Source of the DNA: Candidatus Woesearchaeota archaeon
GTDB taxonomy: Archaea > Nanobdellota > Nanobdellia > SCGC-AAA011-G17 > PNOQ01
Length of the DNA stretch: 47,983 nucleotides
Assembly (NCBI GenBank): GCA_043812195.1
Contig: JBDRML010000023.1
Location: 1-47,983 of the forward strand
Reading direction: 5' to 3'
In this document: positions 1 to 47,983 of the stretch, one piece after another
Layout of the letters: each line of letters opens with the position of its first letter
Position numbering within the stretch: position 1 is the first letter of the stretch
Program-made: the position numbers and the translations under genes
The notes under the pieces: model-generated
Seen by the model: the letters and a program-made list of their open reading frames with translations, nothing else
Databases searched by the model: none
Told to the model about the DNA's origin: nothing

Positions 1-12
1 ATTTTCAACCAT
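1..12 (-). CDS. 5' end of a gene running off the left edge (MVEN...)
   Basis: ATG at 12 with GAGGT RBS (26-30) and a BRE/TATA promoter at 62-92 upstream. Confidence 0.45.
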
Positions 13-61
13 TTTTTTAGTTTTAACCTCTTAATTTCTTAATATTACACATATTTTTACC

Positions 62-92
62 TTTATAAACCTTTCTATTTTGTAACCACTTA
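62..92 (-). promoter_or_regulatory. Promoter with upstream TAAGTGGTTAC box, BRE and TATA
   Basis: Minus strand TAAGTGGTTACAAAATAGAAAGGTTTATAAA; near-identical copy at 23094-23123. Confidence 0.6.
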
Positions 93-109
93 AGAATAAC
101 AGCAAAACC

Positions 110-250
110 CTATTCTTTCAACTCTTCAGGCTTCTCCTCTCTAAAACCACACTGTTTACAATATTTCACAAAATACATTCCATCATCAAATTTATGCTGC
201 CCTTCATGTAAATCAGCTCCACATTCTGGACATTTATGAATCTCTTTCAT
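110..250 (-). CDS. Small zinc-ribbon protein (46 aa), not in the ORF track
   Basis: Hand translation MKEIHKCPECGADLHEGQHKFDDGMYFVKYCKQCGFREEKPEELKE; two CxxC pairs; ATGA overlap with the ppsA stop. Confidence 0.75.
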   Translation of the reverse strand: MKEIHKCPECGADLHEGQHKFDDGMYFVKYCKQCGFREEKPEELKE

Positions 251-2550
251 CTTCTAGCAGCTTCCAACATCAATTTTTTCTCTTCAGTAGCCACAGTTCT
301 CTTAATCTTATTAACAGCATCTCTATTTGCAGATATAGAATCAATTCCAACCCTAACTAAAAAACTAGCCATTTCTGGCTTAGAACCAGCCTGACCACAA
401 ATACTAGTAGTAACCCCAAACTTCTTACAAGTTTCTATAACCTTTTTCATCTCACCCAAAACAGCAGGATGCATCTCATTAAATTGTTTTTGAATTTTAG
501 CATTATTCCTATCAATACCTAAAGTAAGTTGCGTCAAATCATTAGTCCCAAAACTAACAAAATCTATACCCTCTTGACATAACTCTTCAATAATCCAACA
601 ACTAGCAGGAGTTTCAATCATAACACCAAACTGAACATCTTTTTGAGGTTCTAATCCAATTTCCCTCATTAATTCTTTAGCTTTTCTAACTTCATCAACA
701 TCAATAACAAATGGCAACATCACACCAACATTCTTAATTCCATCATCACGCAATCTTTTCACAGCTTCAAATTCAGCTTTCAAAACTTCGGGTTGATCTA
801 ATAATCTTCTAATAGCATGCCAGCCAATCATAGGGTCAGTTTCTTTAGGTTGATCTTCACTGCCTTTTAATTGAGTATATTCATCAGTTCTCATATCACT
901 ATTTCTAATCCAAACAGGTTTATCTCCAAATGCTTTAGCAATACCTCCAATACCATCATATAATAATTTGACATAATCCTCTTTTCTATTTTCTTTAATA
1001 TATTGATCAGGCCAAATTCCACCATTAGCAATCATAAATTCTAATCTAACCAAACCAACACCATCAACATTCATAGCAGCAGCTTTTTCAGCAAACTCAG
1101 GCAAATCACTAATTACTTTTATCTTAGTAATAGTTTCAACATCAATAGGAGTATCATCAATTTCAACAGACTCAACTTCAGCTCTGCCACCATAAACTTT
1201 CCCACCAGCACCATCAACAGTAACAATATCACCATCTTTTAATTTAGTTGTAGCTTCTTTAGTTCCAACAATAGCAGGAATTCCCATTTCTCTAGAAACA
1301 ATAGCAGCATGAGAAGTTAAACCACCCTCATCAGTAACAATAGCCACAGCTTTTTTCATTGTAGGAACCATATCAGGATTAGTCATTCCAGTAACTAAAA
1401 CATCACCTTCAACAACATTACCTAATTCACTCATATCCTTAACAATTTTTACAGGACCACTAGCAACACCAGGAGATGCGCCCATTCCTTCTAAAATCGC
1501 TTCACCTTTAAATTTCTCTCTTTCTCCAGAAGTAGCTTTAGCAATTCTTTTCTGTGTTGTTACAGGTCTGCTCTGAACCAAATAAACTCTATTCCCCTCA
1601 ATAGCAAACTCCATATCTTGAGGCTTACCATAAAATTCTTCAACTTTTTTAGCCATAGTAGCTAGAACTTTAATTTCTTCTTCATTCAGAATTTGTTTTT
1701 TACCTCTTTCTCCTAATTCTCTTTTTATATTTCTTCCCACATTAGGATCTCTCATAATCATCCATTCTTGAACATTAATTTTTTTCTTTATCAATTCTAA
1801 ACTCTCTTTATCTACAATATATTCATCAGGAGTAATAGAACCAGACACAACAGCTTCACCAAGACCAAATCCAGCTTCAATTATAATCTCATTCTCATTA
1901 TTAGTAGCAGGATTAATACTAAACATCACTCCAGCCTTTTCAGAATTAACCATTTTTTGAACTATAACAGAGATATAAACTTTAGAATGTTCAAATCCAT
2001 TCTCCTCTCTATAATAAATAGCCCTTCCAGTATACAAAGAAGCCCAGCACTGATGAACAGCCTGAATAACATTATCAACACCCCTAACATTCAAATATGT
2101 TGCTTGTTGGCCAGCAAATGAAGCCTCTGGCAAATCTTCAGCCGTAGCAGAACTTCTAACAGCAACAAAAGGAAAATCCCTCCCAGCTTTCACAAAATCA
2201 AGAGCCTTTTGATTCAATAAAACTTCTGGCCTAACATTCATATGCTCATAAGTTTTCTTAATATCATTCCTTACATTAAGAGGCATATCTGTTTCTAGAA
2301 TTAAATTCTGTATTTTCTGAGAAGAATTAGTTAATTGTGTAGTATCTTCAATATCTGTTTGCTCCAATATTTTATCTATCTTAGGTTGCAATCCAGATAA
2401 TTGAATAAATTCCTTATAAGCATCAGCAGTTACAGCAAAACCAGGGGGCACAGGAAACTTAGCATTATACATTTCTCCTAATGAAGCAGCTTTCCCCCCA
2501 ACAATTTCAACATCATTTTTACTTATATCTTTAAACTGAATTATATTCAT
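247..2550 (-). CDS. ppsA: Phosphoenolpyruvate synthase (pyruvate, water dikinase)
   Basis: VGGKAASLGEM, VAVRSSATAEDLPEASFAGQQ, GGLTSHAAIVSRE phospho-His motif, SFGTNDLTQ; ATG at 2550 with GAGGTG RBS and TAATG overlap. Confidence 0.97.
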   Translation of the reverse strand: MNIIQFKDISKNDVEIVGGKAASLGEMYNAKFPVPPGFAVTADAYKEFIQLSGLQPKIDKILEQTDIEDTTQLTNSSQKIQNLILETDMPLNVRNDIKKTYEHMNVRPEVLLNQKALDFVKAGRDFPFVAVRSSATAEDLPEASFAGQQATYLNVRGVDNVIQAVHQCWASLYTGRAIYYREENGFEHSKVYISVIVQKMVNSEKAGVMFSINPATNNENEIIIEAGFGLGEAVVSGSITPDEYIVDKESLELIKKKINVQEWMIMRDPNVGRNIKRELGERGKKQILNEEEIKVLATMAKKVEEFYGKPQDMEFAIEGNRVYLVQSRPVTTQKRIAKATSGEREKFKGEAILEGMGASPGVASGPVKIVKDMSELGNVVEGDVLVTGMTNPDMVPTMKKAVAIVTDEGGLTSHAAIVSREMGIPAIVGTKEATTKLKDGDIVTVDGAGGKVYGGRAEVESVEIDDTPIDVETITKIKVISDLPEFAEKAAAMNVDGVGLVRLEFMIANGGIWPDQYIKENRKEDYVKLLYDGIGGIAKAFGDKPVWIRNSDMRTDEYTQLKGSEDQPKETDPMIGWHAIRRLLDQPEVLKAEFEAVKRLRDDGIKNVGVMLPFVIDVDEVRKAKELMREIGLEPQKDVQFGVMIETPASCWIIEELCQEGIDFVSFGTNDLTQLTLGIDRNNAKIQKQFNEMHPAVLGEMKKVIETCKKFGVTTSICGQAGSKPEMASFLVRVGIDSISANRDAVNKIKRTVATEEKKLMLEAARR

Positions 2551-3635
2551 TACACACACACCTCAATCATATTTAATTCATCTTTTACCGAATTTTTACA
2601 TTTTAGAAATTCATAATTTATATCTTTTGATGCATTATATTTGAACATAGAGAAGGCCTTCAGGAATTGATGATATTTAGTCATATTCAAACGAATTAAT
2701 CCATACTTAAATATTTTTATAAAATTCTTTCTATTATGAATCACAATGTCATTTTTTTCTATTTTAGATTTTATATCTAATTCACCAAGTAATTTTTTAT
2801 AAATTTTTTTCTCATTATTATTTAAACAACCTATTCTCACACTGTCTAAACTCTTTGTTTTAGTTAATTTTACGTTGCCCTCTCCAGCTATTAAACCTTG
2901 CATATAATAAATAATCTCTTGAGTATTATTTAAACGAATTTCTATATTTTTTATTAAATTATAGATTAGTTGATACAGAATTATATTAGAATAATATACT
3001 TTCAAACATCCATATTGTGTAACTGGAAGACGGATGTTTTTATATTTTTTATTCCCAGTATAATAAAAAATTTTAATATCTTTTTGATTAGAATTTATTT
3101 TTGTATTTCTAAACCAATGTTTTAAAGCTTCACACTCTCTATTTTCTATTTCTTCTGAAAGTTCTATTTGTTTAAGTTTATAATTAAAAGTTATATTCCA
3201 CTTCCATTGTTCTGGATTTATACCAAACATCTTAAAAAAATGCAAAATAGTATTTATAGAATTTTTGTCACTATTTGAGAAAATTACATTAGAAAATCTT
3301 AACTTATATTTTGTCATTTCAGCTTGCAAAAGACCCATGGCATTAAGCGTTAATTTATCTAAAGGAATTTCTTTTGGGATTATTAGGTGTTTATACCTTT
3401 TTCCTAAATTCTTGTTTATGTGCTGATTCCTTCCAGCTGGCCAAGAATAAATTAAACAAAGTTTGTTATTAGGTATCAATACATGTTCTTGTGTATAAAA
3501 ACCGTAATATCTATCTTTAGTGTTTCTTATTAATAATTTTTTATTTTCATAGATTTCCAATTCATAAGTTTTATTTCCCGATTTAGTAAAAATATTTTGG
3601 GGAACAATATCCTTGAATTGTAAAATATTAGTCAT
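2550..3635 (-). CDS. Free-standing double-motif LAGLIDADG homing-endonuclease-like protein
   Basis: Motif-like helices NAMGLLQAEMTK (followed by VIFSNSD) and YMQGLIAGEGNV; basic, Lys/Ile/Asn-rich. Confidence 0.7.
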   Translation of the reverse strand: MTNILQFKDIVPQNIFTKSGNKTYELEIYENKKLLIRNTKDRYYGFYTQEHVLIPNNKLCLIYSWPAGRNQHINKNLGKRYKHLIIPKEIPLDKLTLNAMGLLQAEMTKYKLRFSNVIFSNSDKNSINTILHFFKMFGINPEQWKWNITFNYKLKQIELSEEIENRECEALKHWFRNTKINSNQKDIKIFYYTGNKKYKNIRLPVTQYGCLKVYYSNIILYQLIYNLIKNIEIRLNNTQEIIYYMQGLIAGEGNVKLTKTKSLDSVRIGCLNNNEKKIYKKLLGELDIKSKIEKNDIVIHNRKNFIKIFKYGLIRLNMTKYHQFLKAFSMFKYNASKDINYEFLKCKNSVKDELNMIEVCV

Positions 3636-3699
3636 TTTTCCTCTTTTTAATTTAACAACTTATCCAATTTTATAAAGGTTTTGATATTCAATAACTATG

Positions 3700-4146
3700 T
3701 TATACATACTTTTCTCCTTTTTTCTTTCTATTAAAAAACCATATGCTAAATAAAAATAAGAAAATAAATATTAAATATTCTAATCTGATTATATTTATAT
3801 CTATTTTTGGTTTTACAGCAAAGAACAAAAAAATGTTATGGGCAATACTCAAAAAAATTATTGCTATAAGAGCATTTATGAGTCTGTATTCGTGTCTTAT
3901 AATTTTATGTTTATATTCATGCTCAATTCTAGGGATCAGTTCTAAATTTTCTATACGATTATTTAATTTATTCCTATCTCTATGATGAACTTGATAATCT
4001 TGAAAATCGTAAGGATATTTTTTTCTATTTTTCGCCCAAATCTCTCTTTTTGCTATAGTTCTATGAACAGATTCATTACTAACTTTCCACCTTTTATACC
4101 CTTTATAGTCTATAAAAGTTTTTTCTTCAAATTCTTTTTTATCCAT
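3700..4146 (-). CDS. HNH endonuclease with two C-terminal transmembrane helices
   Basis: VHR...VHHRDRNKLNNRIENLELIPRIEHEYKH HNH signature; two hydrophobic C-terminal stretches; ATG 4146 preferred to the track start 4167. Confidence 0.8.
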   Translation of the reverse strand: MDKKEFEEKTFIDYKGYKRWKVSNESVHRTIAKREIWAKNRKKYPYDFQDYQVHHRDRNKLNNRIENLELIPRIEHEYKHKIIRHEYRLINALIAIIFLSIAHNIFLFFAVKPKIDINIIRLEYLIFIFLFLFSIWFFNRKKKGEKYV

Positions 4147-4174
4147 ATAATAAAAGAAACTAAACAACTATTTA

Positions 4175-4960
4175 TTATTTCCTATCTCCCTCAAAGAACT
4201 CAAAATAACTTATAATAGCTGCAGAGCCAAGAACTATAAAAAATATAAATTCTTCAAGAGGCATTAAATGCCCTAAAAAATTAAAGATATGAATAAAATT
4301 AGCTCCAGGAAACACCCACAAATCTAACTCTAAAGCAGTAAGTTCATGTAAACCAGTTAACATAACAAAATATGGTATAGTTTTAAAGTATTTAACCAGC
4401 ATTTTAGGAAAAAAAGAAAGAAAAGCTATACTAGGTAAAATCACAATAAATAAACCTAACCAAAGATAAGCATAAGGAATATTCAATATTTGGGGATTAG
4501 TAAATACTAAAATAAAAAATAACACTAAAATAATCATCAATACAAAAATCAAATATCTCATATTTTTATTTATTAATTCATTTTTTCCTTTATCTAAAAA
4601 ATGTTCATAAAAAATCACAACAGCATAAACTAATAAAAATCCCCACACAAAATCCTCAATTGGAGACAAACCAAATAATCTAACATCAAAAATAGTGCTT
4701 TTTATATACCAAGCTTTATCTATAGAAGCCAAGTAACCAACAATTATGGTCAAGGGTACAGAAAAAATTAAAGAAAACAAAGCAGTCTTAGCAATTCTCT
4801 TTCTGGTTCTAATAGACAAATACAAAGAAGGCAAGCCAAAAAATAACAAAGTAACAACCAAATAATTTGCATTAATCAATAAAGAAATAAAAGTCGCTAA
4901 GATTGGAAATAATATTAAAATAAATATATCAAACTTCAAAAATCTATTTTTATTGAACAT
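4175..4960 (-). CDS. Polytopic membrane protein with two lycopene-cyclase-like (CrtYc/Yd-type) repeats
   Basis: Repeated W...G..P(I/L)E(D/E)F motifs: RLFGLSPIEDFVWG and FLGHLMPLEEFIFF. Confidence 0.6.
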   Translation of the reverse strand: MFNKNRFLKFDIFILILFPILATFISLLINANYLVVTLLFFGLPSLYLSIRTRKRIAKTALFSLIFSVPLTIIVGYLASIDKAWYIKSTIFDVRLFGLSPIEDFVWGFLLVYAVVIFYEHFLDKGKNELINKNMRYLIFVLMIILVLFFILVFTNPQILNIPYAYLWLGLFIVILPSIAFLSFFPKMLVKYFKTIPYFVMLTGLHELTALELDLWVFPGANFIHIFNFLGHLMPLEEFIFFIVLGSAAIISYFEFFEGDRK

Positions 4961-5001
4961 TAATAAGATTTATATTAAAACATTTATATATTTATCTAAA
5001 C

Positions 5002-5604
5002 ATGTCAAAAGAATCTCTAATAAAATATTGGAAAGAGAATTTTAATTTTAAAGAAGAAATTATAGAAGCATTCAAAGAAATTTCAAGAGAAGATTTCATA
5101 CCAGTAGAAAACAGAGAATTAGCATATCAAGACATCGCACTACCAACTTTCAAAGCTCAAACAATATCACAACCAACCACAGTAATGATCATGACAAACG
5201 AATTAGAAATCAAACCAAATCAAAAAATCCTAGAGATAGGAACAGGCTCAGGTTATCAATCAGCAATCTTAAGTATTTTAGTAAAACCAAAAGGAGAAAT
5301 ATACACAACAGAAATAGTTCCAGAGCTAATAGATTTCGCAAAAGATAATCTGAAAAATTACAAGAACATCAAGATAATAAAAGCAAAAGGATTGGGCTAC
5401 AAAAAAGAAGCACCCTACGACAGAATAATAATCACAGCAGCCGCACAAGAAATCCCATATAAATTATTAGACCAACTGAATCCAAACGGCATCATGATAG
5501 TGCCAGTTGGGCCACAATATTCACAACAACTTTTAAAAATTACCAACGAAAAATCATTAAAAATAAAAAACTTAGGAGATTTTGTTTTCGTTCCATTAAG
5601 ATAA
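5002..5604 (+). CDS. pcm: Protein-L-isoaspartate O-methyltransferase
   Basis: QTISQP, ILEIGTGSGYQSA, APYDRIIITAAA, FVFVPL. Confidence 0.95.
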   Translation: MSKESLIKYWKENFNFKEEIIEAFKEISREDFIPVENRELAYQDIALPTFKAQTISQPTTVMIMTNELEIKPNQKILEIGTGSGYQSAILSILVKPKGEIYTTEIVPELIDFAKDNLKNYKNIKIIKAKGLGYKKEAPYDRIIITAAAQEIPYKLLDQLNPNGIMIVPVGPQYSQQLLKITNEKSLKIKNLGDFVFVPLR

Positions 5605-5667
5605 TCAAAAAAGATTTCAAAATCCAATTTTAGAAAGCTTATTAAATATGAATATCTAAATATTTGC

Positions 5668-7893
5668 ATGCAAAAAAAAGGGGAAATAGAATCTAAAGAT
5701 TCTAAAGTTTGCTTTCTTAGTAATTTTCCACCTAGAGAATGTGGAATAGCGACGTTCGCCAGAGACCTCGTGACGTCGATGAATAAAAGATATAATCCAG
5801 TTCTGAAATCAAAAGTCGTTGCTCTGAATGAAGACTCAGACTTTTACAATTATGACAACAGAGTGATCATCCAGATGAACAAAGAAGACATCAACGATTA
5901 CAAAGCCACTGCAAAAAAACTAAATAGATCTAAAAATATAAAATTAATTTGCGTCCAGCACGAGTTTGGTTTATTTGGTGGAAAATATGGAGATCATTTA
6001 ATAAAATTTCTAGAAAATGCAGATAAACCTGTTGTTGTAACTTTTCACAGCGTATTACCTAATCCAAATAAAGATAGAAGAAGAGTCGTAAGAGAAATAG
6101 CTTCAAACTCAGCAGCCATAATTGTTATGGCTAATACAGCAGTTGACATCTTAGAAAGAGATTACAACATAAGCAGAGGAAAGATACATGTTGTCTATCA
6201 CGGAATTCCAAATGTACCTTTCTATTCAAATGAAAGCTTCAAGAAAAAATTAAAATTAGACAATAGAACAGTACTTTCTACATTCGGCCTATTAAGTAAA
6301 GGAAAAGGAATAGAATATATGATTAAATCTTTACCATATTTAGTAGAAAAATATCCAAACATATTATATTTAATTATAGGAGAAACACACCCTGTAGTAA
6401 GAAAAGAAGAAGGAGAAAAATACAGAAACCAGCTAATAAATCTAACAAAGAAACTAGGATTAGAAAACAATGTCAAATTTTACAACAAATATCTTTCATT
6501 AAATGAGATAATTCAACATCTTCTTGCAACAGATATCTATGTTTGCACTAATTTAGAAAGAAATCAGATAGTTTCAGGAACTCTTTCTTATGCTTTGGGA
6601 TGTGGAAGACCAGTTATTTCAACTCCAAACTTATATGCAGAAGAGATATTAAGTGATAATAAAGGAATTTTAGCAAAATTCAAAGATCCAAAATCTTATG
6701 CAGACGCAATTAACAAAGTGTTATCAGATCCAAATTTAAAATATGAATTAGGAAAAAGAGCATACACATTTAGCAGAGGCATGATTTGGCAGAGTATAGC
6801 AGCCGGTTATTTAAATGTATTTAACAAAGTAGTTAAATTGAGAGGAGAAATAACAAAAAAATATCATTCTATAGATTTTAATCATCTAAACAGGTTAACA
6901 GATGATTTTGGATGCATTCAATTTTCAAAAGATGCTACGCCAGACAAAGAATCAGGATACACATTAGATGACAATGCTAGAGCACTAATTACAACAGTTA
7001 TGCACGATTCTTTATTTAAATCTGGAAAGCCATCAAAATTGACAGAAACATATCTAAGATTCCTAAAACATGCTCAAGAAAAAAATGGAAATTTCAAAAA
7101 TAACTTCCACAACGAAAACGAAACTCTAAATAGTCACAGCGAAGATGCTTTTGGAAGAGCAATTTGGGCTCTAGGTTATACAATAAGGAACTCAAAAGAT
7201 CCAAAAATAATCAAAACATCAAAAAAAATACTTAAAAAATCAATAGAAAGAATTCCAGAGCTTGAAAATTTAAGATCAAAATCTTTTGCAATTTTGGGTC
7301 TATGTCACTACTATCAAGAATGTCAAATGAAAAAAATTCTAAAAATAATAAAAGATTTAGCAAATTCATTAGTAGAATCATATGAAAAAGAATCATCTAA
7401 AAAATGGCAATGGTTTGAAAAAAGATTAACATATTCAAATTCCAAAATACCAGAAGCATTATTCTTTGCATACAAAGCAACCAAAAACAAAAAATATCTG
7501 GAAGTTGCTGAAAGAACTCTACATTTCTTATCAGATATAGTATTCATAAAAGAAGAATTAGTTCCAATAGGCCAAGAAGGATGGTACAAGAAAAATGGTA
7601 AGAGATCATTATTTGATCAACAACCAATAGACGCTTCATCAATGGTTCAGACATATCTAGCTGCATATTCAATTACAAAAGATAAAGATTACTATGAAAA
7701 AGCAGTGTTGGCATTCAATTGGTTCTTAGGTAGAAATCACTTAAAACAAATGGTTTACAATGAATCTACTGGTGGATGTTATGATGGAATCTTAAAAACA
7801 AATCTTAACCTAAATCAAGGAGCAGAATCTACAATCTCATATTTATTAGCAAGATTATCTTTAGAAAATATTAAAAGATCAAGACCACTTTAG
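5668..7893 (+). CDS. GT4 glycosyltransferase fused to a C-terminal (alpha/alpha)6 glycosidase-like domain
   Basis: PPRECGIATF, QHEFGLFGG, FGLLSKGKGIE, SGTLSYALG; C-terminal GYTLDDNARAL, FDQQPID, GGCYDG, NQGAEST. Confidence 0.85.
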   Translation: MQKKGEIESKDSKVCFLSNFPPRECGIATFARDLVTSMNKRYNPVLKSKVVALNEDSDFYNYDNRVIIQMNKEDINDYKATAKKLNRSKNIKLICVQHEFGLFGGKYGDHLIKFLENADKPVVVTFHSVLPNPNKDRRRVVREIASNSAAIIVMANTAVDILERDYNISRGKIHVVYHGIPNVPFYSNESFKKKLKLDNRTVLSTFGLLSKGKGIEYMIKSLPYLVEKYPNILYLIIGETHPVVRKEEGEKYRNQLINLTKKLGLENNVKFYNKYLSLNEIIQHLLATDIYVCTNLERNQIVSGTLSYALGCGRPVISTPNLYAEEILSDNKGILAKFKDPKSYADAINKVLSDPNLKYELGKRAYTFSRGMIWQSIAAGYLNVFNKVVKLRGEITKKYHSIDFNHLNRLTDDFGCIQFSKDATPDKESGYTLDDNARALITTVMHDSLFKSGKPSKLTETYLRFLKHAQEKNGNFKNNFHNENETLNSHSEDAFGRAIWALGYTIRNSKDPKIIKTSKKILKKSIERIPELENLRSKSFAILGLCHYYQECQMKKILKIIKDLANSLVESYEKESSKKWQWFEKRLTYSNSKIPEALFFAYKATKNKKYLEVAERTLHFLSDIVFIKEELVPIGQEGWYKKNGKRSLFDQQPIDASSMVQTYLAAYSITKDKDYYEKAVLAFNWFLGRNHLKQMVYNESTGGCYDGILKTNLNLNQGAESTISYLLARLSLENIKRSRPL

Positions 7894-8718
7894 ACCTTCA
7901 AAATCAAATTTAAAATCAATAACTTTTTTACCAAACTTCTTCTTCAATGTTCTCTTATCGCCAAAAAACAAAATACTTCCTCCACCACCACTCCCACAAA
8001 CTTTAGCACCAATAGCTCCAGATTTCATTCCACTATCAATAATTTTTCTTATATTCAAAGGAACAATACTCTTATGCAATTTAATTCTTTCTTTTGTCTC
8101 TTCGTTCATTAATTGAGCAAATTTATCTAAATCTTTTTTTAACAAAGCGTTTTTCATATCAATAGCTATTTTTTTTATCCTTAACAAATTCTTAGTATTC
8201 TTTCCCTTTCTCAAATTATCCATCATTGCTTTATTTGTGCTTGTAGTAAGATGTGGAATTCCAGTATAAATTAATACTAAATGATCTTCAAATTTCTTAA
8301 TAAAACTTTTAGGCAGTTTCAATCTATGAACCTTAACTTTGTCTTTTTTGAATTCAAAAAAATTAATACCCCCCAAAGCACCAGCGTATTGATCTTGTTT
8401 TCCACCAGTCTGTCCTATACTTTGTTCTAAATCATAAACTTGTTCAGCTAATTTTATTTTATCTCTGGTTTGTGAAATTAAAGTTAACCAAACCAAACTC
8501 ATAACACCAGAAGTTCCTAAACCAGACGAAGTAGGAATATTTCCTGAATATCTTAAACCAACACCTTTATCAGAAGCAACAAACTCTCCAGATATCCTTT
8601 TATTTATAGCAGCATTTAACACACAACCACCATATTTATCTTTAAATGGAGAAATGTCTGTAGTTCCTCCTGAAAAATCAATCCTTACCGGTGCCGATGC
8701 TTTTTTTATAACCTTCAT
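7879..8718 (-). CDS. GHMP-family sugar kinase (HddA/heptose-7-phosphate-kinase-like)
   Basis: APVRIDFSGGTTD, PTSSGLGTSG, GGKQDQY, GAKVCGSGGGG. Confidence 0.85.
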   Translation of the reverse strand: MKVIKKASAPVRIDFSGGTTDISPFKDKYGGCVLNAAINKRISGEFVASDKGVGLRYSGNIPTSSGLGTSGVMSLVWLTLISQTRDKIKLAEQVYDLEQSIGQTGGKQDQYAGALGGINFFEFKKDKVKVHRLKLPKSFIKKFEDHLVLIYTGIPHLTTSTNKAMMDNLRKGKNTKNLLRIKKIAIDMKNALLKKDLDKFAQLMNEETKERIKLHKSIVPLNIRKIIDSGMKSGAIGAKVCGSGGGGSILFFGDKRTLKKKFGKKVIDFKFDFEGLKWS

Positions 8719-9491
8719 TTTATTAATAGACTTGCACCCAAGATGCCTGGATGATTAAGTTTACTCCAAACTATTGGAGGCATTTTTGGCATAATGTTAT
8801 ATTTTTTTACATGTTTTCTGATAATTCTCAAAAATTTATCACCAGTCTCTTTAACACCGCCAGCCAACACAACAATTTCGGGATCAAAAACACTTATCAT
8901 TGAAGATATACCTTGTCCTAAAAATTTAGAGACTTTTTCCAATTTCTCCATATCATTTTTATCAAATAAATCTTTGATTTCAATTTTCTTTTCTTTCCAT
9001 AAATCTTCTAGATTCTTTTCACTATCTAATATCATATCACCAAACTCTCCAGCCATACTTTTGCCAACATACATTTCACCATTAATAATTATTCCACCCC
9101 CAATTCCAGTCCCTAATGTGAAAATAATGAAATTTTTTTTCTTTACACCCAATCTAGCTTCAGCCAAAGCAACACAATTAGCATCATTTTCAACTTCTAC
9201 CCTTTTTTTGAATTTTTTCTTAAGAAAACCTTTCAGATTAAAATTTTTCAAAGGGATATTTGGTGTATTTTTAATAATACCATCTTTCAAAGGGCCAGGT
9301 GCTGCAACCCCGATACCCTTCACATCTTTATCCATCAAATCAGAAATAGAGTCGACTAAAGCCTTGAGTAAATCTTTTTTATTCATAGGAGTTCTTATTT
9401 TAATATAATTAGAAATTTTACTCCCCTCCACAATACCGGCTCTTAAATAAGTTCCACCTAAATCCACTCCAATAATTTTATTTCCTGCCAT
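8715..9491 (-). CDS. ROK-family sugar kinase (glucokinase-like)
   Basis: GVDLGGT, ENDANCVALAE, TLGTGIGGG, AGEFG. Confidence 0.9.
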   Translation of the reverse strand: MAGNKIIGVDLGGTYLRAGIVEGSKISNYIKIRTPMNKKDLLKALVDSISDLMDKDVKGIGVAAPGPLKDGIIKNTPNIPLKNFNLKGFLKKKFKKRVEVENDANCVALAEARLGVKKKNFIIFTLGTGIGGGIIINGEMYVGKSMAGEFGDMILDSEKNLEDLWKEKKIEIKDLFDKNDMEKLEKVSKFLGQGISSMISVFDPEIVVLAGGVKETGDKFLRIIRKHVKKYNIMPKMPPIVWSKLNHPGILGASLLIK

Positions 9492-9816
9492 ATTTGTCCT
9501 CTAATCTAACTAAATCTTTTTCATCAAAGTTACCTAAAGATACTTCTAAAAATATAGCTTCTTTATTTCCACCAATTACTCTATGCGCAGTCTTTTTTGG
9601 AATATTAACTATCTCTCCTTTTTTAACTATCTTCTTTTTCTTTCCAACCTGCACAATTCCAGGAGTAAGAAAATACCACATTTCACTTCTATCCTTATGA
9701 TACTGTAGACTCAATTCTTGTTTAGGTTTAACACTAATTATCTTAACAGTACATTTTTTATTTAAAACGAACTGTTTAAAATTGCCCCAGGGCTTCTTCA
9801 CCTCTTTCATACCCAA
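9478..9816 (-). CDS. Cupin, type II mannose-6-phosphate isomerase domain
   Basis: KPWG, LSLQYHKDRSEMW, HRV, EVSLG.FDE.D.VRLEDKYGR. Confidence 0.85.
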   Translation of the reverse strand: MGMKEVKKPWGNFKQFVLNKKCTVKIISVKPKQELSLQYHKDRSEMWYFLTPGIVQVGKKKKIVKKGEIVNIPKKTAHRVIGGNKEAIFLEVSLGNFDEKDLVRLEDKYGRK

Positions 9817-9894
9817 AAAATTAAAATAGAGATTTAAATAACTTCTGTTTCTATTATAGAAACCTTTATTTAACTAAAAGCAATCACAAAATCT

Positions 9895-10476
9895 ATGAAA
9901 AAAGTTTTGATAGTTGTAGCTCATCCAGATGATGAAACAATTTGGATGGGTGGAACTTTACTTAGACACAAAAAAGATTGGGATACCACAATTATTAGTT
10001 TATGCAGAGAAAGCGACTCAGATAGAAATCAAAAATTCCAAAAAGCTTGCAAAATTCTAAATTCTAAAGGTTTTATTTCAGATATTGACGACGAGAAATT
10101 AACACCATTAAAAGAAGAAGAAATTGCAAATATAATTTTAAAATATTCTAAAGAAGATTACGATTACATATTCACACACGGAGAAAATGGAGAATACGGC
10201 CACATAAGACATAAAGAAATCTACAAAGCTGTAAAAAATCTCATACAAAAAAGAAAATTAAAAGCAAAGAAAGTTTTTTTCTTTTCATATCTCGGCAAAG
10301 AAAACGATTTTCAAGGCTACGCAATATACGACTCCAGGGCAAATATCTTTATAAAATTAAACGAACATGAAATATTATCCAAAAAGAGTCTTATTCAAAA
10401 AATTTATGGATATCAGAAAGGGGGGTTTGAAGAAAAAAGTTCAACTAACATTGAAGCGTTTACAAAATTAAAATGA
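9895..10476 (+). CDS. PIG-L/LmbE-family N-acetylglucosaminyl deacetylase
   Basis: VAHPDDE, FTHGENGEYGHIRH. Confidence 0.88.
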   Translation: MKKVLIVVAHPDDETIWMGGTLLRHKKDWDTTIISLCRESDSDRNQKFQKACKILNSKGFISDIDDEKLTPLKEEEIANIILKYSKEDYDYIFTHGENGEYGHIRHKEIYKAVKNLIQKRKLKAKKVFFFSYLGKENDFQGYAIYDSRANIFIKLNEHEILSKKSLIQKIYGYQKGGFEEKSSTNIEAFTKLK

Positions 10477-11612
10477 AAATATTAGTTCTATATCCACATC
10501 CAATGGAGCCCGACGGTGTAAGCATCCAAGGTCACGATCTTTGCAGAGGTCTTGCAAAAGCAGGAGCAGAAGTTGTCCCATGCCATTTTAGGGAAAGTCT
10601 TCAAAAAGAATATTATTTAAGACATTTTAAGCCAGATGTAGTGATTGGTGTTGGATTTTGGGGCAATGTTCCAGAAGTTGTAAGAGAACCATTAAAATGG
10701 GGTGCTCAAGTAGTTCCATGGTTTAATGCAGATGGTTGGGTAGCTAATTACCAAACACAATTCGATCAATTAAAATTAATGTTTACAACAAGTGAATGGG
10801 TTAGACAAATCTACAAAAGAGATGGTGTAGATATTTCTAAGATAATACCAATGCATATTGGAATTGATACTGATTTATTCAAACCAAACCCAAATCAAGA
10901 AGAAAATTTAGCACTAAGAAGAATGCTCGGAGTTAAAGACGAAGAAAAGATGATATTGACTGTGGGAGGAGATGTAACATCTAAAGGCGCACAAGAAATG
11001 ATGAAAGCTCTAGCAGAAGTAAATAAGGAATTCAAAAACTGGAGATATGTCTGTAAAGCCTGGCCTAGTGAATGCGCACACGAATGGCGCGAAAAAGAAG
11101 AAAGACTCGCAGACGAATTAGGAATAAGAGACAAAATAATATTCGTTGATGATGGTTGGAGTCCCGAATTCATGGCTAATGTATTAAACACTTGCGATAT
11201 TTATGCTGCCCCTTCTAGAATAGAAGGTTTTGGAATGATTCAAGTTGAAGCTATGGCATGTGGAAAACCTGTTATTTCTATAGACAAAGGTGGACCAGCA
11301 GAAACAATAATTCATGAAAAGACAGGATTCTTGGCAAGAGTAGCTGAAGAAATTGAATTGACTGAAGAATGGGTTTATTCAAGCATGGGATACATAACAA
11401 AACAAATAGTAAAGTTTGACAAACCAAAAGTATTTGGCTACAGAGCAAATGTTGATGATCTAAAAGAATACACGTTAATGCTTTTAAAAGATGAAGATCT
11501 CTGTAAGAGAATGGGGGAAGAAGGAAGAAAGCACGTAGTTGAAAATCTTGATTATAGAGTCACAGCAAAAAAAATGCTAGACACAATAAAAGAAAAATTA
11601 GGATTAGAATGA
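10473..11612 (+). CDS. GT4 glycosyltransferase
   Basis: PSRIEGFGMIQVEAMACGKPVI, GGPAETI, KTGFL. Confidence 0.92.
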   Translation: MKILVLYPHPMEPDGVSIQGHDLCRGLAKAGAEVVPCHFRESLQKEYYLRHFKPDVVIGVGFWGNVPEVVREPLKWGAQVVPWFNADGWVANYQTQFDQLKLMFTTSEWVRQIYKRDGVDISKIIPMHIGIDTDLFKPNPNQEENLALRRMLGVKDEEKMILTVGGDVTSKGAQEMMKALAEVNKEFKNWRYVCKAWPSECAHEWREKEERLADELGIRDKIIFVDDGWSPEFMANVLNTCDIYAAPSRIEGFGMIQVEAMACGKPVISIDKGGPAETIIHEKTGFLARVAEEIELTEEWVYSSMGYITKQIVKFDKPKVFGYRANVDDLKEYTLMLLKDEDLCKRMGEEGRKHVVENLDYRVTAKKMLDTIKEKLGLE

Positions 11613-12619
11613 CTTGGAAAAAATTAAAAAAAGATATTTATTATTATGAAAAACCATCTTTAGGACAATTAAAACAATCAGTCAGATATATGGCCCTTAC
11701 AGTAGACAAATCAACACTTAAAAATAAAATAAAATATGGATTAGCTAGAGAAATTACTAAATCTAAAGGAAATCCAGATGTAGCTGGATTTATTGACGAA
11801 AGTAAATTAATAATAGTAAAATCAAAAGACTTACTAAATTGGAAAAAAGTTTGCGATTTAAAAATTAAAGGAATTAATAAAATTATAAAATCTTTAGGAA
11901 AAAAGAACAGATTCTTTATTGGATTAGAAGATCCAGATATAATCGTTAATAATAAAACTAAACACGTTTATTTCACAATAGCATTTAAACTTAAAGATAA
12001 AATAGCTTACAATGTTTATCTTGGACATGCGCAAGGTAAATCTTTAGATAATTTAAAAGCTACAAAACCAGTTCTATCTCCAACTAAAAATTTTAGAGGA
12101 TTCAAGGAACTTGCTTTTTCACCATACAAAATAAAAAACAAAAGAATTTGTTTAAATGAATCACAAATAATAAGAAAGAATGAAGAAATTCAATTAATTG
12201 TCTCTACAATTTCAGCTAAATTTGGAAAACCATGGAAACCTTTCAAAATTGTTTTAGAACCTGCAAAAGCAAAATACAAATGGATTCAAGGTCATGCCTC
12301 TCCTTGTAAAATCTTTCCTACAAAATTCATAAATCATAAAGGTCTTCTAGTAGGAATAATAAACGGAAGAGAAAAAAATAAAGGAAAAAAATACGGAAAA
12401 TTCAGACCAGGCTTAATATTATTCAATCCAAAAACAGGAGAAATTCCATGGGTATCTCCTAAACCTTTATTCGAAGATCCAAAAGCCAGGACAATCACAT
12501 TCGCAAGCGACCTAATTCAAATAAATAAAGATGAAATAATTCTTTACTGTCATGTCAATGATTCTTTCGTAAGAGCCTATAAAATAAATAAAAAAGCAAT
12601 AGAGAAATTGATAAGTTAA
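11609..12619 (+). CDS. Divergent GH130-like five-bladed beta-propeller glycosidase/phosphorylase
   Basis: GLEDPDI, FKE, ITFASDL...ILYCHVND parallel to the GH130 motifs of 13374-14486. Confidence 0.6.
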   Translation: MTWKKLKKDIYYYEKPSLGQLKQSVRYMALTVDKSTLKNKIKYGLAREITKSKGNPDVAGFIDESKLIIVKSKDLLNWKKVCDLKIKGINKIIKSLGKKNRFFIGLEDPDIIVNNKTKHVYFTIAFKLKDKIAYNVYLGHAQGKSLDNLKATKPVLSPTKNFRGFKELAFSPYKIKNKRICLNESQIIRKNEEIQLIVSTISAKFGKPWKPFKIVLEPAKAKYKWIQGHASPCKIFPTKFINHKGLLVGIINGREKNKGKKYGKFRPGLILFNPKTGEIPWVSPKPLFEDPKARTITFASDLIQINKDEIILYCHVNDSFVRAYKINKKAIEKLIS

Positions 12620-12638
12620 AAATAGGAAGTTTTAAATA

Positions 12639-12660
12639 TTACTTAATATATACAAAGTAA
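12639..12660. promoter_or_regulatory. Putative RHH operator palindrome TTACTT-N10-AAGTAA
   Basis: Inverted repeat between the TATA (TTTAAATA) and the antitoxin ATG. Confidence 0.4.
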
Positions 12661-12664
12661 TACT

Positions 12665-12922
12665 ATGGAAACTATAAGTTTAAAGATGGAAAAAGAGTTG
12701 CTTCATGATGTTGATAGTTCTATCAAAAGTCATAGATACAGCACCAGAACCGAATTTATTAGAGATGCAATCAGAACTAAGTTAAATGATCTGGAAAAGG
12801 AAGAAGCAATTAAGAAATTAGCTAAACTAAAAGGAAGCCTAAAAGCAAAGAAAAGCGATAAAGAGGCTGGGGATATTGCAATAAGAAATATAGCTAAAAA
12901 ACTAAATGTAAGTTTAAATTAG
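12665..12922 (+). CDS. Ribbon-helix-helix (CopG/MetJ-type) antitoxin
   Basis: METISLKM...YSTRTEFIRDAIR; adjacent to a PIN gene. Confidence 0.8.
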   Translation: METISLKMEKELLHDVDSSIKSHRYSTRTEFIRDAIRTKLNDLEKEEAIKKLAKLKGSLKAKKSDKEAGDIAIRNIAKKLNVSLN

Positions 12923-13330
12923 ATCTTCTGGTTTTTTTATAGTTACTTTTTCTGACAATTCATAAAAATGTTTATCTCTAGTTACAACAATAGCATTATT
13001 ATCTCCTGCTAAGATTACATGTAAAGCATCTTTTATAGGAACTTTTAGTTTCTTTGAGATTTGAATTGCTTCTTTCAATTGTTCTGGAGACGATTTTATT
13101 TTAATCAAATTTTCTTTAGGAACAATAGAGATTATTTTTTTAATATCTTCTTCAGAAAAACCTTCATGCAATTCTTCTTCAACTAAATCTGAATAAATTA
13201 TTAAATGATTTTCTTATATTATAAGTTTGATTAATGAGAAAGCCCAATCTCCTAAAGGCCTAAATTTATCAGACCGATTTTCAAAGTAATCTCTCCAAAT
13301 ACAAGTATCTAGATAATATTTTTCAACCAT
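12914..13330 (-). pseudogene. PIN-domain (VapC-like) toxin with in-frame TAA at codon 39
   Basis: MVEKYYLDTCIWRDY... from 13330 is in frame with ...DALHVILA...VVTRDKHF; stop at 13214-13216. Confidence 0.85.
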
Positions 13331-13373
13331 TTAATCAATAAACTTTCTATACTTATATAATTTGTTAATTCAA

Positions 13374-14486
13374 TTAACTCAAACATTTCATAATATCTTT
13401 AAGTTTTATTTTAGAAACCATAATTTTAGTATCTCCGACTCCCGAATATAACAATAAATTATTCCCATCTTCAACAATTCCTGTTGGAAATATAACATTT
13501 TTACCCTCAAAAGATTTATATTTAGTATTTGGAATCATTATTGGATGATTAGATCTTGCTATCAGTTTCTTTGGATTTTTCAAATCAAATAGAGCAGCCC
13601 AGACAGCATAAGTATCATGTTCATCCTTAACTTTAACTCCAAAAATTTTTTTAAAATCATCAACAAAATTATGTTTTGAAATTTTTGATACACCATGAAA
13701 TATCAATAGCCAACCCTTATCAGTTTTTATTGGAGGAGGACCTGCGCCGCTTCTGCTAAACTCTTTTTTCCTTTTAGATAAAGACATACCATCAAGTTCT
13801 CCCCAATGAATTAAATCTTTAGAAAATGCTATCCATACATGAGGAACTGAAAACTCAAAATTACCTTCTGGCCTGTCATAAGCAATATATTTTCCCATCA
13901 CTTTTTCAGGAAATAACACCACATCTTTATCTTGCTCTCCAAAAATTATACCTTTTCTTTTCCAGTTAATGCAATCATCAGACTCAGCTAAATAAGTTGA
14001 TATATTTTCACTTCTTGAAAGCCCAACATAAGTCATATAATACTTATTTCCTATTTTTGTAATTCTAGGATCCTCTACCCCAAGTTCTGCATCTTCATTA
14101 GTGCCAAAAAAACCAGGTCGTTGTTCTACTTTTAAAATATTAGCACCAGTCTTATCTAAATATATTCTTCTTAAATGAGAGATAAATGCGAGCCTTTTTG
14201 TTTCGTCTTTAAAATGAAAATCCAAATCTCCAGCACCAACAACACTACTTTTTTTAAATTTGTCAAGTTTTATCTTAAATTTATCTTTTCCAACAAACCT
14301 AGGAGAATAATAATATTTATCATCATGAAATTTTTTTAATTTTTCAATAACTCTTACATAAAGAATTATTTTTCCATTTTTTAATCTTGCAGCACCAGGA
14401 TTTAACACACCAATAATTTCAAATCTATTTGAAGAAGGTTTTAAATTTTCCGGCTTCAATAATATTCTATCTTTTCTTTTCACCAT
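13374..14486 (-). CDS. GH130-family glycoside phosphorylase/hydrolase
   Basis: VLNPGA, GVEDPRIT, DKDVVLFPEK, GAGPPPIKTDKGWLLIFHGV, NVIFPTG. Confidence 0.92.
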   Translation of the reverse strand: MVKRKDRILLKPENLKPSSNRFEIIGVLNPGAARLKNGKIILYVRVIEKLKKFHDDKYYYSPRFVGKDKFKIKLDKFKKSSVVGAGDLDFHFKDETKRLAFISHLRRIYLDKTGANILKVEQRPGFFGTNEDAELGVEDPRITKIGNKYYMTYVGLSRSENISTYLAESDDCINWKRKGIIFGEQDKDVVLFPEKVMGKYIAYDRPEGNFEFSVPHVWIAFSKDLIHWGELDGMSLSKRKKEFSRSGAGPPPIKTDKGWLLIFHGVSKISKHNFVDDFKKIFGVKVKDEHDTYAVWAALFDLKNPKKLIARSNHPIMIPNTKYKSFEGKNVIFPTGIVEDGNNLLLYSGVGDTKIMVSKIKLKDIMKCLS

Positions 14487-14487
14487 T

Positions 14488-15600
14488 TTACAAAATCACC
14501 CTTTTCTTTTTTAATGAATTATAAGCCCACATATAAGTTCCAGCGCTCCATGCTTGAAGCACACCATGTGTTTCTCTAGATATAGGATTAATCCATTCTG
14601 GAAACGAATTACTTCTCAAATTCGCATCAGCAAGTTTCTCTAGCTCTTTCTTAGCTTCCTTATATTTTTTCAATTTAATTAAAGCCAACACATAAAAACT
14701 TCCAATAAAAGGCCAGATTCCACCATTAAGATAATTATTAGGTGTAGCTTTTGCATCATAATAATAATCTTCCCAATATTTACCATCTGGTTTTATTGTA
14801 GGATGAATATCTTTCATCGGATAAGGTCTAGCTACTTTATTTTTTTCTATATACTTTAAAATCGAAATAGACTTTTTCCTATCAGCCAAATCAAAGATTA
14901 TTGCAATCAAGTTTCCAAAAGAATCAAACCAATCTCCAATCTCTTTGTATTTATTATGATTTTTCCATCTGTAAGCCCAGTAATATTTTCCACTCCACAA
15001 TTGATTTTCCTTACTTTCATTAACAATTTTCTTCAGTTTATTTTTCACTTTATTTTCTTTAATATCATCTAGAATTTTATAATAAAGAGCCTGTGTACCA
15101 ATAACAGCACCATATTTATTAGGAAAAGCATCCTGCCAGTCAGTTGTAGAAAGTTGCTCTAAAGTTACATCTTCTCCAATATCCCTCTGCTTTATCCACA
15201 AAATAGCCTTATCAATATTTTTTTTCTGTTTTTTGAATAAATTAGAATCTCTATATCTTTTCTTGTAAATATAATGCCCAATAACAAACCACAAACTAGA
15301 ATCTATAGACTTAAAATCAGCTTGTCTTTTTTTCTTATCTAATTTCAGAACAGCATTTGGTATCTGTCCCAACTTACTTTGATATTTCGCAAGTGTAATT
15401 AAACTTTTTTTAAATTGCTCTTTGTATAACTTATCTTTATCAGTGCCAGCACCTATTAAACTAATCATACTATCTCTTGACCAAACACCTTTGTAACCTT
15501 TTTTACCTCCAGATGCATACAAACCATACTTAGTAGAACATATTTTCATCACTTCTTTTGCTTTTTCATAAGCTTCATCTAAAATATTCTTTTTCACCAT
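14488..15600 (-). CDS. (alpha/alpha)6 glycoside hydrolase, GH100 invertase/amylo-alpha-1,6-glucosidase-like
   Basis: VWSRDS, SIDSSLWF, DWQD, YLNGGIWPF, FPEW, QAWSAG. Confidence 0.8.
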   Translation of the reverse strand: MVKKNILDEAYEKAKEVMKICSTKYGLYASGGKKGYKGVWSRDSMISLIGAGTDKDKLYKEQFKKSLITLAKYQSKLGQIPNAVLKLDKKKRQADFKSIDSSLWFVIGHYIYKKRYRDSNLFKKQKKNIDKAILWIKQRDIGEDVTLEQLSTTDWQDAFPNKYGAVIGTQALYYKILDDIKENKVKNKLKKIVNESKENQLWSGKYYWAYRWKNHNKYKEIGDWFDSFGNLIAIIFDLADRKKSISILKYIEKNKVARPYPMKDIHPTIKPDGKYWEDYYYDAKATPNNYLNGGIWPFIGSFYVLALIKLKKYKEAKKELEKLADANLRSNSFPEWINPISRETHGVLQAWSAGTYMWAYNSLKKKRVIL

Positions 15601-15648
15601 CTTTTACTTAAAATTAGGTTAAAGACTATTTAAATTTAACTTTTTCTC

Positions 15649-16335
15649 TCACAACAACGAACCAGCACCCTTATCCATAATCAATATAAAGTTCTTATGT
15701 TTTCTCAAATAGCTTGCAGGACAACCTTTTCCAATTGATCCCTTAACTAAACATCTCACAGCCTTAGCTTTCTTATTCCCAGAAGCCAACAATATTAATT
15801 TTTTTGCAGACAAAATAGTCTTAATTCCAACAGTTAAAGCCCTTTTAGAAATTTTTTTAGATTTCTTTGTTTCCTTAGACAAATTAACTAACCTTGTTCT
15901 AGAATTCAATTTAGATCCAGGTTCATTAAAAGCAATATGACCATTAGCACCCAATCCTAATATTTGTATATCAATCTTATTTTTCTTAATTTTCTTTTCA
16001 TAATTTAAACATTCTCTAGTAGGATTTTTTGTCTCGCCATTTAATAAATTTATATTAGATTTCTTAATATTCACATGATTAAACAAATTTTTAAACATAT
16101 AATGAGAATAACTTTTTTTATCACTTTTTTTAATAGGATAAAGTTCATCCAAATTAAAACTCTTTATTTTTGAAAAATCAGTTTTCTTCTTTATTAAAAT
16201 TTTATACAATCCCAAAGGAGTAAAACCGCTTGCAAATCCAATCACCACATTAGGTTTTTTAGCAATCTCTTTTATTAAAATATCACTAGCCTTTTTTGAT
16301 AATTCATTATAATCTTTAGTTTTAATAATCTTCAT
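15649..16335 (-). CDS. nagB: Glucosamine-6-phosphate deaminase
   Basis: GFASGFTP, FNLDE, QILGLGANGHIAFNEPG, PASYL. Confidence 0.9.
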   Translation of the reverse strand: MKIIKTKDYNELSKKASDILIKEIAKKPNVVIGFASGFTPLGLYKILIKKKTDFSKIKSFNLDELYPIKKSDKKSYSHYMFKNLFNHVNIKKSNINLLNGETKNPTRECLNYEKKIKKNKIDIQILGLGANGHIAFNEPGSKLNSRTRLVNLSKETKKSKKISKRALTVGIKTILSAKKLILLASGNKKAKAVRCLVKGSIGKGCPASYLRKHKNFILIMDKGAGSLL

Positions 16336-16371
16336 TACTTTAATTATTAATTAAACTCTTTTTAAAATTAT

Positions 16372-16890
16372 CTAAGAACTAATTTCAATACCAGTTCTAC
16401 CAGCTATTCTAGATTTAGCCATTTTCATGATAGTTTTGGCATCTTCAACAGATTCTTTTTCAACATCAATCTCAAATATCACAGACCCCACCTTAACTAT
16501 AGCAGCAACACCCATTGCCTTTCCAAAAGAATGAGCCATTCCAGTCTGCATTCTATCTGCTCCAGCACCTGTAAGCATTTTATTCTCTCTCAATACTTGA
16601 TGTGGAACTACATTAATATGAAAATGATAACCTTTAGGTCCAAATTTTCTTTGAAAGTGCTTATTTAACATCATTCTACAAGACTCTATAGCATTGTGCC
16701 TAATTTGAAATTTTTCTTTAGAAATTAACTTAACTCTAGAAGGAAACTCTTTTTTAATATCTCCCATATGATATCTAACTACTTTTGAAGCAGGAATAGA
16801 TTTAATGAATCCCTTTTTCTTATACTTAGATTTTCTAGTGTATCCTCTTGATGGAAGTCTATAACATTTTCCTTTTCTTAATGATGCCAT
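16372..16890 (-). CDS. rpl10e: 50S ribosomal protein uL16 (L10e)
   Basis: QIRHNAIES, PHQVLRENKMLTGAGADRMQTGM..SFGK. Confidence 0.96.
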   Translation of the reverse strand: MASLRKGKCYRLPSRGYTRKSKYKKKGFIKSIPASKVVRYHMGDIKKEFPSRVKLISKEKFQIRHNAIESCRMMLNKHFQRKFGPKGYHFHINVVPHQVLRENKMLTGAGADRMQTGMAHSFGKAMGVAAIVKVGSVIFEIDVEKESVEDAKTIMKMAKSRIAGRTGIEISS

Positions 16891-16891
16891 T

Positions 16892-17149
16892 TTATTCTAC
16901 TTTAACTTTAGTTCCTATAGCTTGTCCAGGAAGCCCCTTTTCAAATTTAACTCTTACAGCACCTTTATTTCCATGCTCTTTCATTACAGTGCCTTTCATT
17001 TCCTTACCTGAAGGAGTTACCCAAGTTACAGTCTTTTTAACTAATTCCTTAGATTTCTCTTTATTATCATAACCTTCAACTTTAACAATCATCTGGTTAG
17101 GATACTGTGTCTTATGACTCCCCCTATAATTTATTATAACTCCATCCAT
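16892..17149 (-). CDS. rpl35ae: 50S ribosomal protein eL33 (L35Ae)
   Basis: GVIINYRGS, HGNKGAVRVKFEKGLPGQAIG; start reassigned to ATG 17149. Confidence 0.93.
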   Translation of the reverse strand: MDGVIINYRGSHKTQYPNQMIVKVEGYDNKEKSKELVKKTVTWVTPSGKEMKGTVMKEHGNKGAVRVKFEKGLPGQAIGTKVKVE

Positions 17150-17195
17150 CTTAAAAATGAGGAAAAAAATCAGTTTATAAGCTTTTCTAATTATT

Positions 17196-17741
17196 TTAAG
17201 CAAGTGCAGCAAGCTTATATCCGCCTGTGGGTTTTACAGAATCTATTATAAACTTTTTTTCTGAGTCGTTATATCTGCCAGTAATAATTATTGGAACGTT
17301 TCCGCCTTTTTTTGAAGCTCTATAAAGTAAATACCCACCCTTTTCAAAAGAACTAATCTCATTACAATTAATTTTCGGAAACTCAAAACTAACAACGCCC
17401 GTTATATCTTTACAATGGCCAACATAACCCTTTGACCCATTAAATCCTTTTGGTGTGCTTGATAAGTAAGGTATTTTTACTTCAAGAGCACATTTCTTTT
17501 CATGATCCAAGGCATCTATAATATTTGTTAGTTTCATATCATCTGAAATATCTGCTTTAGAGTTAGGATTAATAATAAGCTCGAGACCATGGCTTTTACG
17601 AATGTTTTTACAAATTAATGGAGTTTTAAATCCCTGATATGCCCCATGTGCAATAAAACCTACTGGGACTAAAATTATAAGATAACTTAAAACATCCAAT
17701 GTTTTATTCCATATATCATTAAGATTCATTAAATCATTCAT
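17196..17741 (-). CDS. Hypothetical protein with N-terminal TM helix
   Basis: Third gene of a tight operon; C-terminus resembles that of 18001-18378. Confidence 0.6.
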   Translation of the reverse strand: MNDLMNLNDIWNKTLDVLSYLIILVPVGFIAHGAYQGFKTPLICKNIRKSHGLELIINPNSKADISDDMKLTNIIDALDHEKKCALEVKIPYLSSTPKGFNGSKGYVGHCKDITGVVSFEFPKINCNEISSFEKGGYLLYRASKKGGNVPIIITGRYNDSEKKFIIDSVKPTGGYKLAALA

Positions 17742-17994
17742 TTTTTCTAGCTTTATCTTTTAATTTAACATATTTTCCACTGTTTAAAGAATCTTCATAT
17801 AATTCACCATCTCTTCCGAATTTATCAAGATGTAATACATTATTGCCAGAACTTGTTTCATAAATAATTGCTCTTCTTATTTCAGGCTCAGCAAAAAAAT
17901 TATAAGCAGTTAATATTGCAGTAGCAATTATTGCTCCCACACAACCATATAAATATAGTTTTACTTCACTATCAATATTAAATAATTGTCTCAT
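17734..17994 (-). CDS. Hypothetical protein with N-terminal TM helix
   Basis: GGAG RBS; operon position. Confidence 0.6.
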   Translation of the reverse strand: MRQLFNIDSEVKLYLYGCVGAIIATAILTAYNFFAEPEIRRAIIYETSSGNNVLHLDKFGRDGELYEDSLNSGKYVKLKDKARKNE

Positions 17995-18000
17995 TTTTTT

Positions 18001-18378
18001 TTATTTTTCTCCTTCTTGAGAGATTTCTCTTCTCAGCACTCCAGAATGTTCACCATAATCAATTGTTGATATTTCTATTAAAGTATAATGTGGAAAAATT
18101 CCTTCAAGTTGTCCTGTTACAACTACTTCTTTACCTGTTTCAGAAGAAGCTTTTAACATACTTAATGCTTCAATATTATGGCTTATATGCCTTAAGAATA
18201 TATCTTCACATCTTATTGATAAATTTCCTTCCTCTAAAAAGAAATGGTAATTCCCTCTTGTTCCATCTTCTAAAGAACATATTTGAACACCATGTGCTAC
18301 TCCACGTATAGAATATCTTCCTCTACTGACTTCTTCTTTTATAATTTCTGAAACGCTTTTAACTTGAGTATTTGCCAT
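18001..18378 (-). CDS. Hypothetical protein
   Basis: First gene of operon behind a TATA promoter and AGGT RBS. Confidence 0.65.
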   Translation of the reverse strand: MANTQVKSVSEIIKEEVSRGRYSIRGVAHGVQICSLEDGTRGNYHFFLEEGNLSIRCEDIFLRHISHNIEALSMLKASSETGKEVVVTGQLEGIFPHYTLIEISTIDYGEHSGVLRREISQEGEK

Positions 18379-18412
18379 TTTTAACCTAAATCCAAAACCT
18401 AATTTCCATTTA
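18369..18412 (-). repeat. 44-bp leader repeat, copy 1 (TATA end to first codons)
   Basis: 41/44 identical to 31972-32015 on the + strand. Confidence 0.9.
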
Positions 18413-18521
18413 TAAGTCTTTCGTTTTGTTACTACTATTAATAAATATCAATAAAAAATCTTAAAACTTTTAAAAATTATAAATGATAATCTTTATATAA
18501 AATAAAAGTAATTAAAAAATA

Positions 18522-21500
18522 ATGAATAAACAAATATTGACTCAAATAATTCTAATCTTTATGATACTAATATTAATTATCACAATAATAAGTCCAGATT
18601 TAATAAAACTAGCTCCAAAATTTATAAAACAAGATTATGGTCTTAGAGAAGATTATAATATTGAAAAATATAATGTTTTAAAAATGGATTTTGTTTCTTC
18701 AAATAGCTATTCTAGTGGAAATCCATTTACAGATGTAGATTTTACAATAGAATTCACAAATCCAACAGGCCAAAGAATACTTAATACAGACGGATTTTAT
18801 AATGGAAATGGAAATGGAGACCAAAACGGTTATGTTTGGTCAGCAAGATTTTCAGGAGATGAAGTCGGGACTTGGACTTATGAAACTTTTTCAAATGAAC
18901 CTTCATTAAATGGTTTAACAGGAACAATCAATGTGCAAATTTCATCAAACAAGGGTCCAATAATAAAAGATGAAGAATATCCACACTGGTTTAAATTCAA
19001 AGAAGGAGAAAATGTTCAGTTACATGGTAATTTTTTAGATAATGTAGCTGGAGGGAATCCTTTAAGATTCACTCATTTATATTTATCAGAATTTGTATCA
19101 GACACAGAAAGACAACAGTTCATTGACAGAGCAAACCAAATAAAAGCAAACAAAATGAACATTTATCTTGCAAATGTGGGTGATTATGGCGGCTCATTCC
19201 CAACAACACCTTGGTTAGGAACATACAATTCAAATAATAAAGAAAGATTTGATATTTTAAGATGGGAAAAATATGAAGTAGAAATAGCCAGATTAAACCA
19301 AGAAGGAATTATAGCAGAGCTTTGGTTTTTTGCTGATGATTCTGCATTTGGAAATATTAACGATGCGAATATAGATCTTTTCTTACAATATGGACTTTCA
19401 AGGCTTTCAGCATATCCAAATGTAATTTTTGTACAAGTCTTAGAATGGGAAGAAATGTATTCTAATAATTGGAATCGTGCTAATAATCATGGAATATTTA
19501 TGAGTCAACATAATCCATATGAAAGGTCAATCTCTATTCATGGAACAACAGGAAATTTTGATTTCCCAAATGAAGAATGGACAAAATTTATGGCAATTCA
19601 GACAGGAAATACTGTATCTTATCCTTCAAATTACGACATGACTTTAGTAAATTATAATCTTCCAAATAATCCAAAACCACTAATAAATGAAGAATTTGGA
19701 TTTAATAACGACGATTATGATCAAAACCCAGTTGATTCTTTAAACATGAGAAAAAAACTTTGGATAGCTTTTGTAGCAGGTACAGCAGGAACTGGAACAG
19801 GATCAGGCATGAAAGAATTTGACGAATTTTTCGATTTAGTTAATCCAGAATTCTGGAAAATGACTCCAGATGATTCAGTATTTGTAACAGCAGGATATGA
19901 AACTCATTGTCTCGCAAACTCAGGTCAAAGTTATATTTGCTATGCACCAGTTGGAGGAACAATTCAATTAAACAGCAACAGTATACAAGAACAATATAAT
20001 TATCTTTGGTATGATCCATTCACAGGAGTTATAACAGAACAAGGATTTATTGATCCAGGTAACTTGATTTTAAATGCACCAAACTCAAATGATTGGGTTT
20101 TATTTTTAGATGTTGCTAGCCAGCAAGTTTCAACCTGTAATTTAATTGCAGAACCAGACAGAGAAATTGGTTCATTTAATAGTTTATTAACTGCAAGTTT
20201 TGAAAATTTACCTCCAGATATAACTCTTACATTAATGAAGTGCTCACAAGAAGATGGAGGAACACAACAAATAATAAATAATAATATAGCAACAAGATCC
20301 TGTAATTATCCAGAAGTTTTAGAAGAAACAACATATCAAGCAAGCGCAACAGCAGAAGAAACACAATGCATAACTTTAGTAACTGATTTACCAATTCCTC
20401 CAGAAAATGTTTTTCAAGATGATTATACAATAAATATCTATTCAAATGATTTCATAAACCAATTAACTATAGATAATGTTGACTGGGATCATTATTCAAA
20501 TTATTATCCTTTAGGTGGAGGAGAAATACCTCCAGACTCAAATGGAATAAATGGATTATGGCATTTTAATGATGATCTTTCAGATGGAATGGCAAATGAT
20601 GATTCTGGAAATGGAAATGAAGGCACATGTACAATTGGAGTAACCTGTCCTGATTATATTATAGAAGGTCAAAGATTTGGTGCAGGCGCCTATTTATTTA
20701 ATGGAGTAACAGATTATATTGAAATTCCACAAAGCACAATATCTACATCAGGAACCATATCCATGTGGATAAAACCAACAGGAATGCAAGACAAAACAAT
20801 TATGGATGCAACAAATGATATTGGATCTAACAAATATTTCTTTATAGACATAAATGATCAAGGTTTATTAAGATTTTGGATGGAAGATTATAATGATGCA
20901 GATTTTAGAGTTGACTATGATGTAAGCCAGTATGATCCTAATGACTGGTATCTTGTAACAGGAGTTTGGAATTTTGGATCTGCACCAGCATTAGAACTAT
21001 ACTTTAATGGAGAGTTAGTTGATTCTGATACAAGAGCAAGCGGACCAATATCAGTATTAGCAACACCATATATAGGTCATGATAGAAGTGAAGAAGACAC
21101 AAACACTATGTGGAAATTTGGAGGAGCAATAGATGAAGCCGCGATTTGGAGTATAAATCTTAATCAAGAGGAAATATTAGCTCTTTATTCAGGTGGAGGT
21201 GGAGGGCCATCTACAGGAAGCTATGAATCTACATTAATAGAAACACCCCAGTTAGAATCAGTATTAGTAGAATGGGAATCTACAAATAACAATGCAATTC
21301 ACTTTGCAATAAGTCCAGATTCCAATATTTGGTGTAATGTTTATAATGGACAAATAATCACAAGAAATAATTGTGGATATTTTCCTTCAGAAAATTTCTA
21401 TTACAAAGTAGAATTTTCAGATTATTCTCTTATAAATAATGTTTATTTTGAATGGGAAGAGAGAGTAGAACTTCCTGGCGGTGGCGGAGGTAAAACACTG

Positions 21501-21599
21501 CCTCACCAAGCATACGGGGAAGATGAAGATGGACAACTATACAGCCAAGATATCTTTAAAATGATATTAGATTTTATTAAAAATATTTTTGGATTATAA
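18522..21599 (+). CDS. Large secreted/surface protein: DUF5060-like Ig, apiosidase-like (DUF4038-type) TIM barrel, beta domain and C-terminal LamG
   Basis: N-terminal signal/TM; GNPF..GFYNG..WSARF..GTWTYET; SIHG, KPLINEEFGF; WYDP.TG; LamG WHF...D.SGNG...GAIDEAAIW. Confidence 0.75.
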   Translation: MNKQILTQIILIFMILILIITIISPDLIKLAPKFIKQDYGLREDYNIEKYNVLKMDFVSSNSYSSGNPFTDVDFTIEFTNPTGQRILNTDGFYNGNGNGDQNGYVWSARFSGDEVGTWTYETFSNEPSLNGLTGTINVQISSNKGPIIKDEEYPHWFKFKEGENVQLHGNFLDNVAGGNPLRFTHLYLSEFVSDTERQQFIDRANQIKANKMNIYLANVGDYGGSFPTTPWLGTYNSNNKERFDILRWEKYEVEIARLNQEGIIAELWFFADDSAFGNINDANIDLFLQYGLSRLSAYPNVIFVQVLEWEEMYSNNWNRANNHGIFMSQHNPYERSISIHGTTGNFDFPNEEWTKFMAIQTGNTVSYPSNYDMTLVNYNLPNNPKPLINEEFGFNNDDYDQNPVDSLNMRKKLWIAFVAGTAGTGTGSGMKEFDEFFDLVNPEFWKMTPDDSVFVTAGYETHCLANSGQSYICYAPVGGTIQLNSNSIQEQYNYLWYDPFTGVITEQGFIDPGNLILNAPNSNDWVLFLDVASQQVSTCNLIAEPDREIGSFNSLLTASFENLPPDITLTLMKCSQEDGGTQQIINNNIATRSCNYPEVLEETTYQASATAEETQCITLVTDLPIPPENVFQDDYTINIYSNDFINQLTIDNVDWDHYSNYYPLGGGEIPPDSNGINGLWHFNDDLSDGMANDDSGNGNEGTCTIGVTCPDYIIEGQRFGAGAYLFNGVTDYIEIPQSTISTSGTISMWIKPTGMQDKTIMDATNDIGSNKYFFIDINDQGLLRFWMEDYNDADFRVDYDVSQYDPNDWYLVTGVWNFGSAPALELYFNGELVDSDTRASGPISVLATPYIGHDRSEEDTNTMWKFGGAIDEAAIWSINLNQEEILALYSGGGGGPSTGSYESTLIETPQLESVLVEWESTNNNAIHFAISPDSNIWCNVYNGQIITRNNCGYFPSENFYYKVEFSDYSLINNVYFEWEERVELPGGGGGKTLPHQAYGEDEDGQLYSQDIFKMILDFIKNIFGL

Positions 21600-21600
21600 A

Positions 21601-21865
21601 TTAAAAAGATTAAATTTATTTAACCTCAAATAAAATAACTTTTATGGGATTATACCCCTTGCAATGAATATTATTGTTAAGATCATACTTACAAGTATAA
21701 CATTCGCCATAACCCTCTTTTTTCATATTGTTTATTATATTTGGCCTAAATAATTGATGCAGACAAAGAATTTTAATTTCCTTTTCGGAAATAATATTTT
21801 GTTTTTTACAAATTTCTACAAGACCCATAATAAATAAAGTAATTTAAGTATCTTTAAAAAGATTA
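21601..21865. repeat. 12-bp direct repeat TTAAAAAGATTA (21601-21612, 21854-21865) bracketing a small ORF
   Basis: Exact match read from sequence; AT-rich, so chance not excluded. Confidence 0.5.
21616..21828 (-). CDS. Small Cys-rich hypothetical protein
   Basis: C..C.H...C..C...C pattern; own TATA upstream. Confidence 0.55.
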   Translation of the reverse strand: MGLVEICKKQNIISEKEIKILCLHQLFRPNIINNMKKEGYGECYTCKYDLNNNIHCKGYNPIKVILFEVK

Positions 21866-21898
21866 GTATATTAATTAAATTAATAAATTAAAATTAAA

Positions 21899-22591
21899 AT
21901 GCTAAATCAAATTAAAAAAGACATAGAAGATTTAGAAAACCCTGAAAAAGCTAAACTTCTCCAAAGATTTTTCAAAACAGGCCCAGGACAATATGGTGAA
22001 GGTGATATTTTTTTAGGAATAACAGTTCCATTACAAAGACAAATAGCCAAAAAATACACAAATCTTTCTTTAGATGAAATTCAGGAATTATTATCAAGCA
22101 AAATACACGAGCATAGATTAATAGCATTACTTATATTAATAGATAAATACAAAAAAGCAGATCAAATTAAAAAAGAAGAAATATTAAATTTATACTTAAA
22201 AAATACAAAATACATAAACAACTGGGATTTAGTTGATTTATCAGCTCCAAATATTGTAGGTGATTATTTTCTTGAAAAAGATAAATCAATATTATACAAA
22301 TTAGCAAACTCAGATAATTTATGGGAGAAAAGAATAGCAGTATTAGCAACTTTCACATTTATTAAAAATAACAGATTTGATGATTCATTAAAAATATCAG
22401 AAATTCTGCTTAAAGATAAACATGATTTAATACATAAAGCAGTTGGCTGGATGCTTAGAGAAATAGGTAAAAAAGATCAAAAAACAGAAGAGGATTTCTT
22501 AAAAAAACATTATAAAAATATGCCAAGAACAATGTTAAGATACTCAATAGAAAGATTCTCAGAAGAAAAAAGAAAGTTCTATCTAAGTTAA
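21899..22591 (+). CDS. alkD: AlkD-family DNA alkylation repair glycosylase
   Basis: FFKTGPGQYGEGD.FLG, INNWDLVD, LWEKR, DLIHKAVGWMLREIGK, MPRTMLRY. Confidence 0.9.
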   Translation: MLNQIKKDIEDLENPEKAKLLQRFFKTGPGQYGEGDIFLGITVPLQRQIAKKYTNLSLDEIQELLSSKIHEHRLIALLILIDKYKKADQIKKEEILNLYLKNTKYINNWDLVDLSAPNIVGDYFLEKDKSILYKLANSDNLWEKRIAVLATFTFIKNNRFDDSLKISEILLKDKHDLIHKAVGWMLREIGKKDQKTEEDFLKKHYKNMPRTMLRYSIERFSEEKRKFYLS

Positions 22592-22667
22592 AAACATAAG
22601 CTTTAAAGCAAACGTCAGTTAAAGAAATTAAAAAATGAAAGAATTAGTTTTAATCCTTATTCAATAA

Positions 22668-23063
22668 CTACACTAACTCTTCTCTTGGAACCAAAGTTGT
22701 AGTTAGATTTCTTTCCAAGTATGTTACTTGGGCTGCATCAAACATTGGAACTCCAGAAGCTTCCATCAATGTCATAATTTCTCCTGATTTGCGTTCCTTG
22801 GCATAATTTATATACATATATTGTATTTTCGATGCAGTTTCTCTTGAAGGCTCTACCTCTGTTATTTCTCTTATAAGCCTCATTCTACCAAAATCTCCAT
22901 CTTTCAAACAATCTCGATAAGTATTTTGAACATCAAGATATAATCTATTTGGATTCACTCCAAAATTTTTTGCTACCATTGATACAACATTGTAAGGATG
23001 TTCTTTCATTCTCTCCTCTAACTTTTCTACTTGACTCTTTGGTTGTTTTCTTCCGAATATCAT
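22668..23063 (-). CDS. Hypothetical protein
   Basis: 131-aa ORF with its own promoter at 23094-23123. Confidence 0.65.
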   Translation of the reverse strand: MIFGRKQPKSQVEKLEERMKEHPYNVVSMVAKNFGVNPNRLYLDVQNTYRDCLKDGDFGRMRLIREITEVEPSRETASKIQYMYINYAKERKSGEIMTLMEASGVPMFDAAQVTYLERNLTTTLVPREELV

Positions 23064-23093
23064 TTTTATCTCTTAATTAGTATTAATTTTCCA

Positions 23094-23123
23094 TTTATAA
23101 ATCTTTCTATTTGTAACCACTTA
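23094..23123 (-). promoter_or_regulatory. Promoter with upstream TAAGTGGTTAC box, BRE and TATA
   Basis: Minus strand CTAAGTGGTTACAAATAGAAAGATTTATAAA; matches 62-92. Confidence 0.6.
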
Positions 23124-23193
23124 GAAATAATAATTAATCCTTTTCTCTCATAAAAACATAAGCTTTAAATAACCCTTTAAAATTAAAGTTAAC

Positions 23194-23565
23194 ATGAAAA
23201 AATCATTAATAATAATTTTCTTAGTAATAGTTGTTTTAGCAATAGCTGTATTTGGTTTTAATATTACTGAAAAGGCAACAGATACACCTGGAGAATATGA
23301 TGAATTTGCTCAATGTCTAACAACTGAAGGAGCAAAACTCTATGGATCATTCCAATGTTCACACTGTAAAACTCAAAAAGAAATGTTTGGTAATTCTATT
23401 CAATATGTAAATTATGTTGAATGTGGCCCATTAAGAGGCCCAATAGACAGTAAATGTATTGATGCAGGAATTGAAGCATATCCAAGTTGGATAATAAATG
23501 AAACTACGTATAAAGGAACACAAAGTCTATCTAAATTAAGTGATTTAACTGGTTGTGCTCTTTAA
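23194..23565 (+). CDS. Membrane-anchored thioredoxin-fold protein (like the VKOR-associated Trx domain)
   Basis: AQCL...GAKLYG..CSHCK.QK..FG, YVEC, C...GI.AYPSW. Confidence 0.8.
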   Translation: MKKSLIIIFLVIVVLAIAVFGFNITEKATDTPGEYDEFAQCLTTEGAKLYGSFQCSHCKTQKEMFGNSIQYVNYVECGPLRGPIDSKCIDAGIEAYPSWIINETTYKGTQSLSKLSDLTGCAL

Positions 23566-23576
23566 TTTTAATACAA

Positions 23577-24056
23577 TTATGTAAAACCTTCAATTTTACA
23601 ATCTTCTACAAGATCTTCTATACTTTTATAATCTGATCCCAAAACACGAAAAATATTCTCTACAACACAAACCCTTTTAGGAAGTTTTGTTCCATCAACA
23701 TATGAAGAAAGAGTTTGTCTTGGCAATCCTGTTTGCTCAGCAAGCCAAGTTTTATCATGCCCAATATCCCTTAATCTATTATTTATAAAACTACTAAGTA
23801 CTCTATTTTTAAATCTCTCACGTCTAATCATAAATCTTTTCTTTAAATAACTACCATAGCTTTCATAACCTCTTTTATGAATAGCTTCTTTTGAATAATC
23901 ATATGTAGAATTATAACCAGTTTTATCTCTGTTTGCATAAACAAACACAGTAGTACGAGATATTCCTTCTATTCTAGCTATTTCTCGAGAAGTATAACCA
24001 TTTCTTCTAAGTCTATCAATCGATTCTATTTGTGATTTATCTAATTTTTTTGGCAT
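23577..24056 (-). CDS. Double helix-turn-helix protein
   Basis: N-terminal GYTSREIARIEGISRTTV; C-terminal XRE-like WLAEQTGLPRQTLSSYVDG...P. Confidence 0.75.
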   Translation of the reverse strand: MPKKLDKSQIESIDRLRRNGYTSREIARIEGISRTTVFVYANRDKTGYNSTYDYSKEAIHKRGYESYGSYLKKRFMIRRERFKNRVLSSFINNRLRDIGHDKTWLAEQTGLPRQTLSSYVDGTKLPKRVCVVENIFRVLGSDYKSIEDLVEDCKIEGFT

Positions 24057-24069
24057 AGTAAATGTATTT

Positions 24070-25893
24070 TTAGAATAGTATCTCTACGTCACCATACATT
24101 TTTTTCAAATCTTCAAATAAACCTTCTTTAATACTCAAATGTTTAGGAAGTTCAAATTTAACTAAAGCATCATCCATTTCAATTATATCACTATCTTTAA
24201 TATTTTTTAATCTCCCATCCACAATATCAGCTTTTTTAATTATTTTCTTTTTTGCTCCAATATCTTCAGTAATAAACACAAGACCTTCCAATAATAACAT
24301 CTCGCCCAATTTCTTTTTATGCTTAAATCTAATCTTAGATCTTTCTACACCAGAGAATTGTTTTCTCTGAATATGATCAGTTAAAGTTCTAATAAAAGTT
24401 CTACCTTCTCTTTTTATCATATCACCTTCGGCCTTTGTTAATTTCTTAGCTTTGAAATCTTTATACGCCTTTTCAAACATCTTAAAATCATCAACTAATC
24501 TAACAGGCAATCCTTCTTTATCACAAAACTTTCTAAATCCAGCTTCAATACTTTTATAATTTTTAATTCCGCCTTCCAAAATAGAATCTTCAGTAACTTT
24601 AAGAATTGTACTATGAACATGACCTAAATTTTCTTTTTCCTTTTTCCTTTCAATCTGATCAAATAATTTCTTAATTCTCTTCAAATAATTTTCAGAATCA
24701 TTCAAAATTTTATCTAATTCAGCACCTGTGACTTCCTTAAGTTTACCATGTTCCATATCTTTAAAGAATAATCTTAATTTTTCTAAAGTATTTACATATG
24801 TTTGTTCTAATATTTTTTCTTTTTTAACAAATATTTCTTCCATCAACTTAACAGTCTCTTTAGGTGTTGGTGGAGTAACTCCATACAACATCAAAGCAGC
24901 CTGACTAGGATTTAACACAGCATAATACAAATCTTCAGAAGCAATCAACAACATTTTTTGCTTAGCTCTCTTAATTAAACTCTCTCCCATATTCATCTGC
25001 ATATCAATAGCTTCAGGACTCGGTCTTATTCTCCCCATATTTAATAATAATCTCCAAGGCATAAACACACCCCTATCATAAATAGGAATACCATCTCTCA
25101 ATAAAGTAAATATAACTGGATGAGCATCTTTTACAGATTCCCAAAAGTCAGTTAAAATATAAGTCTGAACATGAAATTGCTTTTTAACTCCAGTCATTGC
25201 AGCAGCTTCAAATCCCATACTAACAATCAAGCCCCTTAATTTATCTTTCAATTCAATTCTAGACATTCTTTTTACATCTGTATCATCAATTACAACATAA
25301 ACATCAATATCATTAGATTTCTCTCCCCTAAATAAAGAGCCTGCAGCAACATAACTTAAAATATACTTATCAAATTTCCTTATGACCATATTTTTATGCA
25401 CTTCAGAAATCTTTAATGCACCCAAAAAATCAACAGGATCATAAATAATCAAAGACATCGCAATATCTTGTAAGATTTCATACTTAGAATCAAACAAAGC
25501 CTCTTTAATTTCAGACATTAACATTATATCTAAAAAGAAATGCTTATCAATTTCTTTAGTTATCTTAACTAATTCTTTAGCAACACTATCTTTTAATTTA
25601 TAATCTGGCTGAACTTTAGATTTATTATCATTCAAGGCAATAAAGATATCAATTTGATTCTTATCAACAGGCGGAACCAATCCTTTTTTCACCATCTCAG
25701 GATCAACTTTTCTCGGCGGTAATAAAGCTATACCAACTACATCCTTTTTATAAGATTTCAGAATTTTTTTCTCTAATTTACCTAGTTTTTCTTTTAATTC
25801 CTTTTGCTTCTTAATAACTGCCTCTGGAATTTCAGGCATTTGAGGATTTTCAGGAACATGCTGAGTATTCATTGTAGTATTAAGCTTAAACAT
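24070..25893 (-). CDS. Nucleotidyltransferase (Pol-beta/MNT) and HEPN domain fusion protein
   Basis: AGSLFRG...DIDVYVVIDD; HEPN-like DLYYAVLNPSQAALML.G..P; start may be 25872. Confidence 0.75.
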   Translation of the reverse strand: MFKLNTTMNTQHVPENPQMPEIPEAVIKKQKELKEKLGKLEKKILKSYKKDVVGIALLPPRKVDPEMVKKGLVPPVDKNQIDIFIALNDNKSKVQPDYKLKDSVAKELVKITKEIDKHFFLDIMLMSEIKEALFDSKYEILQDIAMSLIIYDPVDFLGALKISEVHKNMVIRKFDKYILSYVAAGSLFRGEKSNDIDVYVVIDDTDVKRMSRIELKDKLRGLIVSMGFEAAAMTGVKKQFHVQTYILTDFWESVKDAHPVIFTLLRDGIPIYDRGVFMPWRLLLNMGRIRPSPEAIDMQMNMGESLIKRAKQKMLLIASEDLYYAVLNPSQAALMLYGVTPPTPKETVKLMEEIFVKKEKILEQTYVNTLEKLRLFFKDMEHGKLKEVTGAELDKILNDSENYLKRIKKLFDQIERKKEKENLGHVHSTILKVTEDSILEGGIKNYKSIEAGFRKFCDKEGLPVRLVDDFKMFEKAYKDFKAKKLTKAEGDMIKREGRTFIRTLTDHIQRKQFSGVERSKIRFKHKKKLGEMLLLEGLVFITEDIGAKKKIIKKADIVDGRLKNIKDSDIIEMDDALVKFELPKHLSIKEGLFEDLKKMYGDVEILF

Positions 25894-25950
25894 AAACTTT
25901 TTAAAGTTTTCTAATATTACCTATTTATTATCTAATGGGGAACCTAAAAC

Positions 25951-26433
25951 ATGAAATATAATTTAATATCAAAAATATTACCGTTTTTCGCTGCAGGAGT
26001 ATTTTCAGCCGGTTGTGCAACTTCTAACAGAAATATAGCAACAGAATTAAGGGCACATGAGTATAAATCAGAATCTATTTGTCCAAACGGAGAAAGAAAT
26101 TCAACAACAATAAGAGATTTAGAATTAAGAACAAATTCAGAAGAAACAATAAGAATAGACACACAAAATTATGAAAGAAACCATGAAAAAGTCTGCGAAG
26201 AAAAACTAAAGGAAATGCTAGATAGATATTTTTCTGAAAGATTATCAAGAAGAGAAATAAAAGTAGAAATTTCCATAAAAAGATACGAAAAAACACCTCA
26301 AAAAATACACAAAAAACAAAGAACAAAAAAACATTTTAGTGAAGAAAGTTTAATATTAAGAAAACATCCTAGATATTTACCAGAAGGTTGCACAGAAGAA
26401 AGTTTAATATTAAAAAAAGAAAAAAAGAATTAA
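25951..26433 (+). CDS. Hypothetical lipoprotein-like protein
   Basis: Lipobox-like FSAGC; C-terminal EESLIL repeat. Confidence 0.5.
   Translation: MKYNLISKILPFFAAGVFSAGCATSNRNIATELRAHEYKSESICPNGERNSTTIRDLELRTNSEETIRIDTQNYERNHEKVCEEKLKEMLDRYFSERLSRREIKVEISIKRYEKTPQKIHKKQRTKKHFSEESLILRKHPRYLPEGCTEESLILKKEKKN
26341..26413. repeat. 19-bp direct repeat GAAGAAAGTTTAATATTAA (26341-26359, 26395-26413)
   Basis: Exact match, 54-bp in-frame period. Confidence 0.85.
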
Positions 26434-26660
26434 AATTCTATATCGTCTAAATCCAAACTTAATATTTCATCTAAATCATTATCAAGTTCTTCAATATCAC
26501 TCAAATCATCAACATCTTTAACCACTTCACCAGTAATATCTGCTAATGGGTCGCCTTCTTCAGAGCTCACTATGCGGGCATCATTGGAGGTGCAACTAGA
26601 GATGAACAATAGCGACCCCATTAGCAATACTACAAGCATAAAGGTTAATTTTCTTTTCAT
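26430..26660 (-). CDS. Small acidic lipoprotein-like protein
   Basis: Signal peptide ending ISSC; Asp-rich tail; overlap with the upstream gene. Confidence 0.65.
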   Translation of the reverse strand: MKRKLTFMLVVLLMGSLLFISSCTSNDARIVSSEEGDPLADITGEVVKDVDDLSDIEELDNDLDEILSLDLDDIEF

Positions 26661-27571
26661 TCTGCACTAGCAGCTTCCAAATAAAGTGGCTTACTAGATA
26701 CTTCTGGACTTACATTACCTTGATATTCTCTATATAATTCAAGAAACTCTTTCAAGATTTTATGAGCCTCTTTCAAATATTCATGAGCTTTTCTCAAATG
26801 CTCTCTTGCCTCTAAAACATTTGAATCTTTACTTGAGATTGTAATGTAATTTTCCCTAAATTGCTCATATTCTTTATTAGCCAAATCTAATTTTTCATCA
26901 AAGTCATTAAGCAAGTCTTGCATTTCACCAACTAATTTATTATTTTGGTCTAATGCGTCAACTTTTCCATGTAATCTATCAGATAACTTTTCAAGTCTGT
27001 CTAACACATCATCTAATTTAATACCTAAAATATGTCCAACCATTTTCTTAATATATGAATTAGTATCACTCCAGATTTCTTTGATTTTTTTAGCAATAAC
27101 TTTTAAGTCATCCATACTTTCAGCGCCATCAACTTTTTCTCTTAAATTTTCAAGTTTTTGAATCTCTTCATTAATTATATTAAGATAATTTTCTTCAACT
27201 TGTTCGTCATCTATAACTCTATCAACCCAATATCCAAGCATCTTTAATTTATTTACAACTCTATCAATAGTCAAACCAAGATATTCTTTATAACTTTCTA
27301 AACTAGTTTCACTATCTGTGCTTAGTTCATTTCTAAAATTACTTTCTGAGCTTACTTTAAGCCCTGTCCAAGCTGATTTAGCTTTTCCCCAATTAGTTGC
27401 TAGATTTCTAGAGTCCTCTTTTAATTTACTATAATTTTCTTTGTTTACTTTATACTCATTCCAAACACCGCCATTTTCATTACTATTTGTTTGAAAAGCA
27501 GCGACATTTATTGGAACCATGCTCAATGCAAAGATTCCGAGCAAAAGCAAAGCCATTAATTTTTTCATCAT
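26657..27571 (-). CDS. Secreted alpha-helical coiled-coil protein
   Basis: Signal peptide; heptad-rich; GGAGG RBS. Confidence 0.75.
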   Translation of the reverse strand: MMKKLMALLLLGIFALSMVPINVAAFQTNSNENGGVWNEYKVNKENYSKLKEDSRNLATNWGKAKSAWTGLKVSSESNFRNELSTDSETSLESYKEYLGLTIDRVVNKLKMLGYWVDRVIDDEQVEENYLNIINEEIQKLENLREKVDGAESMDDLKVIAKKIKEIWSDTNSYIKKMVGHILGIKLDDVLDRLEKLSDRLHGKVDALDQNNKLVGEMQDLLNDFDEKLDLANKEYEQFRENYITISSKDSNVLEAREHLRKAHEYLKEAHKILKEFLELYREYQGNVSPEVSSKPLYLEAASAE

Positions 27572-27722
27572 TTTTTGAAAACCTCCTAAGTTTTCTATAC
27601 ATAGTATGAACAGTATTGCTTATAAAGAAACTTTTTAAAGTATCAAAATAAAGCTTTAGGAAGCTTTAATTCTAGCAGAACCTTTCAGAAAGCTTTAAAA
27701 GTATTATTTTCTAGAAAAAGTT

Positions 27723-28382
27723 ATGAAAAAACTATTATTACTATTAATAGTATTATTTGTAATTAATTCTGTTAGCGCAGCAACCATTTCAGGAAATATC
27801 TACAGTTTTGATTTTCAACAATTAGAAGATGTTAAAGTAACAATAAACACAGTACCAGGACAAATCCATATATCAAAAGACGGAACATACTCATTTGAAG
27901 TCCCTCAAGGAGATTATACTCTAACAGCAGAATATTATGTTAATAGCATCTTAGATTCAAATATAGAAGAAAACATTACAATAACAAATGATGGTAATTT
28001 TATCAGAGATCTTATTTTATTCCCTAATTTAGATGATATAGATGATGATTTTGATCCTTTTTTAGATGATGAAGAAAAACCCACATTATTAATTTATTTA
28101 TTAATAGCTTTAGCAGCTATATTTGTAGTTATATCTTTTATCTTTATTAAAAAAAGAAAAACAAAGAAAAAATTAAAAGAAATATCAAAAGACACAGGCG
28201 ATTTAGAAAAAGTTTTAGAATTTATCAAAAAAGAAGATGGTAGAACCACACAAAAAGACATTAGAAAAGCTTTGGGCATGTCAGAAGCCAAAGCCAGTTT
28301 AATAGTAACAGAACTAGAGCACAAAAATATAGTAAAAAGAATAAAAAAAGGAAGAGGTAATGTTATAATTTTGAACAAATAG
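27723..28382 (+). CDS. Membrane-anchored winged-helix regulator with extracellular carboxypeptidase-regulatory-like domain
   Basis: Signal peptide, DGTYSFEVPQGDYTL, TM, then GRTTQKDIRKALGMSEAKASL...LE...KKGRGN. Confidence 0.8.
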   Translation: MKKLLLLLIVLFVINSVSAATISGNIYSFDFQQLEDVKVTINTVPGQIHISKDGTYSFEVPQGDYTLTAEYYVNSILDSNIEENITITNDGNFIRDLILFPNLDDIDDDFDPFLDDEEKPTLLIYLLIALAAIFVVISFIFIKKRKTKKKLKEISKDTGDLEKVLEFIKKEDGRTTQKDIRKALGMSEAKASLIVTELEHKNIVKRIKKGRGNVIILNK

Positions 28383-28437
28383 TTAGTTTTATCAAAATAC
28401 GATAATTTTATATACCAACAAAAACATTAAAATTAAT

Positions 28438-28662
28438 ATGGAAAAGAAAATATTTAATTTTACAACAATAATAGAAAAAGGAGAAGATGATTGGTATATA
28501 GCTACTGTTCCAGATATTCCTGGGTGCTACACTCAAGGTAAAACTATTGCACAAGTTCTAGAAAGAATTAAAGAAGCTATAGAAGTATGTTTAGAAGCTG
28601 ATAAAGAGGACATAGAACCAATGAAATTTGTTGGAGTCCAACAGGTAGAAGTTAGAGTATGA
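28438..28662 (+). CDS. hicB: HicB-family antitoxin
   Basis: YIATVPDIPGCYTQGKT...IKEAIE. Confidence 0.9.
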   Translation: MEKKIFNFTTIIEKGEDDWYIATVPDIPGCYTQGKTIAQVLERIKEAIEVCLEADKEDIEPMKFVGVQQVEVRV

Positions 28663-28892
28663 CAAAACTCGTTCCTATTTCTGGAAAAAAATTATGCAAA
28701 ATTTTAGAAAAAATAGGTTTTGAAAAAATATACGGAAAAGGAAGCCACATAAGATTTAAACATAAAGATGGCAGAAGAACTGTTGTTCCAGTTCATGGAA
28801 ATGAAGAAATAGGCATAAGTTTACTAAGAGAAATTCTAAAGCAAATAAAATTAAGTAGAGATGATTATAATAATCTTAGAAGAAAAGTTTAG
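28659..28892 (+). CDS. hicA: HicA-family mRNA interferase toxin
   Basis: LEKIGF...KGSH..FKH.DGRRTVVPVH...LLREILKQ. Confidence 0.92.
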   Translation: MTKLVPISGKKLCKILEKIGFEKIYGKGSHIRFKHKDGRRTVVPVHGNEEIGISLLREILKQIKLSRDDYNNLRRKV

Positions 28893-28940
28893 AAATATTC
28901 TATCAAAATCTTTTTAAACTAAAAAATTAAGGAAAAATTA

Positions 28941-29279
28941 ATGAAAAAAAAGAAATGGGTGGAATTCACATTATTTTATGTTGTTATTGCATTAATAGTC
29001 GCACAACTCCTAAAATTCACACCAATTGAAAATTATTTTAGTGGTCATGCCTTAATATTAACATCTCTGGTCTTAATTGTAGGATTACTAAAAGGAATTA
29101 AAAATCCATCATTCAGTATTGCATTTGTATTCTCGATTCTTTATCTTTACGATCGGGTATATATTCATGAATTTATTGAATTTGGACATACTATTCAAGA
29201 AATATTTATAGGAGTTTTATTTGGTATAATTCTTACATTAATATTGTATAGTTTATTTGGTGGTTTTAAGAGGAAATGA
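28941..29279 (+). CDS. Small membrane protein (about 4 TM)
   Basis: Hydrophobic segments; GHT..E...G motif reminiscent of a PAP2 C-terminus (weak). Confidence 0.6.
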   Translation: MKKKKWVEFTLFYVVIALIVAQLLKFTPIENYFSGHALILTSLVLIVGLLKGIKNPSFSIAFVFSILYLYDRVYIHEFIEFGHTIQEIFIGVLFGIILTLILYSLFGGFKRK

Positions 29280-29941
29280 GAAAAATTTAAAAACTTTTAA
29301 TTTAAAATCTTATCATGAAATTATCTATTATTTTAGCTCTTTTAGTTCCTTATGTAGCTATGATCTTTGGTTTGTATGTTTTTCATAATGCATGGATTGC
29401 TTTTATTATTTATCACATTTTGATTTTGATTGTTATGATTTCTACAAAGAATATGGGTTATTGGAAAGAATTAGTTAAAGGAAGAAATGTTTTAATTATT
29501 TTCTTAGCAGTTTTATTTGGTATTTGTGGAGGATTATTAATTTATATTCTAGCACCATTTATTGGAATTAAGAGTTACATAAATCCAGCATTAGTTGCTC
29601 TTGGATTATCTGGTGTTTCTTGGTTAGTTTTTGTTTTTTATCATTCTCTTGTTAATCCATGGTTTGAAGAAGCTTATTGGCGTGGTTTTTTAGGAAGTAA
29701 GAAGAAAAGTATTGTTTTGAATGATATAATTTTTGCTGCGTATCATATGCTTGTTTTATTTCTGTTTTTAGAATGGTATTGGGTTTTGTTAGCTTTTGTT
29801 ATTTTAATAACTACGGCTTGGCTATGGAGACAGTTGGCAAGAAAATATAATGGTTTATTTATTCCTATGTTATCACACATGGCAGGAGATGCAAGTATAA
29901 TGATTGTAGTTTATTTTTTGGCAGTTTAGGGAAATGAGAAA
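29272..29941. repeat. 12-bp direct repeat GGAAATGAGAAA (29272-29283, 29930-29941) bracketing the CPBP gene
   Basis: Exact match read from sequence. Confidence 0.7.
29315..29929 (+). CDS. CPBP (CAAX/Abi) intramembrane metalloprotease
   Basis: EEAYWRG, FAAYH, SHMAGD motifs; polytopic. Confidence 0.85.
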   Translation: MKLSIILALLVPYVAMIFGLYVFHNAWIAFIIYHILILIVMISTKNMGYWKELVKGRNVLIIFLAVLFGICGGLLIYILAPFIGIKSYINPALVALGLSGVSWLVFVFYHSLVNPWFEEAYWRGFLGSKKKSIVLNDIIFAAYHMLVLFLFLEWYWVLLAFVILITTAWLWRQLARKYNGLFIPMLSHMAGDASIMIVVYFLAV

Positions 29942-30055
29942 GTTTTTCTCTACTTCTGTAAGCAGAGATTAAAAGCAATAAATTAGTAATTGAAAGGATG
30001 AAGCACAAAACAAAACACTTATAAATCCAAGAGAATCTATAATATTAATTATCTC

Positions 30056-30095
30056 CCTTTCATTACCGATTCTGAGATGAGTCGGTAACGGAAGG
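30056..30095 (+). promoter_or_regulatory. 16-bp RNA hairpin in the leader of the NYN gene
   Basis: CCTTTC-A-TTACCGATTC/tgagat/GAGTCGGTAA-C-GGAAGG with two G.U pairs; TATA about 30 nt upstream. Confidence 0.65.
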
Positions 30096-30124
30096 CATAA
30101 ATACTATTCATTATTAGGTAAATT

Positions 30125-30772
30125 ATGGCAAAGAAGAGAATTTATGCTTATTATGATGGGAGCAATTTTTATCATCACATAAAAAATAACTATGGTATTA
30201 CCAATGTAAATTTTTCTGATATGACTAATCAACTTTTAGATTTAAATAAAGAAGAATTATTAAAAATAAAGTATTTCAATTGCCCAGTTAATAGACAAGA
30301 AGATCCACAAGTTTATGGAGACCAATTAAGATTTTTTGAAAAGATTAAAAAAACACCATTGTTGGAATTATTACTAGGAAGATTAGTTAAAAGACCATTA
30401 AATAAAATAAATATAAACTGTCAAACTTGTGGGCATCAAAAATCAGATAGCTTAAAATGCCCAATGTGTAAAAGGGAAATTTTAGTAAGCAATTGCTTTA
30501 AATATACTGAAAAAGGAGTTGATGTAAAATTAGCTATAAATTTATTACTAGATGCTCTTAATAATAGATACGACACTGCTCTTTTATTTAGCAGTGATGC
30601 TGATTATGTTCCTGCAGTAAAATATATAGTTAAGAACTTAAAAAAAGATGTTATATATTGCCATCTTCCAGCTCCCAAAACAAGTGAATTAATGCAGACA
30701 TGTACAAGTCACAAATTAATTACAAAAGAAATTGTAGAAAATTCACAGATAACTAAACAGCCAAAAAAATAG
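30125..30772 (+). CDS. NYN (LabA/DUF88) PIN-like ribonuclease with zinc-ribbon insertion
   Basis: YYDGSNFY, EKGVDVKLA, FSSDADYVP; inserted CQTC...CPMC. Confidence 0.88.
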   Translation: MAKKRIYAYYDGSNFYHHIKNNYGITNVNFSDMTNQLLDLNKEELLKIKYFNCPVNRQEDPQVYGDQLRFFEKIKKTPLLELLLGRLVKRPLNKININCQTCGHQKSDSLKCPMCKREILVSNCFKYTEKGVDVKLAINLLLDALNNRYDTALLFSSDADYVPAVKYIVKNLKKDVIYCHLPAPKTSELMQTCTSHKLITKEIVENSQITKQPKK

Positions 30773-30809
30773 TTAACTTTTTAAACCAATTTTAACCAAA
30801 TATTCTAAC

Positions 30810-30914
30810 GGGCTCATGGCTTAGTGGTTATAGCGTCGCCCTATTTTGTTGCCCGAAAGGACTCAAAAGGCGAGTACAAGGCGAAGGTCCCCGGTTCGAA
30901 TCCGGGTGGGCCCA
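30810..30914 (+). tRNA. tRNA-Val(TAC) with a 32-nt intron (30843-30874) at position 33/34
   Basis: GGGCTCA/TGGGCCC acceptor stem; spliced arm TCGCC-CTTACAA-GGCGA; T arm CCCGG-TTCGAAT-CCGGG; BHB motif; CCA not encoded. Confidence 0.92.
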
Positions 30915-30987
30915 TAACCACACATTAACCCTTTTTTAACATAGCAACAATTTTTCTAAATTTATTAGAATATCTCTCAATTTTATT

Positions 30988-31908
30988 TTACGAAAACGTT
31001 TGTGTTGCTTTACATTCAAATAAGTCACACGCTACCCCAATCCCAGTTATTGAGTAACTCGCATCAATCATATTTGTATGATGGCCTGGACTGTCTATCC
31101 ACCCACTAACCACACAACTCGCTACTTGATTATCAGTATAAACTACGCCACACCCTTCTACCCAATAGTGTTTTGGTGTCATAAAAATATTTTCACCAAC
31201 ATTATAATTGCTATGTTCAAAAAATCCTTCTTCAAGCATTCTTTCACTATGAGTTTTTGCCATATTATTCAGACTACTATCAAATCTTAATGAACCAACA
31301 CCATTTCTACCCCTTTCTTCATTAACTAATTTAAGTATATTTTCTTCAATATTGATTTCATCATTTTCGACAGATTTCTCTATCTTTTCTATATTATCAT
31401 TTTCCTCTACTTCATCAATAAGATTATCTATTTCTCCAATATATTCATCTTTCTTTAATTCTATATCATCAAAATTACTAGATACATCTGCCCAATTAAC
31501 GTAAAGTAATAAAAATAAAAATATAATAGCAATCATTCCCTTATGTTTATACACTCTACGCTTTAAACGTAATAGTTTGCTTCCTAAAAATAAACCAATA
31601 CCTGTTAGTAATAATCTGATTTCATATGAAGTAGATATGTTGAAATTATCTAATCCTAACCAAACTACCCAAATAAAGAATGTATTTACAATTCCCCAAA
31701 ACAAAAAGGATTTATCTAATGAAAATCCCCTATCTGCCGTAAATGTTCTTACTATCCTTGATATTAAAGTAACACCAAAACCAATTAAAAAGAGATACCA
31801 TAAATTATAATTTAAACTACGTAAAAAATAACCCATAATATACAAGCTTATTGCATATATAATAATCCAAATTATAGGCCATTTAAACTGTTTTAGCTTT
31901 AATTTCAT
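30988..31908 (-). CDS. Membrane protein with C-terminal CAP (SCP) domain
   Basis: About 5 TM, then LVNEER..G...L..D..L...A..HS..M, GENI, GWIDSPGHHTNM, GIGV. Confidence 0.85.
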   Translation of the reverse strand: MKLKLKQFKWPIIWIIIYAISLYIMGYFLRSLNYNLWYLFLIGFGVTLISRIVRTFTADRGFSLDKSFLFWGIVNTFFIWVVWLGLDNFNISTSYEIRLLLTGIGLFLGSKLLRLKRRVYKHKGMIAIIFLFLLLYVNWADVSSNFDDIELKKDEYIGEIDNLIDEVEENDNIEKIEKSVENDEINIEENILKLVNEERGRNGVGSLRFDSSLNNMAKTHSERMLEEGFFEHSNYNVGENIFMTPKHYWVEGCGVVYTDNQVASCVVSGWIDSPGHHTNMIDASYSITGIGVACDLFECKATQTFS

Positions 31909-31971
31909 TGTTTTTATTAAAGACCACTCAAAACATATAAAAAGCTTTCTTTTGGCGATTAGTAAGCTTTT

Positions 31972-32015
31972 TAAATAGAAATTAGGTTCTGGATTTAGGT
32001 TAAAAATGGTAAATA
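31972..32015 (+). repeat. 44-bp leader repeat, copy 2
   Basis: 41/44 identical to the reverse complement of 18369-18412. Confidence 0.9.
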
Positions 32016-32362
32016 AATCACAAATTATCTTTGGGGCAATAGTAATTGGAGCATTAGGCTATCTTTTCTTTCCTCGTCCAGAACCAGCCGAATATTTTGT
32101 TAAAGAAGGTACATTTAGGAACCTTAATGCTATCGCTTCTGTAGATCATAGGGGTAGAAGAATAGTTTTAGATAAAAAGAATGATTACAGAGATGATTTT
32201 CTTGAAGGCATAGATGCAAACCAAGATCACCACTTTGAAAAAATAACATTAAATAATGATGACTTAAGTTGGCATATATTACAACAATATGCACGTGATG
32301 ACACTTTAGAATTAGCTTATAAAACTGTTATGAATCAAACACAAGAAAAGGGAGAAAAATAA
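32006..32362 (+). CDS. Hypothetical protein with N-terminal TM helix
   Basis: AGGT RBS; shared leader. Confidence 0.65.
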   Translation: MVNKSQIIFGAIVIGALGYLFFPRPEPAEYFVKEGTFRNLNAIASVDHRGRRIVLDKKNDYRDDFLEGIDANQDHHFEKITLNNDDLSWHILQQYARDDTLELAYKTVMNQTQEKGEK

Positions 32363-32368
32363 GAAAAA

Positions 32369-32611
32369 ATGGAAGAAAAAGGAAAGGCATACGGCACTAT
32401 TAAAAATGTGACGCAAAAAATAACATTATTGGAAAGATTAAGTAGGGAGGGATTTATTGTTCCTACAAAAGATCGAATAGGAAATATTTACCCTATTATG
32501 ATTCCAAACGGAGAAGGCAATCGGGTACATGTTGGAGATATTATTTATAACCATGTTTACACAGTAAACTGCCCAAAATTGGATGAATTTTTATCTAATT
32601 ATGAGTTTTAA
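32369..32611 (+). CDS. Hypothetical protein
   Basis: GGAG RBS; operon position. Confidence 0.6.
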   Translation: MEEKGKAYGTIKNVTQKITLLERLSREGFIVPTKDRIGNIYPIMIPNGEGNRVHVGDIIYNHVYTVNCPKLDEFLSNYEF

Positions 32612-32695
32612 TTATTTTCACTTTCTAACTTTTCATTCTAACAACAACTTATGCCCATCGAACCAAATAAATTCGGGTTAGGGTGGGCGGCCCAT

Positions 32696-35281
32696 TCATT
32701 TTCTTAATTTTTTATAAACCTCACCCACAACCACAATACTAAAACTAACTAATAAGATAATCAACCACTCTTCCAATGTTAAAGGAGTAGTACCAAAAAA
32801 CTTACCAAAGAATCCAACCTGAACTATTAAAATCTGCAATCCAAAACTAATCAAAATAGCCCAAAATAATAAAAGATTCTTCTTCAATTTATAGATAGGC
32901 TCTTTAAAGGATCTAAAATTCAAAGCATTAAATCCTTCAAATAAAACCAAAGAACAAAACACCACAGTCTGAGCCTTAACAACACTAGATATATCAAAAA
33001 TACCAAATAAAAACAAACTGCCAGCAGTAATCAAACCAGCTAATCCAAGCCAAACTAAAAACACTCTAAAAGTAAATAAATTTGTATTATCAGGACCTCT
33101 TCTCATAATATTCTTCTCATGAGGCTCAAATCCTAATGACATTGCAATTATACCATCACTAACTAAATTAACCCATAAAATCTGAATAGGCAATAAAGCC
33201 AAAAAGCCAGGCCAGCCTAACAAACCCCCAAATAATAAAAAGAACAAAATAATAAACAGCTCAGCCAAATTCCCGCTTAATAAAAAATAAGAAAACTTCT
33301 TAATATTATCAAATACCCTTCTTCCTTCTCTAACAGCCTTAGGAACAGTAGCAAAATTATCATCAGTTAAAACCATATCAGAAATATCTCTAGCTACATC
33401 AGTGCCTCTAATTCCCATTGCAATTCCAATATCACCCTTTTTCAAAGCAGGCACATCATTAACACCATCTCCAGTCACACCAACAATCAAACCTTGTCTT
33501 TTCAAAGAATCAACTATCCTTAGTTTATGTTCAGGAGTCGCACGAGCAAAAATAACAGTCTTATTAACAACTTTATCCAAATCAGCATCACTCATTTTTT
33601 CAATATCAGAGCCTTTCACAACACCACCATCTAATCCAATCATCTTTCCAACTGTAGCAGCAGTCAATTCAGAATCCCCAGTAACCATCTTAACAGCTAT
33701 ACCAGCATTCTTACAAGTAATTATAGCATTCTTAACCTCACTTCTAGGAGGATCAATCATAGCCTGCAAACCTACAAAAATCAAATCAGATTCAGCTTCT
33801 TTCAAACTTATATGTTCAACTTTCTTAAATCCAAAAGCAAGAACTCTCAAACCTTTACCTTCCAAAACATCACTACTTTCATATAATTCTTTTTTTCTTT
33901 TATGTGTCAATCTAACTATTTTACCATTAATCATTTCAAAACTACTCTGTCCAATCAAAGTATCAGGAGCACCTTTCACATAACTAATATTATTATCTCC
34001 AACCTTTCGAACAACAGACATCAATTTTCTAATAGAACTAAAACTAAACTCTTTAACTTCAGGCCTTTCTTTTTCTAATTTCTTTTTATCAAACCCTTTT
34101 AAAATACCAGCATTAACCAAAGCAACCTCAGTAGGATCTCCAAATATTTGTTTAGAACCAATATCAACATTATTACAAAGTAAACCAATCTCCATTAATT
34201 TATTAAAAGTAGGACTTTTATCAGCAATTCCAAATTTATGAAATTTATTATCATAATAAACATCACTAACTTCCATTTTTTCTTCAGTCAAAGTTCCAGT
34301 CTTATCAGTGCAAATAACATTAACACGACCAAGAGTTTCAGCAGCAGGCAATTTTCTAATCAAAGCCTTAGACTTATACATCCTAACAACAGCAATAGCC
34401 AAAGCAATTGTAATAACAGCAGGTAAACCTTCAGGCACAGCAGCCACAGCTAAACTAACAGTCATAAAAAATATTTCTAACCAGCCCAAACCAACAATTA
34501 ATCCAATAGCACCAATTAAAATAGCTAATATTATAACTCCAATACCAATTTTTTTACCAAACTTATCAACTTTATTTTGTAAAGGGGTTTTTTTCTCAAC
34601 TTTAACTTTTTGAACTAATTTAGCAATTTTACCAAATTCAGTATCCATTCCAGTAGCCACAACAACAGCCCTGCAAGAACCATTAACAACAGAAGTTCCA
34701 CTATACAACATATTCACCCTTTTAGTTAACTCACTACTAACAGCTAATTTTTCATTAGTTTTAGTAACAGGAACACTTTCTCCTGTTAATACAGCTTCAT
34801 TAACCTGTAAATCACAACCACCAAGAACCCTACAATCAGCAACTATCTTATCCCCCTCATTTAATATTAATATATCTCCAGGAACAAGATTAACAGCTAA
34901 AATCTCCTGAACAACACCTCCTCTCAAAACTTTAACTTTAGGAACTAATAACTTTTTCAAATCCCTAATAGATTTTTCAGCCTTATAATTTTGAAAAAAC
35001 CCTATACCAGCATTAAAAAAAACAATAACTAATATAGCAACAAAATTAATCCACTCACTCAATAATCCAGAAACAAAAGCAGCAGCTATTAATAAATATA
35101 TAAAAACAGAATTAAACTGAGATAAAAATATCATAAAAGGCTTTATTTTTCTTAATTCCTTAAGCTCATTCTTACCATACTTTGATAATCTTAATTTAGC
35201 ATCATTCTCTCTAAGTCCATCTGTACTACTCTTTAATTCATTCAAAACTTCCTTATCGCTTAGAGCGTGCCAGGTTTTCAT
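32696..35281 (-). CDS. Cation-transporting P-type ATPase (P2, Ca2+-like)
   Basis: LTGES, VAAVPEGLP, DKTGTLT, KGAPD, MIDPPR, TGDGVND, QILWVNLVSD. Confidence 0.96.
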   Translation of the reverse strand: MKTWHALSDKEVLNELKSSTDGLRENDAKLRLSKYGKNELKELRKIKPFMIFLSQFNSVFIYLLIAAAFVSGLLSEWINFVAILVIVFFNAGIGFFQNYKAEKSIRDLKKLLVPKVKVLRGGVVQEILAVNLVPGDILILNEGDKIVADCRVLGGCDLQVNEAVLTGESVPVTKTNEKLAVSSELTKRVNMLYSGTSVVNGSCRAVVVATGMDTEFGKIAKLVQKVKVEKKTPLQNKVDKFGKKIGIGVIILAILIGAIGLIVGLGWLEIFFMTVSLAVAAVPEGLPAVITIALAIAVVRMYKSKALIRKLPAAETLGRVNVICTDKTGTLTEEKMEVSDVYYDNKFHKFGIADKSPTFNKLMEIGLLCNNVDIGSKQIFGDPTEVALVNAGILKGFDKKKLEKERPEVKEFSFSSIRKLMSVVRKVGDNNISYVKGAPDTLIGQSSFEMINGKIVRLTHKRKKELYESSDVLEGKGLRVLAFGFKKVEHISLKEAESDLIFVGLQAMIDPPRSEVKNAIITCKNAGIAVKMVTGDSELTAATVGKMIGLDGGVVKGSDIEKMSDADLDKVVNKTVIFARATPEHKLRIVDSLKRQGLIVGVTGDGVNDVPALKKGDIGIAMGIRGTDVARDISDMVLTDDNFATVPKAVREGRRVFDNIKKFSYFLLSGNLAELFIILFFLLFGGLLGWPGFLALLPIQILWVNLVSDGIIAMSLGFEPHEKNIMRRGPDNTNLFTFRVFLVWLGLAGLITAGSLFLFGIFDISSVVKAQTVVFCSLVLFEGFNALNFRSFKEPIYKLKKNLLLFWAILISFGLQILIVQVGFFGKFFGTTPLTLEEWLIILLVSFSIVVVGEVYKKLRK

Positions 35282-35285
35282 ATTA

Positions 35286-35609
35286 TTACATAGATATAAT
35301 CAAATTACAACCAGGATCTACTTCAATAAAATGATTTGCCAAACCATTTCTGAATTCTTCACACTGATTTTCAGGTAAATCATCAATATCAATTCTAGGC
35401 TCATGTGCCACATCACAGACCCAATCATCATATATCCAATCAGGATTATTATCACTCAAACAAGGACCATCATTCAAATCCAAGCCAGATTCAACACATA
35501 AATCCACACAAACTCTCTCTTTACTTGTCAGACCAGGGTCACTATGTGTACCACATCCAGAAATAAATAAAGCAAAAGCTAGCAATACTATTATCAAACC
35601 TCTTTTCAT
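35286..35609 (-). CDS. Cys-rich lipoprotein-like protein
   Basis: ISGC lipobox; GPCL, WVCDVAHEPR, NQC. Confidence 0.7.
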   Translation of the reverse strand: MKRGLIIVLLAFALFISGCGTHSDPGLTSKERVCVDLCVESGLDLNDGPCLSDNNPDWIYDDWVCDVAHEPRIDIDDLPENQCEEFRNGLANHFIEVDPGCNLIISM

Positions 35610-35685
35610 AAATCAAATTTAGAATTAAGACTATAAAAAACTTACCAATAATAAAATTTATAAATAAAACCAAATCCCTTAATAT

Positions 35686-36129
35686 ATGACATTAATATCA
35701 GAAACAATAAATGGAACAAAAAAACTTCCAGAATATTTAAGTGATGCTTTCAGAGACAATAATGGAAATATATATGAATTAAATTTTTCAAATCTTACTT
35801 TAAGAGTCGATACTGATAAAAAAACAATATACGGACACGCTTCCATTACAAAATCACAACCATCAACAAGGTCTATAAATCCAAATATACCCTTATTAGG
35901 AAGATTAAATGGAAAACCCTATAACAAAAGATTATGGAATTTTAGTACAGACAGATACAGCAATGGGGAAATTAATCATTTTGAAGTCCTTGTTACTGAA
36001 ATCTCAAACGGAAAATATAAAGAAGTAATTCAAAGACATGCAAGATTTAATGATGTAAACATAGAAAGAGGGGTTCTAAATAAAGTTTTCAAAAACCTAG
36101 ATGATCAAGTTAGAGAATTTCTCACTTAA
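35686..36129 (+). CDS. Hypothetical protein
   Basis: 147-aa ORF with TTTATAAA upstream. Confidence 0.6.
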   Translation: MTLISETINGTKKLPEYLSDAFRDNNGNIYELNFSNLTLRVDTDKKTIYGHASITKSQPSTRSINPNIPLLGRLNGKPYNKRLWNFSTDRYSNGEINHFEVLVTEISNGKYKEVIQRHARFNDVNIERGVLNKVFKNLDDQVREFLT

Positions 36130-36178
36130 TCAAATCCTTTTCATCATAAAGATATACATCTATCTTTTATTAAACTTA

Positions 36179-36709
36179 CTAAACCATCTTAGCTTCCATA
36201 ATCTTAACTTCAGTTAAAGGTTTATCATTAGCATCTTTTGCGACTTTAGCTATAGAATCAACTACATCCATGCCATTAACAACTTTGCCAAAAACAGGAT
36301 GTTTGCTATCTAAAAAATTATTATTTACTAAATTAATAAAAAACTGACTTCCACCAGTATTAGGGCCAGCATTAGCCATCGAAATAGTTCCTCTATCATT
36401 TTTATTTCCTCCAGCATGAGCAAATTCATCTTCAATTTTATATCCAGGGCCTCCAGTTCCGGTGCCAGTTGGATCTCCACCTTGTATCATAAAATCATCA
36501 ATTACCCTATGAAATATAACACCATCATAAAAACCTTCACTAACTAATTTCTTAAAATTGCCAGCAGTTATTGGCATATCATCATATAATTCTATAGTAA
36601 TATCCCCCATACTTGTCTTAAGCAAAACATTATTAGATTCTTCACTCATTGTACATCCTCCTATAAATATTCCCAAAATCAAAATCATTAATATAACTTT
36701 AATTTTCAT
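36179..36709 (-). CDS. Cyclophilin-type peptidyl-prolyl isomerase (possibly lipoprotein-anchored)
   Basis: FHRVI.DFMIQGGDPTGTG.GGPGY, SMANAGPNTGGSQFFI, HPVFG. Confidence 0.95.
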   Translation of the reverse strand: MKIKVILMILILGIFIGGCTMSEESNNVLLKTSMGDITIELYDDMPITAGNFKKLVSEGFYDGVIFHRVIDDFMIQGGDPTGTGTGGPGYKIEDEFAHAGGNKNDRGTISMANAGPNTGGSQFFINLVNNNFLDSKHPVFGKVVNGMDVVDSIAKVAKDANDKPLTEVKIMEAKMV

Positions 36710-36762
36710 AAGAAAATATCACAACAATAACCTTTATTAATATTTCTAATAGATTTCAAATC

Positions 36763-37452
36763 ATGGATTTATCAAGACAAGAGCTAATATTAGGAGAAAA
36801 ATCAAAGAAATTAGAGAACTCAAAAATCTGTATAGTAGGAATTGGAGCATTAGGTTCTTTATCAGCAGAATTATTAGTCAGATCAGGAGTTAAAAGCTTA
36901 ACAATCATAGATAGAGACACAATAGAAGACTCTAACTTACAAAGGCAGCATTTATTCACAAAAGAAGATATAGATAAACCAAAAGTAGAAATAGCAAAAA
37001 ACTACCTTAAAAAAATAAACCCAGATATAAATATAACAACACATTTCAAAAAGCTAGAAAAAGAAAACATAAACTTAATAGATTCAGACTTAGTTCTAGA
37101 TTGTACAGACAATTTTGAAATAAGGTTCCTAATAAATGAATACTGTAAAAAAAATAATATTCCATGGATATTTTCAGCTGCAATTAGAAACATAGGATAT
37201 GTATATAATATTTTACCAGATTCACCATGTTTCAATTGCATATTTCAAAAACTCAAATCAACAGAAATATGTTCAACAGCAGGAGTTCTAAACACCATTA
37301 CATCTTTAATTTCAAGCTTACAAATAAGTGAAGCCATCAAAATTTTAACAAATTCAAACTCAGAAAAAAACTTACTATTCATAGATCTATCAAATAACCA
37401 ATTTCACAAAATTAGAATAAATAAAAGAAAAGACTGTGAAATATGCAATTAA
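36763..37452 (+). CDS. ThiF/MoeB E1-like adenylyltransferase (UbaA-like)
   Basis: GIGALG, D.D.IE.SNLQRQ, DCTDN, PCFNC, C-terminal CEIC; no rhodanese domain. Confidence 0.92.
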   Translation: MDLSRQELILGEKSKKLENSKICIVGIGALGSLSAELLVRSGVKSLTIIDRDTIEDSNLQRQHLFTKEDIDKPKVEIAKNYLKKINPDINITTHFKKLEKENINLIDSDLVLDCTDNFEIRFLINEYCKKNNIPWIFSAAIRNIGYVYNILPDSPCFNCIFQKLKSTEICSTAGVLNTITSLISSLQISEAIKILTNSNSEKNLLFIDLSNNQFHKIRINKRKDCEICN

Positions 37453-37502
37453 TTCTCAAGAAATTGTCAAGATTTAAATAATAGTATATTATTATCTTTT
37501 AT

Positions 37503-37826
37503 ATGAAAGAAGAATCAATTTTTTTGGAACATGTAGGAGACAGCCCAAGAATGAGAGTATTACAATATTTAATAGAGGGAAGAGATCTTGATTATACTTT
37601 AACTGATATGCTTAATGCAGGGGTAAGTTGGGGGACTTTAAATCAATTAATTCCAATTCTTCTAAAATTAAATATAATTGTAAAAACTAGAAAAATAGGA
37701 AGAGCAACACTATACAAAATAAATAAAGGCAACCAAGTAGCTAAACAATTAATAGAATTATACGATTATCTACTTTTACAGAACTTAAATGAAATAGAAA
37801 AACAACATAAAAAAATTCCAGCCTAA
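37503..37826 (+). CDS. Winged-helix DNA-binding protein
   Basis: RMRVLQYL...AGVSWGTL...L....IVKTRKIGRATLY. Confidence 0.75.
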   Translation: MKEESIFLEHVGDSPRMRVLQYLIEGRDLDYTLTDMLNAGVSWGTLNQLIPILLKLNIIVKTRKIGRATLYKINKGNQVAKQLIELYDYLLLQNLNEIEKQHKKIPA

Positions 37827-37860
37827 AACTTTATATAAAAACAAAAACTCACAATAAAAA

Positions 37861-38157
37861 ATGAAAGCAGAAGTTATTGAAAAATTAGCAGCATTAATGA
37901 CAGCAGCATTAGGTTTAGTTGCAGCTTTAGCATGGAATGGTGCAATACAAGCAATTTTCAAAGAACTTTTTGGAGCACCAGATCAAATAACCGCTATGGT
38001 AATTTATGCAGTCGTTATAACAGGAATAGCAGTAATATTAATAATTTGGATAGCAAAAGCAGAAGAGCACACTAAAAGAAGATTCACAAGAAAGCAAGAA
38101 AAAGAATTAAAAGAAGAAATTAAAGAAGAATTAAAAGAAGAAGAGAGAAAAAAATAA
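37861..38157 (+). CDS. Two-TM small membrane protein (DUF5654-like)
   Basis: TAALGLVAALAWN.AIQ...YAVVIT. Confidence 0.7.
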   Translation: MKAEVIEKLAALMTAALGLVAALAWNGAIQAIFKELFGAPDQITAMVIYAVVITGIAVILIIWIAKAEEHTKRRFTRKQEKELKEEIKEELKEEERKK

Positions 38158-38248
38158 TTTTTTCTTTTTTATTTTTAATCAATAAATATTTAAATACAAA
38201 AATCTAAATTTCAAATATATTAAAAAACATAACTAAGCACCAGAACGT

Positions 38249-38770
38249 TTATATCCCGATTTTGAGGAATACTTGATTTGTCTTTCCTTTTGGAACTTTC
38301 TTTATAAGCTCTTTTTTATCCAATTCAGATAAAACTAGACTTAATTTAGTCTTACTCATATCAGTTCTTATCCTTAATGTATTCTGCTCAATACCATCTT
38401 GCTCTTTTACAACTCTCAAAATTTTCTTCTCATCTACACTTAATCCCTTTAAAATTAATTCAAATTTTTCATCTTCTTTAGTCTTAGTATCAATTTCTTT
38501 AATCTTACTCAACACAGCTTTTTCAGATTTAGAAAAGAACACTAAGTAAATTCCAAGAGCCATAATCAATGCACTTATTACATAACCAATAGTCATAGGC
38601 AAATTACTAGCTTCATGAATACATTCACCTTCATCATTAACACAAAAACCTCCACTGGCATCCATCAGATCATTAACTAAGTGATTAATATTACTTTGAA
38701 CAAAAATCAAAGCTACAATCATCAATAATGATAATACAATTAAAACCCAGCCAAGTTTTTTATTTTCCAT
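38249..38770 (-). CDS. Membrane-anchored MarR-like winged-helix regulator
   Basis: Two TMs with a Cys-containing loop; GIEQNTLR....SKTKLS..L..L.....IKK...GKTN. Confidence 0.8.
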   Translation of the reverse strand: MENKKLGWVLIVLSLLMIVALIFVQSNINHLVNDLMDASGGFCVNDEGECIHEASNLPMTIGYVISALIMALGIYLVFFSKSEKAVLSKIKEIDTKTKEDEKFELILKGLSVDEKKILRVVKEQDGIEQNTLRIRTDMSKTKLSLVLSELDKKELIKKVPKGKTNQVFLKIGI

Positions 38771-38815
38771 TATTTAATTTTAAAAATAGTTCTATTTTTA
38801 AAGCTTTCTTTTTGA

Positions 38816-39013
38816 TTATCCTCCACTAACTACACTCAAAAACTTTATATTATCTCCATTTTTAATATTAGTTTCAGAAGTAACTAATTCATCATTTTTA
38901 ACAATTATAAACTCACTAGCATTAATCTTTAATTTATCAATTATTTCTTTTATATTCTTAGCATCAATGCTCAAATTCTTATTTTTATTATCGACATAGA
39001 CTTTTATTTTCAT
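38816..39013 (-). CDS. Ubiquitin-like sulfur carrier (SAMP/ThiS/MoaD family)
   Basis: 65 aa ending GDNIKFLSVVSGG (di-Gly). Confidence 0.9.
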   Translation of the reverse strand: MKIKVYVDNKNKNLSIDAKNIKEIIDKLKINASEFIIVKNDELVTSETNIKNGDNIKFLSVVSGG

Positions 39014-39016
39014 TTT

Positions 39017-39448
39017 TCAATAGAAATAAACTTGAGGAGTTCTTACCTTAATACCTGCAAATTCTAATTTTGACATATTTTTTTTACTCTTGGTAACACA
39101 GTTATAGATATCCTGATGGTTTACATCTTCTGGCAACTGTCTTTCACAAAATCTTAGCAAATAATTTGTAGTTATAACATGAGGAAATATTGCTCTTATC
39201 TCAAGTATATCATATGCAGGAGAAAATCCATAATCAACAGTAGATAAACCAAATGCTAAATCTTGATTTCTTTCAACAATTTCTTTCAATCTTTCAATTT
39301 CAGCAGCTTTTATTTTTGCTTCTAAAAATTTATGACGCAGTCCTTTATTTCCCCAAACATTAGGACCACCAGCATAATATACTATTTCAGATGAATGTAA
39401 TCTTCCATCTAATACCCTCAAAAAATCCAAATCATCTTTTCTTACCAT
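39017..39448 (-). CDS. Hypothetical protein between the ncsA-like and SAMP genes
   Basis: 143-aa ORF with no recognised motif. Confidence 0.6.
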   Translation of the reverse strand: MVRKDDLDFLRVLDGRLHSSEIVYYAGGPNVWGNKGLRHKFLEAKIKAAEIERLKEIVERNQDLAFGLSTVDYGFSPAYDILEIRAIFPHVITTNYLLRFCERQLPEDVNHQDIYNCVTKSKKNMSKLEFAGIKVRTPQVYFY

Positions 39449-39479
39449 ATTAAAGCAAATATATTACCCTTTATAAGTT

Positions 39480-40391
39480 TTATTTTTTCAAAAGTTCAGC
39501 ATACTCACAAGCCTTACAAAGTTTTTGCGAGCTAACTTCCCCACATTCATCACAACTATTTACTAAAGCATTCTTATATTTTTTCTTTAACAATGGCAAA
39601 ACTTCCAAAAAAGACTGAATAATAGAATACTTAGTAGCAGGATATTTATTATCAAATTTATTCAACATATCTCTAACTTCATTCCTAAAAGAATCAACAG
39701 TATATGGACAATCATTAAACTTATCAGTTAATTTATTCAAATAAGCATAAGTCATAATCTCTTTCTCAGTCAAAAAATAAAACGGTTTAATTCTCTGTAT
39801 AAACTTCTTACGTTTTTTAAGACCAGTAACAGGACCTAATCTAGCAGAAGTAGCAATATTACTCTTAAATTCATTCATTAAAATAGACTGTGCCTCATCA
39901 TCTAAATTATGTCCAGTAGCTAATTTCTTAATATTCAACTTCTGAGAATACTTATTCAATAAATACCTTCTAAATATTCCACATATAGTACAAGGATTAA
40001 CTTTCAACTTCTTCAAAGCTTTATCCAAAGTATATCCAAATTCATCTTCAAAAGTATAAATATATAATTCAATATTATTCTTTTTACAATAATCTTCAGC
40101 TGTTTTTCTAGAAGCATCCCTATATCCATGAATGCCCTCATCAATCAAAATAGCAATTAAATTAATTTCTCGTTCACTAAACAATTTATTCAAAACATGC
40201 AATAAACTCAAAGAATCCTTGCCTCCAGAAATAGCAACTCCAATTTTATCTCCCTTATTAAACATCTTATACTTTCTTATAGTTTTTCTTACTTTTCTCT
40301 CAAAATAATGAATAAAACATGATTTACAAAGAGAAACTTCACTATTAGGAAGCTTAATTACAGGATTTGTTTTACATTTTGCGCATGTCAT
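39480..40391 (-). CDS. ncsA: tRNA 2-thiolation enzyme (NcsA/TtuA/Ncs6 family)
   Basis: N- and C-terminal Zn fingers, SGGKDS PP-loop, CTICGIFRR, TGHNLDD, CPY. Confidence 0.9.
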   Translation of the reverse strand: MTCAKCKTNPVIKLPNSEVSLCKSCFIHYFERKVRKTIRKYKMFNKGDKIGVAISGGKDSLSLLHVLNKLFSEREINLIAILIDEGIHGYRDASRKTAEDYCKKNNIELYIYTFEDEFGYTLDKALKKLKVNPCTICGIFRRYLLNKYSQKLNIKKLATGHNLDDEAQSILMNEFKSNIATSARLGPVTGLKKRKKFIQRIKPFYFLTEKEIMTYAYLNKLTDKFNDCPYTVDSFRNEVRDMLNKFDNKYPATKYSIIQSFLEVLPLLKKKYKNALVNSCDECGEVSSQKLCKACEYAELLKK

Positions 40392-40430
40392 TAGTAAACA
40401 TATTTTTAGATAAATTTAAAAAAGTATCTT

Positions 40431-40973
40431 TTAACTTAAATCCAAAATTACTTTTAAAGGACTGTATTCAAGGATATATCTTAGCGCTCTTTCATCTTGA
40501 TCTTTATCATTAATAAAATTTATTTTTTGATCCCCAAGAGCACCAATTACAGCTTCCCTACAATAATCAAAATGCTCTGTTGTTGGTCCCTCCTTAAAGC
40601 TTGATTCAAAATTATTAGTATAAGAAGCAATATGACTTAATAATTCAATTCTATTTTCACGGAAAAAATATTTAAATAAAAATAAGATGTCTTCTGAAGT
40701 TCTTTGATGTCCTTCAGCCAGCTGAAAAGCTTTTTTAATAATATAATGGTCTTCAATTTCAGTTATTATTTGAATGCATAAATCATATTCATTCATTGAA
40801 CTAATAGCTATTTTACGTGTTCTTAAACATGCCTTTAGCACCTTATTAACCATATCCTCACAAGGAGAAATAATAAATCCAATCTGAGAAGAAATCACAT
40901 CATCAATAGACTTTTTAAAGAACTTCTCTCTTACTAATTTAGCATATTTAGATTCCATGTTCAATTTTAACAT
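40431..40973 (-). CDS. Hypothetical protein
   Basis: Long ORF, no motif; start may be the internal ATG (MESKY). Confidence 0.55.
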   Translation of the reverse strand: MLKLNMESKYAKLVREKFFKKSIDDVISSQIGFIISPCEDMVNKVLKACLRTRKIAISSMNEYDLCIQIITEIEDHYIIKKAFQLAEGHQRTSEDILFLFKYFFRENRIELLSHIASYTNNFESSFKEGPTTEHFDYCREAVIGALGDQKINFINDKDQDERALRYILEYSPLKVILDLS

Positions 40974-41045
40974 TTAATTAGGGTTTATAATAATTTTCAA
41001 TTTAAGAAAACTTTTTAAACAAAAATATCTGAAATAAACTAGATT

Positions 41046-41720
41046 ATGGAAAAATACAAAATAGAGGTCATAGGAATTAAAAAATTTTCAGAGGGCAGCT
41101 TCATTTTAAAAACCAAAAAGCCAAAAGCCTTTAATTTTAAAGCAGGGCAATTCGTAATGATTCATTATAAAAATAACAAAAAAGCATTTTCTATTTCCTC
41201 CCATCCATCAAACAAAACACTTTATTTCTTAATAAAAAAACACAATAAAGGAGCAGTAACACCATTTTTATATAATTTAAAAAAAGGAGATAAAATAGAG
41301 ATATCCGGACCATTTGGAGCATTCACTATAAAAGATTTATCATCTAAAGAAATTATTTTCATTGCTGCTGGGACAGGGATTTCTCCATTTAGAGGCATGA
41401 TATTAGAAGCATTAAAAAGATTCCCAAATAAAAAAATAAATCTAATCTTTGGATTTAGACAAGATTTTTATTACAAAGATTTTTTTGATAAATTAAAAGA
41501 AAAAAATAAAAACTTTAATTATCATGCATTTTGCACAGGAAATATTAAAGATTGGAAAGGAAAAAAAGGCAGAGTTACAGAACATATGCCAAAAATAATC
41601 ATATCTCCTAATAACAAAGAAGCATTTATATGCGGGCCAAAAGAAATGGCAGAATCAACAAAAAACACATTAATAAAAATAGGTTTTAAATTAGATCAAA
41701 TTCATATGGAAAAATGGTAA
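41046..41720 (+). CDS. FAD/NAD(P)-binding ferredoxin-reductase-type oxidoreductase
   Basis: FKAGQF, AFSISS, GPFG.F, AAGTGISPF, FICGP. Confidence 0.9.
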   Translation: MEKYKIEVIGIKKFSEGSFILKTKKPKAFNFKAGQFVMIHYKNNKKAFSISSHPSNKTLYFLIKKHNKGAVTPFLYNLKKGDKIEISGPFGAFTIKDLSSKEIIFIAAGTGISPFRGMILEALKRFPNKKINLIFGFRQDFYYKDFFDKLKEKNKNFNYHAFCTGNIKDWKGKKGRVTEHMPKIIISPNNKEAFICGPKEMAESTKNTLIKIGFKLDQIHMEKW

Positions 41721-41732
41721 AATGGAGGAAAA

Positions 41733-41951
41733 ATGAAATACAAAATTAAATACCACAAAGACAAATGCATAGGAGCAGGAAGTTGCGCTAAAATAGCACC
41801 AAAAACATGGAAATTAGGTAGTGATGGATTAGCCATTCTTTTAAAATCCTCATTCACAGATGCAGAAAAAGCTATAAATGTGAAAGCAGCAAAATCTTGT
41901 CCAGCTCAAGCTATAGAAATCTTTGATGAAAAGGGCAAAAAAATTGTTTAA
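41733..41951 (+). CDS. Monocluster ferredoxin, probably [3Fe-4S]
   Basis: CIGAGSC...CPAQAI (second Cys replaced by Ala). Confidence 0.85.
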   Translation: MKYKIKYHKDKCIGAGSCAKIAPKTWKLGSDGLAILLKSSFTDAEKAINVKAAKSCPAQAIEIFDEKGKKIV

Positions 41952-42327
41952 AATCTATGTACTAGGAAATCCTTTAATAGAAGAAGACTCTCTCCCAATC
42001 AAATTATTGCCAAAACTCAGAGAAAATTTCAAAAATATTTCTTTCGTAGAAATTGATCCAACAGAAACACTACCAGAAGGAAAAAACCTAACAATTTTAG
42101 ATACAATAATAAACACAGAAGAAATCAAAATTCTAAAAGATATAAGTAAAATAGAATCCCAACCAAATTATTCCTTACACGATTTTGACTTAGCTTTCAA
42201 TCTTAAATTAATGAAAAAACTAGGACAAATAGATAATGTTACAATAATAGGTCTACCACCAAATATAAATCAAAATAAAGCAATAAAAGAATTAAAACCA
42301 ATTATATCCAATTTACTATCCACTTAA
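41923..42327 (+). CDS. Hydrogenase maturation protease-like protein (HycI/HybD fold, divergent)
   Basis: VLGNPL..D, ILD, SLHD..L...L.L, IIG.P; next to the hydrogenase; start uncertain. Confidence 0.65.
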   Translation: MMKRAKKLFKIYVLGNPLIEEDSLPIKLLPKLRENFKNISFVEIDPTETLPEGKNLTILDTIINTEEIKILKDISKIESQPNYSLHDFDLAFNLKLMKKLGQIDNVTIIGLPPNINQNKAIKELKPIISNLLST

Positions 42328-42736
42328 TCTAAGCATATCTATATTAGTAAATATCCTAACTTTTTGCTGTTCCTTAAAATGTGGATCATGAGTCCATATT
42401 CCTTCAGATTTATATGAAAGGCTAACTGCTAAATAAGAGATATCTTTAGAATCATTTATTTCATCTTTAATATCATCTATAAACCCCATATATTCTTGCT
42501 TTGGAACAATACTAATGTACTCAAAAATTAAAGACAATAAAATATCAAATTTTTCTTCATCTATCTCTGCTTTTCTTATTATATATTCTTTATATTTATC
42601 TATTTCACTTCTTATAAAATCTGGCGCTATAAATTCAAGCTATAAATTCAAAATTCTTATCAAATAAGATTTCTCTTGTTGTGCTCTCTTTTATTAGGGC
42701 CGCAATAACTCTATTAGAATCAATCACGATTTTCAT
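42316..42736 (-). pseudogene. PIN-domain toxin frameshifted by a 13-bp tandem duplication
   Basis: [16 protein letters not shown]...; GCTATAAATTCAA twice at 42626-42651; removing one copy restores a 135-aa ORF ending D.KD..YLA...IWTHD.HF. Confidence 0.9.
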
Positions 42737-42960
42737 TTAATTAAACCATGTTTTTTAGCTATTCCTTTATTTATTTTTCTACTTATCTCTAAGACATCTT
42801 TCTCAGTAAATTTACTTTTTGAAAGCAATTTATCCATTAACTCCAACTTTCTAGCCTTTTCCAGAATAGCATGTCTAGCAACTTCACTCCATTTTACATC
42901 TTTATGCTTTTTCATTATTCTATGCAATTCATTTGGTAACGCAAGTGTCATATTGGTCAT
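42733..42960 (-). CDS. RHH-like antitoxin
   Basis: [16 protein letters not shown]...KWSEVAR.AI; AGGTGA RBS; ATGA overlap with the PIN gene. Confidence 0.8.
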
Positions 42961-42970
42961 TTTTATCACC

Positions 42971-42995
42971 TAAGTAATTTAAGTAGATATACTTA
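42971..42995. promoter_or_regulatory. Putative autoregulatory operator TAAGTA-GATA-TACTTA plus an extra half-site
   Basis: Palindrome at 42980-42995 between TATA and start; TAAGTA also at 42971. Confidence 0.5.
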
Positions 42996-43014
42996 TTTAA
43001 AGCTTTCGGTTTTT

Positions 43015-44292
43015 CTATATCCAATTTACTTTCAAAAAATGAGTAGCACAACTAATACAAGGATCATAGGCTCTGATTAACTTCTCAATTTCATATTGAA
43101 TTTCTTCTTTAGATTGTTTCTTCAAATTATTTTGAACTAGTTTCTTAATATCTAACTCCATATTAATCTGATTCTGTTGTGTAGGAACTACAATATTGCC
43201 TTCTTTTATTGTTCCATTCTTAGTAATAGATAATCTATAAAATAAAGTTCCTCTAGGCGCCTCAATTACCCCAACACCTTCGCAAGCTTTAGGAGTGTAT
43301 TTAACAGGTTCTTCAGGTTTAAAATTATTTTTCTCAATTATATCAATACTATTATCTATTGCATGTAAAATCTCAATTCCCTGAGCTAAATTATTATGGA
43401 AAATATTATTAGATGGAAATAATTTCAAATATTTGGCAGCATCTCTCTTTGTATTTTTATGCAAAGCATTCTTATTCAGATTTATTCTTGCTAAAGCACC
43501 AACCATATACGTACCTCCTTTAAATTCATATCCAACTGCCTGAGAATAAGGCAAAACAACCTTATGTAAATACTTAAAATAATCTTTCTCCTTTATTCTA
43601 GTTCCCCTACTAGTAAGTATTTCACCATCCAAGAAATCAAAACCATTATTTACCAATCCAACAAAATTAGTTCTTCTAACATAATCAATCTTAGAATTAT
43701 AATAAATATCCAAAACTGGAAATAATCTTTTTCTCACATTTTTCAATTCTTTAACTAAATTTTTCAATTCTTCATTTTTAGGAATATTAGCAAAACCACC
43801 AACAGCAGGATAAGGAGCATGAACAGCTCTTCCAGCAACCACAGTACTTAATAAATTTCCAACTTTTTTAATAGCAAAAGCATCTTTCAACAAATCAGCT
43901 TCTGCACCTTCAAAATCCAAAACAGAATCTTTATTAAAAATATCAGGCAAAGTAAATAAATAAATATGTAAAGCATGATCTCTTATCATTAAACCATTCA
44001 TAGTCAATTTTTTCAATAATTTAGTTTGTTCACTAACTTTAACACCCAATGCATTCTCAATAGCTTCGAGACAACACATAGTATGAGCAATACTGCAAGT
44101 TCCACATATTCTAGCTACAGACTGAGCCAAAGTATCAATGCTTCTTCCCCTAATAGCCTGAGTAAAAAATCTTTTATTATCAGTAAATTTAATTTTAACT
44201 TTCTCAACTTTTCCATTAACAACTTTAACATCCAAATCAGCATGCCCTTCTATTTTACTTAAATTTTGTATATTTATATTGACATCTTTCAT
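43015..44292 (-). CDS. hydA: [NiFe]-hydrogenase large subunit, group 3 (3b sulfhydrogenase alpha-like)
   Basis: KIEGHA, ARICGTCSIAH (L1), EAPRGTL, VPTQQN, RAYDPCISCATH (L2) plus a short C-terminal extension. Confidence 0.92.
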   Translation of the reverse strand: MKDVNINIQNLSKIEGHADLDVKVVNGKVEKVKIKFTDNKRFFTQAIRGRSIDTLAQSVARICGTCSIAHTMCCLEAIENALGVKVSEQTKLLKKLTMNGLMIRDHALHIYLFTLPDIFNKDSVLDFEGAEADLLKDAFAIKKVGNLLSTVVAGRAVHAPYPAVGGFANIPKNEELKNLVKELKNVRKRLFPVLDIYYNSKIDYVRRTNFVGLVNNGFDFLDGEILTSRGTRIKEKDYFKYLHKVVLPYSQAVGYEFKGGTYMVGALARINLNKNALHKNTKRDAAKYLKLFPSNNIFHNNLAQGIEILHAIDNSIDIIEKNNFKPEEPVKYTPKACEGVGVIEAPRGTLFYRLSITKNGTIKEGNIVVPTQQNQINMELDIKKLVQNNLKKQSKEEIQYEIEKLIRAYDPCISCATHFLKVNWI

Positions 44293-44380
44293 TACATATT
44301 TGGCAAGGATACCCTACAGTTTAGTGTAGGGAGGAATTGCCATCCTCCATAATATTTTTCTTATACATTTTTTAATATGA

Positions 44381-44462
44381 GCATGCGCAAGGAATTTCGC
44401 GCATGCACACGAACCAATCGTGATAGTGTGAGCTCTAAAAATTCCTTGTTGCAGGAAGCAAC
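44381..44462 (+). ncRNA. Candidate pseudoknotted cis-regulatory RNA in the tnpA leader
   Basis: Stem GCATGCGC/GCGCATGC whose loop AAGGAATTT is complementary to AAATTCCTT (44439-44447); two further hairpins. Confidence 0.55.
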
Positions 44463-44465
44463 AAA

Positions 44466-44843
44466 ATGGAATTAAAAGCAACTCAACATGGGTATGAACA
44501 AAATACATACCACTTGGTTTTTGTACCTAAATGCAGGTACAAATACTTTATGTATCAAGGCATTAAAAAGCTTTGCAAGAAAGCTTTTTATGGTATAGCA
44601 TACTGCTATAATTTCAAGATACATTCCCTTGAAATCCAGCCAGACCACATACATTTGTTTGTTAGCTTTGCACCAAGTTTTTCTATAAGCAAAGTTGTGC
44701 AATTATTTAAAGGAATACATTTCTGGTCTGCAGGAAAGTTCTATAGATCTGTTGGCAATGTAACTGCTGAAACTATACAGCACTACATTGAGCAAAGCCA
44801 ACATGGCTGGACTTTCGAACGTCAGACCAAGCTTAGAGCTTAG
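44466..44843 (+). CDS. tnpA: Y1 (HUH) transposase, probably internally deleted
   Basis: YHLVFVPKCR, PDHIHLFV, FWS.G.F..SVG, I.HYIEQ; FKG runs directly into HFWS. Confidence 0.88.
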   Translation: MELKATQHGYEQNTYHLVFVPKCRYKYFMYQGIKKLCKKAFYGIAYCYNFKIHSLEIQPDHIHLFVSFAPSFSISKVVQLFKGIHFWSAGKFYRSVGNVTAETIQHYIEQSQHGWTFERQTKLRA

Positions 44844-44892
44844 TCTCCATGATACCTCGCCCTTCAGGGCGAGGAGTAATCATTTTAATTTT

Positions 44893-47304
44893 TTATTCAT
44901 AAACCCATTCTGAACCAAATATTGTACCATTATTATTATTGCTTGTTGAGTCATAAATCATCGAACCACTTGCTTCATTAAACTTCCAATATGTAACAAG
45001 ATATTGCTCATTACCAGTTAGTTCTCCATTCATATTCTGTTGAAGCTCTGTTTGAGTAAGAGATTTATTCCATATACGGACTTCATCTAAGGTGCCATTA
45101 AGGTAATAAGATGGTGGACCCCAAGATACCATACCCATTAATAAGTTATTGCTTGTTACTTGTAAAGGACCGTAAAATGTGTCGTTTCCAACTTCTTCTC
45201 CATCAATATAAATTCTAACTATATCTTCAGTATCATCCCATGTGAATGCGTAATACTTCCATATATCACTCTCTTGGGACTCATTAACAATTATATAATG
45301 AGATCCGTCAGTAGAATTCCATAAATTAACTATAATACTTGTAGGTAAAACCCTTATTCCATAATTATTGTTTTTCATCAATAGGGTTTGTTCTCCTACC
45401 ATATTAAATTTTACTCTTGCTTCAAAAGTTATCTTATCACTAAGGCCTAAACTACCAGAATGAGTTGTATTTATATAATCATTTATTCCGTTAAAACTTA
45501 GTGACGATCCATACATAATATTATCTTTAATTGAAGTTTCAGTTCCACTTACAATTTGATTATAATTTAAGTTTTCATTCTCTAATACATTCAAAATATT
45601 TAATAAAGGATTAACATTTGTATAGCTTTCATTGCTTGTTATATAATTAAACGCCCAATCTTGATTATTTAAAACAGCTACAGCATCAAAGCTACCGATT
45701 GTATTTGCTCTATCCAAACCAACAGTATAAATTTGCTTATCCTGATATTCGATAGAAGTAGGAATAATATTATTAATTCCTTCTGAAATAGCTTCTCTTG
45801 CTTCTGTTTCATTATCTGTAGGAGGAAGTGTATAAGTAATATTCAATAAATTTCTTATTGTAGAATCGCCATCTGCTCCTGAAATATCCCAATTAGAGTA
45901 CCAGTGCTGGTCTGATAGGTAATCTGAGTTATCCCAATATATAACATGGAACCATCTGTCATTCTGCAGAGATAAATTAAATTGTTTAATAACATCACTT
46001 CCTATTGTGCTGTTGGCTATTGTAATATATGTTTCACAAGGGTTGTTAGCAATGCAGTTAGTAGGCTCTTCATCCCAGTTTATTTCAATTCCAGAGTAAT
46101 TTCCATCAGCCCAGTCTCCTCCAGTTGCTCCGCCTTCTAATCCTGAGCCGTCTGCTACGCAATCATCTCCGCATGTATATATTTTTGTTTTCCAGTCAGA
46201 TGGGCCATCATTTTCAGGGCTGTATTCTGTTAATCCATTCCAAATTCTTATAGTAAAGTTATAGGCATCTTTTGGAATATTTGAATCATTTAAATTAAAA
46301 GCAAAGTAAGCCCTCCATTCTGTAAGGGGAGAGCGCCTGTCTCTTCCTGTTCTTGGATCAGTATTATTAAAAGCTGTATAGTTTGATTTCTGACCGTTTA
46401 TATAGCCCGATACTTCATAATCATCATCTACACAAATAATTCCATCTCCAGAAGTGCATGAAATAGGACCCGCATCTATCCAATATAGTTCTACTTTATC
46501 CTGTGTATTAATATTTTTTATTTGTAATAATAATAAAATATTTCCATCCCCTTCATATCTTAATCTCATATTTGTTGTATCATTCCATTTTATTATATGA
46601 CCTCTTTCTGATTCTTTGTCTCTTATTTCTATAAAATCAGTTAGATTTAGTATTTCAAATGAATCTTTATTGTCTAATGTAAAAGAAGAACATATTCTAT
46701 CGTAATAGGGATTTGTATCATTTCCTATATTTTGTATGTTACAATAATATACTTTATCATAATCGTTGTTATTTTCTATGTTTATGTCTTTTAATTTCCA
46801 GACATAATAAATTGGAATATTTGTGTTAAATTGATTTGGAGCCCACCATGTAAATGAATTTTCCATATATTTATCATTTAGTTTTTGTCCTCTTATCCAT
46901 CCTGCACAATATTCTTGGTTATTATTAGATTTACATTTGTATATGCTTTGGTTCCAGTAAGTTTGATTATCTGATTCTATTATATTTGTGAAATTACTTA
47001 GATGATTTTGGGATAGCCAGTTGAAATTAGTATTTTGATAATATCCCAAGCCAAATTCATTTGTCAGCCATGTGGATCTTTCTCTTGCATCTGTTAGATT
47101 TGCTCCGTTAAAGAATTGAGTATAATCAGAAGATATATTTTGCCATATATTGGATTCTGCTTCTCCTAAAGGATTTTGATTCCATGTGTGTAGAAAGTTA
47201 TCTGTGTATTCGTAGCCTATATTGGTTTCCGCAGAACTTATAGAAAAAGCTAATAATATGAACATAATTATTGTCGATATTCCTGTGAATTGTTTTCTTT
47301 TCAT
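44893..47304 (-). CDS. Large secreted protein with C-terminal LamG/concanavalin-like domain
   Basis: Signal peptide; many N-x-S/T sequons; SLSFNGINDY, GTLDEVRIWN, YWKFNE.SG..IYD. Confidence 0.8.
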   Translation of the reverse strand: MKRKQFTGISTIIMFILLAFSISSAETNIGYEYTDNFLHTWNQNPLGEAESNIWQNISSDYTQFFNGANLTDARERSTWLTNEFGLGYYQNTNFNWLSQNHLSNFTNIIESDNQTYWNQSIYKCKSNNNQEYCAGWIRGQKLNDKYMENSFTWWAPNQFNTNIPIYYVWKLKDINIENNNDYDKVYYCNIQNIGNDTNPYYDRICSSFTLDNKDSFEILNLTDFIEIRDKESERGHIIKWNDTTNMRLRYEGDGNILLLLQIKNINTQDKVELYWIDAGPISCTSGDGIICVDDDYEVSGYINGQKSNYTAFNNTDPRTGRDRRSPLTEWRAYFAFNLNDSNIPKDAYNFTIRIWNGLTEYSPENDGPSDWKTKIYTCGDDCVADGSGLEGGATGGDWADGNYSGIEINWDEEPTNCIANNPCETYITIANSTIGSDVIKQFNLSLQNDRWFHVIYWDNSDYLSDQHWYSNWDISGADGDSTIRNLLNITYTLPPTDNETEAREAISEGINNIIPTSIEYQDKQIYTVGLDRANTIGSFDAVAVLNNQDWAFNYITSNESYTNVNPLLNILNVLENENLNYNQIVSGTETSIKDNIMYGSSLSFNGINDYINTTHSGSLGLSDKITFEARVKFNMVGEQTLLMKNNNYGIRVLPTSIIVNLWNSTDGSHYIIVNESQESDIWKYYAFTWDDTEDIVRIYIDGEEVGNDTFYGPLQVTSNNLLMGMVSWGPPSYYLNGTLDEVRIWNKSLTQTELQQNMNGELTGNEQYLVTYWKFNEASGSMIYDSTSNNNNGTIFGSEWVYE

Positions 47305-47305
47305 T

Positions 47306-47983
47306 TTAAATTATAGTTACATTAATATTTTGTGAGTCTGATGAACCTCCAGTATATGCAGTAGCAGTTATTGTATAATTACCGCTACTAATATAATCAT
47401 GTGCAATATAAACAAAAATAGATTCGTTATTTTCTAAAGCAATATCATAAGTGCTGTTAAATGTGCTGTTTCCTAAACCTTCTCCAGTATTAAACTGCCA
47501 TGTAAAATTATCTGATGAACCGATAGTGTCATTAATAACAAATTTGAAAATAGTTATGGTGTTGTTTTGATATTGTTCTGTTAGATTAAATATTAAATTT
47601 GGTGAAACATAATTACAGGACGAATCGCAGATTCCAGTTCCTGCTTCTATGCCGTTACATTCAGAATCTGCTGTGCATCCTACAGCAAAGTCTGTTGATC
47701 TGCAGATGTTATCTTTATCTACACCAAAGCATCCCCATGAGCATTCATCTGCAAAGTAAGATTCTCCACCAGTATTACATTTAGAATATTCAAATCCTTG
47801 TGTTTCGCCGTTACACTCATTTATTGCAGTACATCCTGCAGCAAAATCAGTTGATCTACAAATATTGTCACCCCTATCTTCTCCACTACATGTTGAAGAA
47901 CATTGATCAGCAAAGTAGTTTTGACCGCCAGTAGTACAACTTATGAAATCATATCCAATTTCTTGTTCATCACACTGATTTAT
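47306..47983 (-). CDS. 3' part of a secreted Cys-repeat protein with PKD-like C-terminus (start outside the window, not in the ORF track)
   Basis: Open frame from 47983 to TAA at 47306-47308; two ~53-aa six-Cys repeats; FTWQF..G...H.Y...GNYTIT.TA. Confidence 0.8.
   Translation of the reverse strand: MNQCDEQEIGYDFISCTTGGQNYFADQCSSTCSGEDRGDNICRSTDFAAGCTAINECNGETQGFEYSKCNTGGESYFADECSWGCFGVDKDNICRSTDFAVGCTADSECNGIEAGTGICDSSCNYVSPNLIFNLTEQYQNNTITIFKFVINDTIGSSDNFTWQFNTGEGLGNSTFNSTYDIALENNESIFVYIAHDYISSGNYTITATAYTGGSSDSQNINVTII

Follow-up and report, generated by a model that had tools for sequence, protein, structure and literature searches.

To our knowledge, homing endonucleases are thought to persist in essential genes only by way of self-splicing introns or inteins. 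Free-standing homing endonucleases occur mainly in phages and organelles, where they lie between genes or split them, and in the mitochondrial atp6 of Allomyces a mobile element carries a duplicate of the host-gene terminus. The closest described phage systems are the seg and mob genes of T-even phages ("intronless homing"), GIY-YIG or HNH endonuclease genes that lie without intron or intein in or beside conserved genes, spread by break repair with co-conversion of the flanks and have their expression coupled to signals of the host gene; for phage T4, homing that is one-sided and involves illegitimate repair at microhomologies is on record (PMC2988022). Insertions inside genes, such as mobE in nrdA of phage Aeh1 and mobA in gene 60 of T4, split the host protein into two polypeptides (PMC2988022). 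In the mitochondria of Tremella fuciformis, "introns with N-terminal duplication" bring or create a second version of a portion of the host gene, which is in this way partly replaced with sequence of foreign origin (PMC7315562; PMC8393795); in these accounts the duplicating elements are mostly annotated as introns, three of six being unspliced, and the duplicate is of exon size. Endonucleases fused in frame to upstream host codons, which thereby gain the host translation start, are described as well, the fusion being undone by RNA splicing (PMC8393795).

The locus described here, on the minus strand of the 47,983-nt stretch of a Candidatus Woesearchaeota archaeon that we analysed (the window), resembles each of these systems in part. 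As in the phages, an endonuclease gene without intron or intein is associated with a conserved gene, and its spread would likewise involve break repair with co-conversion. In contrast with them, it is of the LAGLIDADG type, it resides in a cellular archaeal chromosome, and the interrupted gene, ppsA, still encodes a whole protein thanks to a complete second start behind the element. As in Tremella, the element leaves a stretch of the host gene present twice, but in an archaeal chromosome, without an intron, and with a duplicate of only a ribosome-binding site, an ATG and about ten codons; translation of the upstream copy yields the N-terminus of the endonuclease itself. Since nothing is spliced, unlike in the in-frame fusions, the host needs this second start. 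We think that the gene probably belongs to a small family of free-standing, two-motif LAGLIDADG homing endonuclease genes, devoid of intron and intein, that occupies the ppsA 5' end in small-genome archaea and reached it by break repair.

The two genes and their signals are listed in Table 1. The upstream open reading frame (ORF) encodes 361 aa beginning MTNILQFKDIVPQ (MTNILQFKDI), with 32 nt separating its TATA box from its ATG, and is followed by ppsA, the product of which begins MNIIQFKDISKNDVEIVGGK (MNIIQFKDI). Stop and start overlap in TAATG, A2550 being common to both; this overlap and the GAGGTG supplied by the endonuclease 3' end (2564-2559) are present as claimed in the preliminary description. 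PpsA carries the Pfam domains PPDK_N, PEP-utilizers and PEP-utilizers_C and matches the NCBIfam equivalog NF005057 with 904 bits (cut-off 598); the host gene is whole behind its own GAGGTG and ATG, as had also been proposed. The arrangement is no assembly artefact, since contigs of three public runs from three studies bridge the ppsA/endonuclease junction and two metagenome contigs (L019 and L020) contain the identical structure at ≥99% identity. The stretch occurs in no RNA run.

Table 1. Features of the ppsA/endonuclease locus (positions in the window)
Feature	Position	Strand	Remarks
Promoter box, native ppsA type (aaaacctttataaaatt)	3666..3682	-	TATA core 3675-3667
AGAGG ribosome-binding site, now serving the endonuclease ORF	3640..3644	-	read from sequence
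Endonuclease-like ORF, predicted free-standing LAGLIDADG homing endonuclease gene	2550..3635	-	ATG 3635-3633, stop TAA 2552-2550
Copy A: native ppsA start and codons 2-10 (MTNILQFKDI), now endonuclease N-terminus	3606..3635	-	
All-beta N-terminal domain, residues 11-92	3360..3605	-	AF2 model
LAGLIDADG motif 1 (LNAMGLLQAEMT)	3312..3347	-	alignment; helix 94-107 in model
LAGLIDADG motif 2 (YMQGLIAGEGNV)	2871..2906	-	alignment; helix 238-252 in model
GAGGTG, ppsA ribosome-binding site	2559..2564	-	within final endonuclease codons; 8 nt 5' of ATG
Copy B: working ppsA start (ATG 2550-2548) and codons 2-10 (NIIQFKDIS)	2521..2550	-	
ppsA (phosphoenolpyruvate synthase), intact, 766 aa, without intein	247..2550	-	Pfam and NCBIfam

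Relatives whose ppsA lacks the homing endonuclease gene (HEG-less relatives) reveal the native layout. In 23-25 of them, ppsA is preceded by a TATA box, about 32 nt and AGAGG(TG), and starts with an ATG opening MxNIxWFKDIS, the protein N-terminus reading M-T/V/S-N-I/V-x-W-F-K-D-I-S. The 17-mer promoter box of the window and its 32-nt spacing are identical to those of the HEG-less ppsA of L046, and the sequence at the endonuclease ribosome-binding site, aaaagaggaaaaATG, is also found upstream of the HEG-less ppsA of L035; GAGGTG with its 8-nt spacing, which in the window precedes the second start, stands upstream of HEG-less ppsA in L030, L031 and L034. The endonuclease thus has a native ppsA 5' end, having taken over the promoter, start and ten codons of that gene, and comparison with these relatives confirms the proposed placement of the insertion after codon 10. 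A superfamily motif, LDLxxIVPK, is N-terminal in members at unrelated loci and aligns with the window protein from about residue 4 onwards, so that the N-terminus of the latter is chimeric, ppsA codons 1-10 being joined to a first strand that belongs to the enzyme itself. None of the HEG-less alleles comes from the species of the window, and the insertion event is therefore reconstructed from relatives at most 64% identical in PpsA.

LAGLIDADG homing endonucleases are defined by site-specific double-strand cleavage that leaves 4-nt 3' overhangs. The AF2 model of the ORF product (pLDDT 88.7, pTM 0.87) has two half-domains of alpha-beta-beta-alpha-beta-beta-alpha topology, which pack against each other by way of a pair of LAGLIDADG helices, each ending in an acidic residue. 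Its best structural matches are PI-PfuI, an intein endonuclease (VIA Z 13.4 to the endonuclease domain, rmsd 3.0 over 181 aligned residues, model residues 92-342), and the rRNA intron-encoded I-DmoI (VIA Z 10.3-11.3; top Foldseek match, E 6e-6, TM 0.66), both monomeric with two LAGLIDADG helices carrying one acidic residue each. In an alignment of 22 sequences, E106 of motif 1 (LLQAE) and G251 of motif 2 (IAGE(252)G) are invariant, and E252 is present in at least 90%, otherwise replaced by D. Profile searches agree marginally: Pfam LAGLIDADG_3 matches the second half only (residues 243-303, 22.8 bits against a gathering threshold of 22.5, E 1.1e-4) and the NCBIfam profiles gave no LAGLIDADG match for the ORF. 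The identity advanced in the preliminary description is therefore upheld by both fold and motifs, which confirm a two-motif, monomeric-type LAGLIDADG endonuclease with predicted cleavage activity. The window enzyme differs from I-DmoI and PI-PfuI in its low sequence identity (12-18%), in being neither intron- nor intein-borne, and in an extra 80-residue all-beta N-terminal domain (residues 11-92), which is conserved across the family and modelled with a pLDDT of 86.4. For this domain the best VIA match among 48,161 chains reached only Z 2.6 and Foldseek returned no match at E≤0.001; it appears to be new, with no known fold, and is presumably an additional DNA-binding module.

Close homologues of the endonuclease were found at 12 loci, and at the ten that could be assessed (the other two run off a contig edge) ppsA starts 0-30 nt from the endonuclease stop or overlaps it. 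Besides the window there are seven distinct carrier loci (L015, L018, L021, L022, L023, L025 and L026) in at least four PpsA lineages. In the six carriers with an intact gene, the GGTG of ppsA lies inside the last codons of the endonuclease, as does its ATG except in L015, whereas the L018 copy is broken by a frameshift and stops. The element is patchily distributed: none of the 29 ppsA loci of relatives of the window (L030-L058) contains it, and among 30 loci from relatives of the L018 genome and 30 from relatives of the L015 genome the sole match was L018 and L015, respectively. The comparison of ppsA loci with and without the ORF called for in the preliminary description thus places all assessable close homologues at ppsA 5' ends. 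In the PpsA tree, the window falls within its family clade (support 96/99) alongside 19 HEG-less rows, and the carriers require at least four changes. A further sign of mobility comes from L022 and L023, in which the endonuclease dS is 0.19 (dN/dS 0.22) against 0.91 for ppsA (dN 0.05), and the ppsA dS rises from 0.49 over codons 1-100 to 0.95-1.04 beyond. Judged by these rates the pair shows a recent endonuclease transfer; the greater likeness of the element than of its flanks and the apparent co-conversion gradient are seen in this pair only, to which the window does not belong. The upstream non-homology of L022 and L023 partly reflects local gene rearrangement. From carrier to carrier, identities are similar in the endonuclease (42-55%) and in PpsA (45-62%), so that long co-residence is possible in some lineages. 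L015 and the HEG-less L098 (PpsA 83% identical) have a 21-nt promoter box in common, and in L015 a 1,194-nt cassette lies between this box and the ppsA ATG. Mimicry of the ppsA N-terminus is significant at only two of the eight carrier loci (the window and L026) and absent from the other six; copying the N-terminus of the gene downstream is thus no strategy of the family. The L026 endonuclease starts with MKDIAWFKDIKKEDKLL, followed by the full family N-terminus, and its ppsA starts with MSNFIKWFKDISEKEIG, which is a second, independent case of fusion.

The codon comparison that first drew attention to the likeness between the two N-termini is correct: copy A (aat att tta caa ttc aag gat att) and copy B (aat ata att cag ttt aaa gat ata) agree in seven of eight residues and show five synonymous third-base differences in the seven codons for shared residues. 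The two proteins have seven identities over residues 2-12, and at least seven were found in 75 of 400,000 random pairs of N-termini from the same genome (818 ATG-initiated ORFs of ≥120 aa). An unrelated ORF (contig C29, 39672, MPEIIDFKDINK) likewise has seven identities to the ppsA N-terminus, so that a match of this kind, judged from the peptides alone, has odds of only about 1 in 400; this, and the family's own similar first strand (LDLxxIVPK), would suit an ORF that is merely the upstream neighbour of ppsA in an AT-rich genome with a Lys/Ile/Asn-rich proteome. Such a coincidence is nevertheless scarcely credible, given that a DNA position matrix built from ppsA codons 2-11 of 23 HEG-less relatives ranks the endonuclease 5' end first of the 811 ORFs of the genome (8.9 bits; runner-up -1.5), that none of 5,000 shuffles reached the likeness score of the window, that the promoter box and its spacing are identical to those of a HEG-less ppsA, and that L026 offers a second case; the combined promoter and Shine-Dalgarno score of the ORF ranks 7th of 811. 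It is also very improbable that the ORF is the remnant of an intein that sat after PpsA residue 10 and turned into an ORF of its own once its C-terminal splicing half had been lost. The ppsA genes of L056 and L057, from the same family, do carry LAGLIDADG inteins (Intein_splicing, 71-84 bits), Ser follows the junction in ppsA, and the N-terminal domain of the ORF is all-beta; but those inteins lie at about residue 141-156, their endonuclease is unrelated to ours beyond the motif (E 0.006 over 53 residues), the N-terminal domain has no Hint-like match in the structure searches described above (a blank that would decide little by itself), and the second complete ppsA start would be left unexplained. 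A Pfam search of the ORF found no intein domain, its first residue past the junction is Val, where an intein would have Cys, Ser or Thr, and it ends in ...EVCV and a stop rather than in His-Asn. The ORF does not fit an intron-encoded endonuclease either: downstream of it ppsA runs complete and colinear from a ribosome-binding site and ATG of its own, and no exon lies upstream of the ORF apart from the ten fused codons. The preliminary description was accordingly right to call the element intron-less and intein-less: ppsA is not shortened or lengthened, the searches gave no Hint fold for the ORF, and there is no intron.

The constant linkage to ppsA across diverged hosts, together with purifying selection (dN/dS 0.22), the similar divergences of endonuclease and PpsA and the presence of WhiA, a LAGLIDADG-derived transcription factor, among the VIA matches (Z 11.7), could instead point to a domesticated protein serving ppsA, for instance as a regulator or translation-coupling leader. 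We regard this as improbable in view of the patchy distribution (absent from all 19 same-family rows of the ppsA tree and from the relatives of two carriers), the broken L018 copy, the conservation of both catalytic acids, and the L022/L023 endonuclease dS, five-fold below that of the adjoining ppsA. A further question is whether the replacement ppsA start was recoded for immunity, that is, selected at synonymous sites against self-cutting or against excision by direct-repeat recombination. Copy B departs from the HEG-less consensus right at the junction (ATA AGT against ATT TCT) and also has CAG for TGG; by-eye counts over 25 relatives found this TGG in 24, the ATA of copy B in none, and TCN at all 22 Ser codons where copy B has AGT. 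With the synonymous differences in five of the seven codons for shared residues, this variant sequence may protect from cutting. The L018 and L015 alleles are also aberrant in ppsA codons 1-20: over the first 20 residues of PpsA, identity is 0.45 to the relatives' consensus in L018 (mean 0.82, lowest of 23) and 0.65 between L015 and L098, against 0.90 between L098 and L099, the first 60 nt of L015 and L098 being 65% identical against about 80%. In the window itself the start of PpsA does not diverge clearly more than the remainder of the protein (0.65, the mean being 0.76, with one of 20 relatives lower). On the other hand, eight codons are too few to tell selection from saturation, and ppsA alleles of sister lineages at dS 0.91 and dN 0.05 predict such a pattern even if there was no selection. 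The synonymous differences are explained equally well if donor and recipient alleles had diverged, and most likely reflect two diverged ppsA alleles, or long residence, and not purposeful recoding. Moreover, both copies in L026 contain the identical 15-nt TGGTTTAAGGATATT, and the ppsA core TGGTTTAAGGATATT (TCT) of L026 and L018 is that of the HEG-less consensus, so that there is no common "immune" change. Recoding for immunity therefore seems rather unlikely.

For the favoured reading, a free-standing homing endonuclease gene, we infer cleavage activity, target position, repair route, co-transcription and immunity as parts of the following scenario. In ppsA alleles that lack the gene, the enzyme would cut somewhere in roughly the first 20 codons, and the carrier allele would then template repair of the break through downstream ppsA homology. 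In the window lineage, the upstream join would have been an illegitimate one, in frame with the resident ppsA and located behind its codon 10, so that the endonuclease is now driven by the promoter, ribosome-binding site, ATG and ten codons of that resident gene (copy A); the mimicry fits such a one-sided, illegitimate repair of a break inside ppsA. The family cassette would comprise the endonuclease gene, the GGTG ribosome-binding site at its 3' end and the ppsA start, and ppsA would thereby keep a working start wherever the cassette lands. In the window, the start in copy B would serve ppsA through GAGGTG and the TAATG overlap, ppsA probably being transcribed together with, or just behind, the endonuclease gene. 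A simple model of foreign donor and native recipient is insufficient, since both copies have Q where 24 of 25 HEG-less relatives have W; this shared residue would require a closely related donor, an in situ duplication or later gene conversion. A more far-reaching version is a serious but tentative possibility, which we can put forward only as a whole: an undescribed free-standing LAGLIDADG lineage may colonise the ppsA 5' end in archaeal chromosomes and bring a replacement start; its ribosome-binding site, start and first codons may allow it to land anywhere from the promoter to about codon 20 without killing the gene; a join inside the coding region may capture the host promoter and N-terminal codons; and the variants in codons 1-20 of carrier ppsA may be immunity marks.

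In the window, a LAGLIDADG gene lies among the first codons of a metabolic gene on the chromosome of a small-genome archaeon, and this metabolic gene is kept whole by a second start, and relatives of this endonuclease occupy the same position in at least four PpsA lineages. The locus offers a testable natural example of a free-standing endonuclease that would have reached a new site by one-sided repair and gained host expression signals. It also indicates that the 5' ends of genes can be mosaic by co-conversion, which calls for caution in annotation and in phylogenies. With its additional N-terminal domain, the enzyme itself would make a new LAGLIDADG scaffold, and its target of 20-60 bp can be guessed. 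If the more far-reaching version is true, these endonucleases would have found a third way, beside introns and inteins, to reside within a protein-coding gene without burdening the host.

Both the LAGLIDADG endonuclease gene and ppsA are read from the minus strand, and the stop codon of the former overlaps the start codon of the latter in a TAATG. The ppsA product is a full-length phosphoenolpyruvate synthase with the PPDK_N, PEP-utilizers and PEP-utilizers_C domains (Pfam), scoring 904 bits against the cut-off of 598 of its NCBIfam equivalog. Contigs bridge the ppsA/endonuclease junction in three runs of three studies; no credible joint lacking the endonuclease gene across 2550-3635 was found in the contigs of four runs, which lose rare variants, and the joints listed had sides of 21-28 nt with low likeness. 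A TATA-like stretch (gatataaatt) inside the endonuclease gene, ~70 nt before the ppsA ATG, could possibly act as a separate ppsA promoter. A search for RNA runs that contain the stretch gave none. The target and cleavage activity of the window endonuclease, co-transcription and immunity are what we infer.

Features at the 5' end of ppsA in the window
Feature	Position	Strand	Remarks
Endonuclease ORF, 361 aa	ATG 3635-3633, TAA 2552-2550	minus	begins MTNILQFKDIVPQNIFTKSGNKTY
Copy A (ppsA-type start and codons 2-10 heading the endonuclease)	3635-3606	minus	
ppsA	ATG 2550-2548, end 247	minus	begins MNIIQFKDISKNDVEIVGGK
GAGGTG	2564-2559	minus	8 nt before the ppsA ATG, within the last codons of the endonuclease (...IEVCV)
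HNH endonuclease ORF, 155 aa	3700-4167	minus	directly upstream of the LAGLIDADG gene

The preliminary description had proposed that the endonuclease N-terminus was copied from that of PpsA, and the codon comparison that it quoted is exact, with seven of eight residues in common and a different third base in five of the seven codons for shared residues. By itself the peptide match is moderately rare, at least 7 identities occurring in 75 of 400,000 random pairs of N-termini from the window's genome. An unrelated ORF on another contig of this genome (C29, 39672-40238, plus strand), which by eye we take to be Sua5/YrdC-like, begins MPEIIDFKDINKNDI and agrees with the PpsA N-terminus at 7 positions by chance; short N-terminal likenesses thus arise easily in an AT-rich genome. 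What is decisive for a likeness beyond chance is the comparison with the ppsA 5' regions of relatives, in which the N-terminus was matched in 26 loci. Their common layout consists of a TATA box (AAAnnTTTATAAAA), ~32 nt, AGAGG(TG), an ATG and then M-(T/V/S/A/K)-N-(I/V)-x-W-F-K-D-I-S-K. The 17-mer aaaacctttataaaatt preceding the endonuclease ORF is that of L046, a relative's ppsA locus without the endonuclease gene, with the same 32-nt spacing (TATA box at 3675-3667 in the window), and aaaagaggaaaaATG precedes the ORF as it does ppsA in L035, followed by MTNILQFKDI. Scored with a position matrix built on ppsA codons 2-11 of 23 relatives, the 5' end of the endonuclease gene ranks first among 811 ORFs of the genome (8.9 bits; runner-up -1.5). 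The non-coding part upstream ranks 7th of 811, a less specific result because archaeal promoters resemble one another. Since both the layout and the codon matrix match, copy A is the resident ppsA start. The working start of ppsA (copy B) lacks the second residue and lies behind its GAGGTG at the 8-nt spacing found in three relatives' loci without the endonuclease gene (L030, L031 and L034).

The ORF reaches the Pfam cut-off for LAGLIDADG_3 only marginally (22.8 against 22.5 bits), and AlphaFold, given 22 family members, produced a confident model (pLDDT 88.7, pTM 0.87). Residues 90-340 of this model resemble archaeal LAGLIDADG enzymes: the endonuclease domain of PI-PfuI scores a VIA Z of 13.4, I-DmoI and I-Tsp061I score ~11, and I-DmoI is also the top Foldseek match (E 6e-6). 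The motifs LLQAE106 and IAGE252G, acids included, are kept across the family, as is an all-beta domain at residues 11-92. Folded alone, residues 1-92 matched neither a Hint domain nor any other fold when VIA-align was run on 48,161 representative chains (best Z 2.6), and Foldseek found nothing in the PDB at E<=0.001, a blank that is no proof of a new fold. An intein origin was rejected after these fold searches of the N-terminal domain gave no Hint. The absence of a Hint domain, an intein Pfam match, a Cys/Ser at the junction and a terminal His-Asn indicates that the ORF is free-standing.

The endonuclease family is small. A word-indexed search gave 35 proteins, 24 of them close (43-54% identical, ~355 aa, plus one 99% copy) and 11 distant (27-35% identical, 413-511 aa, with extra C-terminal parts), and an exhaustive search of 1.84 billion returned 161 representatives at E<=1e-3, only 8 of them at E<=1e-30. 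The window's own genome holds no paralogue, the ORF alone being matched (four candidates scored); among 401 same-class species genomes, 13 including the window's own gave any match, none of these being a close homologue (best non-self match 34% identical). Genome and metagenome contig scans placed close homologues at 12 loci, with ppsA immediately after the endonuclease at 10 of them and the contig ending 20-57 nt past the match at the other two. Two metagenome contigs (L019 and L020) belong to the window's own population and L024 duplicates L015, so that seven further distinct carrier loci remain: L015, L018, L021, L022, L023, L025 and L026. Their PpsA is 44-57% identical to that of the window over the full length (tblastn), and 45-56% over the first 300 residues at six loci. 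At all seven the ribosome-binding site of ppsA lies within the last codons of the endonuclease, whose stop is the TAA within the TTT AAA/G (W-F-K) of ppsA at L021, L025 and L026, lies within GTT AAT at L022 and L023, and precedes the ppsA ATG by ~25 nt at L015. The recurrent ...MV and ...VV C-termini of the endonucleases are explained by this placement of stop and ribosome-binding site at the ppsA start. At L018, which is on G419:C5, the endonuclease gene (3995-5000 of L018) is frameshifted near residue 152 and interrupted by stop codons; it looks like a decaying element that has left a co-conversion mark in the foreign-looking first 20 residues of PpsA.

The distant relatives at L002, L003, L004, L006, L007 and L008 (27-35% identical, 360-504 aa) include several with helix-turn-helix Pfam matches in their tails. 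These six, out of 12 loci of distant relatives, are at another fixed place, after ORFs that we take from their sequence to encode ribosomal proteins L13 and S9, and at L003 the endonuclease relative precedes an ORF that, read likewise, is presumably RpoN-like. They may form a second branch that is locus-specific or domesticated.

Likeness to ppsA at the N-terminus is no trait of this family. When each endonuclease N-terminus was locally aligned to that of its own PpsA, the score was significant in the window (0 of 5,000 shuffles) and at L026 (5 of 5,000), and not significant at L015, L018, L021, L022, L023 and L025 (1,303-3,914 of 5,000). At L026, ~17 ppsA-like codons (MKDIAWFKDIKKEDKLL) stand before an N-terminus that has all of the family sequence (..LDLTKIIPK). 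The window endonuclease instead has ten ppsA codons in place of the first strand of the family, and the two are in register (ILQFKDI-VPQ vs ILDLSKI-VPK). This strand is intrinsic to the superfamily, distant relatives too having one of the form (I/L)DLxE(F/Y)(I/L)P. The earlier reading of the N-terminus as ppsA-derived therefore stands in part: a motif there is common whatever the neighbouring gene, but the first ten codons in the window are specifically those of ppsA. In two further proteins, P0038 (MAKNIYWFGE...) and P0010 (MKNYVRWVKS...), ppsA-like residues precede the family's own N-terminus, possibly marking additional fusion events.

The element is mobile. In relatives of the window, none of 29 ppsA loci has an endonuclease match, and the PpsA tree places the window inside its own family clade (96/99) among 19 rows without the gene; the 8 carrier rows on this tree require at least 4 changes. 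Among 30 loci each from the relatives of the L018 and L015 genomes, the gene was matched only at L018 and L015 themselves. A direct signal of mobility comes from L022 and L023, whose endonuclease genes differ by a dS of 0.19 (dN/dS 0.22) against 0.91 for ppsA overall; within ppsA the value climbs, codons 1-100 giving 0.49 and later codons 0.95-1.04. Their similarity begins ~70 nt upstream of the endonuclease ATG. In the upstream 4 kb the two loci have the same two genes, but these have changed places and the DNA between them differs, a local rearrangement that makes sequence further upstream uninformative. L015 and L098, a locus without the endonuclease gene (PpsA 83%), have a 21-nt promoter box in common, and in L015 a 1,194-nt cassette made of an 86-nt leader, the endonuclease gene and 25 nt lies between this box and the ppsA ATG. 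A TATA-like box and a ribosome-binding site are present in the leader itself (3873-3958 of L015). The L015 endonuclease starts MNIYIQEANNLE, in which the likeness to a ppsA start is faint and not significant. Leader and start may be what is left of a promoter and N-terminus that the element took from a previous host. The idea that IKWF (Lys before Trp) moves together with the element and marks it was discarded, VKWF being present also in two relatives of L018 without it (L070 and L071).

Upstream joins vary among carriers, whereas the downstream arrangement is constant: the join of L015 lies between TATA box and ATG, that of the window follows codon 10 and that of L026 follows about codon 17. 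This pattern fits the repair of a break in the 5' coding region of ppsA, in which the downstream end would be repaired via ppsA homology and the upstream end sometimes joined illegitimately; such one-sided repair would naturally duplicate the stretch from the ppsA start to the break. Phage T4 is described as homing in this one-sided way, with joins at microhomology (PMC2988022). The join positions hint at a target that would lie within about ppsA codons 5-20. Carriers are aberrant at the ppsA 5' end, consistent with a target there. The first 20 PpsA residues of L018 are 0.45 identical to the consensus of its relatives (mean 0.82; lowest of 23), the rest being average or better; L015 and L098 are 0.65 identical over these residues against 0.90 for the more distant pair L098/L099, and 65% over the first 60 nt against ~80% elsewhere. 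By eye, copy B in the window has CAG where 24 of 25 relatives have TGG, ATA where none of 25 has it, and AGT for a Ser that all 22 relatives with Ser encode by TCN; at the protein level the N-terminus is not clearly aberrant (0.65 vs 0.76).

This carrier pattern would be expected equally from co-converted donor sequence and from selected resistance. The preliminary description had a replacement ppsA start recoded for immunity to cleavage. We regard immunity by recoding as rather unlikely: two ppsA alleles at dS ~0.9 and dN ~0.05 would differ in just this way, with synonymous changes in five of seven codons and one replacement, so that donor-versus-recipient origin or long residence is explanation enough. 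Moreover, at L026 TGGTTTAAGGATATT is identical in both copies, and at L018 the ppsA core is the consensus. Both window copies have Q instead of the near-universal W, which argues against a simple two-source model and suggests that the donor was a close relative, that the start was duplicated in situ or that one copy was converted by the other.

Other selfish elements were seen at the same gene. Several relatives carry an intein with a LAGLIDADG endonuclease in ppsA at about PpsA residue 141-156: in the two same-family loci scored, L056 and L057, Pfam gives 71-84 bits for Intein_splicing and 44-47 bits for LAGLIDADG_3, and the ppsA frames of G038, G270, G336, G431 and G464 are long or split. 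Kinship of the window ORF to this intein was rejected, BLASTP against that of L057 matching the motif region only (E 0.006). Apart from the motif this intein has no relation to the 5'-end element, so that ppsA is invaded at two sites, each by its own kind of homing element. The HNH ORF of the window (Pfam HNH_3, 2e-9; PHROG HNH families) has a hydrophobic C-terminal half and two weaker relatives elsewhere in this genome, on contig C44; the tandem of HNH and LAGLIDADG nuclease genes before ppsA suggests a hot spot for selfish elements.

The literature searched, outside which subscription journals lie, contained no paper that links ppsA to a homing endonuclease in the way described here; a search on phosphoenolpyruvate synthase, inteins and homing endonucleases gave only one survey of eukaryote inteins, and the searched sources had no account of free-standing LAGLIDADG genes in DPANN archaea. 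The closest systems are the free-standing seg and mob endonucleases of T-even phages, including in-gene insertions (PMC2988022), followed by mitochondrial elements carrying duplicated host-gene termini (PMC7315562; PMC8393795). Intron ORFs fused in frame to upstream exons are also related. What is new here is a LAGLIDADG family on a cellular archaeal chromosome that has its home at the start of a metabolic gene and leaves the host gene whole by means of a replacement start; the captured promoter and N-terminus are new as well.

Follow-up and report, generated by a model that had tools for sequence, protein, structure and literature searches.

Two operons of the contig analysed here, A and B, carry the same two short borders around unrelated first genes, and they look like a one-off recombination mosaic in which expression signals have been reused, not like a demonstrated gene-shuffling system. 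One border (P) spans the promoter and the start of gene 1, and the other (J) spans the stop codon of gene 1 and the start codon of gene 2. We hold with moderate confidence that the pair arose as a duplicated operon head in which the gene-1 body was replaced, or by an equivalent transplant of the two short border tracts. As it stands, the A/B pair is an instructive evolutionary footprint and not a new system.

Genomic setting and gene content of the two operons

The window, by which we mean the whole stretch of 47,983 nucleotides that was analysed, is contig C23 of the genome G000, which comprises 938,338 bases in 45 contigs, with a completeness of 90.4% and a GC content of 29.5%. The genome, smaller than 1 Mb, is that of a tiny archaeon from groundwater, and it is the sole representative of its genus among the genomes compared. 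The contig ends overlap by 141 nt, which marks the assembly as a short-read one. Archaeal genes in the window encode L35Ae (16892-17149, − strand) and L10e (16372-16890, − strand). The genes of the two operons are as follows:

18001-18378, − strand: A1, 125 aa, soluble and OB-fold-like, with one remote homologue (P0005)
17734-17994, − strand: A2, 86 aa, one hydrophobic segment, no family
17196-17741, − strand: A3, 181 aa, N-terminal hydrophobic segment, orphan, last gene of operon A
32006-32362, + strand: B1, 118 aa, N-terminal TM segment (residues 5-23), orphan, no fold assigned
32369-32611, + strand: B2, 80 aa, soluble, orphan

Operon A consists of A1-A2-A3, since the L35Ae gene downstream has a leaderless-type promoter of its own, and operon B consists of B1-B2. 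In frame, the codon usage of the five ORFs is native to the genome (per-codon log-likelihood −3.46 to −3.79; the genome averages −3.64), and they are therefore real resident genes; their off-frames score −4.6 or lower. The first-pass annotation had described the cargo as membrane-associated, which holds for A2, A3 and B1, each with one hydrophobic segment (KD19 1.72-1.84; 1.76 in B1), but not for A1 and B2, which have none (KD19 0.93 and 0.44).

None of the five ORFs has a significant match to a Pfam family, PADLOC returns 0 of 6, and PHROGs gives two weak matches only, one to B2 (E = 0.04) and one to an unrelated 131-aa gene (E = 0.0063). The cargo genes have no paralogue within the genome. 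A1 and B1 have no homologue in 40 relatives and no relatives in viral contigs, A1 has none in species-representative genomes, and in a word-based search of 5.8 billion proteins A1, B1 and A3 match only themselves. An exhaustive HMMER scan with A1 recovers one credible relative, P0005 (112 aa, 33% identity, E = 3.2e-4), which is a singleton on one 8.3-kb metagenome contig. Another protein from the scan, P0004 (549 aa, E = 1.2e-4), was judged to be a spurious repeat-protein match.

In its Atlas model (pTM 0.76), A1 resembles OB-fold domains with TM 0.57-0.62 over residues ~3-110; the OB-fold assignment is a lead from predicted models and is consistent with the sequence pattern. P0005 has no counterpart of the last ~12 residues of A1 and stops where this tail (VLRREISQEGEK) begins. 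As the OB match likewise spans residues ~3-110, the tail that A1 shares with B1 is an add-on outside the domain. No fold match above TM 0.45 is found for B1. Single-sequence AF2 modelling gave a pLDDT of 33.9 for A1 and 42.1 for B1, too low for further use.

The absence of visible similarity between the 125-aa and 118-aa proteins, as first annotated, is confirmed: A1 and B1 reach a Smith-Waterman score of 24, against a shuffle mean of 26, and 341/500 shuffles score at least as high. Between and beyond the borders, blastn gives no segment of the two operons an E below 0.13. A candidate homology of A2 and B1 (32% identity over 44 aa; 15/500 shuffles as high) was rejected because the similarity rests on the TM segment, 781/1000 shuffles scoring as high once the TM segments are removed. 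All cross pairs of A against B proteins are likewise non-significant without TM segments. A1 and B1 are unrelated cargo, not diverged paralogues. Diverged paralogy, in combination with a total of two copies, was the outcome that the first-pass annotation had named as the case against its own reading, and it is the paralogy that fails: constant borders around unrelated gene-1 bodies, with an OB fold in A1, a TM anchor in B1 and no similarity between them, are not what it would leave.

A shared promoter and start segment ahead of gene 1

The 5′ border is present in two copies:

18369-18420, − strand: border P, copy A, with BRE/TATA (..GAAAGACTTATAAAT) at −43 to −30, a TATA-to-start spacer with TTAGGTT-N6-TTAGGTT, a short predicted 5′UTR, the ATG and codons 2-4 of A1
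31964-32015, + strand: border P, copy B, the equivalent promoter, spacer and start segment ahead of B1, inverted relative to copy A and 13.5 kb from it

Direct reading and blastn (E = 6e-15) both bear out the 41/44 identity first noticed between 18369-18412 (−) and 31972-32015 (+), and a repeat search (inverted pair I1) lengthens the match to 52 nt at 88% (18369-18420 / 31964-32015). When the interval from −48 to +12 is anchored on the ATG, A and B agree at 48/60 positions. The next best scores are 34-38, and the background, formed by 6482 candidate starts genome-wide, has a mean of 21.0 and an sd of 3.6.

A survey of ORFs of at least 150 aa places TATA-like words at −31 to −28 in 141/680 ORFs and at −37 in 5. 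This concentration 31 to 28 nt ahead of start codons indicates that most genes of the genome are leaderless, and promoter and ATG consequently form a single small unit of ~40-50 nt. Genome-wide, BRE-like words peak immediately 5′ of the TATA box, and SD-like words at −18 to −7. In both copies of P the TATA begins at −37 (BRE/TATA is GAAAGACTTATAAAT in A and GTAAGCTTTTTAAAT in B), so that transcription of operons A and B would be expected to start ~7-9 nt before the ATG. The segment had initially been called a leader. The first codons are indeed present, but P is mostly core promoter and TATA-to-start spacer, with a very short predicted 5′UTR (~7-9 nt) and codons 1-4, and not a long leader.

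The upstream part of P is a general promoter consensus that is found also at L35Ae. It recurs in a looser promoter class with the −37 register and a TTAAAAATG start context, which includes 23063 (−) in the window as well as C4:8459, C11:4836 and C25:9122 (repeat family D10). The part specific to A and B is the spacer, identical at 27/29 positions, in which the direct repeat TTAGGTT-N6-TTAGGTT lies between the TATA box and the predicted transcription start. Across the whole genome, this repeat does not occur beyond the two P copies.

A shared junction between gene 1 and gene 2

The 3′ border links the end of the first gene to the beginning of the second:

17992-18018, − strand: border J, copy A, the final A1 codons (Q E G E K), TAA, 6 A-rich nt and the A2 ATG
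32342-32371, + strand: border J, copy B, the final B1 codons (Q E K G E K), TAA, 6 nt and the B2 ATG

Between 17992-18012 (−) and 32351-32371 (+), J is identical at 20/21 positions, as had been reported, with a blastn E of 4e-5. The gapped alignment extends the match to 26/27 identical positions plus one 3-nt indel, and reads CAAGAA, a 3-nt gap in copy A opposite AAG in copy B, GGAGAAAAATAA, A in copy A opposite G in copy B, and AAAAAATG. The corresponding protein tails are SQE-GEK in A1 and TQEKGEK in B1, and both proteins do end in GEK, as the first-pass annotation had it. By their coordinates, gene 2 shares the reading frame of gene 1 at both loci. A GGAG stands at −18 from the gene-2 ATG, which is the far edge of the SD window of this genome. 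The layout of J is the one that would be expected for translational coupling of gene 2 to gene 1.

Copy number of the borders

The border search of the genome and its relatives that had been proposed as a check returns two copies in the genome and none in 239 relatives. On both strands of the whole genome, the leader 32-mer (up to 7 mismatches) occurs at two sites only and the junction 21-mer (up to 2 mismatches) occurs in the same two operons only, with P and then J in the same order and at matching distances. A search of the 239 other genomes of the order gives 0 matches to the leader, with up to 3 mismatches allowed, and likewise 0 to the A-rich junction, with at most 1 mismatch. The borders are absent from the species-representative genome collection. 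A viral origin was considered and rejected, the leader having 0 matches in viral contigs. A single metagenome contig, L005, contains the leader, with the same cargo as locus A; over 1040 nt this independent contig matches locus A at 100% identity, and both borders lie within the match. Among sequencing runs, the locus is listed in 4 DNA runs from 4 groundwater or metagenome studies and in no RNA run, which has no bearing on expression.

Recombination machinery and RNA structure

The 30 ORFs scanned, which lie between ~13.4 and 36.1 kb, include no integrase or recombinase domain. The only recombinase-related match is an HTH_7 domain in 23577-24056, which is without a catalytic domain. The borders form no hairpin or recombination-site-like structure (fold z-scores of +1.03, −0.36, −0.54 and +0.59 against shuffles), the genome contains no cassette array of borders, and there are 0 terminator-like sites in 16800-18600. 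As inverted repeats, the P copies point away from each other, each with a complete promoter and start. Judging from the coordinates, recombination within P would therefore flip 13.5 kb without re-pairing promoters and cargo.

A structured RNA leader, such as a riboswitch, an attenuator or an sRNA target, was also considered and rejected: there is no matching Rfam family, the sequences fold no better than shuffles, and the predicted 5′UTR is ~7-9 nt.

Proposed origin of the shared operon head

The preferred history starts from an operon head of ~400 bp that would now be present as two inverted copies 13.5 kb apart. Its first tract would run from the core promoter to the first 3-4 codons of gene 1, and its second would comprise the last 5-6 codons of gene 1, the stop codon, the 6-nt A-rich spacer and the start codon of gene 2. 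The gene-1 body and all sequence 3′ of the gene-2 start codon are non-homologous between A and B. In the likeliest sequence of events, the order of which is inferred, the head would have been duplicated and the gene body then swapped by non-homologous replacement. Transplantation of the two border tracts onto another gene pair is an alternative route that would give the same outcome.

Under either route, the signals retained at the front would be the BRE/TATA, the TATA-to-start spacer, the very short 5′UTR and the start codon, and those retained at the joint would be the stop codon, the GGAG at −18 and the restart of gene 2 in frame. As the surviving parts are exactly the expression signals, both operons are expected to be under common transcriptional and translational control. 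Operons A and B thus form a concrete, testable candidate for a co-regulated pair, and the operons so controlled would encode an OB-fold protein together with several single-pass membrane proteins. One possibility is a common repressor acting on TTAGGTT-N6-TTAGGTT, a candidate operator by its position between the TATA box and the predicted transcription start. Regulator genes in the vicinity are a MarR-like one (27723-28382) and the HTH gene at 23577-24056. Because the repeat is absent elsewhere in the genome, the operator idea draws no support from a wider regulon.

No donor or intermediate form of the duplicated head was found in these searches. The survival of J as an island of 27-30 nt between two replaced stretches is unlike random replacement and in this respect speaks against the operon-head model. 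Such survival hints at strong selection on J or at a role of J itself as a site of recombination.

The latter option leads to a different and unlikely explanation, in which P and J are working recombination adaptors and gene bodies are exchanged in frame across the population by homologous recombination at regulatory sequences. The model for such exchange is the promoter-early stem-loop (PeSL), a type of regulatory cassette described from T4-type phages (Arbiol et al., 2010, PMC2839356; Comeau et al., 2014, PMC4122927), in which regulatory motifs can act as recombination sites (PMC2839356). Constant borders around unrelated cargo would be expected from adaptors, as would the persistence of J as a short island amid non-homologous stretches. 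The genome also has further promoter-bounded modules, and the upstream context of locus A differs in the independent contig L005, with a breakpoint at 18486/7. Against this, each border is present just twice in the genome, and there are 0 borders in the 239 relatives, 0 in the contigs of species-representative genomes and 0 in viral contigs. On the sole other P-bearing contig the cargo is unchanged, and the breakpoint falls outside P, 66 nt upstream of it. Neither an array nor a hairpin is present, the 30 ORFs scanned include no recombinase, and borders of 27-52 nt at 88-96% identity are poor substrates for homologous recombination. A fuller version of this idea, by analogy with the phage cassettes, would have the borders serve as expression adaptors that double as crossover sites, with gene bodies swapped in frame and the two loci as filled slots of a population-wide pool of orphan genes; it is slightly less likely again.

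The same observations bear on the broadest claim of the first-pass annotation. A gene-shuffling or diversification system is not supported, given two copies per border, 0 in 239 relatives, the same cargo in L005, no recombinase in the 30 ORFs scanned and no hairpin in the borders. The cassette-like frame that it described survives in so far as the borders are constant and the gene-1 bodies unrelated, while the exchange of cargo is unsupported.

It is improbable, though it would account for some details, that an ancestral mini-ORF frame existed in two copies and that in-frame insertions at CWCAA(G) microhomology created A1 and B1. The frame proposed would consist of the promoter, an ATG with ~9-11 codons ending in QE(K)GEK, the stop codon, 6 nt and the gene-2 ATG. 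When the borders are joined, they do give an open frame of 9 or 11 codons, and the A1 tail lies outside the OB domain. Short direct repeats beside the borders flank each cargo, CTCAAG/CTCAAG in A and CACAA/CACAA in B, and fit insertion into an ancestral mini-ORF equally well as the duplicated head. These repeats are weak, with P(LCS≥6) of 0.047 and P(LCS≥5) of 0.166 in real genes of the genome, and the two cases are not independent, since the borders are homologous. Two independent in-frame insertions, each of ~340 nt of open coding sequence without a start or stop of its own, would be unlikely, and no empty P-J frame occurs in the genome or the 239 relatives.

No more probable is the view that A and B are old paralogous operons whose coding parts have diverged beyond recognition, while regulatory segments (operator and translation-initiation regions) were kept by purifying selection. 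The conserved pieces do coincide with regulatory positions, the gene-1 products are alike in length (125 and 118 aa), and the 6-nt spacing to gene 2 and its frame are the same in both operons. Set against this are the soluble OB fold of A1 and the TM anchor of B1, and the loss of the A2-B1 hint (15/500) once TM segments are left out (781/1000). DNA and protein similarity is nil, yet 27/29 positions of the promoter spacer, which are usually free to vary, are identical, a combination that suits a recent common origin of the borders alone.

Chance similarity between AT-rich stretches of low complexity, or an error of assembly, might be suspected at 29.5% GC with an A-rich junction and in a short-read assembly with contig ends overlapping by 141 nt. 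Both are already effectively refuted: 0/100 dinucleotide shuffles reach two matches for either the leader or the junction pattern, no further copy exists in the genome or the 239 relatives even for the A-rich junction, both operons have the two borders in one order and at matching distances, L005 reproduces locus A and both borders at 100% over 1040 nt, and the P copies differ at 3/44 positions and are thus not a collapsed repeat.

Comparison with known systems

PeSL cassettes are the closest described concept to the P/J pair, which may work similarly. The PeSL motifs are ~100 bp long, consist of promoter, terminator, SD and start, and flank ORFans, and they are proposed as crossover points (PMC2839356). 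A phage genome has ~50 PeSLs, located in hyperplastic regions, with a stem-loop terminator and a bacterial sigma-70 promoter, and they give rise to mini-circles (PMC2839356, PMC4122927). P/J resembles PeSLs in that short conserved regulatory sequences bracket unrelated ORFans and supply their expression signals. The PeSL is a composite of upstream stop, promoter, stem-loop, SD and downstream start, whereas P and J are separate pieces with no stem-loop. The genes headed are ORFans in both systems, but P and J, which differ from one another, occur just twice each in 938,338 bases. The P promoter is archaeal, and the borders extend a few codons into the gene at both ends, unlike the phage motifs. 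PeSLs are marked by replacement endpoints between relatives that fall within the motif; the sole independent contig compared here, L005, diverges 66 nt upstream of P. P/J is not filed as a PeSL member, because it departs in copy number and lacks the stem-loop, and no exchange endpoint falls in a border. If the adaptor explanation were true, P/J would amount to an archaeal counterpart of the phage PeSL cassettes that lies within ORFs. If more cargo were found between the same borders, the PeSL principle, in which regulatory sequences serve as recombination handles, would be extended to cellular archaea.

Other arrangements are more distant. Integrons combine a Pc promoter, an attI site and a tyrosine-recombinase integrase with tandem promoterless cassettes that each end in a folded attC site. 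The idea of exchangeable genes expressed from constant signals is common to integrons and P/J; unlike integrons and CALINs, the loci described here have no integrase in the 30 ORFs scanned, no folded attC-like site and no array, and there is a promoter in each copy. Invertible switches, shufflon-like loci and the vsa-type loci of mycoplasmas use inverted repeats at gene 5′ ends to re-pair one expression site with silent gene bodies. In A and B, too, a DNA segment is bounded by inverted repeats that extend into the beginning of a coding region, but the P copies face outward with full promoters, silent cassettes are lacking, and the 30 ORFs scanned include no recombinase. A simple paralogous operon pair was rejected as a category, the encoded proteins being without detectable homology (341/500 shuffles) or common architecture (OB fold against TM anchor).

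Literature searches on promoter duplication in leaderless archaea and on gene cassettes and recombination in Woesearchaeota did not yield this arrangement; the former gave nothing relevant, and for the latter only integron papers appear among the matches listed.

Further promoter-bounded mosaics and the surroundings of operon A

The genome contains 153 short repeat pairs, 8 distinct ones of which straddle ORF starts at both copies. The A/B pair is the strongest of these, and 6/7 of the remaining pairs precede unrelated proteins. On contigs C15 and C45, a 53-nt promoter (83%) and a downstream 54-aa MazE/AbrB gene (87% at the nucleotide level) are shared, and the first genes between them, of 208 and 271 aa, are unrelated; this is a second case of the same borders around a different first gene. 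On contig C29, 51-nt direct repeats (90% identical), each reaching from the promoter through the ATG, enclose a DUF4258/DUF2283 pair that lies ahead of the PheRS alpha gene. This Campbell-type insertion duplication resembles P/J in that ~50 nt of promoter and start are duplicated and that the unrelated and the resident gene both keep a promoter. Its copies are direct repeats immediately flanking the insert, whereas the P copies are inverted, lie 13.5 kb apart and each head an operon of their own, and the P/J pair has, unlike such duplications, a second shared border in J.

In leaderless genomes of less than 1 Mb, copying or keeping a promoter-start unit of ~40-50 nt suffices to express any gene body joined to it. 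The A/B pair and the two further mosaics show how orphan genes in such archaea can gain ready-made transcription and translation signals.

The neighbourhood of operon A is itself plastic: the position that it occupies upstream of L35Ae varies among 24 family relatives, and L005 departs from G000 at 18486/7, 66 nt upstream of P, into sequence that is absent from G000. A single 15.4-kb island from the ATPase gene to L35Ae is unsupported, as the ATPase, CAP, GH, 6PGL and 107-aa genes lie within ~1.5 kb of L35Ae-L10e in 0/24 relatives, whose loci are short. Elsewhere in the window, the sole Rfam match at the gathering threshold is a 105-nt tRNA at 30810-30914, which is missed by ARAGORN and is compatible with an intron-bearing archaeal tRNA.

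Gene junctions and cargo edges

In operons A and B, 6 nt lie between the gene 1 TAA and the gene 2 start, both genes are in one frame, and the spacing is part of an A-rich stretch, which in copy A is A9. Any read-through or slippage is predicted to yield a gene 1-gene 2 fusion protein. Each cargo, the gene 1 body between the shared promoter border (P) and the shared junction (J), carries a short direct repeat just inside its borders; both repeats code for [ST]Q, and they exceed chance weakly (probability 0.047 for CTCAAG in A and 0.166 for CACAA in B).

17992-18003: gene 1/gene 2 junction, operon A
32360-32371: gene 1/gene 2 junction, operon B
18363-18368 and 18015-18020: CTCAAG direct repeat, operon A cargo
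32019-32023 and 32340-32344: CACAA direct repeat, operon B cargo

Other bordered loci in the genome

A second case of the same borders around a different first gene is found in G000, where the paired loci L033 and L034 have a common 53-nt promoter (83%) and a common 54-aa MazE/AbrB-type gene (87% at the nucleotide level), with unrelated first genes of 208 aa and 271 aa between them. On contig C29, a gene pair immediately upstream of the PheRS alpha gene is flanked by 51-nt direct repeats that each span promoter to ATG, which is the footprint of a Campbell-type insertion.

C15:17900-19200: L033
C45:41400-42900: L034
C29:92100-94300: L035, with the DUF4258 (BrnT-like) and DUF2283 gene pair
C29:93650-93699 and 94114-94163: 51-nt direct repeats, 90% identical, flanking the pair

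Promoter layout

G000 is a mostly leaderless genome. Among its 680 ORFs with 150 aa or more, 141 have a TTWTAWA start within the peak at -31 to -28 from the ATG, and SD-like words show enrichment at -18 to -7. A looser promoter class has GAAAGATTTATAAA in common, with TATA at -37, the start context TTAAAAATG and an anchored identity of 34-38/60 against a mean of 21; none of its members has a J-like junction.

23064-23132 (-), C4:8459, C11:4836 and C25:9122: looser promoter class

Neighbourhood of locus A and other features of the window

The independent metagenome contig L005 matches locus A at 100% identity over 18486-17447 and departs from the window upstream of 18486/18487, where its first 122 nt (L005:1-122) hold the 3′-end of an ORF and match nothing in G000. 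In this variant, the 1025-aa GH/LamG gene does not adjoin locus A.

The 13.5-kb segment separating both P copies contains a toxin-antitoxin pair, with genes for a regulator and an HTH protein close by. The tRNA, matched by Rfam (56.9 bits) and missed by ARAGORN, probably contains an intron.

28438-28892 (+): HicB-like/HicA toxin-antitoxin pair
27723-28382: membrane-anchored MarR/DUF7343 regulator
23577-24056: double-HTH protein
30810-30914 (+): 105-nt tRNA
44137-44293: 157-nt repeat, 98.7% identical to C14:5247-5403
45551-45815 and 47081-47225: weaker stretches paralogous to C29

Several contig ends in G000 share an overlap of exactly 141 nt with 100% identity, and the contigs are therefore probably joinable.

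Follow-up and report, generated by a model that had tools for sequence, protein, structure and literature searches.

The window, the whole 47,983-nt stretch that was analysed, contains small accessory genes lying between direct repeats that differ from one gene to the next, which raises the question of whether these genes were inserted between their neighbours and, if so, by what mechanism. The host is, judging by the names given to its nearest homologues, a DPANN-kind archaeon from groundwater with a genome of 0.94 Mb (938 kb), 29% G+C, a completeness of 90%, and a coding share of 90%; a metagenome scan for relatives revealed none above 74% identity. All six exact repeats of the original prediction, with lengths of 12, 19, 12, 15, 13 (tandem), and 19 nt, were recovered (Table 1). 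Of the four flanked cassettes proposed, those bounded by the 19-mer (orphan ORF) and the 15-mer (vapBC) stood up, whereas the two bounded by 12-mers (Cys-rich ORF and CPBP gene) were at chance level. Thus, no fewer than two of the four represent genuine insertions, each lying between two copies of a piece of a neighbouring gene end.

Table 1. Repeats, inserts, and neighbouring genes in the window.
Feature	Position	Strand	Remark
12-mer TTAAAAAGATTA	21601..21612, copy 2 21854-21865		exact; around Cys-rich ORF 21616-21828 (-)
19-mer direct repeat, copy 1	22589..22607		opens on the stop codon (TAA) of DNA-alkylation-repair gene 21899-22591
543-bp insert with orphan ORF 22668-23063 (131 aa)	22608..23150	-	between the 19-mer copies
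19-mer direct repeat, copy 2	23151..23169		exact
Two 24-nt copies, 23/24 identical, 54 nt apart	26341..26418	+	in frame within ORF 25951-26433
12-mer GGAAATGAGAAA	29272..29283, copy 2 29930-29941		exact; around CPBP gene 29315-29929
HycI-like hydrogenase maturation protease gene	41923..42327	+	last codons formed by repeat copy 1 and insert (...ISNLLST-stop)
15-mer direct repeat, copy 1	42303..42317		exact, unique to the pair
698-bp vapBC insert	42318..43015	-	vapB 42733-42969; vapC in two frames, 42635-42736 and 42316-42639
13-bp tandem duplication	42626..42651	-	inside vapC, frameshifts vapC
15-mer direct repeat, copy 2	43016..43030		minus strand encodes C-terminus ...VNWI-stop of hydrogenase large subunit
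Displaced ancestral 3' end of HycI-like gene	43031..43046	+	with copy 2 reads ISNLL-SKNE-stop
NiFe hydrogenase large subunit gene	43015..44292	-	39-60% identity to relatives
First 157 nt of large-subunit gene	44137..44293	-	98.7% repeat on contig C14 (5247-5403)

Direct exact repeats with copies 100–1500 nt apart were counted in the window and compared with order-1, order-3, and order-5 Markov shuffles, as well as with the real sequence in other bands of distance. Forty-three pairs of at least 12 nt were observed, versus 24.3, 27.9, and 33.4 in the shuffles of order 1, 3, and 5, respectively, and 13–32 in the other distance bands; therefore, a single 12-mer pair is ordinary. At 15 nt or more, five pairs were found against 0.6–1.1 expected, and at 19 nt or more, one pair against 0.01–0.02 (2–5 of 200 shuffles). 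Both the 19-mer and the 15-mer are present twice in the 938 kb genome and are thus unique to their own pair, with six genomic copies for the Cys-rich 12-mer and three for the CPBP one. The caveat that the 12-mers could be fortuitous was well placed, as both are probably chance matches: the Cys-rich 12-mer showed no extension beyond the exact match, and that around CPBP could be extended to 29 matches out of 40 (score 18), a value that 2.0% of 3654 12-mer seeds lying far apart also attain, and hence borderline with respect to chance. CPBP was detected in 5 of 40 relatives, in none of them with the same gene neighbours. The 19-bp repeat at 26341/26395, originally counted as part of the pattern, was rejected as a cassette boundary, since it is an in-frame coding repeat (EESLIL[RK]K twice, in ...EESLILRK...EESLILKK...) that flanks nothing.

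Analysis of the hydrogenase locus showed that the vapBC module is inserted where the 3' ends of two convergent genes, encoding the HycI-like protease and the large subunit, overlap. As 15 bp of their overlap are now present on both sides of the insert, both genes keep a usable end. In all three hydrogenase-bearing relatives (3/3) the two genes abut or overlap (by 28 nt in relative G035) with no gene between them, so that the empty-site comparison called for by the original prediction supported it here. The bases to the right of copy 2, SKNE-stop in the HycI frame, match the tails of HycI homologues, which read ...LLSKNE, ...SKND, or ...SKSE; in the comparison of 16 homologues taken from at least 120, most run 3–6 residues further past LLS, and one ends in ...SKNE. 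A reading of the 15-mer as a chance match was discarded, being already refuted by the HycI tail and the empty sites.

The insert itself is organized as a type II toxin–antitoxin vapBC module, with a PIN-domain toxin gene (PIN_2 match) after a small antitoxin gene that overlaps it by 4 nt, the toxin frame being broken. The upstream vapB ORF encodes 78 aa, and the antitoxin had no match in Pfam. The two vapC pieces, which overlap at EFIA, each align to homologues of 134–145 aa and span the full length of 140-aa homologues, and a 97%-identical 73-aa product is on record from other contigs. The 13-bp tandem duplication noticed originally is genuine and is probably a separate inactivating mutation of the toxin gene. 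Moreover, vapC falls 5 residues short of its homologues and its stop codon is formed at the junction; therefore, the end of the cassette is ragged and not defined. A sequence near 42994, about 35 nt upstream of vapB and inside the insert (AAGCTTTAAATA), reads as a putative promoter. Finally, the 157-nt repeat of the large-subunit gene begins exactly at its start codon, and the contig carrying the other copy (C14) may adjoin the right end of the window, judging from a 124-nt overlap of the ends.

In the case of the orphan cassette, the 19-bp stretch begins at the stop codon of the gene upstream and reaches into a TATA-like box of the gene downstream. The end of copy 2 and its flank together give a TTTAAATA box, a putative promoter some 25 nt ahead of the start codon (ATG) of gene 23194–23565, and a TTTATAAAT box upstream of the orphan ATG, inside the insert, can be read likewise as a putative promoter. 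The orphan ORF could not be assigned to any Pfam or PHROG family and had no match in viral contigs; among 239 other genomes of the order, one weak match was detected. This site is without comparative support because the gene order around it is not conserved.

The original prediction had also claimed that small accessory cassettes recur at gene ends, and this was borne out across the genome. For this, local repeats at the boundaries of 2613 gene units (one to three genes) were compared with strand-matched non-local controls, yielding 22 local exact 12-mers against about 14 in the controls, 13 repeats of at least 15 nt against 1.6 (range 0–4), and 9 of at least 17 nt against 0.1. A further count against background gave an enrichment as well: isolated direct repeats of at least 15 nt with both copies at gene boundaries and 100–2500 nt apart numbered 28, compared to 4–6 in three farther bands and 7 inverted ones. 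Several of these genome-wide matches are shared motifs, corresponding to the ribosome-binding region, a start-of-gene motif, and a dispersed hairpin. That no insertion took place, and that the repeats are chance or shared promoter or terminator motifs in AT-rich intergenic DNA, holds for the 12-mers as a class and finds some agreement in these shared motifs; nonetheless, it is extremely improbable as a general account, given how rarely a 19-mer is expected per window and the excess of boundary repeats of at least 15 nt over the strand-matched controls, and since neither the displaced HycI tail nor the empty sites in relatives can arise by chance.

Further cassettes with repeats of 16–36 nt contain PIN/AbrB, NTase-containing, and wHTH pairs as well as Fic genes, and the same anatomy was found in two related genomes; single genes seen in relatives include His_Phos_1 and HD. 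Overall, the repeats measure 15–36 nt, their imperfect arms reach up to 51–55 nt, and one repeat is of 157 nt. Each cassette has its own repeat, in agreement with the initial view that these are not copies of one att site. A second vapBC on contig C16 is bounded by a 23-nt repeat that corresponds to a stop-to-promoter spacer. Among the 29 loci of relatives, MBF1 and RpoL are 46–82 nt apart in 12, are separated by a conserved ORF of about 160–207 aa in another 12, and RpoL is missing from the locus in 5; hence, an empty site exists for this cassette too. The same contig bears an array of cassettes at 67–69.6 kb. One 18-mer, corresponding to the last codons of a 136-aa gene, forms a four-copy tandem array, between whose copies lie one Fic gene, one AAA_14 gene, and a fragment of a gene. 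In addition, an intact 12-kb element has a tyrosine recombinase at one end and a 14-nt repeat on a stop codon, and contig C38 shows a tRNA-end repeat with just two small ORFs remaining. Finally, a case at the S7 gene of contig C29 fits neither of the simple models: the usual S7 tail follows copy 1 and a T-K-stop follows copy 2, a tail present in none of the 28 loci of relatives with a complete tail, and 1 of the 120 database proteins compared ends in K.

The search of the genome for the enzymes suggested in the original prediction was successful in part. A single reverse transcriptase (RVT_1 match, C29 89357–90013) and four tyrosine recombinases (PF00589) were found, none of the latter in the scanned cassettes and one of them within the 12-kb repeat-bounded element. 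Cas1 (PF01867) gave no match in this 90%-complete genome; the same profile matched 7 of 14 reference genomes. Two DDE_Tnp_1 transposases over the family cut-off and one fragment were also detected, and no recombinase Pfam domain was found in the ORFs of the cassettes of the window or of those scanned on contigs C16, C22, C28, C29, and C37. The reverse transcriptase adjoins a template/variable-type repeat, one copy intergenic and the other inside a gene, and looks like that of a diversity-generating retroelement (DGR). Terminal inverted repeats were absent in eight of nine cassettes (p ≥ 0.27 versus shuffled ends), and the ninth, vapBC, gave p = 0.023, uncorrected. On inspection, neither a motif common to the different repeats nor a terminal A-run at the cassette ends inspected was noticed.

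These data bear on the possibility that the repeats are target-site duplications made with a long and variable stagger by an enzyme encoded elsewhere, either an IS1634-like DDE transposase, a casposase-like integrase, or a target-primed reverse transcriptase. Both vapBC cassettes and the orphan do show a flank–repeat–insert–repeat–flank order in which the original sequence continues beyond copy 2, candidate transposases and a reverse transcriptase are encoded, and one repeat has the 15 bp of casposon duplications. However, such an origin is distinctly unlikely in the absence of Cas1 and of terminal inverted repeats as transposase binding sites, with a reverse transcriptase of DGR appearance, with putative promoter boxes inside cassettes and no A-run noticed at their ends, unlike retrocopies, and with a four-copy array and a 15–157 nt length range that misfit a staggered cut. 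The retrotransposition or casposon mechanism put forward originally thus found no support in these data.

It is rather unlikely that the cassettes are accidents of replication or repair without a dedicated enzyme, in which foreign DNA would be incorporated at a break or through template switching, synthesis restarting 15–36 nt upstream of the point of departure to leave a variable duplication, and only harmless events surviving. Repeats of variable length without a common motif, cassettes without terminal repeats, and the ragged end within vapC agree with this, and slippage-type events do occur, as illustrated by the 13-bp duplication. Ku was not found in the genome, and therefore classical end joining is unlikely, leaving microhomology routes. 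Nevertheless, four tandem copies of one core are hard to obtain through independent accidents, and a 157-nt repeat from an exact start codon resembles homology and not slippage. Very unlikely is the alternative that the cassettes are remnants of larger integrase-bearing elements, from which deletions spared a toxin–antitoxin pair and two att sites. Toxin–antitoxin pairs resist loss, which would favour it together with the intact 12-kb element and the two-ORF remainder at the tRNA end in C38; however, in at least six separate cassettes the deletions would have had to halt, at both ends, 0–25 nt from promoter and stop codon, and neither the orphan nor the single His_Phos_1 and HD genes of relatives are addictive modules.

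The best reading, to which we give a probability of about one half, is insertion through a single crossover at a short att-like or shared sequence, and not retrotransposition or casposition. The repeats would mark a short stretch, common to the chromosome and the entering DNA, in which the crossover occurred, with an attL/attR-like outcome. Neither a circular form nor a donor was seen, nor was an exact empty site with one repeat copy in any close strain. The 157-nt repeat, the four-copy array, and the 12-kb integrase element point to recombination at short shared sequences over staggered-cut duplication. The crossover could be catalysed in trans by one of the four tyrosine recombinases, although a single integrase would need a very loose specificity because the repeats have no visible common motif, or by general recombination, of Campbell type or of the homology-facilitated illegitimate kind, with a donor fragment that is circular or anchored on one side. 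The premise that archaeal recombination may proceed at a useful rate on 15–36 nt of identity comes from work on other archaea. The location of cassettes at stop codons and promoters would follow, as in a genome that is 90% coding only insertions sparing both neighbours would survive selection.

Passages of Krupovic et al. 2019 (PMC6563490) give 8–25 bp as the size of thaumarchaeal att sites for most elements (median 17); of 68 elements, 14 occupy the 3'-distal end of a gene and 15 an intergenic position, and one element substitutes its own stop codon for that of the target. Tyrosine-recombinase elements, which carry the integrase by definition, measure 2.6–140 kb there, and casposon target-site duplications and terminal inverted repeats are also mentioned. 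As far as these passages describe such attL/attR elements, our cassettes resemble them in their short direct repeats, their tRNA, intergenic, or 3'-distal targets, the new stop, and the tandem reuse of a site, and differ in being of 0.5–1.1 kb, with one or two genes, each with its own repeat, and no recombinase; that is, the repeats lie at the expected kinds of sites with no integrase inside the element. With integron cassettes, including the archaeal ones (PMC9668308), they share single-gene or toxin–antitoxin content, a size of 0.5–1 kb, the absence of their own recombinase, and, on C16, an array. In contrast to those, they are mostly dispersed singly between core genes, and their boundaries are exact copies of target-gene ends; an inverted-repeat test, with no dedicated attC model, revealed no significant attC-like imperfect palindrome at the cassette ends.

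Casposons encode a Cas1 integrase and generate a 14–15 bp duplication. The cassettes are like them in duplicating some 15 bp of the target and in being inserted at 3' ends of protein genes, and unlike them in repeat lengths that are not fixed and in that no Cas1-family integrase, polymerase, or terminal inverted repeats inside the duplication were found. Neither do they show the terminal inverted repeats and fixed-length duplication of insertion sequences and MITEs, their repeats being of 15–36 nt, and the vapBC and orphan inserts include putative promoters, whereas a retrocopy starts at the transcript start and is missing the promoter. CIMEs of streptococci and cargo-only tycheposon relatives of Prochlorococcus are att-flanked, with a helper presumed to act in trans; the cassettes are likewise att-flanked DNA without recombination genes, but those satellites share the att site of their helper, and a helper whose sites match those of the cassettes was not found. 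Finally, Campbell-type insertion-duplication and homology-facilitated illegitimate recombination belong to naturally transformable bacteria and bacterial laboratory systems. They are known neither from archaea nor as routes of routine gene gain, and the identity here is of 15–36 nt; as in the cassettes, a short shared segment is duplicated around foreign DNA, with no specific ends or enzyme and a length set by the donor.

All six short direct repeats that the original prediction had read as part of a pattern of accessory-gene insertion were present exactly as described, and the observation is real yet uneven among the repeats. The 15-nt repeat around vapBC sits where two convergent genes have their 3' ends, one encoding a HycI-like protease and the other the large subunit of a NiFe hydrogenase. 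The proposed empty-site comparison found this locus without the insert in 3/3 relatives carrying this hydrogenase, the two genes abutting or overlapping with nothing between them (overlap of 28 nt in the relative genome G035). In the window, the HycI-like protein ends in ...ISNLLST-stop, and the same frame downstream of the second repeat copy reads ISNLL-SKNE-stop. Among HycI homologue tails (16 examined of 120 listed), the LLST end was common to a single one, 98% identical and from another assembly, and most others have tails such as SKNE, SKND, SKSE or SRND. At the level of sequence, the empty site in relatives, the displaced HycI tail and the homologue tails together show that 698 bp were inserted into the gene overlap with duplication of 15 bp, both genes keeping their ends.

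This insert is tightly packed: its box AAGCTTTAAATA is about 10 nt from one border, the overlap of vapB with vapC measures 4 nt, and the vapC stop codon spans the other border, 5 codons short of the ends of homologues of 134–145 aa. The 13-bp tandem duplication cuts vapC into frames of 33 and 107 aa, overlapping at EFIA. As a 97%-identical product of 73 aa is known from other contigs, the comparison suggests that this break is not an error of the present assembly.

At the orphan site, the 19-mer begins with the stop codon of an alkylation-repair gene and ends within a TTTAAATA box, about 25 nt upstream of the ATG of the next gene, and the 543-bp insert contains a single minus-strand ORF. No usable relative of this ORF was found in Pfam, PHROGs, Atlas, viral contigs, genome contigs or 239 genomes of the order, and gene order at the site was not conserved among 27 loci of relatives. 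When metagenomes were scanned with the alkylation-repair protein, 80 loci were recovered (best identity, 74%), none of them from a close strain or with the same neighbours. Insertion is therefore argued here from statistics and from analogy, and on these grounds it is likely. Gapped extension of the 19-mer into what would be a decayed copy of the start of the downstream gene was rejected, as it gained only 3 score points.

The statistics come from exact direct repeats lying 100–1500 nt apart in the window, compared with Markov shuffles of order 1, 3 and 5. Repeats of at least 12 nt numbered 43, versus 24, 28 and 33 in the respective shuffles and 13–32 in other distance bands of the real sequence, those of at least 15 nt numbered 5 versus 0.6–1.1 expected, and one of at least 19 nt was observed versus 0.01–0.02. 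The 19-mer and the 15-mer occur in the genome only at their own sites, and the 12-mers occur six (Cys-rich ORF) and three (CPBP) times. Upon extension, the flanks of the Cys-rich 12-mer showed no similarity, and the CPBP 12-mer reached 29/40 matches, a score attained by 2% of 3654 far-apart 12-mer seeds. On these findings, the 12-mers are no evidence of insertion, and the initial caveat that they could be due to chance was correct.

The two cassettes concerned, which may or may not be insertions, carry rare accessory genes. CPBP was found in 5/40 relatives, always in other contexts and with no repeats of at least 12 nt around it in those five, which neither supports nor refutes insertion; the Cys-rich ORF has a relative in 4/239 other genomes, within longer frames. 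A HicB/HicA pair lies immediately upstream of the PAP2-like and CPBP genes. Finally, the 26341/26395 repeat does not belong to the cassette pattern, being an in-frame coding repeat (EESLIL[RK]K twice inside one ORF).

The genomes of DPANN archaea are tiny and densely packed with genes, and little is understood of how accessory genes come and go in them. The present assembly, of which the window is contig C23, comprises 938 kb in 45 contigs, with 29% G+C, 90% completeness and a coding share of about 90% by our own ORF picking, and it is the sole member of its genus among the genomes compared. Its nearest protein homologues carry the source names Pacearchaeota, Woesearchaeota or Nanoarchaeota, on which basis the genome is taken to be that of a DPANN archaeon, and the runs with near-identical DNA are labelled groundwater metagenomes.

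Across this genome, local direct repeats of at least 15 nt, 100–1500 nt apart, numbered 147, versus 31–39 in farther bands and 12–13 in shuffles. A filter for isolated repeats (flanks less than 50% identical, both copies at gene boundaries, 100–2500 nt apart) retained 28 of at least 15 nt, versus 5, 4 and 6 in the bands farther out and 7 in inverted orientation, and 10 of at least 19 nt, versus 2, 0 and 2 in those bands and 1 inverted. In a stricter test, 2613 units of 1–3 genes had the windows at their left and right boundaries compared with strand-matched windows from elsewhere, and matches of at least 12, 15 and 17 nt numbered 47, 13 and 9, versus 20.7, 1.6 (range 0–4) and 0.1, respectively. 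The recurring pattern is real genome-wide, with enrichment over controls, the vapBC insertion shown and that of the orphan likely; the two 12-mers and the 26341 repeat do not count towards it. Some of the genome-wide matches were rejected as cassettes, being shared motifs, namely a ribosome-binding region, a motif at gene starts and a dispersed hairpin. The G+C-rich, hairpin-like motif AGCGAGA...TCTCGCGCTCTCTTT is dispersed at gene ends on one contig, where two copies bracket four genes beside a duplicated gene start. On another contig, a perfect 73-nt direct repeat with copies 274 nt apart is intergenic and encloses no ORF of at least 50 aa.

Cassettes and cassette-like cases, related repeats and neighbouring features, with coordinates in the window or on other contigs (C numbers) of the same assembly
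Feature	Location	Repeat	Content	Setting
vapBC insert	window 42318..43015 (-)	15 nt; 42303..42317 and 43016..43030	vapB, vapC	
HycI-like protease gene	window 41923-42327 (+)			
NiFe hydrogenase large-subunit gene	window 43015-44292 (-)			
Orphan insert	window 22608..23150 (-)	19 nt; 22589..22607 and 23151..23169		
ORF with in-frame repeat	window 25951-26433	26341/26395		
HicB/HicA pair	window 28438-28892			
ThiF/ThiS/TtuA-like cluster	window 36763-40391			
wHTH-family gene	window 37503-37826			within the preceding cluster
IS200-type transposase	window 44466-44843			
Large-subunit gene start, two copies	window 44137-44293; C14 5247-5403	157 nt		
Nucleotidyltransferase/weak-HEPN pair	C14 4220-5251	12-mer ATAAAATAATTA		
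C37 cassette	C37	36 nt	wHTH and 84-aa ORF	between deoxyhypusine synthase and TrmB
C29 cassette	C29 55925-56650	31 nt	wHTH	after S7
C16 cassette	C16	23 nt	PIN and AbrB-type antitoxin	between MBF1-like and RpoL
C28 cassette	C28	21 nt, 51 with mismatches	nucleotidyltransferase and 129-aa partner	two-gene pair
C22 cassette	C22	16 nt, 55 with indels	wHTH pair	two-gene pair
C38 cassette	C38	15 nt	two small ORFs	at tRNA end
Relatives' cassette 1		20 nt	His_Phos_1 gene	
Relatives' cassette 2		17 nt, including upstream stop codon	HD-domain gene	
Four-copy locus	C16 67016-69660	18-mer ACAAATTACAACATAAAA		
12-kb stretch	C45 41575-53532	14-mer GTAGGCAAGTGTAA		
RVT_1 region	C29 89087-91465	17-nt seed; 90322/91449		
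Intergenic direct repeat	C17 9330-9676	73 nt		
Hairpin-like motif	C1 32329, 37441, 39233, 50865, 66915, 68641			bracketing copies 66915/68641

The wHTH family has five members in the genome, three of which have cassette-type repeats, all three different. A member of the family in the window, with no flanking repeat of at least 12 nt, breaks up a sulfur-carrier or tRNA-thiolation cluster of ThiF-like E1, ThiS-like and TtuA-like PP-loop genes. For the PIN/AbrB cassette, an empty site was found in 12/29 loci of relatives, with an MBF1–RpoL spacing of 46–82 nt and the same promoter-like box as in the repeat; the other loci contained a conserved ORF of about 160–207 aa (12/29) or no RpoL (5/29). 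Among the loci of relatives, about 775 kb in all, two clean cassette cases were detected.

Further repeat-bounded loci were found. The 18-mer of the C16 locus, present in four copies, corresponds to the last codons of a 136-aa gene, and its copies separate a Fic gene, an AAA_14/DUF4143 gene and a 157-nt gene fragment, so that the locus looks like an array built through reuse of one site. The hydrogenase large-subunit gene has its first 157 nt, from the ATG, repeated at 98.7% on C14, a contig whose end overlaps the right end of the window by 124 nt. From this we infer that C14 follows the window; given that adjacency, about 4.9 kb appears to lie between the two 157-nt copies, containing the IS200-type transposase, an 803-aa LamG protein and others. 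If C14 does adjoin the window, the hydrogenase small subunit would lie upstream on it in its operon. The nucleotidyltransferase/weak-HEPN pair, located between the small subunit and the large-subunit fragment and bounded by a 12-mer that includes the stop codon of the former, would bring the insertions in this single operon to three. In addition, the 12-kb stretch on C45 has a tyrosine recombinase gene 66 nt from one copy of its 14-mer, the other copy beginning on a stop codon, and is likely an intact integrated element. A 16-mer near the recombinase of C1 was rejected as a boundary repeat, as it reflects a shared Cys-x-x-Cys coding motif, and no terminal repeats were seen at the DDE transposase of C17, which has a 14-mer on either side.

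A simple duplication where the insert entered does not account for the C29 cassette. The 31-nt copy of the S7 3' coding end after the wHTH cassette is followed by T-K-stop, and the real S7 gene has its usual tail, ...QADSSR, after repeat copy 1, whereas any simple insertion model puts the old gene end after copy 2. S7 ends in R in 28/28 loci of relatives with a complete tail and in 119/120 database proteins, and no close strain with a T-K tail was found.

Regarding mechanism, target-primed retrotransposition and casposon integration had been named as sources of long, variable target duplications, and an enzyme encoded elsewhere had been proposed. The search for such enzymes recovered one reverse transcriptase and four tyrosine recombinases, and no Cas1 was found in this 90%-complete genome. 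The reverse transcriptase gene, the only RVT_1 of the genome, adjoins a 17-nt seed repeat for which one flank is 82% identical. One copy is intergenic and the other intragenic, an arrangement resembling the template/variable repeat pair of diversity-generating retroelements. Ku was not found in the genome, and DDE transposase genes gave two matches above the family cut-off plus one fragment. Inverted repeats were absent from the ends in 8/9 cassettes, and no sequence common to cassette ends was detected. Because of the four-copy array, the 157-nt repeat and the integrase element on C45, recombination at shared sequence is favoured over a staggered cut. A single crossover would occur at a short stretch common to the incoming DNA and the chromosome, catalysed by an integrase acting in trans or through general recombination with a fragment that is circular or anchored on one side, and selection would then keep those events sparing both neighbours. 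Neither a donor nor a circle nor an exact single-copy site was observed. Most likely, the mechanism is a small, integrase-less form of known att-type or homology-mediated insertion. An integron-like route without attC, in which promoter-to-stop units of 0.5–1.1 kb excise as one-repeat circles and re-enter gene ends sharing 15–36 nt through a loose-specificity recombinase encoded elsewhere, seems improbable; as part of that route, the wHTH proteins of three cassettes might serve as directionality factors.

These results show that essential or operon genes can receive single genes and toxin-antitoxin pairs between them, or into their overlapping ends, without damage, and that every such event leaves a short duplicated scar. 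Counts of this scar can be set against matched controls, and it offers a simple means of dating and mapping how metagenome-assembled genomes gained genes, and of detecting empty and filled alleles within populations. If the integron-like route were true, ultra-small genomes would exchange DNA horizontally in units of single genes, not islands; if the cassettes are only products of general recombination, they make a useful description, not a new mechanism. If they move without a recombinase of their own, the smallest known archaeal mobile unit would drop from 2.6 kb, the figure in PMC6563490, to about 0.5 kb.

In the literature searched, integrase-less cassettes with such repeats were not described. 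The integrated elements of Thaumarchaeota differ in being 2.6–140 kb long and carrying their own integrase (PMC6563490). However, their anatomy matches that of the cassettes found here: their att sites are mostly of 8–25 bp (median 17), 14/68 elements lie in 3'-distal gene ends and 15/68 in intergenic DNA, and the stop codon can come from the element itself (PMC6563490, same study). Integrase elements also reuse one site in tandem, like the four-copy array on C16.
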